Position numbers and translations under genes: made by a program | Part shown: one piece after another, positions 1 through 46,175 of the stretch | Layout: each line of letters opens with the position of its first letter | Numbering within the stretch: the stretch's first letter is position 1 | The notes under the pieces: generated by a model | What the model saw: only the letters and a program-made list of their open reading frames with translations | Database searches by the model: none | Told to the model about the DNA's origin: nothing | From: Candidatus Micrarchaeota archaeon | GTDB taxonomy: Archaea; Micrarchaeota; Micrarchaeia; Anstonellales; Bilamarchaeaceae | Reading direction: 5' to 3' | Length of the DNA stretch: 46,175 nucleotides | NCBI GenBank assembly: GCA_032123335.1 | Contig: JAQBFN010000007.1 | Location: 1 to 46,175, forward strand

Positions 1-1446
1 TATGAGAAGAAGCATGCCAAATTTACCAGAAAAGTGAGCATCCTGAATATTGGAAAAGTTACTGTTGCAGCAGCCGTTGTTCTCGGAGCGGGATACTTGC
101 TTTCCCAGTGCTCCAGCTGCGTTTTTGGAAGCAGTGAGAATGAAGCCGGCAGGTCTTCAGTACAAAAGAAAAAAAGAACTCCAGTATCGCCCGCAGAAAT
201 CGAACTTTACAAAAACCCGCTATTCCGCGCAAAGGGCGAAGACAAGACCCCGAAGTTTATTGCCATTGCCAGCCACATGACCAAAATGGGGCTCGACGAT
301 GAAGAGCAGGTAAAGGTTGCAAAAATCCTGAACAAGCTCCCTGGCCAGTTTGTGCGGGGCATGGACCTGAGGGAGTCAATTGAGCTTGCAATAATACTGA
401 GAAAACTTTCACCAGGAGTTTCTATCCAGAAACTTGCAGATACGGTCGTTTCAATACAGCAGTATATTGATTCTTCCAAAACAAAAGATTTTACCTGGAC
501 TCTTGTGAAGTCAGACAAGGCCAAGAAAGGGGACGTAACCTACTGGATTGAGAACCCCCCCTACAAAAAGATCATGACTGAAGAGTGGTACACCAGGCCC
601 TTTCCCGAATTCATCAATGCAGGGTTTTCTGAAAATGACAAGCTCCTCCAGGGCATTTCCGCAACTATCAGGAAGATAGGGATTAAGCAAGGCAGGGAAA
701 TTGTTCCTCTCTCGGCATCAGAGCAAAACAATCTTGCGGAGGAACTCGCAGAGGTATACTCCAAAGGCAAAAAGAACCCAAAAATCCCTGAAACCTACCT
801 TGAGGATCTCGAGTTTATCATGGGAATGAGGTCCAAAGGATTTGGAGTGCCTGAAGCAACCAGTATACTTTCTCAGTTCAAGTTTGTTTATGACCCGAAG
901 CACTCGGATGCTGCACTAGACCTTGTTCTCAAAAGGCTCAAGCCAGGTATGAGTGAAAATGAAACTCGCCTTGCAGTAGAAGCGCCTGCATTCGAGAAGA
1001 GGGGCTGGGCTTCAAGGGCATGGAACACTTCCCCAGACAAAAGGCTCCTTGACCTGTTAACCTCAGCAAGAGACGCAGGCAAATTCAGTTCACAACTCAG
1101 GGTGCTTCCCCAGAAGGAATATGAGGATTCAATTGAAACCCTGGAGAGCTTTGCAAAGCTCTGGCAGGGAGAGGTGCGCACCCTGGACGCAAAGAAGATT
1201 TCTGAGGTAGTGCCCCCGGTAATCTACCTGGCAAGGTCCAAAGCGCTTGGGCACCTCAGTCCGGATGCCAAGTCCCAATTGCTGTTCCAGCTGGTTTCCA
1301 AGGTGGAAGCACCAACCCGCAAATCCGACCCAAGGGCGGCAGCACTCAGCCATCTGGAAGATACCTTCCGGGGGAAGGAACCAAAAGTTGCAGAAGCCCT
1401 TGCTGAACTGGATGCATACCTTGAGCCAGAAAAGGCAGCAGAATAA
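1..1446 (+). CDS. hypothetical protein with N-terminal membrane anchor, possibly 5'-truncated
   Basis: ORF 34..1446 (470 aa); the frame stays open back to base 1 (YEKKHAKFTRK), so the true start may lie before the window; hydrophobic VTVAAAVVLGAGYLL followed by Cys residues; no family recognised. Confidence 0.7.
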   Translation, partial: YEKKHAKFTRKVSILNIGKVTVAAAVVLGAGYLLSQCSSCVFGSSENEAGRSSVQKKKRTPVSPAEIELYKNPLFRAKGEDKTPKFIAIASHMTKMGLDDEEQVKVAKILNKLPGQFVRGMDLRESIELAIILRKLSPGVSIQKLADTVVSIQQYIDSSKTKDFTWTLVKSDKAKKGDVTYWIENPPYKKIMTEEWYTRPFPEFINAGFSENDKLLQGISATIRKIGIKQGREIVPLSASEQNNLAEELAEVYSKGKKNPKIPETYLEDLEFIMGMRSKGFGVPEATSILSQFKFVYDPKHSDAALDLVLKRLKPGMSENETRLAVEAPAFEKRGWASRAWNTSPDKRLLDLLTSARDAGKFSSQLRVLPQKEYEDSIETLESFAKLWQGEVRTLDAKKISEVVPPVIYLARSKALGHLSPDAKSQLLFQLVSKVEAPTRKSDPRAAALSHLEDTFRGKEPKVAEALAELDAYLEPEKAAE

Positions 1447-1510
1447 GATGCTGGGGCAAAATAGGACCCCAACCTTACCTTTTTTATAGTCTTTTTCCAA
1501 TCATAGGTCT

Positions 1511-2902
1511 GTGAAGATATACAATTCTCTTTCCAGGAAGGCAGACGAGTTCGAGCCCATAGAAGAAGGCAAAGTCTACCTGTATGTGTGCGGCCTTACT
1601 CCCTATGACCACGCCCACCTCGGGCACGCGCGAACCTACATCTCCATGGACACAATAAAGCGCTACTTCCTCCACAAGAAACTCGAAGTCCTCCACATCC
1701 AGAACATCACGGACATAGAGGACAAGATTTTCAACCGCTCAAAGGAAACCGGAAAATCCCCACTGGAGCTCTCGGAAAAGTTCCAGAGCGAGGCAATGGA
1801 GGAATTTGACCGCCTCAACATCCTGCGCGCAGACCACTACCCAAAAGTAAGCGAGCACATCCCGGAAATAGTCGAAATGATAAAGAAGCTTATTGAAAAC
1901 GGCCATGCTTACGAAACCGAAACAGGAGTATATTATTCAGTTTCCTCTTTCCCGGAATACGGAAAGCTCTCCGGCCAGAGGCTGGATGAAATCGCGCATG
2001 GTTGCAGGTTGAAAGTGGACGAAACCAAAAAAGACCCAGCGGATTTCGCGCTCTGGAAAAAGGGCCCGGACGTATTAACTTTCGACAGCCCCTGGGGTGA
2101 AGGAAGGCCAGGCTGGCACATTGAATGCTCTGCAATGGGCATGAAGTACACAAACGGAAGAACCCTGGATATACACGGAGGCGGAAGGGACCTTATGTTC
2201 CCCCACCACGAAAACGAAATAGCCCAGGCAGAAGGCGCGCTAAACCACGATTTCGTAAAATGCTGGATGCACACAGGCTTCCTCACAGTAAACGGGGAAA
2301 AGATGTCCAAGTCCCTAGGAAATTTCATCACCCTCAAGGACATTCTGGAAAAATACCCGCCTTATGCATTAAGATTATTTTTCCTGCACAGCCACTACAG
2401 GAGCCCTGTAAACTACAGCGAAGAAAACATCTCTTCCGCACAAACAACCGCAGAAAGGATGTTCAACTTTATTGAGCACGCGGATGAACTCTCTACATCC
2501 GGAGGCACAGAAAACGGAGAGCTCCGCAGGAAGCTCCAGGAAGAAGTGGATGGATTCTACAAGGCAATGGACAATGATTTCGACACTCCCAATGCACTTT
2601 CACACATGTTCGGCATAATGACAGAGTGCTTCTCGGAAATGCACAAAGAGCAGCCAGACTACCCTGCAATTGCAGAAGCAAAAGAGGATTTCAAGAAGAT
2701 GATGTGGATACTGGGCCTGGAAAAAGAAAAGAAGAAAATTGGCCCAGAAAAAGAAATAGAAATAGATGCCCTTGTCCAGGACAGGGAAAATGCCAGAAAG
2801 GAAAAGAATTTCAAGCTGGCGGATGAGATAAGGGATAAGCTCTTTGAGATGGGAGTGATATTAGAAGATACTGATAAAGGACCCAGATGGAAACTGAAAT
2901 GA
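1511..2902 (+). CDS. cysS: cysteine--tRNA ligase
   Basis: YVCGLTPYD..HLGHAR (HIGH), DFALWK, GRPGWHIECSAM, DIHGGG.DL.FPHHENE, KMSKS. Confidence 0.98.
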   Translation: MKIYNSLSRKADEFEPIEEGKVYLYVCGLTPYDHAHLGHARTYISMDTIKRYFLHKKLEVLHIQNITDIEDKIFNRSKETGKSPLELSEKFQSEAMEEFDRLNILRADHYPKVSEHIPEIVEMIKKLIENGHAYETETGVYYSVSSFPEYGKLSGQRLDEIAHGCRLKVDETKKDPADFALWKKGPDVLTFDSPWGEGRPGWHIECSAMGMKYTNGRTLDIHGGGRDLMFPHHENEIAQAEGALNHDFVKCWMHTGFLTVNGEKMSKSLGNFITLKDILEKYPPYALRLFFLHSHYRSPVNYSEENISSAQTTAERMFNFIEHADELSTSGGTENGELRRKLQEEVDGFYKAMDNDFDTPNALSHMFGIMTECFSEMHKEQPDYPAIAEAKEDFKKMMWILGLEKEKKKIGPEKEIEIDALVQDRENARKEKNFKLADEIRDKLFEMGVILEDTDKGPRWKLK

Positions 2903-2911
2903 GGTGTAAAA

Positions 2912-4057
2912 ATGCGTTGGATACTTGCGATATTTCTCATAGGGCTGCTCCTTGTTGCGGGCTGCCCCCAGGAAGAAGTGGTTGAGGTTGAGCCTGAACC
3001 AGAGCCGGAGCCCGAGCCTGTGCCGGAGCCTGAACCAGAGCCGGAACCCGAAATAATAACGATTGGGTACATAGGCCCGCTCTCAGGGGATAATTCTCTT
3101 GAAGGGACCGAAGCCCTTAACGCAATCAAGCTCGCAGCTTCAGAGCTTTCAACCCAGGATTTTGTTTATGAAATAGCGGAGCAGGATGGACAATGCACTG
3201 AAGAAGGAGCCGCATCCGCTCTCCAGTCCTTAGTAGATTTCCGTGGAGTAAGCATAATTATTGGAGGCGTATGCACAGAAGAAGTAGATGGGATGGCACC
3301 GCTTCTTGAGCAGAATAATGTGGTACTCGTTTCCCTTGCAACCGGAAACGCAGACAATGCGTATGCAATGAACTTCGCAGGCTCCCCTGAACTTATTGGT
3401 GAAGAGCTTGCCCAGTTCTGTGTAAGGAACAAGTGGATGCGCACAATGACCATTACGGATGATACCCCCGCAGCAAACGGAAAGGTTGCTTTATTCGATT
3501 CAGCTGCAAAGAAGCTGAAGCTTTCAACACAGCCCTCGCAGAAATACGGCAACAACTTCGGGTCCACGGTATCCGTGATTAAGGGGTACCAGCCCCAGGT
3601 CGTGCTGGTATTCGCATCCGATGGGGCAACTGCAGCGGGAATAGTGAACCAGCTCAAGGAAGGAGGAATAAATGCAGAAATAATCGGGGATGAAAACCTT
3701 GTTTCCTCCGCTGCAATTTCCGCAATGGGTGCAAACGGGGAAGGAGTGCACGCAATTCTCCCTGAATTCGATGCAACCGACCCTGCAGCATCCTACTTCA
3801 TGAACAGCTATGTTTCCAGGTACGGAAGCCCTTCAAACCAGGTGCTGGTTGCGGATGCAAGGAATGCAATGTACCTGCTTTCACAGGCAGAGCAGTTCTA
3901 TTACCACAGGGCAACTGCGCAGGATGTCCAGCAGTACTGGACGAACCTGGAAAGCTGGGCAGGAATGGGCGCTACACTTACCTTTGAGAATGGAGACAGG
4001 GTTGCTTCCTTCAGGATGGTGAAAGTGAGCGGCGGGACTACACAACAGGTCTCGTAA
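2912..4057 (+). CDS. LivK-like ABC transporter substrate-binding lipoprotein
   Basis: Lipobox LLVAGC, PE linker, ITIGYIGPLSG motif of periplasmic binding protein type 1; SD GAGGTG upstream. Confidence 0.85.
   Translation: MRWILAIFLIGLLLVAGCPQEEVVEVEPEPEPEPEPVPEPEPEPEPEIITIGYIGPLSGDNSLEGTEALNAIKLAASELSTQDFVYEIAEQDGQCTEEGAASALQSLVDFRGVSIIIGGVCTEEVDGMAPLLEQNNVVLVSLATGNADNAYAMNFAGSPELIGEELAQFCVRNKWMRTMTITDDTPAANGKVALFDSAAKKLKLSTQPSQKYGNNFGSTVSVIKGYQPQVVLVFASDGATAAGIVNQLKEGGINAEIIGDENLVSSAAISAMGANGEGVHAILPEFDATDPAASYFMNSYVSRYGSPSNQVLVADARNAMYLLSQAEQFYYHRATAQDVQQYWTNLESWAGMGATLTFENGDRVASFRMVKVSGGTTQQVS
2990..3052 (+). repeat. Glu-Pro coding repeat (linker)
   Basis: gagcctgaaccagagccgga occurs twice; encodes EPEPEPEPEPVPEPEPEPEPE. 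Confidence 0.9.
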
Positions 4058-4119
4058 CCCTTTTTATTCCTTTTTCTTCATTTTATCCTTCACCATTTTA
4101 CCTTACTATAAGGTATATT

Positions 4120-4194
4120 GGGCCTGTAGCTCAGCTTGGCTAGAGCACCGGACTCTTAATCCGGGTGTCGGGGGTTCGAATCCCCTCAGGCCCG
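4120..4194 (+). tRNA. tRNA-Lys (CTT)
   Basis: Acceptor GGGCCTG/CAGGCCC-G, anticodon arm CCGGA-CT CTT AA-TCCGG, T loop TTCGAAT; CCA not encoded. Confidence 0.97.
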
Positions 4195-4225
4195 CTTTTC
4201 GCAGAAAACGGGGCGAATTCGCCGA

Positions 4226-4273
4226 TCTTGAACTTCGTAGAAGTTCGAGAGAAGAAATCGAAGATTTCTCAGA
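4226..4273 (+). repeat. double-hairpin mini-element, copy A
   Basis: TCTTGAACTTC-gta-GAAGTTCGAGA GA AGAAATC-gaa-GATTTCT CAGA; same architecture as 13437-13478 and 39595-39636. Confidence 0.7.
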
Positions 4274-4343
4274 AGGCGAATCAGAGGCCCGTTCCATTAT
4301 TCTTTTAAACTTTCTTTGAGTGCCCACCCCGGGTGGGTTAGAA

Positions 4344-6224
4344 ATGCCTAAGGATCCTCAGCAATTGAAAATAGTCGCCAGAGTCAATCCTCCAGAGGCA
4401 AATAAGGAAATTGGCAAATCCTCGATACTGGTTGAGCCCAGGATGCGCACTGCCGGCTCCAGCACAATGAAAATGTACGGAATTGAGAGTGAAAGCCAGG
4501 GAATAACCCGGAAAAATGGCCGCACGTTCATAGAACTCGAAGCAATGTTCTACAATAAAGGAAAACTGGTCGAGTTCAGCCAGAGGGTTGACATCACAGA
4601 GCAGCTTGGGCTGGTCGATGGCATAAAGCCAGAAGACATAGAGCTTGTTTTCACGCTTGTTGATTCTGAAGGAAGATTCCTTTACATCTCCCAACAATAT
4701 GACAGGAATGTGGATAAGTATGCAAAGGAGAACCCGGAGAGCGGGATATTCTACAGGAAGGACCTGATTGGAAATCTCTTCCATGAACGAATAGAGGGAA
4801 CCGAGAAGGAAACCGCGATAAATGAATTCACCCAGCTGCTCGAGAAGGAGAATGTGATTTTCCACCAGCCCAACTTCACCCCCGCAGATGCGATGAAGCT
4901 GCAGTGCAAAAGCGACATAATTAATATCCCAAGGCTCTCCAGCACAATCAGTGACGGGAGTGAAAAGTATGTTTTTAGATTGCACATAAACCTTTCCGCG
5001 ATAAGCTGGATGGCATGGAAACAAGCAGAACTGATGAACCCCCATATGCTTCCGCACGAGAAGCCTATCCAGTTTATGGACCAGCTAATCAAGCAAATCA
5101 TCCTTACCGCAAAATTCAGGGTTTCCACCCCCAAGCAGATGTTCCTCCAGAATGACCTGGGGCAGATAGTCCTCTTTGGGGTTGTAGGAACGATTGCCGG
5201 TTCCGGAGAGCAAAGTGAACAAAATCCAGATTCGTCTGGGCAACATCAGCTTTCCCCCGCCCAGGCGCATGAGCCTCCCACTGAGTACAAGGGTGATGAT
5301 ATGCCTCCGGGAAGCACCCTTCCTGAAAGCAAGCCTCCAAAAACCAATCTCCATCACAAGAATGCACATTCAAAAGATTTCCTTCCAAGGGATGCCCCCT
5401 TCAAGCAGAAAGCATCCAAAAGAACCAAAAAAGAAGCAACTTCAGTTGCCATCCCCCTTCCCAAATTGAAAAAGCCGCTGCATCTGCTTAATGCCCCCGA
5501 AGGCATTATTCTGCAGGAATGCAGGGGGGTTGAGGCCTCCTTTCCCACAAGGAACAAATCAAACACCCCAACCAAAGAAGCCCTTGCTTTGAAGGAGGGC
5601 AGCTCCAGTGCAAAAGAGCAGGTGCTCCAGGAAACCCAAATACTGCTGGAGAACAAGATGAATCTCTCCACCCCCTCCGCAAAAGCAGCATCCACTTCAG
5701 AAAAAACGGCTGAAGACAACCCCCTGAAAGAATTTATAAATGAGAATATACATATTATTCAGCAGGATGGTAGGAGAGAAAATGCAAGAGATGAGCCTCA
5801 CGATTGTTCCTGTAGCGCACCTTTCCAGGAAGAGCGCAGAACTTGTGAGGAAGACGATAGAGCAGGAGAACCCCCAGCTTATAGGCCTGGAGCTGTGCAG
5901 GGAGAGGCTGGAGGGCCTGGTGAGAGGGGGCACCAGGACCATGGATCTCAACACAGTTTTGCGTCACCCCACATCCGCACTAATGTTCGTTGCGCAGCAG
6001 CTGCTGGGGAAGTGGTGGCATGTAAAGCCAGGAGCAGAAATGCTGGAGGCGCTAAGGACCGCAAGAGAAATGGAAAAGCCGGTCGCGCTGCTGGACAGGC
6101 CGATAGGGGTAACCGCAAGGGAGATAGAAAAGATTCCATTAAGGGAAAAATTCGGGATGGTGTTCTCGGGTGGCTTCAAGCCCTTCAAGGAAAAGATGAC
6201 TCTGAAAAAGCTGATGCAGCCTGA
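4344..6224 (+). CDS. hypothetical protein (globular N-terminal half, low-complexity C-terminal half; 3' end overlaps traB-like gene)
   Basis: Long ORF; ATG at 4344 downstream of TTTTAAAC (4303-4310); no recognisable family. Confidence 0.6.
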   Translation: MPKDPQQLKIVARVNPPEANKEIGKSSILVEPRMRTAGSSTMKMYGIESESQGITRKNGRTFIELEAMFYNKGKLVEFSQRVDITEQLGLVDGIKPEDIELVFTLVDSEGRFLYISQQYDRNVDKYAKENPESGIFYRKDLIGNLFHERIEGTEKETAINEFTQLLEKENVIFHQPNFTPADAMKLQCKSDIINIPRLSSTISDGSEKYVFRLHINLSAISWMAWKQAELMNPHMLPHEKPIQFMDQLIKQIILTAKFRVSTPKQMFLQNDLGQIVLFGVVGTIAGSGEQSEQNPDSSGQHQLSPAQAHEPPTEYKGDDMPPGSTLPESKPPKTNLHHKNAHSKDFLPRDAPFKQKASKRTKKEATSVAIPLPKLKKPLHLLNAPEGIILQECRGVEASFPTRNKSNTPTKEALALKEGSSSAKEQVLQETQILLENKMNLSTPSAKAASTSEKTAEDNPLKEFINENIHIIQQDGRRENARDEPHDCSCSAPFQEERRTCEEDDRAGEPPAYRPGAVQGEAGGPGERGHQDHGSQHSFASPHIRTNVRCAAAAGEVVACKARSRNAGGAKDRKRNGKAGRAAGQADRGNRKGDRKDSIKGKIRDGVLGWLQALQGKDDSEKADAA

Positions 6225-6435
6225 GAACCTCAACATTCTCCTCTCCAAGCTTGAAAAAGATTTTCCTGTTTCTTACAGTGTTTTCGTGGATTCCAGGAAC
6301 AAATACATGTTCATGAAGCTCCTTTCCCACAAGCCAGAAAGCGCAGTGGTGGTCGTAGGCGCTGCCCACGTTCCCGGACTGCAGAAACTCGCGGAAGAAT
6401 CCGAACAAAAAATAAATGTGAAAGTTGCAAGGTGA
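5782..6435 (+). CDS. TraB/GumN (TIKI-like) family protein
   Basis: VAHLS..S, GLELC..R, KPGAEM, ALLDRPI..T, RN.YM, VVVGAAHVPG motifs; TTTATAAA at 5733-5740; start uncertain (5767, 5782 or 5791). Confidence 0.88.
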   Translation: MQEMSLTIVPVAHLSRKSAELVRKTIEQENPQLIGLELCRERLEGLVRGGTRTMDLNTVLRHPTSALMFVAQQLLGKWWHVKPGAEMLEALRTAREMEKPVALLDRPIGVTAREIEKIPLREKFGMVFSGGFKPFKEKMTLKKLMQPENLNILLSKLEKDFPVSYSVFVDSRNKYMFMKLLSHKPESAVVVVGAAHVPGLQKLAEESEQKINVKVAR

Positions 6436-6439
6436 GCAA

Positions 6440-6691
6440 ATGGACATTGTTCTAAGGACAAAACCGGCAAACGTTTTCCTTTTCCTAAAGGGAAGGGATT
6501 CCGCCTACCTTTCTGAAATAGCAAAGGAAACCGGCACAACCTATGTGTACATAACACATTTTGTTTCAAGGCTCATGGAAAAAGGCCTTGTTTTAGTTGA
6601 ACCCAAAGGAAAAAAGAAAATGGTCAGGCTCACTGAAAAAGGAAGGGAGATTGCATCCCACCTGGAAGAAATAAGGAGGAACTCAGAATGA
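6440..6691 (+). CDS. MarR-like winged helix-turn-helix protein
   Basis: YLSEIAKETGTTYVYITHFVSRLMEKGLV...GKKKMVRLTEKG; SD GGTGA before ATG 6440. Confidence 0.85.
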   Translation: MDIVLRTKPANVFLFLKGRDSAYLSEIAKETGTTYVYITHFVSRLMEKGLVLVEPKGKKKMVRLTEKGREIASHLEEIRRNSE

Positions 6692-7296
6692 TTGAAGTAT
6701 TCAAAGGTGCATCAGCTCACCCAATACGGGGGGAAAGCGGAACAGTTGCAACAGGATACACAATCGGAAGCTTTGCAGTGGATGCCCCAGAAGGCGTAAA
6801 TTACCCCGGTTCCCCATTAATCCTGCTAACTCATGCACATTGCGACCACATCTGCGGATTATCCCTACACAACCATCCCTATGCATGCTCAGAATTCACC
6901 GCAAAAGCAATCACGGAAGTAACTGAAGGCGCAACCCTCTGCACACATTTAGGGTTCCAGCCCCCAAGAAGGCCTCCGCAGCAAATCCTGAAGGATGGCC
7001 AGGTTCTCCAGGGAGATGAATTCACAATAGAAGTACTCGCAACCCCAGGGCATTGCGAAGGCGCACTCTGCTTCTACGTTCCGGAGCTCAAAGCATTATT
7101 CTCAGGGGATACGGTATTCGGAGGAGGTGCCCTCCCTTCAGTGAGCCTTCCCACCAGTAACCCACAGGCCCTAATCAACTCATATGAAAAGCTCTCTTCC
7201 TATGAAATAGAAAAAATTTATCCAGGCCACGGAACCCCGTTCCCTGCAAAGGGCTACATCCGCGACCTGCTCCCAACTCTGAACGAATTCATATAA
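6688..7296 (+). CDS. MBL-fold metallo-hydrolase (glyoxalase II-like)
   Basis: THAHCDH, TPGH, LFSGD, PGHG motifs. Confidence 0.92.
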   Translation: MIEVFKGASAHPIRGESGTVATGYTIGSFAVDAPEGVNYPGSPLILLTHAHCDHICGLSLHNHPYACSEFTAKAITEVTEGATLCTHLGFQPPRRPPQQILKDGQVLQGDEFTIEVLATPGHCEGALCFYVPELKALFSGDTVFGGGALPSVSLPTSNPQALINSYEKLSSYEIEKIYPGHGTPFPAKGYIRDLLPTLNEFI

Positions 7297-7726
7297 TCCT
7301 GAGCTTCACGGTTTTGCCCGCCTGCTCAAGCACTTTATTGTAGTTGAGGTAATGTGCATATGCAGTAATCTTTATCGGGATTTCCCCGGGCTTTGTCATG
7401 CTGCCCCCATGTATGTTTATGGAGAAAGTTTTTTCCGCACCTGCATTCATCTCGCCCATCCTTTCCTCATGATGCTTTTGGCTGGAGCTCACATCAAATC
7501 CAAGCCTGTGCCCTTTAGGCAATTCCACATCAACGGAAACAAGGTGCTTCTGCCCTGAAGTGTTCTTCACGGTTATGCCCATCGCAACCTTTGAATCCTT
7601 GTGCGATTCCATCCTTAAAGAGCTGAATTTATGTGAAATCTTGAAAGGACTGGATCCCCTTGCAGGCATCTCCTCTGCTTCTCCAGGCTCTTCTCTTTTG
7701 CCGCTTAACCAATCAAACAGACCCAT
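7289..7726 (-). CDS. hypothetical beta-rich (Ig-like) protein
   Basis: MGLFDWLSGK start at 7726; alternating strand pattern; resembles 13039..13392. Confidence 0.7.
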   Translation of the reverse strand: MGLFDWLSGKREEPGEAEEMPARGSSPFKISHKFSSLRMESHKDSKVAMGITVKNTSGQKHLVSVDVELPKGHRLGFDVSSSQKHHEERMGEMNAGAEKTFSINIHGGSMTKPGEIPIKITAYAHYLNYNKVLEQAGKTVKLRII

Positions 7727-7952
7727 AATATCACGATAGAAAACTGTCAGGTTATGTTTAAAACGCTTTGCCCATCTCTCGAAGTAAAAACCACATAACC
7801 ACACCACTCAACCCTATAGCAGAAACATTTAAATACCTGTTACAGTTCAATAGAAAGTTGCGTATTTTGGGGAGGAACTGGTCGCCTTGCCAGCCAGCGC
7901 AGTTAAATGCGCTGGCCTAATTCTTTTTCCCGTTTCCCGCAGGTGAAAACTT

Positions 7953-8924
7953 ATGACGGAAATGCTTGAAATTGATGGCTCTTTTGGCGAAGGCGGTGGC
8001 CAAATTATCCGCACCTCCCTTTCACTTTCTGCGCTTACAGGCACTCCAATTAGTATAACTAATATAAGGGCGGGCAGGAGCCCCTCCGGCCTCAAGCCCC
8101 AGCACGTTGCAGGTGCACGTGCAGTGCGCTCAATCTGCAGGGGAACTTTGGAAGGTGCGGAGGAAGGCAGCAGCACACTCGAGTACACCCCAGCGAAGAT
8201 CGTTGGAGGAAAATACGACTTTAATATCGGAACCGCAGGTTCCACAATCCTCCTGGCCCAAACAATACTCCCCCTCCTCTTTGCTTCCTCCAAAAAGAGC
8301 ATGGTAACAATAACCGGAGGCACGGATGTGCCCAAAGCCCCCACCTATGATTATTTCAAGGAAATTTTCCTCCCTGCACTTTCCCTTTTTGAGTTGAATG
8401 CAAAATGCTTACTTGAAAAGGCAGGTCATTTCCCCCGTGGGGGCGGGCAGCTGACAATAGAAACCGAGCCAGGGAAGCCAAAACCGGTTTCATACTGGCC
8501 CAGGGAATCCGTATTCAAAGCCATTATCTCTATTTCCGGCCTTCCCCTAAGCATTGCAATGCGCGAGAAGAAAGTCCTCCTCAACAACCAAATCGAGCAA
8601 GTATACATAAGGGAACGGGATGCGCTTGACCCCGGAAACTCCCTCCTCCTGCACAGGGGATTAGTGGGAAGCTCAGTTCTCGGAAAGAAAGGCCTGCGTT
8701 CAGAACAGGTTTCCCAAAACGCAATAGATTCCCTAAAGGAAGAAGGGGATGTGGATGTTGACCACAATCTTGCGGACCAACTCCTCATTTACTCCGCACT
8801 TGCAGGAAAAACAAGCTTTAAAACTTCTCACATCTCAAAGCATACGGAAACCAACATGCACATAATAGAGAAATTCCTTGGGAAGCAGTTCTCTGTTGAT
8901 GGAAATGTTGTGACGGTGGAATAA
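7953..8924 (+). CDS. rtcA: RNA 3'-terminal phosphate cyclase
   Basis: IDGSFGEGGGQIIRTSLSLS, IRAGR..GLKPQH, GTAGS, GGTDV..AP, G.FPRGGG, DQLL, HTETN (catalytic His). Confidence 0.96.
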   Translation: MTEMLEIDGSFGEGGGQIIRTSLSLSALTGTPISITNIRAGRSPSGLKPQHVAGARAVRSICRGTLEGAEEGSSTLEYTPAKIVGGKYDFNIGTAGSTILLAQTILPLLFASSKKSMVTITGGTDVPKAPTYDYFKEIFLPALSLFELNAKCLLEKAGHFPRGGGQLTIETEPGKPKPVSYWPRESVFKAIISISGLPLSIAMREKKVLLNNQIEQVYIRERDALDPGNSLLLHRGLVGSSVLGKKGLRSEQVSQNAIDSLKEEGDVDVDHNLADQLLIYSALAGKTSFKTSHISKHTETNMHIIEKFLGKQFSVDGNVVTVE

Positions 8925-9547
8925 TGGTTGCAATGCTTGACAAGCCCGGACTTGCACTCACAATCATTTTCGGATTGGCTATTCTCCTCCTTGGGGATTT
9001 CTCCTATCTGGTGCTTGTTTTCATATTTCTGCTCCTTTCAATCATAGCTACCAAATATGGCTACCATGAAAAGAAGGAAATGGGCATATATGAGCACGAC
9101 CGGAGCTGGGAAAACGTGCTTTCCAACGGACTGGTCCCCACAATCGTAGTGGTGGCAGGTTATTTCCTGGGCTGGGGCCCAATCCCATACATATGCTCAA
9201 TAGCCGCAGTTACCTCAGATAAGTTCGCTTCGGAGCTCGGAGTCCTGGGGGGCGACCCTGTTTCCCTGGATGGATTCAAGCGAGTCAAAGCAGGGACCAG
9301 CGGTGCAGTAAGCAGCACAGGGACCCTTATGTCCCTTGCCGGCTCTGCAGCAGTGGGAATTGCAGCAATGTTTCTTTTCGGAATAACTCCCAGCACAGCA
9401 CTCCTTGTGACCCTTGCAGGATTTGCAGGCGGCCTGGTTGATACATTGTTTGGGGTGTTTGAAGAAAAAGGTTTCGGTACGAAAGGTACAACTAACATAA
9501 TATGCTCTATCGTAGGGGCATTGATTGGTTTAATGGTGATAGCATGA
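8924..9547 (+). CDS. DUF92/TMEM19 family membrane protein
   Basis: RSWENVLSNG, SDKFASELG, GTSGAVS..GT, DTLFG motifs; multiple TM segments. Confidence 0.9.
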   Translation: MVAMLDKPGLALTIIFGLAILLLGDFSYLVLVFIFLLLSIIATKYGYHEKKEMGIYEHDRSWENVLSNGLVPTIVVVAGYFLGWGPIPYICSIAAVTSDKFASELGVLGGDPVSLDGFKRVKAGTSGAVSSTGTLMSLAGSAAVGIAAMFLFGITPSTALLVTLAGFAGGLVDTLFGVFEEKGFGTKGTTNIICSIVGALIGLMVIA

Positions 9548-10284
9548 AAGCAGTAGTATTATGCGGAGGAGAAGGAACAAGGCTCAGGCCTTACACATAC
9601 ACAGTCCCAAAGCCCATGCTTTGGCTTGGGGGAAGGCATATCCTGGAATATGCAATTGAGCACCTCAGGAAGAGCGGAATAACCGACATCATCCTCTCAG
9701 TTGGATACCTCAAGGAACAGATAATGGATCATTTTGGGGACGGAAGCCAGTTTGGAGTGAACATTGAATATTTTGTAGAGGATGAAGCCCTCTCTACTGC
9801 AGGCGCGCTCTACCCGCACAAAAACAAGCTCAAGGATGAGAGATTTCTTGTATTCATGGGAGACCACGTAACAAACATAAACATCGAGAAGTTCATAAAA
9901 ACCCATGAAAAAACCGGGGCAATTGCAACAATTGCAGCAAAGAAAAAGAAAACCCCCCTGGAATACGGAGTAATTGAAGCAAACGAGAGATCCAAGATTG
10001 TAAAAAGCTTCCAGGAAAAGCCCGTAATGAATTACCTAATCAACACCGGGATGTACATTCTGGAGCCCAAGGCCCTGGATTACATAAAGCCCAGGGAAGA
10101 CTTTGCAAAGGATGTTTTCCCAAGAATGCTTGAAGCAAAGGAAAAGCTCGCAGTGTACAAGTTCAGCAGGGAATACTGGATAGATATCGGAAGGGTAAAA
10201 GACTACGAAAGAATGAGGGAACTCTTCAGCGTAATCGACCTTGCCCGTGACCTGTCCCCGCCCCTAGACACGTACGAAGAGTAG
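9544..10284 (+). CDS. sugar-1-phosphate nucleotidyltransferase (NTP_transferase family)
   Basis: MKAVVLCGGEGTRLRPYT..PKPM, INTGMY, WIDIG; ATGA coupling to DUF92. Confidence 0.92.
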   Translation: MKAVVLCGGEGTRLRPYTYTVPKPMLWLGGRHILEYAIEHLRKSGITDIILSVGYLKEQIMDHFGDGSQFGVNIEYFVEDEALSTAGALYPHKNKLKDERFLVFMGDHVTNINIEKFIKTHEKTGAIATIAAKKKKTPLEYGVIEANERSKIVKSFQEKPVMNYLINTGMYILEPKALDYIKPREDFAKDVFPRMLEAKEKLAVYKFSREYWIDIGRVKDYERMRELFSVIDLARDLSPPLDTYEE

Positions 10285-11253
10285 GATTACCCCTACTCCC
10301 ACAATCAGCTGCAGGAACATCATCACTAAAACTAATTGGTATTCTTCTATTCCCCCAGTGAGCTTCAGCACCAAATCAATGAGGCCCCTTGGCCTTCCCT
10401 TTGGAGCAACGAGTTTCCCATATTTCAGCCCCACAAATGTTTTTGGGAACTTATTGGGCAACTTAATCAGGAAGTCCAGCACATATAATGCAAGAATAAG
10501 TGCCCCTGCACTCTCCAGGTTCCCTATGATCACCCCGGTCGCAAGCACAGCCCCAATCATGAGGGTTCCCACATCCCCCGGGAAAACACTTGCAGGATAC
10601 CAGTTTTTTGGAAGGAACCCAAGCAATGCCCCCAGCATTGGAATAAATAGCACAAGCATTTCCGGTATTCCATGCACCCATGCAATTATGCTCAAGCAAG
10701 CAAACACAACAGCGCCCATTCCCGCTTCAAGCCCGTTGAATCCCGCAAGCATATTTGTAAGGTTTGAAGCAACCGCAATTCCCACAGGAAGCAGAATCAG
10801 GATATACAGAATCCCAAAATCCACCATCCCTATAAACGGAAGAACCATGGAAGTGCTTCCCGCAGCCTTCACCGCAATCAATGGAATCGCAGAAAGCAGG
10901 GGAATGAATGCCTTTGCCCACTGTGGAACATCAAGAATATCATCAAGTATCCCGATAAACGCAAGCGTCTGTATCGTAAGCAGCCCCGCAAGCACAAAAA
11001 CAATATTGAAACTAAGCCCACTGAACGTGCTCAGCATAATCGCAAGCAATATCCCCGCAGAGAAGCCCACAACAATTGAAATCCCCCCCATCTCCGCAAC
11101 TTCAGGATGGTGGGCCTTGTGCATGTCCTTCCCAACAAACCCAAACCTCTTCAGCCTGGGAACAAGCGCCATGGAAAACGCATAGCTGGTCCCTATTGAA
11201 ACCAGGAAAATGGCAAGATACGCAAAAATCTCATTCTCAAAAATTGAAAGCAA
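10264..11253 (-). CDS. polyprenyl-phosphate GlcNAc-1-phosphate transferase (GT4 MraY/AglH/GPT-like)
   Basis: GKDMHK..VAEMGG, GILDD, NMLAGFNGLEAG, VFPGDVG; about 10 TM segments. Confidence 0.92.
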   Translation of the reverse strand: MLSIFENEIFAYLAIFLVSIGTSYAFSMALVPRLKRFGFVGKDMHKAHHPEVAEMGGISIVVGFSAGILLAIMLSTFSGLSFNIVFVLAGLLTIQTLAFIGILDDILDVPQWAKAFIPLLSAIPLIAVKAAGSTSMVLPFIGMVDFGILYILILLPVGIAVASNLTNMLAGFNGLEAGMGAVVFACLSIIAWVHGIPEMLVLFIPMLGALLGFLPKNWYPASVFPGDVGTLMIGAVLATGVIIGNLESAGALILALYVLDFLIKLPNKFPKTFVGLKYGKLVAPKGRPRGLIDLVLKLTGGIEEYQLVLVMMFLQLIVGVGVILLFVRV

Positions 11254-12510
11254 CTATCCACCCCTCAATTCCCCGAGTATTTCCTTTGCAGCCTCAGCAG
11301 AGTACGCATTTCTCTCCACCATCTTTTCCACAACCTTCTCCACTTCATCTTCATTTGCCCCTGCAACCACCGCAAGGTTTGCTGCATGGAGCTTCATGTG
11401 CCCCTTCTGTATCCCCACAGTTGAAAGCGCATGCAGCGCTGCAAAATTCTGCGCAAGCCCCACAGCTGCCATAACCATGGAAAGCTCCTGCGCACCCTTC
11501 ACATCCAGAATCTTGAGCGAAATTCCTGCAATTGGATTAGTTCCAATCGCACCGCCCACAGTCCCCACAGTAAGCGGAAGCTCAATCTCCCCAACCAAAT
11601 CCCCATTTTCATTTTTGTAGAACTTATTCAGGGGTTTGTACCCATCCATTGCCGCATACGCATGCGCGGATGCCTCCACCGCCCTCCAGTCATTCCCGGT
11701 TGCAACCGCAACCGCATCCACCCCGTTCATTATCCCTTTGTTGTGCGTGCAGCACCTGTAAATGTCATTTGCAGCAAGCTCATACCCATCCAGCATCTTC
11801 TCAATTGCATCTTCCCCAACCACTTCCTTTTTCCAGACACATTTTGCCCGCGCCTTCCTCCTGGTTGCAAGGTTCGTAAGTATCCTCAGCCGCACCTCAC
11901 CCCCAACCTTTTCTTCAAGCAGAGGTGCAATCCCCTCAAGAAGAGTATTAATCGTGTTTGCGCCCATCGCATCCCGCACATCCACATAGAATACAGCAAC
12001 CAGCATCTTCCCCCTGGAAGTATCCAGAATGTGCGCCTCGCACTCCCGATACCCTCCCCCATACCTTTCCATCCCTGATGCAAGCTCTTTCGCTTTCGCA
12101 GCAATCTCTTCTTTATTAGAATTAAATTTCTCAAGTGCATCCCCAGGAACCCCAACAAGCTGCACCTGCCCGGTCATTACCGGCTCATCTGCATCAGCAG
12201 TAAACCCGCCGCATTTTGCAGCAAGCTTTGCAGCTTTCGCAGCCCCAGCCACAACCGAAGGCTCCTCTATGCACATCGGCACAACATATTCCTTCCCATT
12301 AATCACAAACCCAGGCACAAGCCCAAGCGGAAGATGGTTCACCCCAACCACATTCTCAATCATTCGGTTTGCAGTATCCAGGTCAAGTGCACCGGAGTCC
12401 AGGAGCACATTTGCCTCCTCATCACTAATCCCCCGCTCCCGCTTGAGTATCTCTATGCGCTCCTGAATAGTCCTTTTGTAGAATCCTGAGAATGCGCTCA
12501 TATGGTTCAT
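11254..12510 (-). CDS. mvaA: HMG-CoA reductase, class II
   Basis: MIENVVG, EEPSVVA, DAMGAN, RILTNL, THNKGIMNG, GNDWRAVEA, GIQKGHMKLH. Confidence 0.95.
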   Translation of the reverse strand: MNHMSAFSGFYKRTIQERIEILKRERGISDEEANVLLDSGALDLDTANRMIENVVGVNHLPLGLVPGFVINGKEYVVPMCIEEPSVVAGAAKAAKLAAKCGGFTADADEPVMTGQVQLVGVPGDALEKFNSNKEEIAAKAKELASGMERYGGGYRECEAHILDTSRGKMLVAVFYVDVRDAMGANTINTLLEGIAPLLEEKVGGEVRLRILTNLATRRKARAKCVWKKEVVGEDAIEKMLDGYELAANDIYRCCTHNKGIMNGVDAVAVATGNDWRAVEASAHAYAAMDGYKPLNKFYKNENGDLVGEIELPLTVGTVGGAIGTNPIAGISLKILDVKGAQELSMVMAAVGLAQNFAALHALSTVGIQKGHMKLHAANLAVVAGANEDEVEKVVEKMVERNAYSAEAAKEILGELRGG

Positions 12511-12535
12511 TTTAACCCAAAAACCTTTATTAATA

Positions 12536-12976
12536 CTATTTTTCCACAGAATCCAGCGCTTTTCCTATGTTCCCGAAGGCCTCATCAAATTCCTTCTCGT
12601 AAATCCTCCTGATTGCTTCCCGCAGCTTCTCCTTGTCCTTGGAGATAAAGTACTGCCCCTTCTCCCTCTGGATAAGCCCCATTCCAGCAAGCCTCTGCAT
12701 ATGGTAATACACTGTTTTCTCAGAAACAGAATCCTTCCTCTTCTTGCTCACCTTCTCGTAAATCTCTTTAGTGGTGGGCCTCTTCCCATGCGAAAACTCC
12801 TTCAGCAGCACATCCAGCACATCAATCACAATAGTCCTGCTTTCATTCGGTGAAATCAACCCCAAAGAAAGCGCAATCCAGCGCACAAGGGATTTGCGGG
12901 TAAGCCTCACATCATCTGTAAGCGCCATGTTTCGCACTACAAGCTCCCGCTTAATCAGCTCAGCCTCCGGAATCAT
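12536..12976 (-). CDS. winged-helix (ArsR-like) DNA-binding protein
   Basis: TTKEIYEKV...VSEKTVYYHMQRLAGMGLIQREKGQY. Confidence 0.75.
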   Translation of the reverse strand: MIPEAELIKRELVVRNMALTDDVRLTRKSLVRWIALSLGLISPNESRTIVIDVLDVLLKEFSHGKRPTTKEIYEKVSKKRKDSVSEKTVYYHMQRLAGMGLIQREKGQYFISKDKEKLREAIRRIYEKEFDEAFGNIGKALDSVEK

Positions 12977-13038
12977 CGAAATCTATTCACCCACAACAAT
13001 TAAATTCCTTAGTCACACCATATTCTATAGGTGGGCAA

Positions 13039-13392
13039 ATGAAAGTATCTCTAAGCACTTATCCTGAATCCGTGCCGGCATACCCCGGAAAAACAATAGA
13101 CCTCATTATAGATGCGAACTCCCGGAGCGAGAACGCAATCTGGCTTGAAGCCGAAATAACCCTTGAAGCCGGCCTCTCCCTCCAGGAGCACAAAAACGTT
13201 CACGCAGGAAGGTTCAGAGTAGGAATCTGCGAGGGAAGGGAATCATGTTCCAAGGCAATCAAGGTCTACACCGAGCACAACGTGCGCCCCCACCTCTACA
13301 AATGCCACGTTTCCGTTTTTGCATACAACAAGAAGGGCAACTCAAACGGAAGAATCGATGAACACACCCTAATCAAATGCGACTCCAAATAA
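13039..13392 (+). CDS. hypothetical beta-rich protein
   Basis: 117-aa ORF divergent from the wHTH gene; pattern resembles 7289..7726. Confidence 0.7.
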   Translation: MKVSLSTYPESVPAYPGKTIDLIIDANSRSENAIWLEAEITLEAGLSLQEHKNVHAGRFRVGICEGRESCSKAIKVYTEHNVRPHLYKCHVSVFAYNKKGNSNGRIDEHTLIKCDSK

Positions 13393-13415
13393 TCAGCAGC
13401 AGAAGACAAAGGAGT

Positions 13416-13521
13416 AGCGTAACGCGGGCCATGTTTTCTTGAGCTCTGCTCAAGAGAAGCGACATAATGTCGCTAAGATTATAAAATTTTTACGGCAGCT
13501 TAAAACAACAGAAAAAAATTT
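13416..13521. repeat. tRNA 3'-trailer repeat, copy 1 (interrupted by 42-nt element)
   Basis: With 13437-13478 removed, 57 of 64 nt match 13688-13751. Confidence 0.9.
13437..13478 (+). mobile_element. double-hairpin mini-element, copy B (insertion relative to empty site)
   Basis: TCTTGAGC-tct-GCTCAAGA GA AGCGACA-taa-TGTCGCT AAGA; absent from paralogous repeat 13688-13751. Confidence 0.65.
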
Positions 13522-13596
13522 TAGCGGGAGATGGATTTGAACCATCGACCTCCGGGTTATGAGCCCGGCGGGAACTCCAGACTCCCCTATCCCGCT
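13522..13596 (-). tRNA. initiator tRNA-Met (CAT)
   Basis: Reverse complement AGCGGGA...CCGGG-CT CAT AA-CCCGG...TCCCGCT-A; A1-U72 and three G-C pairs in the anticodon stem are archaeal initiator features. Confidence 0.95.
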
Positions 13597-13687
13597 GCAT
13601 TATGTTTAAGGAGTTGCTATTGTTAAAGTCCATTCGTCTTTATAAATATACCCAATGGATTCGTTTCTCCCGTAAAACAAAAAGACC

Positions 13688-13751
13688 AGCGTAACACGGG
13701 TTATGTTTTTATAAAATTTTTACGACAGCGTAAACCAGCAGAAAAAAATTT
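13688..13751. repeat. tRNA 3'-trailer repeat, copy 2 (empty site)
   Basis: agcgtaacacgggttatgttt-ttataaaatttttacgacagcgtaaaccagcagaaaaaaattt abuts the tRNA-Ala 3' end. Confidence 0.9.
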
Positions 13752-13911
13752 TGGACTTAGGGGGATTCGCACCCCCGGCCTCTCGCGTTCTAGCAGGCAA
13801 TCCTTTATCCAACGTTGCTGGAGGGAGCGCACGGGGGGGTGCGCAGGTAGCAACGTTGTAGGACGGACAGCCTGTTGCAAGGCGAGCGCTCTACTGCTGA
13901 GCTATAAGCCC
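13752..13911 (-). tRNA. tRNA-Ala (TGC) with 88-nt intron at 37/38 (13788-13875)
   Basis: Acceptor GGGCTTA/TAAGTCC-A with G3-U70; anticodon arm CTCGC-CT TGC A^C-GCGAG; BHB CTTG/CTAG (one U-U) with bulges CAA and AAC; 72-nt mature form. Confidence 0.92.
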
Positions 13912-13977
13912 TTAATGCCTCAAATTGACTCTTTTGAAGTTTGAAAATAATGAGGCGAAATACTTAAAAGCTAAGCT

Positions 13978-14946
13978 TCACTCCTGCCCATTATCCTTAA
14001 TTACGCTAAATGGCTTTCTCCTTTCCACATAAATAGTAGCCACTCCAACCTCAAGCGTGGTAAGCACGTCCTTTGCAAGCAGGAGCGCTTCATCCACCTT
14101 CTCCATCTTCTCCAGGTATTCCAAAGTTTCCGGGCAAATGTAAATCTCCTCCCCAGTTCCATCAAGCTCAATTTTCCCGAGCATTTGCCCTTTGAACCAT
14201 TTTATGAGATCCTCTCTTCCAATGCCTGGAGAACCCTCGCTCCTCCTAAGGACCATCATCTTCCCAGATTTCCCTTCATGCCCCGCAAGCTCTTTTTCAC
14301 ATGCAAATATCTCAGATACAAGTTCATCATATCTCTCGAGCTTTTCATCTATGCGGGTAAATTCCTCCGCTTCCCAAATCTGCTTTGCAAAGTCCCTGGC
14401 TTCTTCCAGCACAACCAAAATGGCGCGCATAAGCGTGGGTCCCCCGGCAGCCTCATTCCTGAGGTCTATGCTCCCCGGGCAGCCCTTGTCCAGGTTGTTG
14501 ATTAGTTTTGTGGCAGTTCTTTTTTCATTGAAATTAATGCAAAAGTGGTCCTTCATTTCCCTGAACTTTGATATGATTTTTTCCTTGCGGATGCTTACGA
14601 TTTTTTCTGAAGGAACCCCGTAATCACCATCGATTGGCCTCAGCCTGGCCACTGCCCTCTCCTTTGGCTTAAGTCCTTTCCTGATTCCCAATACCTGGTC
14701 CAGGTCATCTTCAATCTCTTCTGAAATAGCCTTATACTGCTCCAGCGCTTTAGGGTCAACATCTGGAATTAGTAACGAGTACCTTGATGCCAAGGCACCC
14801 AACAATGCTTTTTTTACTGGGGGGATTGACGAATGCCTCATCCGTGTTCCCCTATTCATTTTCCCGGCGTGTACTGTTGCCGGTCCAGGGGGGACAGTAG
14901 AAACTGGCTTTGGCCCTCTGGGTTCCCCTGGCATCTCTTTAACCAT
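13978..14946 (-). CDS. hypothetical protein
   Basis: 322-aa ORF with Pro/basic disordered N-terminus and helical body; TATA-like box near 14970. Confidence 0.7.
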   Translation of the reverse strand: MVKEMPGEPRGPKPVSTVPPGPATVHAGKMNRGTRMRHSSIPPVKKALLGALASRYSLLIPDVDPKALEQYKAISEEIEDDLDQVLGIRKGLKPKERAVARLRPIDGDYGVPSEKIVSIRKEKIISKFREMKDHFCINFNEKRTATKLINNLDKGCPGSIDLRNEAAGGPTLMRAILVVLEEARDFAKQIWEAEEFTRIDEKLERYDELVSEIFACEKELAGHEGKSGKMMVLRRSEGSPGIGREDLIKWFKGQMLGKIELDGTGEEIYICPETLEYLEKMEKVDEALLLAKDVLTTLEVGVATIYVERRKPFSVIKDNGQE

Positions 14947-14983
14947 GGTGATTATTCGTGTATGACTATGTTTAAATAATTAA

Positions 14984-15577
14984 CTATTTGCGGGCAAACA
15001 CAAGGTACGCAGTGTGCGTAAGCCCCACATGCTTTGGCCGCACCCCATATACCCGCACCTCATACTCCCGTACAATGCTCTCAAGCATGAACACATCCGA
15101 GAACTTCTCCCCTTCGCACGCAAGGTAGAACTCCTTTGCCTGCTCCATATTCGGCAGGAACCCCACAAGGTATCCATCCTTTACAAGTGCCTTGTACCCA
15201 TGCCCCACAGCCTTATTCGCCTCAGGCATATCCAAAAGCACCAAATCCACCCCTTTCTCAGTTATCCCCTTCTCCAGCAGGTCCCCTTTCTTTATTTTCA
15301 CGTTCTTGAGCCCAGCCTTCTCCACGTTCTTTTTCGCAAGTTCGCAGAATTCCCCATTTCTCTCGTAGGAAACAACACTCTTCACTATGTTTCCCAGCAC
15401 AATGGTTGCAAATGCGGAGCCTGCCCCGGCCTCAACAACCTTGCTTTTCTTCCCAATTCCCGTATAGGACACAACCATCCCTATGTCCTTGGGTATAATG
15501 ACTGCAGGGCCTCTTTTCATGCCCTTCAGAATCTGTGGAAATCTAATCTCTACCCCCTGCCTCTTTTTTCTTGCCAT
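14984..15577 (-). CDS. trmI: tRNA (adenine-N1)-methyltransferase, TrmI/GCD14 type
   Basis: KRGPAVIIPKD, VVEAGAGS, VVSYER, LDMPE, HTAYLVFARK; likely start MARKK at 15577. Confidence 0.88.
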   Translation of the reverse strand: MARKKRQGVEIRFPQILKGMKRGPAVIIPKDIGMVVSYTGIGKKSKVVEAGAGSAFATIVLGNIVKSVVSYERNGEFCELAKKNVEKAGLKNVKIKKGDLLEKGITEKGVDLVLLDMPEANKAVGHGYKALVKDGYLVGFLPNMEQAKEFYLACEGEKFSDVFMLESIVREYEVRVYGVRPKHVGLTHTAYLVFARK

Positions 15578-15724
15578 GCCGTTAGTGTGAATGCCAATGC
15601 TTAATAGTATTTTGGGAACAGTGCATGTTTTTTGAAGTTTTTCTGTGCCCATTATATCCCTAGAAAAATAACTTATCTTTATAAACTTTACTTTCCACAA
15701 TTTATTACTAATTATGGTGATATA

Positions 15725-17155
15725 ATGAACAGAACAACTGGATCTATTGATAAGGAGGAAATTATGGGGAAGGGGAGGCGCCCCGTGGGACGCACAGAGA
15801 ATAGGAGTTCCACAGGAAGGCACGGGCAGAAAATGCCTGGAACTGTTTCTGATGAAGAAATCCAGCTCGGAAGAGCCGGAACCATTATCCGCGCCATTGG
15901 CACCGTTGCAAAGAAAGCAGGCCAGGCAACAGCAGTACTTGTTCTCGCTTGTGCAGTGGGAAGCGCAGTTGCATGCAGCGAAGGAGGGGGCCTCAAGGTT
16001 CAGCCTGACTCTGGAATGGATACGGATACTGACTCTGAAGTTGATACTGATACGGATACTGATACTGAGCCGTTGGGCCCGGAATGCGGCATTTATGAAG
16101 GTGCAGACCACGAAACTGTGCTTGCAAAAGATGAAAGAGAGCTCCTCGGGCCCGTTGGGCATTGGATGGAAGTTGTAAACCTTAGTTTCAATGAACAGGT
16201 TGCCGAAGTAATGTTTATGAATGAAGGATGGGAGAATGTTAATTTCGACGGAGAAGTAGTTGAAGATGGCGACCTTGCATCATACTTCATGTTCGACCTT
16301 GAGGACAAAGCAACAGTAACTGTGAATATGGGCGGAACCGAGCAGACAATTACTCTTTGTGGGGTATACGAGCTTGAAGACGGAACACTTATAGCACACT
16401 TAATTATTGACAATGAAGACGGGTTTATGCATTGTGCATATGTGGATTCTGGCAGCCTTGCAGATGCAGGGGAATACGCGTTCAATGCCGTAACGACTCA
16501 ATCAGTACGGGTAATGAGCCACAGCCACGGCTTCATCCCTGACCTTGAAACGGGAGAAGACGAGGAATGCCCCGGCTCTGTGCAGGACTTTATATACGAA
16601 GAGTCCAGTTATGTTGAGGGCGCTTCTGAACCTATCGATGTGGGGCTTGTTCCTGGGCCAGGACTGAGCTTTAGCAACATGGTCAGGATGAGGGGCACTG
16701 CATTCCATTTCTGCGAAACTGGCGTGGACGCAGCTACCAATAGCGCGTACATGAAAGTTGCAGAGGGCCAGGAGAGCGATACTCTTACTGCATTCTTCCA
16801 AACAATCGAAGTGGATAATCTCGAGGTTACATGGACAGGTGGAGGCGCAAGCGGAGATCCTCTGTTTTCCTATGATTACCCTGGAGCAACATACATCTCC
16901 GAAGAGGATGTTTCTGCAAATGAGAAGATCGTGCGTGTTTGGGTTGGAGGCGATGTATTGAAATTCAACCTGCGATTTAGCACTCTTGGGTTTGTAGGAA
17001 ATGATCTTTCGATTACAGTGCTTTCAGGCCTACAGACTCTAAGGCAGGGGAACCGGGTACTGGTAAACGGAGAAACCTACGATGTGGATCTTTACACAAC
17101 CACGGGCCAGGAAATAGACGGATTCAGGCTTACTCCGGTAGTTGAAGAGGACTAA
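15725..17155 (+). CDS. acidic secreted or lipid-anchored hypothetical protein
   Basis: Long basic N-region, hydrophobic AVLVLACAVGSAVAC, DT repeat, acidic beta-rich body; T-rich terminator follows. Confidence 0.75.
   Translation: MNRTTGSIDKEEIMGKGRRPVGRTENRSSTGRHGQKMPGTVSDEEIQLGRAGTIIRAIGTVAKKAGQATAVLVLACAVGSAVACSEGGGLKVQPDSGMDTDTDSEVDTDTDTDTEPLGPECGIYEGADHETVLAKDERELLGPVGHWMEVVNLSFNEQVAEVMFMNEGWENVNFDGEVVEDGDLASYFMFDLEDKATVTVNMGGTEQTITLCGVYELEDGTLIAHLIIDNEDGFMHCAYVDSGSLADAGEYAFNAVTTQSVRVMSHSHGFIPDLETGEDEECPGSVQDFIYEESSYVEGASEPIDVGLVPGPGLSFSNMVRMRGTAFHFCETGVDAATNSAYMKVAEGQESDTLTAFFQTIEVDNLEVTWTGGGASGDPLFSYDYPGATYISEEDVSANEKIVRVWVGGDVLKFNLRFSTLGFVGNDLSITVLSGLQTLRQGNRVLVNGETYDVDLYTTTGQEIDGFRLTPVVEED
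16019..16069 (+). repeat. Asp-Thr coding microrepeat (GATACK)n
   Basis: gatacggatactgactctgaagttgatactgatacggatactgatactgag. Confidence 0.85.
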
Positions 17156-17246
17156 TCCTCTTTTTTCATTTTCTTTCTTTATTTTTGATTAGGAAGTTTA
17201 CAAATTCCAAAAGCAAACAAATTTTTGCAAATTTATTCTCTAATAT

Positions 17247-17687
17247 TCAGCCTTTCATTTTTTCCCGGTAGTCAACAAGCTTTTTCTCCAGTCCCTTATC
17301 CTGCAGCGCAAGAATCTGCAGCGCAAGCAGTGCAGCATTCTGTCCATTGTCTATCCCCACTGCTGCGACCGGGATTCCCGGAGGCATCTGCACAATGCTC
17401 AGCAATGCATCCATTCCATCCAGCTTTGCGGAAACCGGGACCCCAATAACAGGTGTAAGCGTATGGGCCGCAACAACCCCTGGAAGCGCGGCAGACAGCC
17501 CCGCAACAGCAACAATAACGTCAGCAAAAGTGCTCTTCACGAGTTTCTCCACTTTCTGGGGATTCCTGTGCGCGGATGCAACCTCATATTTATATTCCAC
17601 CCCAAACTCATCCAGCAGATGAGTAATCTTCTTCACAATCTCCTCATCGCTCTTGCTACCGGAAATAATCAGGATTTTCTCTGTCAT
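17247..17687 (-). CDS. purE: AIR carboxylase / N5-CAIR mutase
   Basis: [48 protein letters not shown]. Confidence 0.95.
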
Positions 17688-17740
17688 GCTATTCTAAAGA
17701 TTGGAAACATTAAAATAATGATTTACCCCACAATCTGCAT

Positions 17741-18061
17741 ATGACGCTCAAGCCTTCCCAGAGACTGAAGAAGCGCTACCTCTCCTTCACCCTAAAAGGG
17801 GATTTCACGGAGGATGAGCTTTCGCACGCGCTCTACAAATACTCGCTCAGGTTCTTTGGGGAGTATGGGCTCTCCTCCCGCACAATCAAGCTAATTGAAT
17901 TCAATGGAAAGGAGGGAATCCTCCTCGTAAACAGGGATTCTGCAGAAGAAGTTCTCGGGATGCTCGCACTGGTAAATGAGCTTGCAGGAAAGCCCGCCCA
18001 CCTGACCTCAAAGCGCACCAGCGGCACCCTTTCTTCGCTCAAAGAGAAAGATAAGGATTAA
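17741..18061 (+). CDS. rnp2: ribonuclease P protein component, Pop5/Rpp14 family
   Basis: LKPSQR.KKRYL.F, FFGEYG, TSGT motifs. Confidence 0.85.
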   Translation: MTLKPSQRLKKRYLSFTLKGDFTEDELSHALYKYSLRFFGEYGLSSRTIKLIEFNGKEGILLVNRDSAEEVLGMLALVNELAGKPAHLTSKRTSGTLSSLKEKDKD

Positions 18062-18086
18062 AAGTCCATAGTTCTATTTTTTACCC

Positions 18087-18662
18087 ATGACACTTGAGAT
18101 GGGAGGAACCCTTTGCATTGGGGCAATAGTTGTTGGTGGAGCGATACTCGTAGCAGGCATTCTTTATTTTGTGTATAACCGCCTGGTTACACTCAAGAAC
18201 AGGGCTGAGAACGCATGGGCGCAGATTGACGTGCAGCTCAAGAAGAGGAACGACCTCGTTCCAAATCTTGTGGAAACAGTAAAGGGATATGCAACGCACG
18301 AGAAGAGTGTATTTGAAAACGTTACAAAAGCAAGGGCCCAGATGATGGCCGCAGGCACAGTTGAAGGAAAGGCAAAGGCAAGCAACATGCTTACAGGTGC
18401 ACTCAAATCCCTGTTTGCAGTTTCCGAGAACTACCCCGACCTGAAGGCAAGCAAAAACTTCATGATGCTCCAGGAAGAGCTTTCCGGAATTGAGAACAAG
18501 ATTGCATATTCAAGGACTGCTTACAACGATTCGGTTTACCACTACAACAACACGCAGCAGGTCCTCCCCTATGTACTTCTTGCAGGGCTCCTGGGGCACA
18601 AGAAGCAGGAATACTTCGAAACTGCAGAAGCGGAAAAGAAGGTGCCCACAGTTAAGTTCTGA
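18087..18662 (+). CDS. lemA: LemA family protein
   Basis: YNRLV...[51 protein letters not shown]. Confidence 0.96.
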
Positions 18663-18672
18663 GTGAATCCAG

Positions 18673-19608
18673 ATGGTCGAGGAGAAAGCGCCCCCGGAGC
18701 ATGCCCCCCAGGAGTATGCTCCAAGGGAACCCGGCCAAAGCTTTTTTGATGCAATCAATGCAAATAAGCGCAATTCACTCCTCCTTATGGGCGCAGTTAC
18801 CGGAATAGTCCTCATCATGTGCCTGGTTCTCGGATACATCTGGGGAATCGGTTACTACGGCCTCTTCCTTGGCTTTTTCATTGGAGGCATCTACGCAATC
18901 TTCTCTTACTATATGGGTTCCAAGATTGTGCTTGCACTAAGCGGCGCAAAGCCCCTGGAAAAGAAGGACAATCCCTACCTTTTCCACTTGGTTGAAGGGC
19001 TTGCGCTCGCAGCCCAAATCCCCAAGCCCAAGGTCTACATTGTTGAAGACCAGGCCCTCAATGCATTTGCAACCGGAAGGGATCCTGAGCATTCCGCAAT
19101 TGTAGTTACCCGGGGCCTCCTGGATGCAATGAACCGCCAGGAGCTCGAAGGTGTGGTTGCGCACGAGATGTCCCACATCGCAGAATACGACATCCGTTTC
19201 ATGATGCTCACCATCGTGATGGTCGGGCTCGTAGGCTTCCTTTCCGAAATAATCCTCCGCACGTTTATCTGGGGCGGAAGAGGCAGACGAGGCGGGGGCT
19301 CAGGATGGATAATGATCCTTGGCCTAATCCTTGCAATACTTGCCCCAATCATTGCAATGCTCGTTCGCTTTGCAATCTCCCGCCAGAGGGAATACCTCGC
19401 GGATGCAACCGCAGTAAGGCTCACCCGCTACCCTGACGGCCTAAAGAGCGCCCTCATTAAAATAAAGAACAACTACAAGCCTGTAAAGCTCGCAACCGAA
19501 ACAACCGCGCCCATGTATTTTGCTGACCCGATAGGAAAAAAGGTTGCGGGCATGTTTGCAACACATCCGCCAATTGAAGACAGGATTAAGCGGCTTTCTT
19601 CGTTTTAG
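18673..19608 (+). CDS. htpX: M48 family zinc metalloprotease HtpX
   Basis: NAFATG, AHEMSH, SRQREYLAD, THPP..DRI. Confidence 0.95.
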   Translation: MVEEKAPPEHAPQEYAPREPGQSFFDAINANKRNSLLLMGAVTGIVLIMCLVLGYIWGIGYYGLFLGFFIGGIYAIFSYYMGSKIVLALSGAKPLEKKDNPYLFHLVEGLALAAQIPKPKVYIVEDQALNAFATGRDPEHSAIVVTRGLLDAMNRQELEGVVAHEMSHIAEYDIRFMMLTIVMVGLVGFLSEIILRTFIWGGRGRRGGGSGWIMILGLILAILAPIIAMLVRFAISRQREYLADATAVRLTRYPDGLKSALIKIKNNYKPVKLATETTAPMYFADPIGKKVAGMFATHPPIEDRIKRLSSF

Positions 19609-20455
19609 CCTTGGTTATTTTCTGGTAGAACTTCACCTTTAGTATAAGCGATGCAGATTCCACAACCAGCGCTATTGCAATCCTTACCAGAGTTCCCAAT
19701 ACCATAAAGAGAAGCCCGACCCCCATCAGCGCAACGCTCGCAACCCCTGCAACCAGCATTACCTGTGTAACCAGGGACACAACCAGGTTGAGGGGGAGCT
19801 GGATTACCGCAGCCCCAATAGCCACAAGGATCGCAAATACCAGGGTCTCCCAGAAGTTCTTCTTCAACACATTAAATGCAGACCTCATCGCGTCAATCGG
19901 TCCCAGCTTCTTTATTGCAAGCTCGATGTTCACATAGTAAAGCAAGAGGACAGCAATGAATATCGCAAGCAGCAGGACCAGGTAAACCAATATCATCACA
20001 AGTATCCACGCACCCGAAGCTTCCAGCGGAGCCAGGAGCACGATTGCAGCAACCAGCGCCGCCAGGAGGATAAAGAGACCAATCCAGAACATTACCCACT
20101 TGAATGCAACACTCACATTGTCCCGCTCAAAATACCCAACTTTTTTCCCCCCATTGTAGATGAATTCTATTGCCCCCAGGTTTGCAGCCATTCCATAAGT
20201 TCCGGCTACCAAAACCCCCGCAATAATCAATGCTGCAGTCATGATATATGCAGCAATCTCAGAATACTGCATCAGGAAGACCATTGAAAGAAATACGCCT
20301 ATTCCAACCACAATCATTACAGCAAGCGCAACAATCATGGAAACTAACTGGTAACCTATCACAGCTTTCAGGTGCTTTTTTCCAAAGTCCATTCCCTCAT
20401 CTATTACTTCAGAGAGAAACCTGAATCCCCTTTTGAAACTATCTGCGATTCCCAT
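19586..20455 (-). CDS. multi-pass membrane hypothetical protein
   Basis: About 6 TM helices; G..DA...AF..LKKNFW pattern typical of a widespread archaeal membrane family. Confidence 0.75.
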   Translation of the reverse strand: MGIADSFKRGFRFLSEVIDEGMDFGKKHLKAVIGYQLVSMIVALAVMIVVGIGVFLSMVFLMQYSEIAAYIMTAALIIAGVLVAGTYGMAANLGAIEFIYNGGKKVGYFERDNVSVAFKWVMFWIGLFILLAALVAAIVLLAPLEASGAWILVMILVYLVLLLAIFIAVLLLYYVNIELAIKKLGPIDAMRSAFNVLKKNFWETLVFAILVAIGAAVIQLPLNLVVSLVTQVMLVAGVASVALMGVGLLFMVLGTLVRIAIALVVESASLILKVKFYQKITKAKTKKAA

Positions 20456-20488
20456 ACAGCTAGTTTATTTGCAAAAAATTAAAAGCTG

Positions 20489-21022
20489 CTATCCAAGCAG
20501 TTCCTCAATCGCACGGGCGAAATTCTCAGCGTTCCCAGGCCCATCCGCAGTAACAAATTTTCCATCAACCACGAATCCTTCTTCCGAGTAGGTTGCGCCC
20601 TGCTTCTCCAGGTACTCACTGGTTTTCATGCCGAATTCTGCATCATCCCCAACCCAGACAGTTGCACGCTTTCCTTCAAGCACACCTGCCTTTGCGAGAG
20701 TGGTTGTTGCCCAGCAGATTGCACCGAGAACCTTTCCTTTTGCTGCAGCCTCGCGTGCAATATCCAGCGCCCTTTCTTCTTTGCGGATAATTGGAGTTCC
20801 GCCTCCCCCCACAAAAACAACCGCATCGTAATCCCCAACATTAACTTCATCAAGGGTAAGGTCCGCGGTTGCACTCCTCCCCCTCGCGCCTATGCACTCG
20901 CCAGTTTTCGTGCTTGCAATCACGACCTCAAGCCCCTTGCCTTCAAAGTGCTCCTTCGGCACAAACAATTCCTCATCCCTGAAATTCCCAGGTGCTATTA
21001 CCATCAAAATTTTCTTTCCCAT
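20489..21022 (-). CDS. DJ-1/PfpI family protein
   Basis: FRDEE, YDAVVFVGG.G, AICW nucleophile elbow, VTADGP. Confidence 0.92.
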   Translation of the reverse strand: MGKKILMVIAPGNFRDEELFVPKEHFEGKGLEVVIASTKTGECIGARGRSATADLTLDEVNVGDYDAVVFVGGGGTPIIRKEERALDIAREAAAKGKVLGAICWATTTLAKAGVLEGKRATVWVGDDAEFGMKTSEYLEKQGATYSEEGFVVDGKFVTADGPGNAENFARAIEELLG

Positions 21023-21089
21023 AAGCTCACCATCCACAGCAATCTTTTTGCGCTATCTCTTAAAACGCTTTCCCTGCGCACCAGGTCCA

Positions 21090-23018
21090 TCAAACAAAAA
21101 CGTATGCACTGAGCACACGAGAAACAATTCCTGCAAGGGCAATTGCAAACAGCACTTCAAACACGCTTATGCCGATCGCTACCCTCCAGCCATGCTCCTT
21201 CCTGAGTGCAGCAATGGTTGCCGCGCAGGGAACATAAAACATTGTAACCACTGCGAACGTTATCATCTGCACTGGAGTGAGCACTTCGCTGAATACACCT
21301 GTTCCCAGCAGCGCCGCCAGCATAATCAGCGCCAGCTCCTTTCTCAGAATTCCGAATATAAGTGTGATTCCCACTATTGCAGGAAGCCCGAGCCACCCCA
21401 CCGTAACAGGAGAAAGCGCGTCCGAAATCGGGCCAAGCCATCCAGCCACCTCTATGATCTTAATCAGGAAAGTGGATACGATTATTATGGGGAAAGCCAT
21501 GAACACAAATGAGCGGAGCTCTCTCCAGGCCTCCATCAAAATGTTTTTGGGCATCGGAAGCCTGTAATCCGGCATTTCCATAATAAGCCCCACCGGCTCC
21601 CCGGGCAGCACCTTGCACCCTATTCTCCCAAGCACCAGGATAATCGCGATGTTAAGGGCATAAAGAAAAAGCGCCCACTCCAGCCCCACATATGTTGCCA
21701 CGAGCCCCATAATTACTACTGTGACTGCTGCGCACGGAACAAGGGTAACAATAAATGAAGTGAGAAGGCGCGCCCTCTGCGTTTCCAGTATCTTGCAGCT
21801 AATGCATCCAGGCACATTGCACCCATATGCAAGAATTATCGGGATAAATGCCTTTCCATGAAGCCCGATTTTATGCATCACCGCATCCATAAGGAATGCC
21901 ATCCGTGCCAGGTACCCCGAATCCTCCAGAATTGCAAGCAGGATATAGAACGGAATAAGATACGGAAGCGCTATCGAGATTCCTGCAATTAAACCCTCAA
22001 GCACCCCATTTACCAGAATTTCCTGCAAAGCCCCTTCCCCAACTGAAGTCTGAAGAATCCCCTTTGCTCCCCCCAGCCCTTCAAGCAGGTACCCTGAAAC
22101 AATATCCCCTATTGCAAAAATGGAAAGGAACACAAACCCTGCCACAAGTGCCAGGAATAGGTAACCCAGGTACCTGTGCATAAGAATAGCATCCAGCTTC
22201 TGCCTTAGGGGAACCTGCACATCCCTGAGGGTTATGCATCCCCTGGCAATTCGTTCTGCTGCAGAATAGCGTTCTGAAGATATTGCTACAGATCCTTTCT
22301 GCCCGCATCGTTTTTCTAATCTCTTTCGTACTTTCTTGACCATTCCAATCGTTTTGGGGCTGCGTTCTTTGACTATTTCAGAAATATTCCCGTCCTCTTC
22401 CAGAAGCTTGACAGCTATCCATCTTGAAGGATAATCCAAACCAAGTTTCCCAACCTCCTTCTTCACCTGCGTTACATCATTTTCCAATGGATCCTGGTAT
22501 GAAAGAAAAAACGGTTTCTGCTTTGTTTTGCTCGTCCTTATAACTGCATCCATTAGCTTGGCAACACCATCCCCGGTAGTTGCCACAATGGGCACCACAG
22601 GCACCCCCAGGAGTTTTGAGAGTTTTTTTGCATTCACCTCTGCTCCTTTTTCCCTTGCCAAATCAACCATATTCAGTGCCACGACAAGAGGCGAGCCCAA
22701 CTCCAGCAACTGAAGTGTGAAAAACAAATTTCTTTCAAGCACAGAAGCATCCACAACATTTATCACGACATCTGGCTTTTCCTTTGAAATGTAATCCCTG
22801 GATATCAGCTCTTCCATGGAAAAAGTAGAAAGTGAATAAATTCCCGGAAGATCTATGATATTCATCTCTGTTCCTTTGAAATCCAGCACACCCTCGATTT
22901 TTTCTACAGTTTTTCCCGGCCAGTTCCCGACATGCTGGTGGAGGCCGGTTAGATAATTAAAGAGCGAAGATTTGCCCACATTCGCATTTCCGGCAAGTGC
23001 TATGCGCAATTTCTTCAT
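21090..23018 (-). CDS. feoB: ferrous iron transporter FeoB
   Basis: GNANVGKS, GNWPGKTVE, DLPG.YSL, LNMVD, LEDSGYLAR.AFLMD, G.GCNVP, YVPC.AT. Confidence 0.97.
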   Translation of the reverse strand: MKKLRIALAGNANVGKSSLFNYLTGLHQHVGNWPGKTVEKIEGVLDFKGTEMNIIDLPGIYSLSTFSMEELISRDYISKEKPDVVINVVDASVLERNLFFTLQLLELGSPLVVALNMVDLAREKGAEVNAKKLSKLLGVPVVPIVATTGDGVAKLMDAVIRTSKTKQKPFFLSYQDPLENDVTQVKKEVGKLGLDYPSRWIAVKLLEEDGNISEIVKERSPKTIGMVKKVRKRLEKRCGQKGSVAISSERYSAAERIARGCITLRDVQVPLRQKLDAILMHRYLGYLFLALVAGFVFLSIFAIGDIVSGYLLEGLGGAKGILQTSVGEGALQEILVNGVLEGLIAGISIALPYLIPFYILLAILEDSGYLARMAFLMDAVMHKIGLHGKAFIPIILAYGCNVPGCISCKILETQRARLLTSFIVTLVPCAAVTVVIMGLVATYVGLEWALFLYALNIAIILVLGRIGCKVLPGEPVGLIMEMPDYRLPMPKNILMEAWRELRSFVFMAFPIIIVSTFLIKIIEVAGWLGPISDALSPVTVGWLGLPAIVGITLIFGILRKELALIMLAALLGTGVFSEVLTPVQMITFAVVTMFYVPCAATIAALRKEHGWRVAIGISVFEVLFAIALAGIVSRVLSAYVFV

Positions 23019-23641
23019 CCATCCACCTTCACCAGAATTTTTTCCGCAAGCCCCCTCCCTATTGCCAGGCACGATGAGCGAATGCATACTTCCAATGCCC
23101 CCGCCCTGCTGGAAGCCCGGTTGAGGGTTACTTTAGTTCCCGGAGTCAGGCCCATATCTGTAAGGCGCCTGCAGGCTTCCCTCCCACCGGATACAAGAAT
23201 GATTTTTCCCTCCTGCCCTTTCTTCAGGTCCGCCAGCCTCTTAATGTTCTTTTCTTTTATATCAGGAGCCCCAGGAGAGTGCATCGCCTTCTTGAGCGCT
23301 TCCTCCACATCATCAGAAAGAACATGCTCAAGGGCGCAGGCTTCCTTGTGCGCCTTGCTTTTTTTCACCCCAATCCTCATAAGGAAACGCTCTATAAACC
23401 TGTGCTTCCTGAGCACTTCCTTCCCGATTTTTTCCCCCTTTTTTGTCAGCTTGATTTCCCCATACTTTTCATAATCAACAAACCCTTTTTTTGAAAGCTT
23501 TCCGAGCATCTCGCTTACGCTTGCTGGAGATATTCCAAGGTCTTTGCTGAGAGACTTCACCTTTGGCTGTTTCTTTTCTTCCTTATACCTCACAAGCAGC
23601 TCCAGGTATTCTTCAGTTTCCGGGGTCCTGTCCTTTGCCAT
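23015..23641 (-). CDS. DtxR/MntR family metal-dependent repressor with C-terminal FeoA domain
   Basis: EEYLE, SPASVSEM, KHRFIERFL, EAC.LEH; C-terminal RRLTDMGLTPGTKV...LAIGRGLAEKI. Confidence 0.93.
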   Translation of the reverse strand: MAKDRTPETEEYLELLVRYKEEKKQPKVKSLSKDLGISPASVSEMLGKLSKKGFVDYEKYGEIKLTKKGEKIGKEVLRKHRFIERFLMRIGVKKSKAHKEACALEHVLSDDVEEALKKAMHSPGAPDIKEKNIKRLADLKKGQEGKIILVSGGREACRRLTDMGLTPGTKVTLNRASSRAGALEVCIRSSCLAIGRGLAEKILVKVDG

Positions 23642-23645
23642 TGGA

Positions 23646-23663
23646 TGTTAGGTATGCCTAACA
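23646..23663. promoter_or_regulatory. DtxR-type operator palindrome
   Basis: TGTTAGGTATGCCTAACA (TTAGG-N4-CCTAA core) between the minus-strand TATA (TTATAAA, 23665-23671) and the dtxR ATG. Confidence 0.85.
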
Positions 23664-23696
23664 ATTTATAATCATTTGTAAAAGAAAAAGAAAAAA

Positions 23697-23850
23697 GTGA
23701 TGTGCAGTGCCAAGTAAACTACATCATTCTCTCGTACTGCCACCAGCTATGTGGGTATCTGTGTCCCAAAACTCCTCTTTCACACTTTGTAGCTCCTTAT
23801 TACCAAAAAGTAGGGCCGGAGCTACAAAATGTGATTCGGCAAAAACCGAA
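23697..23850 (-). ncRNA. candidate structured small RNA
   Basis: 17-bp stem with a G-U pair only on the minus strand (23780-23834), extra hairpins, minus-strand U-tract at 23680-23696. Confidence 0.35.
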
Positions 23851-23894
23851 CAACCAACACACCATTTTTATACCTTGAAGGTTCATCCAAACCC

Positions 23895-24743
23895 ATGGAC
23901 GCAAAACTTGCAATACTGGCCTTTGTTTCCTTGTTCATGTTTTTCGGATGCATCGGAATGGATGAGGTGACAGGGGGATATGCTGAACCTGATTATGGGT
24001 ACTCCACAAAAGCAATGGGTGTCCCTGCCCCCATGATGGCAGAGGAAGCCTACTACGGAGGATCCGACTCTTACGATTATGCAAACGAGCAAATGGTAAT
24101 CAAGCAGGGCTCGGTAAGCGTCAAGGTGGAGACCGGCACGCTGGAAGAGAAAAAGGACCAGCTCTCTTCAATAATTGACGAATACAATGCAGAACTCACC
24201 TACATCACTTTCAATGAATACACAACTGAAAAGCGCTACTCAGTAACCGTAAAGATTGCCCCCTCCAAATTCGATTCCTTCATGGAGTCAATTTCCGCGC
24301 TCGGGGAAATCAAGAGCATAGACAGCTCCGTAGAGGATGTTACCGAGCAGTACACCGACCTCCAGACAAGGATAAGCAACCTGCAGGAGGAGCTCGCGCG
24401 CCTGAATACACTTTATGATGAGGCGGACAACGTTGAAGAAATCCTCATGATTGAGCGTGAGGTGACCCGTGTCCAGACCAACCTTGAGATATACCAGAGA
24501 CAATCCCTGGACCTGGAGCGCCGTTCAGCCCAATCCACAATAACGGTGTACCTCATTGAGGAAAAGCCCGAATTCGAAACCGATTTCGTGATGCCGCTTG
24601 AGGAGATGCTTGCGCTTTTCCTTGGGGCGATGGTTGTCGCGATAATGCTGGTTGCAGGTGCAGCAGGATTCCTGCTTCCGCTGGCAATACTTTTCCTGGT
24701 GCTCCGCGCAATCTACCGTGCAATCAAAAAGAAGAAAAAATAG
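23895..24743 (+). CDS. DUF4349 domain lipoprotein
   Basis: Lipobox FFGC; VEDVTEQYTDLQTRI.NL...RL..L...A..VEEIL.IERE.....IE; C-terminal TM. Confidence 0.88.
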   Translation: MDAKLAILAFVSLFMFFGCIGMDEVTGGYAEPDYGYSTKAMGVPAPMMAEEAYYGGSDSYDYANEQMVIKQGSVSVKVETGTLEEKKDQLSSIIDEYNAELTYITFNEYTTEKRYSVTVKIAPSKFDSFMESISALGEIKSIDSSVEDVTEQYTDLQTRISNLQEELARLNTLYDEADNVEEILMIEREVTRVQTNLEIYQRQSLDLERRSAQSTITVYLIEEKPEFETDFVMPLEEMLALFLGAMVVAIMLVAGAAGFLLPLAILFLVLRAIYRAIKKKKK

Positions 24744-24795
24744 GGTTAACCCCCCTATTTTTATTCTTTCCTTTTTCTTCTAAGAGCGTGGTATA

Positions 24796-25692
24796 ATGAA
24801 ACGATTATTGCTTGCACTTGTCCTGATTGCCGCAACCTTTGCCTGGAGCAACCCGGCCTGGCCGGAAGTTCTTGAAGCACGCTACGCATACGCAGATTGC
24901 AACGTGCAGTTTGCAAAGGATTTTGTGGAACTTAGGGAGGAGTGCGCTGAAGAGGAAGATGTCCCGATTTTTGATTCTTCCAAATACATCGAGGACATTG
25001 ATGATAACCTTGCAGACCTCAAGGATGCAGCAGAGGATGATGACCGGCTGGAATTCGGCCTCACACAGTTTGCGCTTGGCGCAGATATGCTCGAGCTTGG
25101 CCTCAAGATAGTCGGTGATGCATTCACCAACAAGACCGCCGGCTTTTTTGACTGCGTCCAGAGCAACAAGGAACCTGTTGAGGATGACCTGAAGGAATGC
25201 AGGGAAGGCGCAATGGAAAAGGCTGAATCCGCAGCAACCCACTTCCTTGAAAACGACCTTGAGCATGCTGAAGGCATCATGGAAGACCTTGAAGATGACG
25301 GTGTTGATGTCTCCGGAATGGAAGGAGTTATCGAGGATGGCGATGAACTCTTGGAAGACATTCCTGCAGCATATGAGGAAGATAACCCGGTTGAAGTAAG
25401 GAAGCTTACGCTCAGGCACTCAAGGCTTGTGGACCTGTTCCACCTTGAGAGGATGTCTGCAATCTGCGAATACGCGCTCCCGATACTCGAAGATGGAAAC
25501 TACGATGAAGAGCTTGTTGAGGAAGTTGAAGAGCTCAACTCCGACATCGAGGAGCTCATAGATGATTGCGAGTATTCAGCGGATGTTGAAAACAACAACG
25601 AATACGCAAACGAAAACCTCGATTGCTGGGCAGACACATGGGACCTCTATGAAGAGTTTGTATCTCTGAGAAACGAGATACTGTTCGGGTGA
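24796..25692 (+). CDS. secreted acidic helical hypothetical protein
   Basis: Signal peptide MKRLLLALVLIAATFA; very Asp/Glu-rich with several Cys. Confidence 0.8.
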   Translation: MKRLLLALVLIAATFAWSNPAWPEVLEARYAYADCNVQFAKDFVELREECAEEEDVPIFDSSKYIEDIDDNLADLKDAAEDDDRLEFGLTQFALGADMLELGLKIVGDAFTNKTAGFFDCVQSNKEPVEDDLKECREGAMEKAESAATHFLENDLEHAEGIMEDLEDDGVDVSGMEGVIEDGDELLEDIPAAYEEDNPVEVRKLTLRHSRLVDLFHLERMSAICEYALPILEDGNYDEELVEEVEELNSDIEELIDDCEYSADVENNNEYANENLDCWADTWDLYEEFVSLRNEILFG

Positions 25693-25697
25693 GCAAA

Positions 25698-25988
25698 ATG
25701 AACTACAAAATACTGCTGCTTGCGCTGGTTGCCTTCTCTTTCCTGCTTGCAGGGTGCGGAGGCAAGAAGGCAGATGAAACACCTGCTGCGGAAGTTTCTG
25801 CGGGACAGCCCGCGGAAGCACCCGAAGAGGGCGGCGCGACCCCTGGACAGGTTGAAGATGTTGAGAAGGAGGAAGAGGTAGAAGGCGCCCCTCCTGAAGA
25901 AGCGGAAAAGCTCGCCAACATATTTGACATAGAGATTGATGAGCCCCCGGAAGATTACACATACGACAAAGCACCCGGGGAGGAGTAA
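25698..25988 (+). CDS. small acidic lipoprotein
   Basis: MNYKILLLALVAFSFLLAGC lipobox; SD GGTGA. Confidence 0.8.
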   Translation: MNYKILLLALVAFSFLLAGCGGKKADETPAAEVSAGQPAEAPEEGGATPGQVEDVEKEEEVEGAPPEEAEKLANIFDIEIDEPPEDYTYDKAPGEE

Positions 25989-25996
25989 TCCAAGCC

Positions 25997-26056
25997 ACTC
26001 TGGGGCTCCACATTTGCATCGCCCCAGGAGTGTTTCCCCTTTCTTTTCTTTATTTT
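25997..26056 (+). terminator. hairpin plus T-tract terminator
   Basis: CACTC-TGGGGC...GCCCCA-G-GAGTG followed by a pyrimidine run. Confidence 0.5.
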
Positions 26057-26112
26057 CAAACCCAAAACACAACGCTTTTAAGCCCCTTTTCCGCTAATAT
26101 AGTACGGTTTCT

Positions 26113-27678
26113 ATGGAAATAAAGCGGGCACTGCTAAGTGTTTACAACAAAGATGGAATTGTTGAATTCGGGAAGTTCCTCTCAGAGCATGGAATAGGCA
26201 TAGTTTCAAGTGGAGGCACATCCAAGGCTCTGAGGGATGCAGAAGTCCAGACTTTTGATGTTTCAGACCTAACCGGATTCCCGGAAATGATGGAAGGAAG
26301 GGTAAAAACCCTCCACCCAAAAATCCACGGGGGAATCCTTGCAAAAAGGGAAAAGGAAGAGCACATGAAACAGGCCCGGGACCTGGGTGTGGGAATGATA
26401 GATATTGTTGCAGTGAATCTCTATCCCTTTGAGGAAGTTACAAACGCCCCGGACTGCACCCTTGAAACTGCAATAGAAAACATCGATATCGGGGGCCCAA
26501 CGCTTATCCGTGCGGCAGCAAAAAACTACGAGTATGTAATAGTCATATCCAACCCGGCAAGGTACCAGGAAGTGATGGATGAAATCACGGATAATGGGGA
26601 CGTTTCACTGGAAACAAGGAGGAAGCTCGCAGTGGAAGCATTCATGCAGGTTTCCCATTACGACACGGTAATCGAAGCCTATCTGCGCTCCAAGTTTTTC
26701 CCGGAGCAGAAATCCCCTGAATACCTCAACCTTTCATTCAAGAAAATCCAGGACCTGAGGTATGGGGAAAACCCCTCCCAAACCAATGCGGCATTCTACA
26801 GGGACCTGCAGCTCCAGCAGTGCTGCATTGCAAATTCAACCCAGCTCCAGGGGAAGCAGCTTTCCTACAACAACATCCTGGACATCAACGCAGCATTCGC
26901 ACTCTTAAAGGAATTCACGGACCCCACCGTAGTAATAGTAAAGCACAACAACCCCTGCGGAGTTGCAACCAACGGCAATATTCTCAAGGCATACGAAATC
27001 GCTCTTGCAGTGGACAGCGATGCAGCATTTGGGGGGATTGTTTGCGTAAACCGTGAAATAGGCGAGGAGCTTGCTGAGAAAATAGTGGCCCGTTTCTATG
27101 AAGTGATAGTTGCACCTTCTTTCTCAAAGGAAGCGCTGGAAATCTTCTCAAAAAAGAAAAGGCTCCGCGCAATCCAAATGAGCGAGTGCGAACTCCCGCT
27201 GCACAGGCCGCCCCAAATCTCCTACCGGAGCGTATGCGGGGGCCTCCTGACCCAGGATGTGGACATTGGGCTCTATGACCCTGAAAAGCTCAAGACAGTT
27301 ACCAAGCGCCAGCCCACAGATCAGGAAATGAAGGACCTGATGTATGCCTGGACAATCTGCAAATACGTAAAATCCAATTCAATCGTTTATGCGCGCAACA
27401 ACCAGGCAATTGGAATCGGCGCAGGCCAGATGAAGCGCGTGGATGCGGCAAGGCTCGCAGCAGATATTGCAGAGTCCCGCGGAGAAACCGTGAAGGGCTG
27501 CGCAATGGCAAGTGATGCATTCTTCCCGTTCCGGGACGGAATTGATGCTGCAGCAGAAAGGGGAGTAACCTCCATAATCCAGCCAGGGGGCTCAATCCGT
27601 GACCAGGAAGTTATTGATGCAGCAGATGAGCATGGAATGGCGATGCTGTTTACAGGAATAAGGCACTTCAGGCACTAG
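26113..27678 (+). CDS. purH: bifunctional AICAR transformylase/IMP cyclohydrolase
   Basis: [60 protein letters not shown]. Confidence 0.97.
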
Positions 27679-29120
27679 AGTGCCTGTGCATACTTTTCCG
27701 CAAGATTAAGGTATTTCTCAATTCTTTCCTTTGCTTCCTCATTCGGATTCTGGGAGTATTCAATCGCTGCAATCTTTGCGCGCACATTTGCCCTGTAGCA
27801 CTTGTAGAAACCAAGCAATTTTTCCAAATCATGGTCCCCAGAAAGTTCAGCGTACTTCCCCACAAATACTTCCGAAAGATCTTCCCTCCCTTTTGCATCC
27901 AGGTCCATTGCCATGAATGCAATTTCGCTTGCAACATCTATGAACCTGAAATCCTCGCTGAATTCAATGCAGTCAAAAATATGCGTTTTCTCCCCCATGA
28001 ACACGTTCCCGGTGTGCAAATCACCATGGCATTCCTTCACCATGCCGTCCACCTGCCTGTTCCTCAGCAGCTTCTCATTTTCTTCAATAAATCCAGCTGA
28101 TTTTTCAAGAATAAAGTCAATCTTGCTTCCCATCCCGCATGCAGATTCCACGGTTCCCCTGAATGATGCAAGGTCATCAATCTGCTCCTTCACCATTTCC
28201 GGGGAATTGAACTTCGGGTCCTGTATAACCGGGACCGCACCATGGAACTCCGCAAGCTCCACCGCAATCCCTTCCACATCCCCTTCACTCACTTTTCCTT
28301 CAAGAAGCGCAGAATCCATTGTTCCCCCCATCCTCTTCATCTTTACAGCATAATCCAGAACCTTTCCTTCTCCCCCGAACTGCACTGCCCCCCCAGCCTT
28401 TACAAGCGGAACAACTTCCAGGTAAACTTCGGGCGAAAGCCTCTTGTTCAGCCGCACCTCTTCCTCACAGTATTCCCTCCTTCTATCCTCTGTAGAGAAA
28501 TCCAGGAATGAAAACTTCACAGGCTTCTTTACTTTGTAAGCATAATCATCTGCAAGGAAAACCCAGGAGATATGTGTTTCCTTGAATTCAAGCCCAAGCT
28601 CCTCCGGCTTCCACCCTGCTTCCTTTTCCAGGTATTCCCGCGCAGCCGCAACCTGCCCCTCAACCGGTCCGGAAGTATCAACATCAAAATAATCCTGCCC
28701 AATGGGTTCGAAAAGCCCCTTCACCTTAAGATAAATGCTGAAGTTCGCCTCGCTTGCATCCGTCCCCTCTTTTTCCCGCTGCTTCATGCGCTCCTCAAGC
28801 ACCCGCTCCTCAAGCACACACTTTATTATGTACATATCTGAGCCTGCGCGCTTTGCAGCCCCCCTCATCTCCCCCCTGGTTTTTTTCTTGTAAAATGTAG
28901 CATCACAAACTACTGTTTTTCCCGTGAAAAGAATCTTTTCCGTTTCCTCCACCATCCTTCCATACACACGATACTTTTCATGCTCAGAATAAGTGCGATC
29001 GCTCAGCATTTTCCTCCTTATGATGTCGCTGCTGAGGTAAACCGCGTCAATCTTTTCTGCAAGTGCCTTTGCAAGAGTGCTTTTCCCTGCACCTGGCAAC
29101 CCACACACCAGTACCAGCAT
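27675..29120 (-). CDS. AAA_33 P-loop kinase fused to aminoglycoside-phosphotransferase-like domain (Rv2004c-like, reversed order)
   Basis: N-terminal GLPGAGKST, DATF, DASEA; C-terminal ETHISWVFL...YKVKKPV...LDFS, CHGDLH, FDCIEF, YRA.VRAKI. Confidence 0.88.
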   Translation of the reverse strand: MLVLVCGLPGAGKSTLAKALAEKIDAVYLSSDIIRRKMLSDRTYSEHEKYRVYGRMVEETEKILFTGKTVVCDATFYKKKTRGEMRGAAKRAGSDMYIIKCVLEERVLEERMKQREKEGTDASEANFSIYLKVKGLFEPIGQDYFDVDTSGPVEGQVAAAREYLEKEAGWKPEELGLEFKETHISWVFLADDYAYKVKKPVKFSFLDFSTEDRRREYCEEEVRLNKRLSPEVYLEVVPLVKAGGAVQFGGEGKVLDYAVKMKRMGGTMDSALLEGKVSEGDVEGIAVELAEFHGAVPVIQDPKFNSPEMVKEQIDDLASFRGTVESACGMGSKIDFILEKSAGFIEENEKLLRNRQVDGMVKECHGDLHTGNVFMGEKTHIFDCIEFSEDFRFIDVASEIAFMAMDLDAKGREDLSEVFVGKYAELSGDHDLEKLLGFYKCYRANVRAKIAAIEYSQNPNEEAKERIEKYLNLAEKYAQAL

Positions 29121-29160
29121 ACAGTGCTTATTACGTTTTGAAAAGTTATAAACCTTCGGT

Positions 29161-29925
29161 CTACCCGGATACAACGCTGTAAATCGTAAACAGCCCGAGC
29201 AAAAGGGTTGCCCCCCCAATGTACACCGTAAGGTTCCTTGCATCAATTCTTTTCACAGTGTGCGCTGAAAACGGAACCGAGCACACAGAGCCCACAAGAA
29301 GCCAGGGCGCCAACTCCCACCCAACAATCCCGTTCATTGCAAAATAAAGCGAAACCGCGGCAACACTGGTTATCCCCTCCGCAAGCGTGGTTATCGCCAC
29401 CGCTTTCTTGCTGTCTATCCCAGCGAGAATCTGCCCGCTCACCACAAGCGGCCCATACCCTCCCCCGCTTATTCCCTTGTTGAATGCAGCCACGAGCCCC
29501 AGCACTCCAATCTTGAGCCAGGAGAAACTGCTCCGTATCTTGTGCCCAAAAATTATCAGCACGCCCATGAATGCAACCACAATCCCAATGTATATGCTCA
29601 CATACTCCGGAGGAAGCGTTATTGCAAGGTAAGTTGCAACAAGCACTCCCAGCACCCCGCACAAGGCAAGCATAAGCGCAACGGTAAGCGACCTTGACCC
29701 CCAATTGAAGTTTACATTTCCCACATGGTGGTGCATAAGAGCTGCAAACAGCCCCGCAATTACGTTGGAAAGCAGCACAGCCGGGACCGCCTGGAGCGGG
29801 CCGAACCCCATAATCAGTAGAACTGCGATCAGGGTGGTCCCATACCCCATCCCGAGCGTGGAATCTATGTATTCCGCGAAAAATGCAACGAGCAAGATCA
29901 ATATCCCAAGCTCCCAGCCAATCAT
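29161..29925 (-). CDS. TauE/SafE sulfite exporter family protein
   Basis: IDSTLGMGYG and ISGGGYGP repeated halves; about 8 TM segments. Confidence 0.88.
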   Translation of the reverse strand: MIGWELGILILLVAFFAEYIDSTLGMGYGTTLIAVLLIMGFGPLQAVPAVLLSNVIAGLFAALMHHHVGNVNFNWGSRSLTVALMLALCGVLGVLVATYLAITLPPEYVSIYIGIVVAFMGVLIIFGHKIRSSFSWLKIGVLGLVAAFNKGISGGGYGPLVVSGQILAGIDSKKAVAITTLAEGITSVAAVSLYFAMNGIVGWELAPWLLVGSVCSVPFSAHTVKRIDARNLTVYIGGATLLLGLFTIYSVVSG

Positions 29926-30028
29926 CTTTTAGGTTTTGGAGGGCAAGATTTTTGTATTCTTTGCCTTTTTTCTCAGAAGAGGCGCAAACCCAAACGATTT
30001 TTATACCTTTTTATCTCCAATATAGTCC

Positions 30029-33000
30029 ATGGTGAGGAATCTTCTCGTGTTCCTGGTTTTGATGGGTTTTGTTTTTTCGATACTGCCCCCGGTTGTTGCA
30101 ACGGTGGATTACTGTCAGGTGATTAATGCGCCTGGTGAGTATACGCTGACTAAGGACTTGACTGGGGTAAATGGCACAAATTCCTACTGCATCCGAATAG
30201 AGGTAGGAGATGTTATGCTTGACTGTGATGGGCACACCATTACGGGCACAGGTACAGGGGAAGGTGTCAACATCAAGAATTCATATCAGCCTAATGTAAC
30301 CGTGCAAAACTGCAACATCTCCCAATATAATTATGCTATTTACGGGGACTTAGTATGGAACGGCTCAATCCTGGATAATGACCTGTACGACAGCAACAAC
30401 AATAACCTCTACATTAGCGGCTCGTACAATAACATAGAAGGAAACCTCATCCACACGAGCGGAGCTGGGCAGGATGGCGCCGTTGTTAACGGGGATTCTA
30501 ATACCTTTACAGGAAACGAGTTTTACGGCAATGGATATGGGGGGCTGGAACTCAATGGAGAGAACAACCACATTGAAGACAATGAGGCACATGACAATGG
30601 TGGGTCCGGATTCAATGTAGACGGGAGCTTAAACGAGTTTATTGGAAACACCGCATATGGAAATGACTGGGAATATTTTGAAGGCGCAGGATTTGAATCC
30701 GATGGAGCAAACACATTCGATGACAATACTGCTTACGACAACACAAATGGTTTCTACCTAGTAGGGCCCCTTCCGGAGCCCGTAGCCCGCAGGATTCCAG
30801 TATTCGGAAACACCTTCACCAATAACTGGGCACATGGCAACCTGGTTGGATTGAACTTTATAGACAATAATGGAACTTACACGGACAACACCCTTGAGGA
30901 AAACTATGAAGCAGATATGCTCATGGGGGGTGACGCCTGGCTTGGAGTCATTCCACTTGGCTCTGATGCGCTCAGGGGCGCATCCATAGACTTTACTCTA
31001 ATCTGTGACAACACGGTTGAGCGCAATACTGGTTCAGGCGCAAGGCCAATCTACTATTCCGGGGAAACCGTGACACTCAACGGAGGAACCTACTCAGAAG
31101 TTCTCCTCTGCAACGCAGTCAACTCAGTAATTACCGGGGTTACCGTAGATGGTTCCAATACCCTGAACAACAACGGAATGCTTCTTTTCCTCAGCAACGG
31201 CACAAAAATATCCGATTCCAAATCCCAAAACAACTTCATGGGCTTTGGGTTCGTGAGGAGCTCTGATGCTACGCTGAGCAACTCAAATAGTGATGGAAGC
31301 GGATTTGGAGTATTTTCAATGCAGACCATGAACCTGGCTATTGATGGGCTTACTTCCAACAACAACAGGATGAACGCAACAATTATTCTGGACATACTAA
31401 TGGGCTTCCTTGGAGGCGGCCCGCTTGCAGGGGAAGTTACCCTAAGGGCACCCGCGCCTGAAATCAATGAACTGGGCGCAGGAGCAGTGCTTATCCAGAG
31501 CCCCCGCGCAACCATTACAGATTCCACATTCTCAGGAAGCACTTTCGGGCTTGCTCTAATGATGAGTGATGAAGCAACAATCAGCGGAGGAAGCGCCCAC
31601 ACAAACGATGTGTTCGGATATGGGCTGCTTGATTCCTACAACGTTAATTTTGAGTCTTTCGCGTTAGCCTACAATAATGCCGGGGACATCCATGATATTT
31701 TTATAGGTACGGTTCCTCCTGCATACGAGATGCTTGAGTTCCTCCCATTCGGGGTGGGTGTGCTGGACATCAGCCTAGGTATGATTCTTGAGCCGGTCAC
31801 CGCAAGAGGCGAACCCCTCAGAGCACTGACTACCTGCTGGTCATACAACCAATGCGGCCTGGACAGGGGGATGATCTGCAACTTTGATACCCAGACCTGC
31901 GAAGAAGGAATCTTTGAGAACACTTATTCAAACATGAGGGTATACAACAACCACTACGGAATGGTTCTGTTCAACCTTGGCCATGAATTGGTAGACGGAT
32001 GCAGGGTTTACGACAACCATGTATTCGGGCTGCTCGATGCTTCGGATCCTGTGTCCTTCATGCCATTGAGCGCAATCGTTCTCGAGCCAAATGTAGAATC
32101 AGTGACCATCCGGAACTCTTACTTCTACAGGAACGGGGAGCAGATGTTCTCAGTTCTTTCCGAGCTATATGAGGAGGGGGACAAACCCGCATGGGCTGAG
32201 GCCTTCGCGCTCTTTGATTCGGTAATCCCTACCGGAGTCCTTGAGCTGGAAATCATTGAAGCAAGCTACTTTAACTCGATGATTTTGCCTCTGACCGCAC
32301 TGGAGTATGCAGGAGAATGGAAGCTTGAAGAAACAACGGTTGGAACCGGCGCATCCTCCGTAAGGATGTCTCTTGATGACAATGCAACTGCAATCTACCT
32401 AGTCCATGACACCACGCTCCCAACAGTAAACTCCATACACATGGAGAGCGAAGACCTTGGAGTAAACATGACCATTTACCTGGACATAGACGACACCTTT
32501 GTCGGGCCAAGGAGTTCTTACAATAATAAATACTTTACAATAGCGGCCCTGACTGAGAGCGTGGTCCTGGCTGCCCCAGTATCACCTACTATCGAGAAGT
32601 TCATAGTGCACTACAGCCCTTCAGGAGGCTATGACCCGGAAACCATGGGTCTCTATTACCTGCAGATACGGGAGATTGTTCCGTATTGCGAAGAGGATAT
32701 TGAGTGTGATAGGGGACAGGTGTGCTCTCAGAATACGTGCATCACACCCGAGTGTTATACAGATGAGGACTGCCCCCCTGTAGTGGCGGCAGATGCGCCT
32801 CAAGAATACTGCGTGGATTACATGTGTGTGTACTGCCGCGATGATGCGGATTGTGCCGGGGGCGAGGATTGCTCCAGATGCATGAATGGAAAATGCAAGC
32901 AAAACGCGTGCCTTGGAGATGTAGACTGCCTTGAGGGATGCGAGTGCGAAGCCAACCTCTGCAGCCTCCCAAGGATTGCAAGCGCGGATGGAAGCTGTGG

Positions 33001-34009
33001 AGCCCCCATAGACGATTATGTATTGCTAAGGGGCGCAGTTGAAGAGCAGGAAGTAATAATGAAAGCAAGGTGGGTCCCAGTCGCTGGCCAGATAAACAAT
33101 GATACTGAAAAGACAATAACGGTCTATGACTTTGCCCAGACCGACCAGACCGAATTCCTTGAAATGATTCTCGGAAGCCTTCCAGTGGCGGCCGATCCGG
33201 TAGAATACAGCCTTTACTTTGACATTTACGGGCTCTTTGCAGTTCGTGAGCCGGTGCAGCCAGGCGGAGGGGATGGGAAGCCGGACTATGTATGCGAAGA
33301 GGATGTAGACTGCCCTGAATGCTACTACTGCAGCATCGACAACAACGCGTGCCTCCCCAAGAGTGATGTTGAATGCGGAGTCCCGGGAACCGGATGCTCA
33401 AATGGTTATGAGTGTGTGGCATGCGAGTGTGTCAAAGAAGCAGAACCTCCCGAAGAAGAGTGCGAAATTGACAACGATTGCCCGGGCAACGAGTACTGCG
33501 ATGATGGGGAATGCATGCTTGTTCCGTGCGATTGCGGAGAAGTAAAAGACCACGAATGCATCGCGCACCCGTGCTGCTCAAACGATGACTGCGATGCAGG
33601 CCTTGTATGCAAGGACAACAAGTGCGTAGAGGCAGAAGCGGAATGCACTGACTGCGATGAGCCAATTGCAGAGGCTGAAAACCTTATTAAAGATGCAAAA
33701 GAGAAGGGACTTGATACCTCCGTAGCTGAGAGGCTCCTTGCAGATGCAAAGGAAGCAAAGGCGAACGGAGACTGCGAGGAAGCACTCAAGTTTGCAAATG
33801 CTGCCCTTGCAGCTGCGGAAGACCTGTTTGGTGAAGAAGTCACATTCCCGCCGGTCATCTCAACCGAAGTGCCTTCAGTTGAATCGCCACAGCAGCCAAA
33901 CGGAACTGAAGTATCAGACTGGCAGCAGGATATCGCCTGGATAATCCTCATTATCCTGGGTCTTGCACTTGTAGGCTTCTGGTGGTTCAGGAACTATTAC
34001 GGGAAATAG
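30029..34009 (+). CDS. large cell-surface protein (parallel beta-helix, Cys-rich repeats, C-terminal TM anchor)
   Basis: Signal peptide; PG.Y.LT.D and LDCDGHTITG NosD-like start; Asn/Gly beta-helix repeats; many C..D.DC repeats; C-terminal WIILIILGLALVGFWWF. Confidence 0.85.
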   Translation: MVRNLLVFLVLMGFVFSILPPVVATVDYCQVINAPGEYTLTKDLTGVNGTNSYCIRIEVGDVMLDCDGHTITGTGTGEGVNIKNSYQPNVTVQNCNISQYNYAIYGDLVWNGSILDNDLYDSNNNNLYISGSYNNIEGNLIHTSGAGQDGAVVNGDSNTFTGNEFYGNGYGGLELNGENNHIEDNEAHDNGGSGFNVDGSLNEFIGNTAYGNDWEYFEGAGFESDGANTFDDNTAYDNTNGFYLVGPLPEPVARRIPVFGNTFTNNWAHGNLVGLNFIDNNGTYTDNTLEENYEADMLMGGDAWLGVIPLGSDALRGASIDFTLICDNTVERNTGSGARPIYYSGETVTLNGGTYSEVLLCNAVNSVITGVTVDGSNTLNNNGMLLFLSNGTKISDSKSQNNFMGFGFVRSSDATLSNSNSDGSGFGVFSMQTMNLAIDGLTSNNNRMNATIILDILMGFLGGGPLAGEVTLRAPAPEINELGAGAVLIQSPRATITDSTFSGSTFGLALMMSDEATISGGSAHTNDVFGYGLLDSYNVNFESFALAYNNAGDIHDIFIGTVPPAYEMLEFLPFGVGVLDISLGMILEPVTARGEPLRALTTCWSYNQCGLDRGMICNFDTQTCEEGIFENTYSNMRVYNNHYGMVLFNLGHELVDGCRVYDNHVFGLLDASDPVSFMPLSAIVLEPNVESVTIRNSYFYRNGEQMFSVLSELYEEGDKPAWAEAFALFDSVIPTGVLELEIIEASYFNSMILPLTALEYAGEWKLEETTVGTGASSVRMSLDDNATAIYLVHDTTLPTVNSIHMESEDLGVNMTIYLDIDDTFVGPRSSYNNKYFTIAALTESVVLAAPVSPTIEKFIVHYSPSGGYDPETMGLYYLQIREIVPYCEEDIECDRGQVCSQNTCITPECYTDEDCPPVVAADAPQEYCVDYMCVYCRDDADCAGGEDCSRCMNGKCKQNACLGDVDCLEGCECEANLCSLPRIASADGSCGAPIDDYVLLRGAVEEQEVIMKARWVPVAGQINNDTEKTITVYDFAQTDQTEFLEMILGSLPVAADPVEYSLYFDIYGLFAVREPVQPGGGDGKPDYVCEEDVDCPECYYCSIDNNACLPKSDVECGVPGTGCSNGYECVACECVKEAEPPEEECEIDNDCPGNEYCDDGECMLVPCDCGEVKDHECIAHPCCSNDDCDAGLVCKDNKCVEAEAECTDCDEPIAEAENLIKDAKEKGLDTSVAERLLADAKEAKANGDCEEALKFANAALAAAEDLFGEEVTFPPVISTEVPSVESPQQPNGTEVSDWQQDIAWIILIILGLALVGFWWFRNYYGK

Positions 34010-34098
34010 CATTTCCCCCTTCTTTTTCTCTTTTTATCCACCCCCCAGCTTTAGCCAGCATTTAAATTTTTTGGCTTTGATACGCAATAGGTGGTTTG

Positions 34099-34518
34099 AT
34101 GAAAAACAAGTTACTCGCAATCCTATTTGGAATTATCTGAGTGATATTTGTAGTCGCTTGCCTGTATGTAGGGGTGACCTATCTCGGCTTCATAGGAAAA
34201 GCCCTGATTGAGTTCTTTAGCGCCGGGAACATCCAGTCAATGAACGAATGCGGAATTACAACCCCGCAGGAATTCGTAGACATAAGGAACGCGCTCCCGA
34301 CAACGCTGCTTCCGGCAATTTACATTGGAATCCCGGTCTCGCTTATCCTGATTTCAGCACTGATGTTCTTCAGCGGCTATTTCTTCGGGAAGCACACGGT
34401 AATAGAAGACCTGGATTCCCACGTAAGGCGCGAAGAGGAGATAGAGAGTGAGGTGCAGAAGCGCACCGGCGGCAAGAAGGAAAAGCACGAGAAAAAGGAA
34501 ACAAAGGGAAAGAAATAA
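34099..34518 (+). pseudogene. two-TM membrane protein gene interrupted by an in-frame TGA (34138-34140)
   Basis: SD AGGTGG plus ATG 34099 gives MKNKLLAILFGII*VIFVVACLYVG..., continuous with ORF 34141..34518. Confidence 0.6.
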
Positions 34519-34555
34519 GAGGAGGAATAACCCTCCCTTTAATTTTCTTTATTCT

Positions 34556-35218
34556 TCAAGTCTGCTCAACACAGGTTTTATCCGCCACAATCTTCCCCAC
34601 ATAATACCGGTTCTCTTTCTCAGGAATCCATTCAAGGCAGGTTTTTCCATCCCAGTCAAGTGTCTTGCACTTGTACTCAGATGTGAAAGTCCCTGTATCG
34701 CCAGTATCAGCATAAATCACTAAATCTTCAGGAGCATTTGGCACAGTTATCCTGAGCTTTGCCAGCTGGCTGTGGGTCCAGGAGGGCTTCTCCCCGCACT
34801 CTTCGCATTCCGCATCAAGCGCAATATCCTCCACAAGCACCGTTGCACCGGAAGGAAGGCTCAGGGTTTCCCCAATCTCAACCTCCTCCCCATATACTAC
34901 CTGCTTGTCCCCTTCATCGTCACAGTAGTTAGAATCCTCAGTGCAGATTGCAATCTCCACCTGCCCTGTAAGCGTTATGGGAACGCAAACAATCGGCTCC
35001 ACCTCAGGCTCTTCTTCCAGTGTTTCATTCTGCCCTTCTTCTGCAGGAGCCTCTTCTTCAGCAACAGGCTCCCCCCCAGGCTCTGCAACCGTCTCGTTCT
35101 CCGGATGCACTTCCTGAGGCTCTCCAGGAGTTTCAGCTGCTGTGGGGGCTTCTTCAGAAGGGCAACCAAAAGAAAACAAAAGCACCAACCCAAGGAACAT
35201 GAAAATCATTTTGTTCAT
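34556..35218 (-). CDS. acidic lipoprotein, hypothetical
   Basis: LFSFGC lipobox, Glu/Pro-rich linker, Cys-containing C-terminal domain. Confidence 0.8.
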   Translation of the reverse strand: MNKMIFMFLGLVLLFSFGCPSEEAPTAAETPGEPQEVHPENETVAEPGGEPVAEEEAPAEEGQNETLEEEPEVEPIVCVPITLTGQVEIAICTEDSNYCDDEGDKQVVYGEEVEIGETLSLPSGATVLVEDIALDAECEECGEKPSWTHSQLAKLRITVPNAPEDLVIYADTGDTGTFTSEYKCKTLDWDGKTCLEWIPEKENRYYVGKIVADKTCVEQT

Positions 35219-35257
35219 GGAATGGTTAGTTCTTGGAAAATTATTTAAAGAAAACCC

Positions 35258-35524
35258 TCATTTCTTCCCCTTCTTATTGAAGAAGCTCTTGGTCATATGT
35301 AGAATCCAGCCCCAGTGAAGCACGATGTGCAGGAGCACCAGCAGGGCCATCACCACCCCGCTAAAATCATGCAATGGAGTGATCACATCGAATGGAAGGC
35401 TTTTGTAGTTCATCCCAAGGTTCTGCACCAATCCGGGCATCTTGAGTATCCCGGTAACTGCCACACAAAGAAACGAGATAAATAAACCTAAATCAATAAT
35501 GTAATTTACTGTGGCCCGGTTCAT
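35258..35524 (-). CDS. DUF4405 family small membrane protein
   Basis: NY.ID..L......TG, LHD.SG....LV.LH..LHW.W motif. Confidence 0.85.
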   Translation of the reverse strand: MNRATVNYIIDLGLFISFLCVAVTGILKMPGLVQNLGMNYKSLPFDVITPLHDFSGVVMALLVLLHIVLHWGWILHMTKSFFNKKGKK

Positions 35525-35558
35525 GCTCGTATAACTAAGAAAAGGTTTATTAGAGAAG

Positions 35559-35630
35559 CGCTCTGGCCGGGAATTGAACCCGGGTCGTCGACTCGACAGG
35601 CCGAAATGCTAACCACTACACCACCAAAGC
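35559..35630 (-). tRNA. tRNA-Asp (GTC)
   Basis: Reverse complement GCTTTGG...TCGGC-CT GTC GA-GTCGA...GGTTCAATTCC...CCAGAGC-G. Confidence 0.95.
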
Positions 35631-35684
35631 AAAGGGATGACTTCTATTTATTTTACATAATCTTAATAAAGCTGCCGTCTTCTC

Positions 35685-36782
35685 TCAGGATAACAGGTAT
35701 GTGCTTGCCATATACAGGAACAGCAGGAACAGCACAATCCCGGAAAGAAGATGAATCAGCTTTATGTACTTTTCTTTTGCTTCCCCAACTTTTTCTACAG
35801 TTGTATAGCCGAAGTAAACTGCCCCCGAGATAATAACCATGGGGAGCACAAAAATCACATTATAGAGCAAAAGATAGAATATCGCATTCAGGGTAACCGC
35901 CTTGGAAATAATCGCCAAAATCACCAGGTACGGCCCGGAGGAGCAGGGCAAAAGGAAAAGCGAGCAGAATAGTGCAGCAAGAGCAACTCCCGGAATTGAA
36001 GTGGCTCCCTCAATTGCCTTTTTTGCATGGGGCCTAATGAACATTGGCATCTCAACCGCAAAGAACCCGGGGTGGTAGCTCAGGTACGCGTTAATCTCCA
36101 TTATGGAAAGTATCAGAAGCCCAACCGTTGCTGCACTGAAGAAGAAGTTAGTAAGCTCAGGATTTCCCATAACATGCAGTATTCCAAGCCCCAGCAGGAT
36201 ATAGCAGATAAATATTACGAATATGAACGTCAAAGCTGCAAGGAGCATCTTCTTCCGCCCCTCTGAAATAAGGATAAGGCTCAGCATCATCACCATAACT
36301 GCAATTGTGCAGGGATTCAATGAGTCCACAAGTGCAGCAGCCACAAGCCCCCAAATTGTAAGCGCCTGGAACTCATCTGTTTCCTCAATGGGGCTGACAT
36401 CGGGTTCATATTCCGAGTCTATTGTGTTTTTTGTGAATACCCCTTCAGGACACTCCCCGTCAAGGCAGTCATCCAGCAGGTTTCTCCACTGCTCTTCGGT
36501 AAGCTCCCCTATTATCAGCGCTTTTCCATCAACAAGCAGGGTGGGCACCCCACCTTTGTTAGGGTCCTGCCCGAATTCCGTGTATGCCTCGAACATTTCT
36601 GCCCGGTTTTCTGCATTTGAGGAAACTTCCTTTTCTATAAGTTCGATTTCATATTCGCTGCCCAGCTCAACCAAAAGGGCCTTTGTGCTCGCGCAATGCG
36701 GGCAGGTGGAGCCATAATAATCAATAACCTGAATGGCAAAAACACTTGAAAGCAGCAAAAGCGCAAACAGGATTCTTTTCAT
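35685..36782 (-). CDS. exported glutaredoxin-like domain fused to CcdA/DsbD-like membrane domain
   Basis: Signal peptide, CPHC, GVPT; then DSLNPC and LPCSSGPY transmembrane Cys pair. Confidence 0.85.
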   Translation of the reverse strand: MKRILFALLLLSSVFAIQVIDYYGSTCPHCASTKALLVELGSEYEIELIEKEVSSNAENRAEMFEAYTEFGQDPNKGGVPTLLVDGKALIIGELTEEQWRNLLDDCLDGECPEGVFTKNTIDSEYEPDVSPIEETDEFQALTIWGLVAAALVDSLNPCTIAVMVMMLSLILISEGRKKMLLAALTFIFVIFICYILLGLGILHVMGNPELTNFFFSAATVGLLILSIMEINAYLSYHPGFFAVEMPMFIRPHAKKAIEGATSIPGVALAALFCSLFLLPCSSGPYLVILAIISKAVTLNAIFYLLLYNVIFVLPMVIISGAVYFGYTTVEKVGEAKEKYIKLIHLLSGIVLFLLFLYMASTYLLS

Positions 36783-36845
36783 CTTTCTCACTTCATATTC
36801 AATATTTAAAAAATTACTTCTTCTCTATGGCACTATCCGTTGTAT

Positions 36846-36941
36846 TCCCTCCAGTGTGATTTGAACACACGACCTGTCGGTTTCTGCTATTAAGCAGATA
36901 TCAAGCTACAGCCGACCGCTCTACCACTGAGCTATGGAGGG
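36846..36941 (-). tRNA. tRNA-Tyr (GTA) with 24-nt intron at 37/38 (36882-36905)
   Basis: C1-G72 acceptor CCCTCCA/TGGAGGG-A; GTCGG-CT GTA G^A-CCGAC; relaxed BHB helix CTGT/GCAG. Confidence 0.93.
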
Positions 36942-36979
36942 TTCGTGGAGAGATTAAAAGTAAAAAAGAATTTAAAAGG

Positions 36980-38608
36980 CTATCTCATTGTTCCAAGGAG
37001 GAACTTCTCAAGCTCAACCGGCTGCCAAACTTCCACTGCCTTTATCGCGAAATCCAGCTTTGCCTCGCTTTCCGCATATATATCGAAGAGAACATCTCCT
37101 TCCTTTACCTTGTCCCCCTTCAAACGGTGCAGGTAAATCCCTGCCCCCTTGTCCCGCGGGGCGCCCGCAGCCCTTGCAATCTTGCTCACCCCTTTATTGT
37201 CTATATGGCTGATTTTTCCGCTCTTTTCTGCAGTTATTGTGTGCTTGTACTGCCCAATCGGAAGGTCATCCTCCTTTATGTTCGGATTCCCGCCCTGCAG
37301 CTCAATAATCTCCTTCATTTTTCCCCATGCTTTTCCATTGGTGAGCATGAGTTCCGCAATGTCCCTTCCCTGCCCCTCGGGCACCTTTCCCACGAGCTCC
37401 AACAGCCTTCCCGCAATAAGCGTGCTCTTGTTCCTCAGGTCGTCCGGGCCCTTGCCCTGGAGCACTTCCATTACATCCTTGCATTCCAGCGCACACCCTA
37501 TTCCATTGCCCACCGGCTCTGCGCCATCCGTAATGAGGCTCTCCATGGTCATTCCGAGCCTCTTCCCAATCTTGATGAAGTCTGCACCCAGGGCTTCAGC
37601 CTTTGGCATATCCAGCACCTTTGCGCCCCTTCCAATGGGGATATCGATTACCACGTATTTCGCCCCAACCGCGCTCTTTTTCGCGAGTATGGATGCAAGC
37701 AGCATGCCTCTTGGGTCCAGGCTCATCGGGTGCCTCAGCTTAATGAGCTTGTCATCCGCAGCCGCAATGTTGGTTCCCCCTCCCCAAACCATCGCGCCCT
37801 TGCACTTGAGCACAATCTCCTTGAGCTCATGTATATTGAAATCAACATCCGCAAACACTTCCATAGTGTCTGAGGTTCCGGCAGCAGAGGTAATTGCGCG
37901 TGAGGAAGTTTTGGGCATATATATTCCTGAAGCTGCAATTATCGGAGTCACAACCATTGTGGTGCGGTTTCCCGCAACTCCCCCAATGCAGTGCTTGTCT
38001 GCCACAGGCCCTACTCCAATGTCCAGCTTTTCACCTGAATCCACAATCGCATTTGTAAGCGCAACCGTTTCATCCTCCCCAATCCCCCGGATATATACGG
38101 CCGCAATAAATGAAGAAAGCTCTGCCTCAGAAAGCCGGTTCCTCATGAGCTCATGCACCACAGTGTAAATCTGCTTGCTGGTGAGGCTCTCCCCATCCAG
38201 CTTCATTTTTATAAAATCCAGGCTTGCGGGCCTTTCCATGTGCTTTATGTGCAGAAGGTCCCCATCCTTCAGTTTCAGCTTGTCAGCAACATCCCTGAAA
38301 ATCCCGATTTCCCCCTTTTTCACCATCTCGCTGCTCAGGTCCACGATTGAAACTATCTCTTTGGAATCATAGTGCAGGTTCACCCTGTACCCATTATAAA
38401 TATCGTTCTCTTCCGCATCTTCCTCATTCAGCACAACAACATTCCTCCCGGTTTTAATGTCGATAAGCTTTACCTGGCAGATGCACTTTTTCTTTTCCCA
38501 GAGCTCCTTTTTCTTTTCCCTCTTCTCTTTTTCTTCCTGGCTCAGCACCATATCCTGGGTATTGTTCTTTATTTTTTCATTAACGCTAACCGGCTCCATT
38601 TTATTCAC
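36980..38608 (-). CDS. deoA: AMP phosphorylase
   Basis: Extra N-terminal beta domain; DKHCIGGVAGNRTT, PKTSSRAITSAAGT.D.ME, SILAKK, AGAP.DKGAG; start 38608 or 38599. Confidence 0.93.
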   Translation of the reverse strand: MNKMEPVSVNEKIKNNTQDMVLSQEEKEKREKKKELWEKKKCICQVKLIDIKTGRNVVVLNEEDAEENDIYNGYRVNLHYDSKEIVSIVDLSSEMVKKGEIGIFRDVADKLKLKDGDLLHIKHMERPASLDFIKMKLDGESLTSKQIYTVVHELMRNRLSEAELSSFIAAVYIRGIGEDETVALTNAIVDSGEKLDIGVGPVADKHCIGGVAGNRTTMVVTPIIAASGIYMPKTSSRAITSAAGTSDTMEVFADVDFNIHELKEIVLKCKGAMVWGGGTNIAAADDKLIKLRHPMSLDPRGMLLASILAKKSAVGAKYVVIDIPIGRGAKVLDMPKAEALGADFIKIGKRLGMTMESLITDGAEPVGNGIGCALECKDVMEVLQGKGPDDLRNKSTLIAGRLLELVGKVPEGQGRDIAELMLTNGKAWGKMKEIIELQGGNPNIKEDDLPIGQYKHTITAEKSGKISHIDNKGVSKIARAAGAPRDKGAGIYLHRLKGDKVKEGDVLFDIYAESEAKLDFAIKAVEVWQPVELEKFLLGTMR

Positions 38609-39530
38609 CTTTATCTATCTTCTGTTTTGCAATCCCTGAAAGCGAGGAAGGGGAAACTACCCCCAGCTCAGTGATGTACCCGCTTATGTACCTTGCAGCA
38701 GTCACATCGAATGCAGGATTGGATACCTTCACCTTCTTTGGCGCATTTTCCCAAACCTCTTTTGGGTTCCGCTCCTCAATCTTCTCCCTCACCCCGTACA
38801 GGGTAAGCGGGTCATACTTGTATGTTTCCGCGCATGAGAAAAATGAAACATCATAATCTTTTGCAAGATGGGCAAGCGCCCTTGTCCCCACCTTATTAAT
38901 CAAATCTCCAGTCGAGTTAATCGCATCCGCGCCCACGAGCACAATATCCGCTTTCTTGAGGTATTTTGCAACCCCCATGTCCACAGTAATGGTTACATCA
39001 ACCCCTGCGCGCGCAAGCTCAGCCGCAGTAATCCTTCCCTGGTACCTCGGCCTGGTTTCGCACGCAACCACAGTGAGCTTCTTCCCCCGCTTGTGCGCCT
39101 CCATAATCACCCCGGTAACCGTGCTTGAATGGCAGTGCGTAACTACCGTCATCCCGTCGACCAGAAGGGTCGCCCCGTAATCCTTCAGCTTCCCAATGTC
39201 TTCTTTCATCCGCTTAAGGTATTCATTTTCGCTCTTGATTACCGATTCCTTGAACTTCTTCAGGCTGTTCGTCTTAGTAGTTGCAATCTCAGAAGTAACG
39301 AATGCAATAGTTTCGTCCAGGTAATTCCTGAGCATCGGTTCGGTGGGGCGCGCCCCGGAAACCTTGAGCACCGCCTTCACAACATCAGCCTTTACTCCAT
39401 TTACAGTAGTTGCTTTGGAATCCTCAACCGCATACATTATCGCGCGCACACCCGCCTTTGCGACATTCCGCGCTCCCTGAATCTTAAGAGATTTAATATC
39501 TTTAACAGTCTGATCCACACGGCGGCTCAT
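38601..39530 (-). CDS. ribose-1,5-bisphosphate isomerase (eIF-2B family)
   Basis: IK.LKIQGA, RPTEP, THCHSSTV (catalytic Cys), ETRP.YQG, VGAD, NKVGT, NPAFDVT; coupled to AMP phosphorylase. Confidence 0.88.
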   Translation of the reverse strand: MSRRVDQTVKDIKSLKIQGARNVAKAGVRAIMYAVEDSKATTVNGVKADVVKAVLKVSGARPTEPMLRNYLDETIAFVTSEIATTKTNSLKKFKESVIKSENEYLKRMKEDIGKLKDYGATLLVDGMTVVTHCHSSTVTGVIMEAHKRGKKLTVVACETRPRYQGRITAAELARAGVDVTITVDMGVAKYLKKADIVLVGADAINSTGDLINKVGTRALAHLAKDYDVSFFSCAETYKYDPLTLYGVREKIEERNPKEVWENAPKKVKVSNPAFDVTAARYISGYITELGVVSPSSLSGIAKQKIDKGE

Positions 39531-39594
39531 GCAAACCAATCAGAAATGAGGTATAAATAGCTTTTGTTATTGATTGGAAATTGTAAATGCAATT

Positions 39595-39636
39595 TCTGTG
39601 TGGCTTTCCGCCACATCTCTCCAGGCAAGCTGGAGA
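39595..39636 (-). repeat. double-hairpin mini-element, copy C
   Basis: Reverse complement TCTCCAG-cttgc-CTGGAGA GA TGTGGC-ggaaa-GCCACA CAGA. Confidence 0.65.
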
Positions 39637-39671
39637 TCCAAAGCTAAAAAATTTTGCGAAATTTTTTATTT

Positions 39672-40955
39672 CTAGTTTCCAAACAGGCTCTGGTGCTCTT
39701 CCGCTTTCTGCGTAAGGTCCACGATTCCGCATTCATGCTCCCCCACAGGAAGCGGGATAACCCCGGATTCCCTGGTATCACTCACTTCGATTATTATCGT
39801 GGCGCTGTCCAGGGCCCTTGCCCCTGCCCTTACAGCGTCTTCAAAAGTCACGCTTTCATCCCCGGTATCAGTGGTCTCGATTGCAATCCAGTCTTGATTC
39901 CACCCCCCGAATATGCCGCTGAAGAAGCTTGAGCCCCACCTGCTGTTCCTGCTGCCCACAAGCACAAATGCGTGCCCAGGGGAAAACGCAATCGCAGTAT
40001 CATACTCCAGCTTTTCAAGTATTGCCGAGTAAAGAACTGCCCCATCCACACAGTTCATCTGTTTGTATTTAAGGGATTGGTAAGGAAGCCTCACATCCTG
40101 ATTGTAGAAGCTTTTTCCACTGTCCGTAGTGGCCACGGTGCTGGAAACATAACTTATGTTCTGGTAGCGGAGCGCATAGAAAACCGCTTCAAGCTCCGCC
40201 ATTCGTTCATCCTCCCCCCTTTGGTATGCACGGAATTCCCCATCAGGGGCAAACTTCTTTGCTTCTGAAATAATCTCTTCTATGCACGGGTCGTTATAGG
40301 TTACCCAGACCGCAATAACATCCTCCTGCCCACGCGGCGGTGCATATGTAGTTGCCTTCTCAATCTGCACAGTCTCTGAGTTGCTGTACACAGTGAGGTT
40401 GGAGCTTGAAACGCGGGTCTTGAGCATTGAGAATGTGCTTTCCCCAACCTCGTAAAACTCCTGTTTGAAATTAAGCTCCACTTCAACCTCCTTTGTTTCA
40501 TTCGGCCCCAGTTCAACCGTTTTCTCAAATGGATAGGAGTACCCTTCAATCTCTGCGCTGAAATCCACCTTCCCTGAAACATTGTCCAGGTTTGCAATCA
40601 TGCAGGTGAATGCGGGCTCGCCCAGTGCAATTTTGTAATATTCATAAGCTGGATTAATCAGGTCAGGCTCAAGGCACTCCACTTCATAATTGCAGGAGCT
40701 CACTTTCTTTTCAGCGCATGCCCCCTCTTCACAGGTTTGGATGTGGCAACCGTCCACTTCCCCGGTGCAGCTTCCATATTCCCCATCAAGCGCCTTGTGC
40801 GTGCAGGAATATTTTGTGTCTATGCTGCACAGATCTGCGGTGCAGGGATTCCCATCATCGCACCTTGAACAGTTGTCAGCCCCAACAAAATTGATAACCA
40901 TTGCCAGAAGTATTGCAACAATAAACATAGCTACGGCTATGTTGGGTTTTCCCAT
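39672..40955 (-). CDS. secreted Cys-rich transglutaminase-like protein
   Basis: Signal/TM, CDDGNPCTADLC Cys-rich segment, Ig-like middle, NCVDG...PGHAF...IETT putative Cys-His-Glu triad. Confidence 0.75.
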   Translation of the reverse strand: MGKPNIAVAMFIVAILLAMVINFVGADNCSRCDDGNPCTADLCSIDTKYSCTHKALDGEYGSCTGEVDGCHIQTCEEGACAEKKVSSCNYEVECLEPDLINPAYEYYKIALGEPAFTCMIANLDNVSGKVDFSAEIEGYSYPFEKTVELGPNETKEVEVELNFKQEFYEVGESTFSMLKTRVSSSNLTVYSNSETVQIEKATTYAPPRGQEDVIAVWVTYNDPCIEEIISEAKKFAPDGEFRAYQRGEDERMAELEAVFYALRYQNISYVSSTVATTDSGKSFYNQDVRLPYQSLKYKQMNCVDGAVLYSAILEKLEYDTAIAFSPGHAFVLVGSRNSRWGSSFFSGIFGGWNQDWIAIETTDTGDESVTFEDAVRAGARALDSATIIIEVSDTRESGVIPLPVGEHECGIVDLTQKAEEHQSLFGN

Positions 40956-40987
40956 AGGTCTTTTACGAATTCAGCATTTTTAAATAC

Positions 40988-41404
40988 TTATCTGCTGGCC
41001 AGCTTCTTCAGCGCTTCCATCGCATCCTTTTTCCGCCCATACGGAACCAGGAGGTGGTCGTGGAAATACGCAGAAAATGCATTCACGCTTATCTTTTCCT
41101 TTGCAAGAGCCTCAGTGATCTTTGCCAGGAACCCCACCGCAGCCAAATCTGAATTAATGCTCAAAGTAATCAGTGCAAAAGGGCCTGCAATCTTCTCCTC
41201 GCTAATCCCCTCAATCTCATCTTCTATTTCTTCAGAAAACATTACAGTAAGCCCCTCTTCCTCCCTGTAAATGCAGGTAATATACTCCAGGTAATTTGCA
41301 ATAACCATTATCTCGGATTCAGGGACCGAAGACAAAAAATATTTCCCATCATCCAGTTCAGGTTTCATCCCTTTCAGCAGTTTCCCCAAATCCTTTTCTC
41401 TCAT
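40988..41404 (-). CDS. ACT-domain protein (DUF2241/CASTOR-like)
   Basis: L..LL..M.P.L, REEEGLT, SDLAAVGFLA, SAYFHDHLLVP. Confidence 0.9.
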   Translation of the reverse strand: MREKDLGKLLKGMKPELDDGKYFLSSVPESEIMVIANYLEYITCIYREEEGLTVMFSEEIEDEIEGISEEKIAGPFALITLSINSDLAAVGFLAKITEALAKEKISVNAFSAYFHDHLLVPYGRKKDAMEALKKLASR

Positions 41405-41408
41405 TCAA

Positions 41409-42374
41409 TCACAGCTGATAATCGAGCCTTGTCCCATCTCCAAGGTAAACTCCCTTCTCCCTGATTACGCTCCCGATTACCTGCGCTTTCACCTTGTGCT
41501 TCTTTGCAATGCTCAGTATTTTGCTCTCTTCCTTTGCAGGAACAGCAACAACCATCCCGGTTCCCATGTTGAATGTGCGGTACATGTGCGTTTCATCATC
41601 CACCTGGTCCCAGAGCGCATTGAAAATCGGTGCAGGCTTCACAGGGTTATCAATAAAGAAACCCAAATTTTTCTTCAGCCTTGTAAGCTTGGAAAACGCC
41701 CCACCGGTAATGTGCGCAAGCCCATGCACATTGCTCTTTCTAATCATCTCAAGCACAGGCTTCACATAAATCTTCGTGGGCGTAAGCATCTTCTTCCCCC
41801 ACTTCTTCATGGGCAGCACCTTCCTTGCAAGCGTATACCCATTTGAGTGCAGCCCAGAGCTCCCCAGGCTCACCAGCACATCCCCGTATTTAATCGCGGA
41901 GCCGGTAATGTATTTCTCCACAACCCCAAGCGCAGTAAAAGCCAAATCAAACGGCCTCTTCTTCCCCCTAATCATGCTTCCCATGATTGCAGTTTCCCCG
42001 CCCACAATCGAAATATCTGATTCCTTCGCCCCCTTAACAAGCCCCTTCATAATTTCAGCAATAAGGTATTCATCCTCCTTTGAAACCGCAAGGTAATCCA
42101 CCCCTGCAAGAGGCCTCGCCCCAATGCAGATGATATCATTCACGTTCATTGCGATTGCATCAATCCCTACAGTATCGTATTTCTCAAGCTCATCCGCAAC
42201 AAGCACCTTGGTCCCAACCCCGTCCGTGTGCATTGCAAGCTTCTCCCCCTTGAAAGGTATGGTGCCCGCATAATGCCCTACAAGCGCGTTCCTGTTCCCT
42301 GCAAAAATCGCTGCATTAATTGAGTTCTGGATTTTCCTAACCCTCTTTACATCAACAGAATATCTAGCTCCCAT
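41409..42374 (-). CDS. purM: phosphoribosylformylglycinamidine cyclo-ligase
   Basis: HTDGVGTK, AMNVND, GGETA, SSGLHSNGYTL, PTKIY, AHITGG, TFNMG.G. Confidence 0.96.
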   Translation of the reverse strand: MGARYSVDVKRVRKIQNSINAAIFAGNRNALVGHYAGTIPFKGEKLAMHTDGVGTKVLVADELEKYDTVGIDAIAMNVNDIICIGARPLAGVDYLAVSKEDEYLIAEIMKGLVKGAKESDISIVGGETAIMGSMIRGKKRPFDLAFTALGVVEKYITGSAIKYGDVLVSLGSSGLHSNGYTLARKVLPMKKWGKKMLTPTKIYVKPVLEMIRKSNVHGLAHITGGAFSKLTRLKKNLGFFIDNPVKPAPIFNALWDQVDDETHMYRTFNMGTGMVVAVPAKEESKILSIAKKHKVKAQVIGSVIREKGVYLGDGTRLDYQL

Positions 42375-42409
42375 ATTGGGAATAAAAGAAGAAAAGAATT
42401 ATAAACAAC

Positions 42410-43174
42410 TCAGCAGCCCCGGAAGCCGATATGCGGCTTTTTTGGCGCTGTTGGGGCAGAACCAGGCTCTACAACTTTGGAATCATCTCTTCTAGCAGTA
42501 CCCACTCTCGAAGGTTGCAAAGCTACGGTAAGGTCCTGCTGCGCGTTTGCTTCGCCCCCGACTCTCTGGACCCTATGGCTCAGGGCAGGTCCCCTTTTCG
42601 GATCGCATTCCGCTTCAGCCCTTGCAACATCCTCATCAGTGGCGCCAAGCACTTCCTTCATAGTCATAACAAGCATTTTCCTCCGGTCCCTTACCGCCAC
42701 GTACAAATCAAATTTCCAGTTGGTGTCCAGTTCCTGAAGCAGTTCTGCAACCTTGTTGTGCTCATTCAGGAGCGCATGGGTTAACGCACTTTTCTCATAA
42801 TCATCAGTTGCATCTTTCTGTGCCCCATTTTTTACCAGCCTCCGCACAATTGCGTATTCACCTTGCTCTGCAGCCACCATCAAAAGAGTCATTCCACGAA
42901 CATCCCGCTCGTTTATGTTGTCTTTGGTTACCTCGCTCATCACTGTCCCCCATTTCCCTTCCTTTGCAACATCAAACAGGGCTCTGGTTTTTTCATTTTT
43001 TTCTGCCGCACCCCCCTTTTTCTGTTTTGCAAGCCGCTCTGCAGCTGCAGCAATTTCAGCCCCAGGGCTCCTTTGGCAGATGGTTGCCCCCATGGATTTG
43101 CGAACCATCGATGCCCCTTCTTTTTTTGGAACCGAAACAATATGTTTTCCAGCATTTCCTTTAACTTTAGTCAT
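42410..43174 (-). CDS. ankyrin-repeat protein
   Basis: GMTLLMVAAEQGEYAIVRRLVKNGA..DA.D...KSALTHALLNEHNKVAELL. Confidence 0.85.
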   Translation of the reverse strand: MTKVKGNAGKHIVSVPKKEGASMVRKSMGATICQRSPGAEIAAAAERLAKQKKGGAAEKNEKTRALFDVAKEGKWGTVMSEVTKDNINERDVRGMTLLMVAAEQGEYAIVRRLVKNGAQKDATDDYEKSALTHALLNEHNKVAELLQELDTNWKFDLYVAVRDRRKMLVMTMKEVLGATDEDVARAEAECDPKRGPALSHRVQRVGGEANAQQDLTVALQPSRVGTARRDDSKVVEPGSAPTAPKKPHIGFRGC

Positions 43175-43241
43175 ACAATTTCACACCCACAATTAAGTAA
43201 CTGTATTGTTTGCTAATCCTTAAAAAGGTGGTTGCTCGCTC

Positions 43242-44186
43242 TCAGAAAAGGAAGAAGTATGAGGCAAGGTACAGCCCAATAAGCACAATCGCCGCAAGCC
43301 TGTCGATTTTCTTTCTCCATGCAAACAGCATCACAACCAGTATTGATGCAAAAACCATATATGTGCCCGTGGCAACCGCAAGCCCCACATCCGGAAGCAC
43401 ACTGGGTGCAATAAGCGGCCCCGCAGCAAGCGCAAGAGTAGTATCTGTTATGTTGCTCCCCAATATGTTTCCCATTGCAAGCTCATCCTGCCCCCTCCGT
43501 ATTGCTGCAACAGCCACGAAAAGTTCAGGGAGGGAAGTCCCGATTGCAATAACAAAGAAGCTTATCAGGTATGTGTCAATTCCAAGTTCCGTGGACACTG
43601 CAACGGTTGAGTCAACTACCAGCACAGCCCCCACAACAACTCCAAGCAGAAACAGGGCCAATTTCCCAAAAGCAATAAACCTGTCCTTCCAGGGCCAGAA
43701 TTTCTTTGCCTCCACCCCCACAGGAGCAGCATAATCTTTTACGGTATATTTATTCGAGATGAATATCAGCACAAAATAGCTCACAATCAGAAACAGTGCA
43801 TTTGTGAATGTAATTTCCCCGCTTTCCACTACAAAGAGCGCAAGCATCGCACCCATTATTGCGCACCCACCCAGCAGGAGCACGTCTCTCCTTCCCGCAG
43901 CAACCTTCCCCCCGATAATGACCGCAAGCCCGAAAATAAGCGTAATCTGTGAAAGCGCGGAGCCGAAAATATCCCCCACATTTATTTCCGGGTGCCCCCC
44001 AACTGTGGAAACTAGGGAACTGCTTATTTCCGGAAGCGAAGTGCCCACCGAAAGCACAATAATCCCGATAAGCAACGGGGGTATATTCGCGGTTGCGGCA
44101 AGCCTTGCAGCCACATCCACGGTTTTGTCGCTTGAGAATGCGAGCAGCAGAAGCCCAGCAAGCAAGAGCGCAATCTCCACTATCAC
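43242..44186 (-). CDS. Ca2+/Na+ antiporter (YrbG/CaCA family)
   Basis: Two GTSLPE alpha repeats; GDIFGS and GNILGSN. Confidence 0.93.
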   Translation of the reverse strand: MIVEIALLLAGLLLLAFSSDKTVDVAARLAATANIPPLLIGIIVLSVGTSLPEISSSLVSTVGGHPEINVGDIFGSALSQITLIFGLAVIIGGKVAAGRRDVLLLGGCAIMGAMLALFVVESGEITFTNALFLIVSYFVLIFISNKYTVKDYAAPVGVEAKKFWPWKDRFIAFGKLALFLLGVVVGAVLVVDSTVAVSTELGIDTYLISFFVIAIGTSLPELFVAVAAIRRGQDELAMGNILGSNITDTTLALAAGPLIAPSVLPDVGLAVATGTYMVFASILVVMLFAWRKKIDRLAAIVLIGLYLASYFFLF

Positions 44187-44250
44187 ACGTTGCTTATCGC
44201 AATATGCCTTTTAAACTTCTCGTTCCATCAATTTCCCATAAGGTGTTAAT

Positions 44251-45690
44251 GTGGATATTCCTAAGGAAAATTTCTCAGATTGGTATAATGCAGTAATCAA
44301 GGAGGCTGAGCTCTGCGACCTCCGCTACAACCTCAAGGGCTTCGTAGTGATCATGCCCAACGCAGCAGATGTAATCAGCAGGATGTACCGCCTCTACGAG
44401 GATGCATTGGAAAGGAAGGGTCATCGCAAGTCCTATTTCCCTGCGCTCATTTCCGAGAAAAACCTCGAAGCTGAAAAGGAGCACGTGGAGGGATTCGCGC
44501 CCGAAGTATTCTGGGTAACGCGCGCCGGAAACAACGAGCTTGAGGAAAAGATGATTATGCGCCCCACCTCTGAAACCGCAATGTACCCCATGTACTCACT
44601 CTGGATAAACGGAAGGTGCGACCTTCCCCTGAAGGTTTACCAATCCTGCCAGGTCTGGAGGTACGAAACCAAAGCTACCAAGCCCCTAATTCGCGGAAGG
44701 GAATTCTACTGGATTGAGGCACACAATGTATTTGCAGACGAGGCTGGCGTGCTTGCCCAGGTAAATGAGGACATGGAAACCACCGAAGAAATGATTCACC
44801 AGTCTTTTGGGGTTCCGTTCATATTCTTCCAGCGCCCCCAGTGGGACAAGTTCGCAGGTGCAGTGAACACCTACGCAGCGGACACGATGATGCCGGACGG
44901 CAAAACCCTCCAGCTTCCATCCACCCACAACCTGGGAACCAATTTCGCAAAAGTATTCAACGTAAAGTACATGGATGATGATGGCGAGGAAAAGCTCGGG
45001 TGGCAGACCTGCTATGGCCCGTGCATCTCCCGCATTTTTGCAGCAACTGTTTCCATCCATGGAGACAACAAAGGAATGATTCTCCCGTTCCACCTTGCGA
45101 ATGTGCAGGTGGTGGTAGTTCCCATACTCAGGAAGGAAGGTGCAGATGCGGTAATCTCCTTTGCGCAGACCATTACCGAGCAGCTCTCCAAGAAATACAA
45201 GGTTGTTGCAGACTTTACCGAGAACACCCCCGGCTTCAAGTACAACTTCTGGGAGCTGAACGGGGCCGCAATCCGCGTGGAAATAGGTGCCCGCGACATT
45301 GAATCCAGGAAAGCAGTGGTTGTGCGCAGGGACACCAGGGAAAAGGAATTTGTTCCCTTTGACGACCTTCCCAAAAGAATTGGAGAGATTGGCGAGGAAA
45401 TGAACAACGCAATAAGGGAAAAGGCAGACGCGTGGTTCGCAACAATGCTCAAGGAAGCTGATACGCTTGAAGAGCTTAAATCAGCAGTGGAGAACGGAGG
45501 AGGATTCGTAAAGATTCCCTTTTGCACGGATGAGCTTGAAGGCGAGCGGTGCGCAGAAAAAATCAAGGAGGAATGCTCAGCAAATATCCGCGGCTCAAGA
45601 TACGATGCAAACGAAAAGCCCTCCGGGAAGAAGTGCGTAGCTTGCGGAAAGGACGCAACCACCTACCAGTATGCAGCAAGACAGTATTGA
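44251..45690 (+). CDS. proS: proline--tRNA ligase, archaeal/eukaryotic type
   Basis: FSDWY, HVEGFAPEVFWVT, RPTSET, WRYETK.T.PLIR.REF, C-terminal Cys cluster, terminal Tyr. Confidence 0.97.
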   Translation: MDIPKENFSDWYNAVIKEAELCDLRYNLKGFVVIMPNAADVISRMYRLYEDALERKGHRKSYFPALISEKNLEAEKEHVEGFAPEVFWVTRAGNNELEEKMIMRPTSETAMYPMYSLWINGRCDLPLKVYQSCQVWRYETKATKPLIRGREFYWIEAHNVFADEAGVLAQVNEDMETTEEMIHQSFGVPFIFFQRPQWDKFAGAVNTYAADTMMPDGKTLQLPSTHNLGTNFAKVFNVKYMDDDGEEKLGWQTCYGPCISRIFAATVSIHGDNKGMILPFHLANVQVVVVPILRKEGADAVISFAQTITEQLSKKYKVVADFTENTPGFKYNFWELNGAAIRVEIGARDIESRKAVVVRRDTREKEFVPFDDLPKRIGEIGEEMNNAIREKADAWFATMLKEADTLEELKSAVENGGGFVKIPFCTDELEGERCAEKIKEECSANIRGSRYDANEKPSGKKCVACGKDATTYQYAARQY

Positions 45691-45698
45691 GGAAAACC

Positions 45699-46175
45699 AT
45701 GAAAGTTCTGATAACAGGGACCCCGGGAACAGGAAAAACCGAAGTTGCAAAGGAGCTGGGCGCAATTACCGGATGGGATGTTTTCCACATCTCAGAAATT
45801 GCAGAGGAAGCCCAGGCAATGGGAGGGGCTGGAAACGAGAAAGAGGTGGATGTGCACAAGCTCTGCGCCTACATAACCCCCCTGCTCAAGGACAAGGAGG
45901 ATGTAATTTTTGAAGGGCATTTAGGATGCGAAATCCCCTGCCCCGCGGAGCTGGTAGTTGTGCTCCGCACAAACCCCGAAGAGCTGGAGAAAAGAATGGA
46001 AAAGCGGGGCTACGCAAAGGAAAAAATAGACGAAAACATAATGGCTGAGCTCCTGGACTACTGCTACCAGCTTTCCGAGAGGAATTATTCCTGTGGATTA
46101 GTGGAGCTCGATACCTCCGAAAGAACAGCAGAGGAATCCGCAAAAAGAATCTATTCGTACATAAGCGGGGACCTG
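45699..46175 (+). CDS. archaeal adenylate kinase, AK6/Fap7 type (partial, runs off the window; absent from ORF track)
   Basis: MKVLITGTPGTGKT...VIFEGH...VVLRTNP..L..R...RGY..EKI.EN..AE. Confidence 0.9.
   Translation, partial: MKVLITGTPGTGKTEVAKELGAITGWDVFHISEIAEEAQAMGGAGNEKEVDVHKLCAYITPLLKDKEDVIFEGHLGCEIPCPAELVVVLRTNPEELEKRMEKRGYAKEKIDENIMAELLDYCYQLSERNYSCGLVELDTSERTAEESAKRIYSYISGDL

Follow-up and report, generated by a model that had tools for sequence, protein, structure and literature searches.

The paired hairpin described here is a mobile DNA element of Candidatus Micrarchaeota that inserts as an exact unit without target duplication, and the evidence supports its characterization as a REP/MITE-like element, tiny and preserved by shape. 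Two hairpins joined by short purine linkers make up the whole element, in the order T-[hairpin 1, 7-8 bp]-GA-[hairpin 2]-NRGA, with a modal length of 42 nt (39 of 67 copies from relatives). In the window, by which we mean the whole 46,175-nt stretch analyzed, three copies lie exactly where a preliminary description had placed them: copy A (4226-4273, plus strand), copy B (13437-13478, plus strand), and copy C (39595-39636, minus strand). The host genome (G000; 1,037,606 bases, 87% complete) was compared with seven others of the genus, the eight assemblies being 81-95% complete. Taken as a whole, the observations are best explained, with good probability, by a non-autonomous element that presumably moves as single-stranded DNA through the action of a trans-acting nuclease-ligase, for which the HUH type is favored.

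Filled and empty sites

Paralogous and orthologous sites with and without the element differ by exactly 42 nt (T...GA), and no target duplication was detected at five kinds of site; the presence/absence polymorphism for which the preliminary description had proposed to search thus exists. Copy B (42 nt; covariance model score, 57.9 bits) splits a conserved block (13414-13521, plus strand) that adjoins the 3' end of a tRNA-Met gene (13522-13596, minus strand). Eight uninterrupted paralogues of this block in the same genome (C42, C33, C45, C1, C7, C54, C15, and C27) show the 42-nt difference, and removal of copy B restores the five T's of the block (three on the left and two on the right), leaving no duplication. 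An empty-site paralogue is found in the window itself (13684-13752, plus strand), next to an intron-bearing tRNA gene (13752-13911), where the insertion point would be 13708/13709. The metagenome contig L165, about 88-91% identical to C42 over flanks of 3.2 kb and 1.7 kb, carries a 42-nt copy exactly at the empty site of C42, and the site that is empty in C15 is occupied by a nested pair in L164.

Two further kinds of site involve other repeats. The repeat family denoted X is uninterrupted at C43, C48, and C3; at C28, exactly 42 nt separate ...aaactg from gggagg..., with unambiguous T...A boundaries, and at C22 the repeat carries a nested pair of copies. A TnpB insertion sequence at C9 contains a copy in a hairpin loop, and the paralogous insertion sequence at C39, with 82% identity over 1246 nt, has none, so that the copy is an insertion into the TnpB element and not one of its ends. 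An inherited copy within the TnpB element differs by one compensatory change, from C-G to A-T, and its stem is still paired.

The search for in-frame copies in coding sequences, suggested at the outset, yielded one case, in pyrB of the host genome, where 42 nt in frame add 14 residues (MLSSAQQKKPKVSK). The orthologs without the insert end in ...KKMLKG* (G005), ...KKMIKG* (G007), and ...KKALEG* (G003). The pyrB case argues against homologous exchange between repeats as the sole source of the filled and empty states.

The other two copies in the window are embedded in hairpins. Copy A (56.1 bits) is 48 nt long because its hairpin 1 comprises 11 bp, including one G-T pair; next come GA, hairpin 2 (17 nt, loop GAA), and the tail CAGA. 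It sits in the loop of a host hairpin, of which the 5' part (4217-4225, plus strand) consists of the arm ATTCGCC and the first two loop bases, GA, and the 3' part (4274-4285, plus strand) of the last loop base, A, the arm GGCGAAT, and a CAGA tail. Hairpins of this type carry copies also at C54 and C13 of the same genome and at the loci L139 and L120, and an uninterrupted version (ATTTGCC AAA GGCAAAT CTGA) is present in L044. The 634-aa ORF that follows copy A is not conserved, with only two partial matches among the seven other genomes of the genus. Copy C (42 nt, 54.2 bits; hairpin 1 of 7 bp, hairpin 2 of 6 bp with a 5-nt loop) lies inside the second hairpin of an AT-rich two-hairpin module, denoted M, and together they form a composite block of about 106 nt (39566-39671, minus strand) between the stop codon of a 427-aa ORF and the promoter region of an IF-2B family gene (Pfam PF01008; 38601-39539). 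The whole composite block is absent from the orthologous intergenic regions of G002 (L043) and G003 (L048), which have the same upstream gene; intact module M occurs at C45 and C38 of the host genome.

Structure and folding of the element

Because the grammar of the element was set post hoc from three short AG-rich stretches, chance or low complexity has to be considered, as does a palindromic operator pair bound by a double-strand DNA-binding protein. Coded literally, the grammar detected nine distinct loci in the genome (three in the window and six elsewhere) and none in each of 100 dinucleotide-preserving whole-genome shuffles; the excess over shuffles and the polymorphism among relatives, on which the preliminary description had staked the element, were both observed. 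Sequence conservation would be expected of a double-strand operator, but in hairpin 2 the pairing alone is conserved. The shuffle counts, the E-values of a covariance model (down to 1e-14), and the conservation of pairing refute both versions of this reading, to which we assign a negligible probability. The covariance model, built from a 23-copy seed, gave 26 matches with E <= 5e-8 among 37 with E <= 1 in the genome, and only three of the 26 lie in the window. A sequence-only nhmmer profile recovered 22 copies in the genome at E <= 5.6e-6 and missed copy C, in line with the expectation that a sequence search would overlook copies. A scan by structure alone, for any two adjacent hairpins, returned 579 loci and is uninformative without the sequence parts.

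For copies A, B, and C folded as single-stranded DNA, the minimum free energy and centroid structures are both the two-hairpin structure, with z-scores of -2.9, -6.3, and -5.1, respectively (200 shuffles each). Hairpin 1 is fairly conserved in sequence (TSKTGARC..GYTCAMSA); hairpin 2 (7 bp and a 3-nt loop) may have any sequence, and in copies from other genera it is wholly different in sequence, with geometry, linker, and tail kept. Changes on both sides occur at all 15 base pairs of the element. Pairing reaches 98.8% of 345 cells across the 23 seed copies, which were preselected by a hairpin filter, a level attained by none of 500 shuffles, and 97.2% of 931 cells across 63 distinct copies from other genomes, in an alignment fitted to the covariance model. 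In the stems, G-T cells outnumber A-C cells (17 versus 6), which indicates that one particular strand folds.

The element starts with T in 85 of 90 copies, followed by C/G, T/G, and T, and ends in NRGA; the final two bases are GA in all 90. The ends, TCTTG... and ...CAGA, do not form an inverted repeat, and neither carries a GTAG or CGTC tetranucleotide. A three-way junction formed by pairing of the initial TCT with the terminal AGA had been put forward as an alternative fold. This pairing is at odds with the occurrence of G at positions 2 (9/90) and 3 (25/90), while the tail stays A-G-A (82, 90, and 90 of 90 copies at its three positions), and with the covariation of the TCT bases with their partners inside hairpin 1. 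Apparent three-way junctions arise from the nesting of copies in other hairpins and are not the fold of the element itself.

Could the element function above all as a structured RNA, for example a 3'-UTR stabilizer, a terminator, a processing signal, or a small RNA, its structure maintained by selection on the RNA and its copies arising when intergenic modules were duplicated? The strong covariation and the same imbalance of pairs, read as G-U versus A-C, would fit, as would loops of types that are stable in RNA (GAA, CUUG, and GNRA) and the stems that remain paired in old copies. Furthermore, 6 of the 26 copies in the genome have a called tRNA gene no more than 90 nt away, and the two tandem copies at C28 adjoin sequence that we read as a further tRNA. 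We nevertheless consider this reading improbable. Orientation relative to the flanking genes is mixed (by crude ORF calls, about 6 of the 26 copies are sense, 6-7 antisense, 7 convergent, and 2 divergent), which argues against a cis-acting RNA role; exact 42-nt insertions interrupt unique sequence, including the coding frame of pyrB; copies nest within one another; and an RNA role acquired after insertion, although possible, would leave the origin of the copies unexplained. Rfam models at gathering thresholds matched only tRNAs in the window, and permissive scans of eight loci and of positions 4100-4400 of the window gave only matches far below threshold. The structured RNA signal offered as an option in the preliminary description is a poor fit to the mixed orientation and to the insertion within a coding sequence. 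A position downstream of gene or tRNA 3' ends describes the three copies in the window and fails as a general rule. Paired stems in diverged copies could reflect selection in place for a host or RNA function and not mobility alone.

Insertions in hairpin loops and coding sequence would be harmless if the element were a mobile mini-intron that the archaeal splicing endonuclease excises from transcripts and that spreads by reverse splicing, and splicing endonucleases of relaxed specificity are known from ultrasmall archaea. However, the junctions, inspected by hand, cannot form the bulge-helix-bulge structure (two 3-nt bulges with a 4-bp helix between them), because at the 5' junction the 3-nt GRA adjoins the end of the outer helix and thus is on the wrong side. 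The TCT/AGA central helix that such an intron needs is contradicted by the covariation of hairpin 1, and we regard this origin as very improbable.

Target preference, copy number, and candidate movers

Insertion has a single orientation relative to the preferred target. In all 11 cases of a copy nested within another copy's hairpin 2, the inner and the outer copy share their orientation, and the inner one directly follows the third loop base (GAA or GGA). Of 90 copies, 59 have A immediately before the element and 43 have G at position -3; in 24 of the 90, the flanks pair over at least 6 bp, compared to 8% for mismatched flanks. Further contexts include a T-run (ATGTTT|TT) and the positions after AAACTG and after CTTTCTT, so that the target is not a single motif. 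Insertion exclusively in hairpin loops was rejected, as no significant fold is predicted for the tRNA-flank block and the insertion site of copy B lies in its unpaired T-run.

In the mobile-element model that we prefer, single-stranded DNA, including excised and circular forms, would be the moving species, and the trans-acting nuclease-ligase, most likely of HUH type, would recognize hairpin 1 by sequence and shape. Hairpin 2 may be a spacer in which only shape counts; by folding, it would bring the invariant GA tail next to the foot of hairpin 1 and so allow the two ends to be cut together. The element would then be joined 3' of an exposed purine-A. Its preferred target would be a 7-bp hairpin with a CWGA tail behind it, and the GRA triloop of this hairpin would be the point of insertion. 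Such a site is provided by the element's own hairpin 2, hence the nesting of copies inside copies. Effects on the host, namely RNA hairpins in transcripts and the 14 extra PyrB residues, would be secondary.

Each of the seven other genomes of the genus contains 3 to 49 covariance model matches, with 49 in the richest (G004), 22 in G007, and 3 in G003, and the named records with matches are all titled Candidatus Micrarchaeota. A scan of viral contigs with the hairpin 1 pattern gave no matches. In the host genome, 24 of the 26 copies are outside long ORFs and the other two are at ORF 3' ends. Across the eight genomes, several matches lie within about 100 bases of a contig start. Near-identical copies are found in unrelated flanks of different genomes. 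Among 25 host-genome copies compared, no pair is at least 95% identical, so recent activity in this genome is not indicated.

The preliminary description had suggested a HUH (Y1) nuclease encoded elsewhere and had proposed to look for copies of the element flanking its gene. No Y1 gene was found in the host genome, either with the Pfam model Y1_Tnp (PF01797) or by tblastn with the TnpA proteins of G003 and G007 (nothing better than E = 0.6). The Pfam model matched in two of the eight genomes, G003 and G007, none of these genes having a copy nearby (within about 1.5 kb), and gave no match in the richest genome. In assemblies that are 81-95% complete, a RAYT-type Y1 gene may have been missed. 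Among five genomes searched for other families, DEDD (IS110) transposases had no match, a resolvase-type serine recombinase matched in one, not the host genome, and Y2 had none, a result that is uninformative because its control likewise gave no match anywhere. The genes between paired copies at C13 and C1, assigned by eye from their translations, are ACT-domain-like, TFB-like, and glutamate-decarboxylase-like, with no nuclease candidate among them. Tyrosine recombinases are present, as is a reverse transcriptase gene in G000 and G002; neither is linked to the element.

A narrower version of the mobile-element model holds that the element is a PATE-type IS200/IS605 miniature, moved in trans by the Y1 TnpA of that family from elsewhere in the population. 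It would account for hairpins at both ends, strand-specific insertion beside a short purine motif, and the absence of terminal inverted repeats and target duplication; TnpB-only insertion sequences, which need TnpA in trans, are present in all eight genomes (seven above the family cut-off), and Y1_Tnp genes occur in two. We still judge it unlikely. The ends of the host-genome TnpB elements and the GC-rich hairpins of the IS200-type TnpA-bearing element in G007 show no likeness to hairpin 1 or 2, and the covariance model has no significant match at TnpA/TnpB element ends (best, 10.4 bits, E = 0.09). The copy at a TnpB element is an insertion, copy number does not track the presence of TnpA, and the two hairpins of the element are unlike, in contrast to the mutually similar hairpins at IS608-type ends. 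The cut sites abut the hairpins, which presumably leaves no room for guide tetranucleotides as used by IS608-type TnpA, a point that weighs against the broader model as well.

More tentatively, the element may be an archaeal counterpart of REPIN-RAYT run by an enzyme not recognizable as Y1, be it a novel nuclease-ligase for single strands or an enzyme recruited from the host, with a 42-nt unit defined almost wholly by shape and its own hairpin 2 as the preferred landing site. Nested, fractal-like hairpin arrays would follow, few self-contained transposable units that we know of would be as small as this substrate, and the modules M and X, other small two-hairpin families of this genome, might share the machinery. 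Short REP-type hairpin repeats and their nucleases are regarded as bacterial; a duplication-free, self-nesting 42-nt element would extend such mobile DNA to DPANN archaea and points to a further, putative single-strand DNA enzyme, for the identification of which one 42-mer is a very small, well-defined substrate. The element also matters for annotation, as it breaks assemblies, alters the PyrB C-terminus, and sits in the guide-RNA region of TnpB elements. Because they depend on inverted repeats and duplications, standard MITE finders would miss it.

Comparison with known mobile and palindromic elements

In type, the element comes closest to bacterial REP/REPIN elements and IS200/IS605 mini-elements. 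Classical, DDE-derived MITEs differ in having the terminal inverted repeats and target-site duplications that the element lacks at all five kinds of site. With IS200/IS605 elements and PATEs it shares hairpins at both ends, the lack of both these features, orientation-specific insertion beside a short motif, and a preference for DNA able to be single-stranded. PATEs, however, are some hundreds of nucleotides long, whereas the element has 42 nt and a target largely defined by shape (the GRA triloop). Of a PATE, insertion always 3' of one conserved tetra- or pentanucleotide would be expected; the preferences for A and G noted above point toward such a motif, the clear insertions after TTT and CTG away from it. 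The ends of the element bear no relation to the IS copies of these genomes, and its cut sites touch the hairpin feet. Among Y1 proteins of archaea, only IS200-type subclass 1.1 is seen in the available part of PMC6006769.

Folded single strands recognized by shape are found also in the origins of HUH Rep proteins and in integron attC sites. Rep proteins of rolling-circle plasmids and circular single-stranded DNA viruses cut within a hairpin loop, which is where the element lands. These sequences, however, serve much larger units as origins of replication or sites of recombination, and no Rep or IntI gene is linked to the element. Rickettsia palindromic elements (RPEs), which are bacterial, about 100-150 bp in size, and unrelated in sequence, resemble it as palindromic repeats in frame within a protein gene. 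PMC3733652 mentions RPEs in frame inside functional protein genes and reports REPs that interrupt small palindromes and, in certain species, occupy ORFs in frame.

Literature searches retrieved nothing relevant on Micrarchaeota MITEs and no archaeal REP; on DPANN miniature inverted repeats, no such element is seen in the available part of PMC11602168, the supplementary lists of which could contain one. The element differs from REP/REPINs in its archaeal host, the lack of a GTAG/CGTC head, and the direct tandem of two unlike hairpins in place of a single hairpin or inverted pair; REP systems have a single-copy RAYT gene, usually flanked by REPs, whereas no RAYT-like gene was found in the host genome. 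The features in common are the very short length (20-40 nt class), hairpins that keep their shape, the lack of terminal inverted repeats and target duplications, a high copy number (26 copies in 1.04 Mb) with a mostly extragenic location, and persistence in related species at very different copy numbers.

Structure and phylogenetic range of the element

The three copies of the double-hairpin element (usually 42 nt) in the window, copy A (4226-4273, + strand), copy B (13437-13478, +), and copy C (39595-39636, -), have exactly the sequences given in the preliminary description, and each forms the two-hairpin structure when folded as single-stranded DNA. The grammar proposed there, coded literally, matched 9 loci in the source genome (G000) and none in each of 100 dinucleotide-preserving shuffles. 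A sequence-only profile search of this genome recovered 22 copies at E <= 5.6e-6 and missed copy C; a covariance model built from 23 copies, with the seed copies chosen using a hairpin filter, gave 26 matches at E <= 5e-8. The element is real and more extensive than first reported. In the 23-copy alignment, both-side changes were found at all 15 pairs, and pairing was maintained in 98.8% of 345 cells, compared with 76% in shuffles and 30-48% with the partners slid. Pairing held in 97.2% of 931 cells for 63 distinct copies from four other genomes, in an alignment that had been fitted to the model.

The G000 assembly consists of 1,037,606 bases in 54 contigs (87% complete, 48% G+C), among which the window is contig C7 (46,175 bases), with intron-containing tRNAs and genes of archaeal type, for example those for HMG-CoA reductase and an IF-2B-family protein. 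The model matched all seven other genomes of the genus (3, 7, 15, 15, 21, 22, and 49 matches), so that, G000 included, the element is present in all eight. Beyond the genus, 6 of 17 further genomes in the family had matches (1-3 each), as did one of 16 genomes from other families of the order. These outlying copies are genuine: hairpin 1, the GA linker, a GAA-looped hairpin of 7 bp, and the C-N-G-A tail are all kept, with hairpin 2 sequences that are wholly different. Several matches lie less than about 100 bases from a contig start. When named genome records were scanned for the hairpin-1 pattern, 30 stretches matched: 25 belong to MAGs titled Candidatus Micrarchaeota or Micrarchaeia and five are scattered among unrelated organisms, and we accordingly place the host among the micrarchaea of the DPANN group. 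The metagenome scan yielded 33 stretches, 25 with full-strength matches; the hairpin-1 pattern had no matches in viral contigs, and the element matched no Rfam family.

Filled and empty sites

That the element is a mobile mini-element, as previously proposed, is well supported by exact differences between filled and empty sites, five kinds of which agree in identifying it as an insertion. Repeat X, a GC-rich repeat of 58 nt, is uninterrupted on contigs C43 (6826-6883), C48 (12989-13047), and C3 (3918-3974), whereas on C28 exactly 42 nt separate ...caaactg from gggagg...; the limits of the insert, which starts with T and ends with A, are unambiguous, and there is no duplication. The same site on C22 is filled by a copy that has a second copy inside it. 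Repeat X itself, whose copies are nearly identical, is a pair of hairpins, GAGGGTC..GACCCTC followed by GGGAGGGGG..CCCCCTCC and then GCGGTTCGG, and a partial copy is found at C20:13326-13359.

Copy B interrupts a conserved block that adjoins many tRNA genes at their 3' ends. This block has eight uninterrupted paralogues, one of them inside the window (13684-13752), and removal of the 42 nt of copy B restores its five-T run. The block spans about 70 nt (window 13414-13521 and 13684-13752; contigs C42, C45, C54, C15, C27, C33, and C1), adjoins a tRNA 3' end wherever checked, and is a repeated landing site of the element. A TTTTTATAAAA motif and a long A/T run within it point to a possible terminator or promoter. 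Two tRNA genes on the minus strand of the window, of 160 nt (13752-13911) and 96 nt (36846-36941), were matched by Rfam and missed by ARAGORN; presumably, they contain long or multiple introns.

A TnpB insertion sequence on C9 has a copy (3786-3830) in a hairpin loop close to its right end; the paralogous element on C39, 82% identical over 1246 nt, has a plain hairpin without a copy. These TnpB-only insertion sequences (C9:2542-3860 and C39:3965-5240; also C44 near 12136) carry ORFs of about 400 aa. In G004, another genome of the genus, homologues of the C9 element (L105 and L106) likewise carry a 42-nt copy in the corresponding hairpin, at the position expected for the guide RNA of TnpB elements.

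An in-frame copy within a coding sequence, a possibility raised in the preliminary description, was found in pyrB of G000 (contig C9; read as pyrB on the basis of its translation and the pyrI-like gene that follows), where 42 nt add MLSSAQQKKPKVSK ahead of the last five residues. Orthologs lacking the insert end ...KKMLKG* (G005, 95% identical), ...KKMIKG* (G007), and ...KKALEG* (G003). At the same 3' site, G001 (L186) and G002 (L187) have an 18-nt in-frame remnant forming hairpin 1 alone, which could reflect either partial deletion or insertion of a half-element. G005, the closest relative, has neither the full element nor the remnant there. Metagenome contig L165 has a 42-nt copy exactly at a site empty in C42, and the two contigs align on both sides of it (91% identity over 3.2 kb and 88% over 1.7 kb); L164 contains a nested pair at a site empty in C15. 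Presence/absence polymorphism among relatives, whose absence the preliminary description had counted toward refuting its REP/MITE-like proposal, is seen at pyrB and in both of these comparisons.

Copy C lies inside the second hairpin of an AT-rich two-hairpin module, M (window 39566-39671, -); together they form a 106-nt block that is missing entirely from the orthologous intergenic regions in G002 and G003. Module M, comprising two AT-rich hairpins (GGACAAATTT..AAATTTGTCC, GCTT, TAGGAATT..AATTCCTA) and then ATCAA, is a second small repeat family, and repeat X is a third. Module M is also found on C45 (about 960-1040), C38, C1 (41780-41910), and C9 (900-1000); it may be intact or have a 42-nt copy inserted in one or the other hairpin loop, and the orthologous loci of G002 and G003 lack the module as well. 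Elsewhere in the window (36980-39539, -), a gene for a glycosyl-transferase family 3 (nucleoside-phosphorylase-type) domain protein adjoins one for an IF-2B family domain protein, a pairing known from the archaeal AMP pathway (AMP phosphorylase with ribose-1,5-bisphosphate isomerase).

Landing site, strand, and age

All of the 90 distinct copies compared end in GA, and 85 begin with T; A immediately precedes 59 copies, and position -3 is occupied by G in 43. The flanks pair over at least 6 bp in 24 of the 90 copies, compared with 8% when the two flanks come from different copies, and the usual arrangement is stem-GAA/GGA-element-stem. Eleven copies are located within hairpin 2 of another copy, all directly after the third loop base of the outer hairpin and all co-oriented with the outer copy. 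Seven more, including copy A, lie in solitary hairpins of this same build that are followed by CWGAG or TYAAC. The nesting gives rise to the "outer stem" and to the appearance of a three-way junction. The helix between the 5' TCT and terminal AGA, suggested earlier as such a junction, is not borne out: positions 1-3 covary with their hairpin 1 partners, and the tail is a constant AGA. Insertions were also found in a T-run, for which no structure is predicted, after AAACTG, and after CTTTCTT, and hence the target is a preference rather than a rule. Variant copies at C1:51296-51400 and in L123 (G007) have a large insert, about 37 nt long, in the hairpin 1 loop, with the 5' part of the element partially duplicated in tandem.

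A cis-acting RNA motif would be expected in a single orientation relative to genes, but the observed orientation is mixed: by crude ORF calls, about 6 of the 26 G000 copies are sense and 6-7 antisense to co-directional neighbors, and the flanking genes are convergent for 7 and divergent for 2. A bulge-helix-bulge intron, worked out by hand, fails on geometry. The excess of G-T over A-C cells (17 vs 6), together with the strict co-orientation of nested copies, suggests that one particular strand folds and is recognized. Single-strand cut-and-join would give such a strand bias and no target duplication, and we infer a single-stranded intermediate.

No pair among the 25 G000 copies compared is at least 95% identical, and copies one base apart were found in unrelated flanks of different genomes. 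Between G000 and G004, the shared TnpB-internal copy shows two changes in loops and a single compensatory replacement of a C-G by an A-T pair. Structure has thus been retained over long periods, be it for mobility or for an effect in place.

Candidate movers and relationship to known elements

The preliminary description envisaged HUH (Y1) nuclease genes flanked by copies, and this arrangement was not encountered. Y1_Tnp (PF01797) had no matches in G000 and, among the eight genomes of the genus, matched only in G003 and G007, where no copy of the element lies within about 1.5 kb of these genes and the hairpins of the Y1_Tnp elements themselves are GC-rich and unrelated. A local tblastn search with the G003 and G007 TnpA proteins against G000 and the other loci collected found no match (best E = 0.6). 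In five genomes, IS110-type DEDD transposases had no matches, serine recombinase matched in one, and Y2 in none, its control likewise matching nowhere; tyrosine recombinase matches numbered 1 in G000, 0 in G004, 4 in G007, 3 in G002, and 3 in G003. Reverse transcriptase (RVT_1) genes, present in two of the five (G000 C26:64-483 and G002 C32:33890-34318), may belong to a diversity-generating retroelement. TnpB matched in all eight genomes of the genus, in seven above the family cut-off; TnpB element ends bear no relation to the 42-nt element. Because the genomes are 81-95% complete and transposase genes are frequently lost from assemblies, the missing matches fall short of proving that the mover is absent. 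Tentatively, an HUH-type single-strand nuclease would be the likeliest kind.

In the literature on Micrarchaeota or DPANN covered by our search, including passages of PMC11602168, no such element is described. As far as the account in PMC6006769 goes, Y1 proteins in Archaea are of the IS200 type only. In its behavior, the element is closest to bacterial REPs/REPINs, which, according to passages in PMC3733652, occur within small palindromes and in frame in ORFs, and to miniature IS200/IS605 derivatives. Unlike REPs, however, it has no GTAG/CGTC head and no RAYT gene was found in G000, nor was a full-length IS200/IS605 element with ends matching the 42-nt element found, so that it lacks defining features of both groups. 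With its mover not found, the element is best filed as one of the REP or hairpin-ended mini-transposon kind, belonging to an archaeal lineage.
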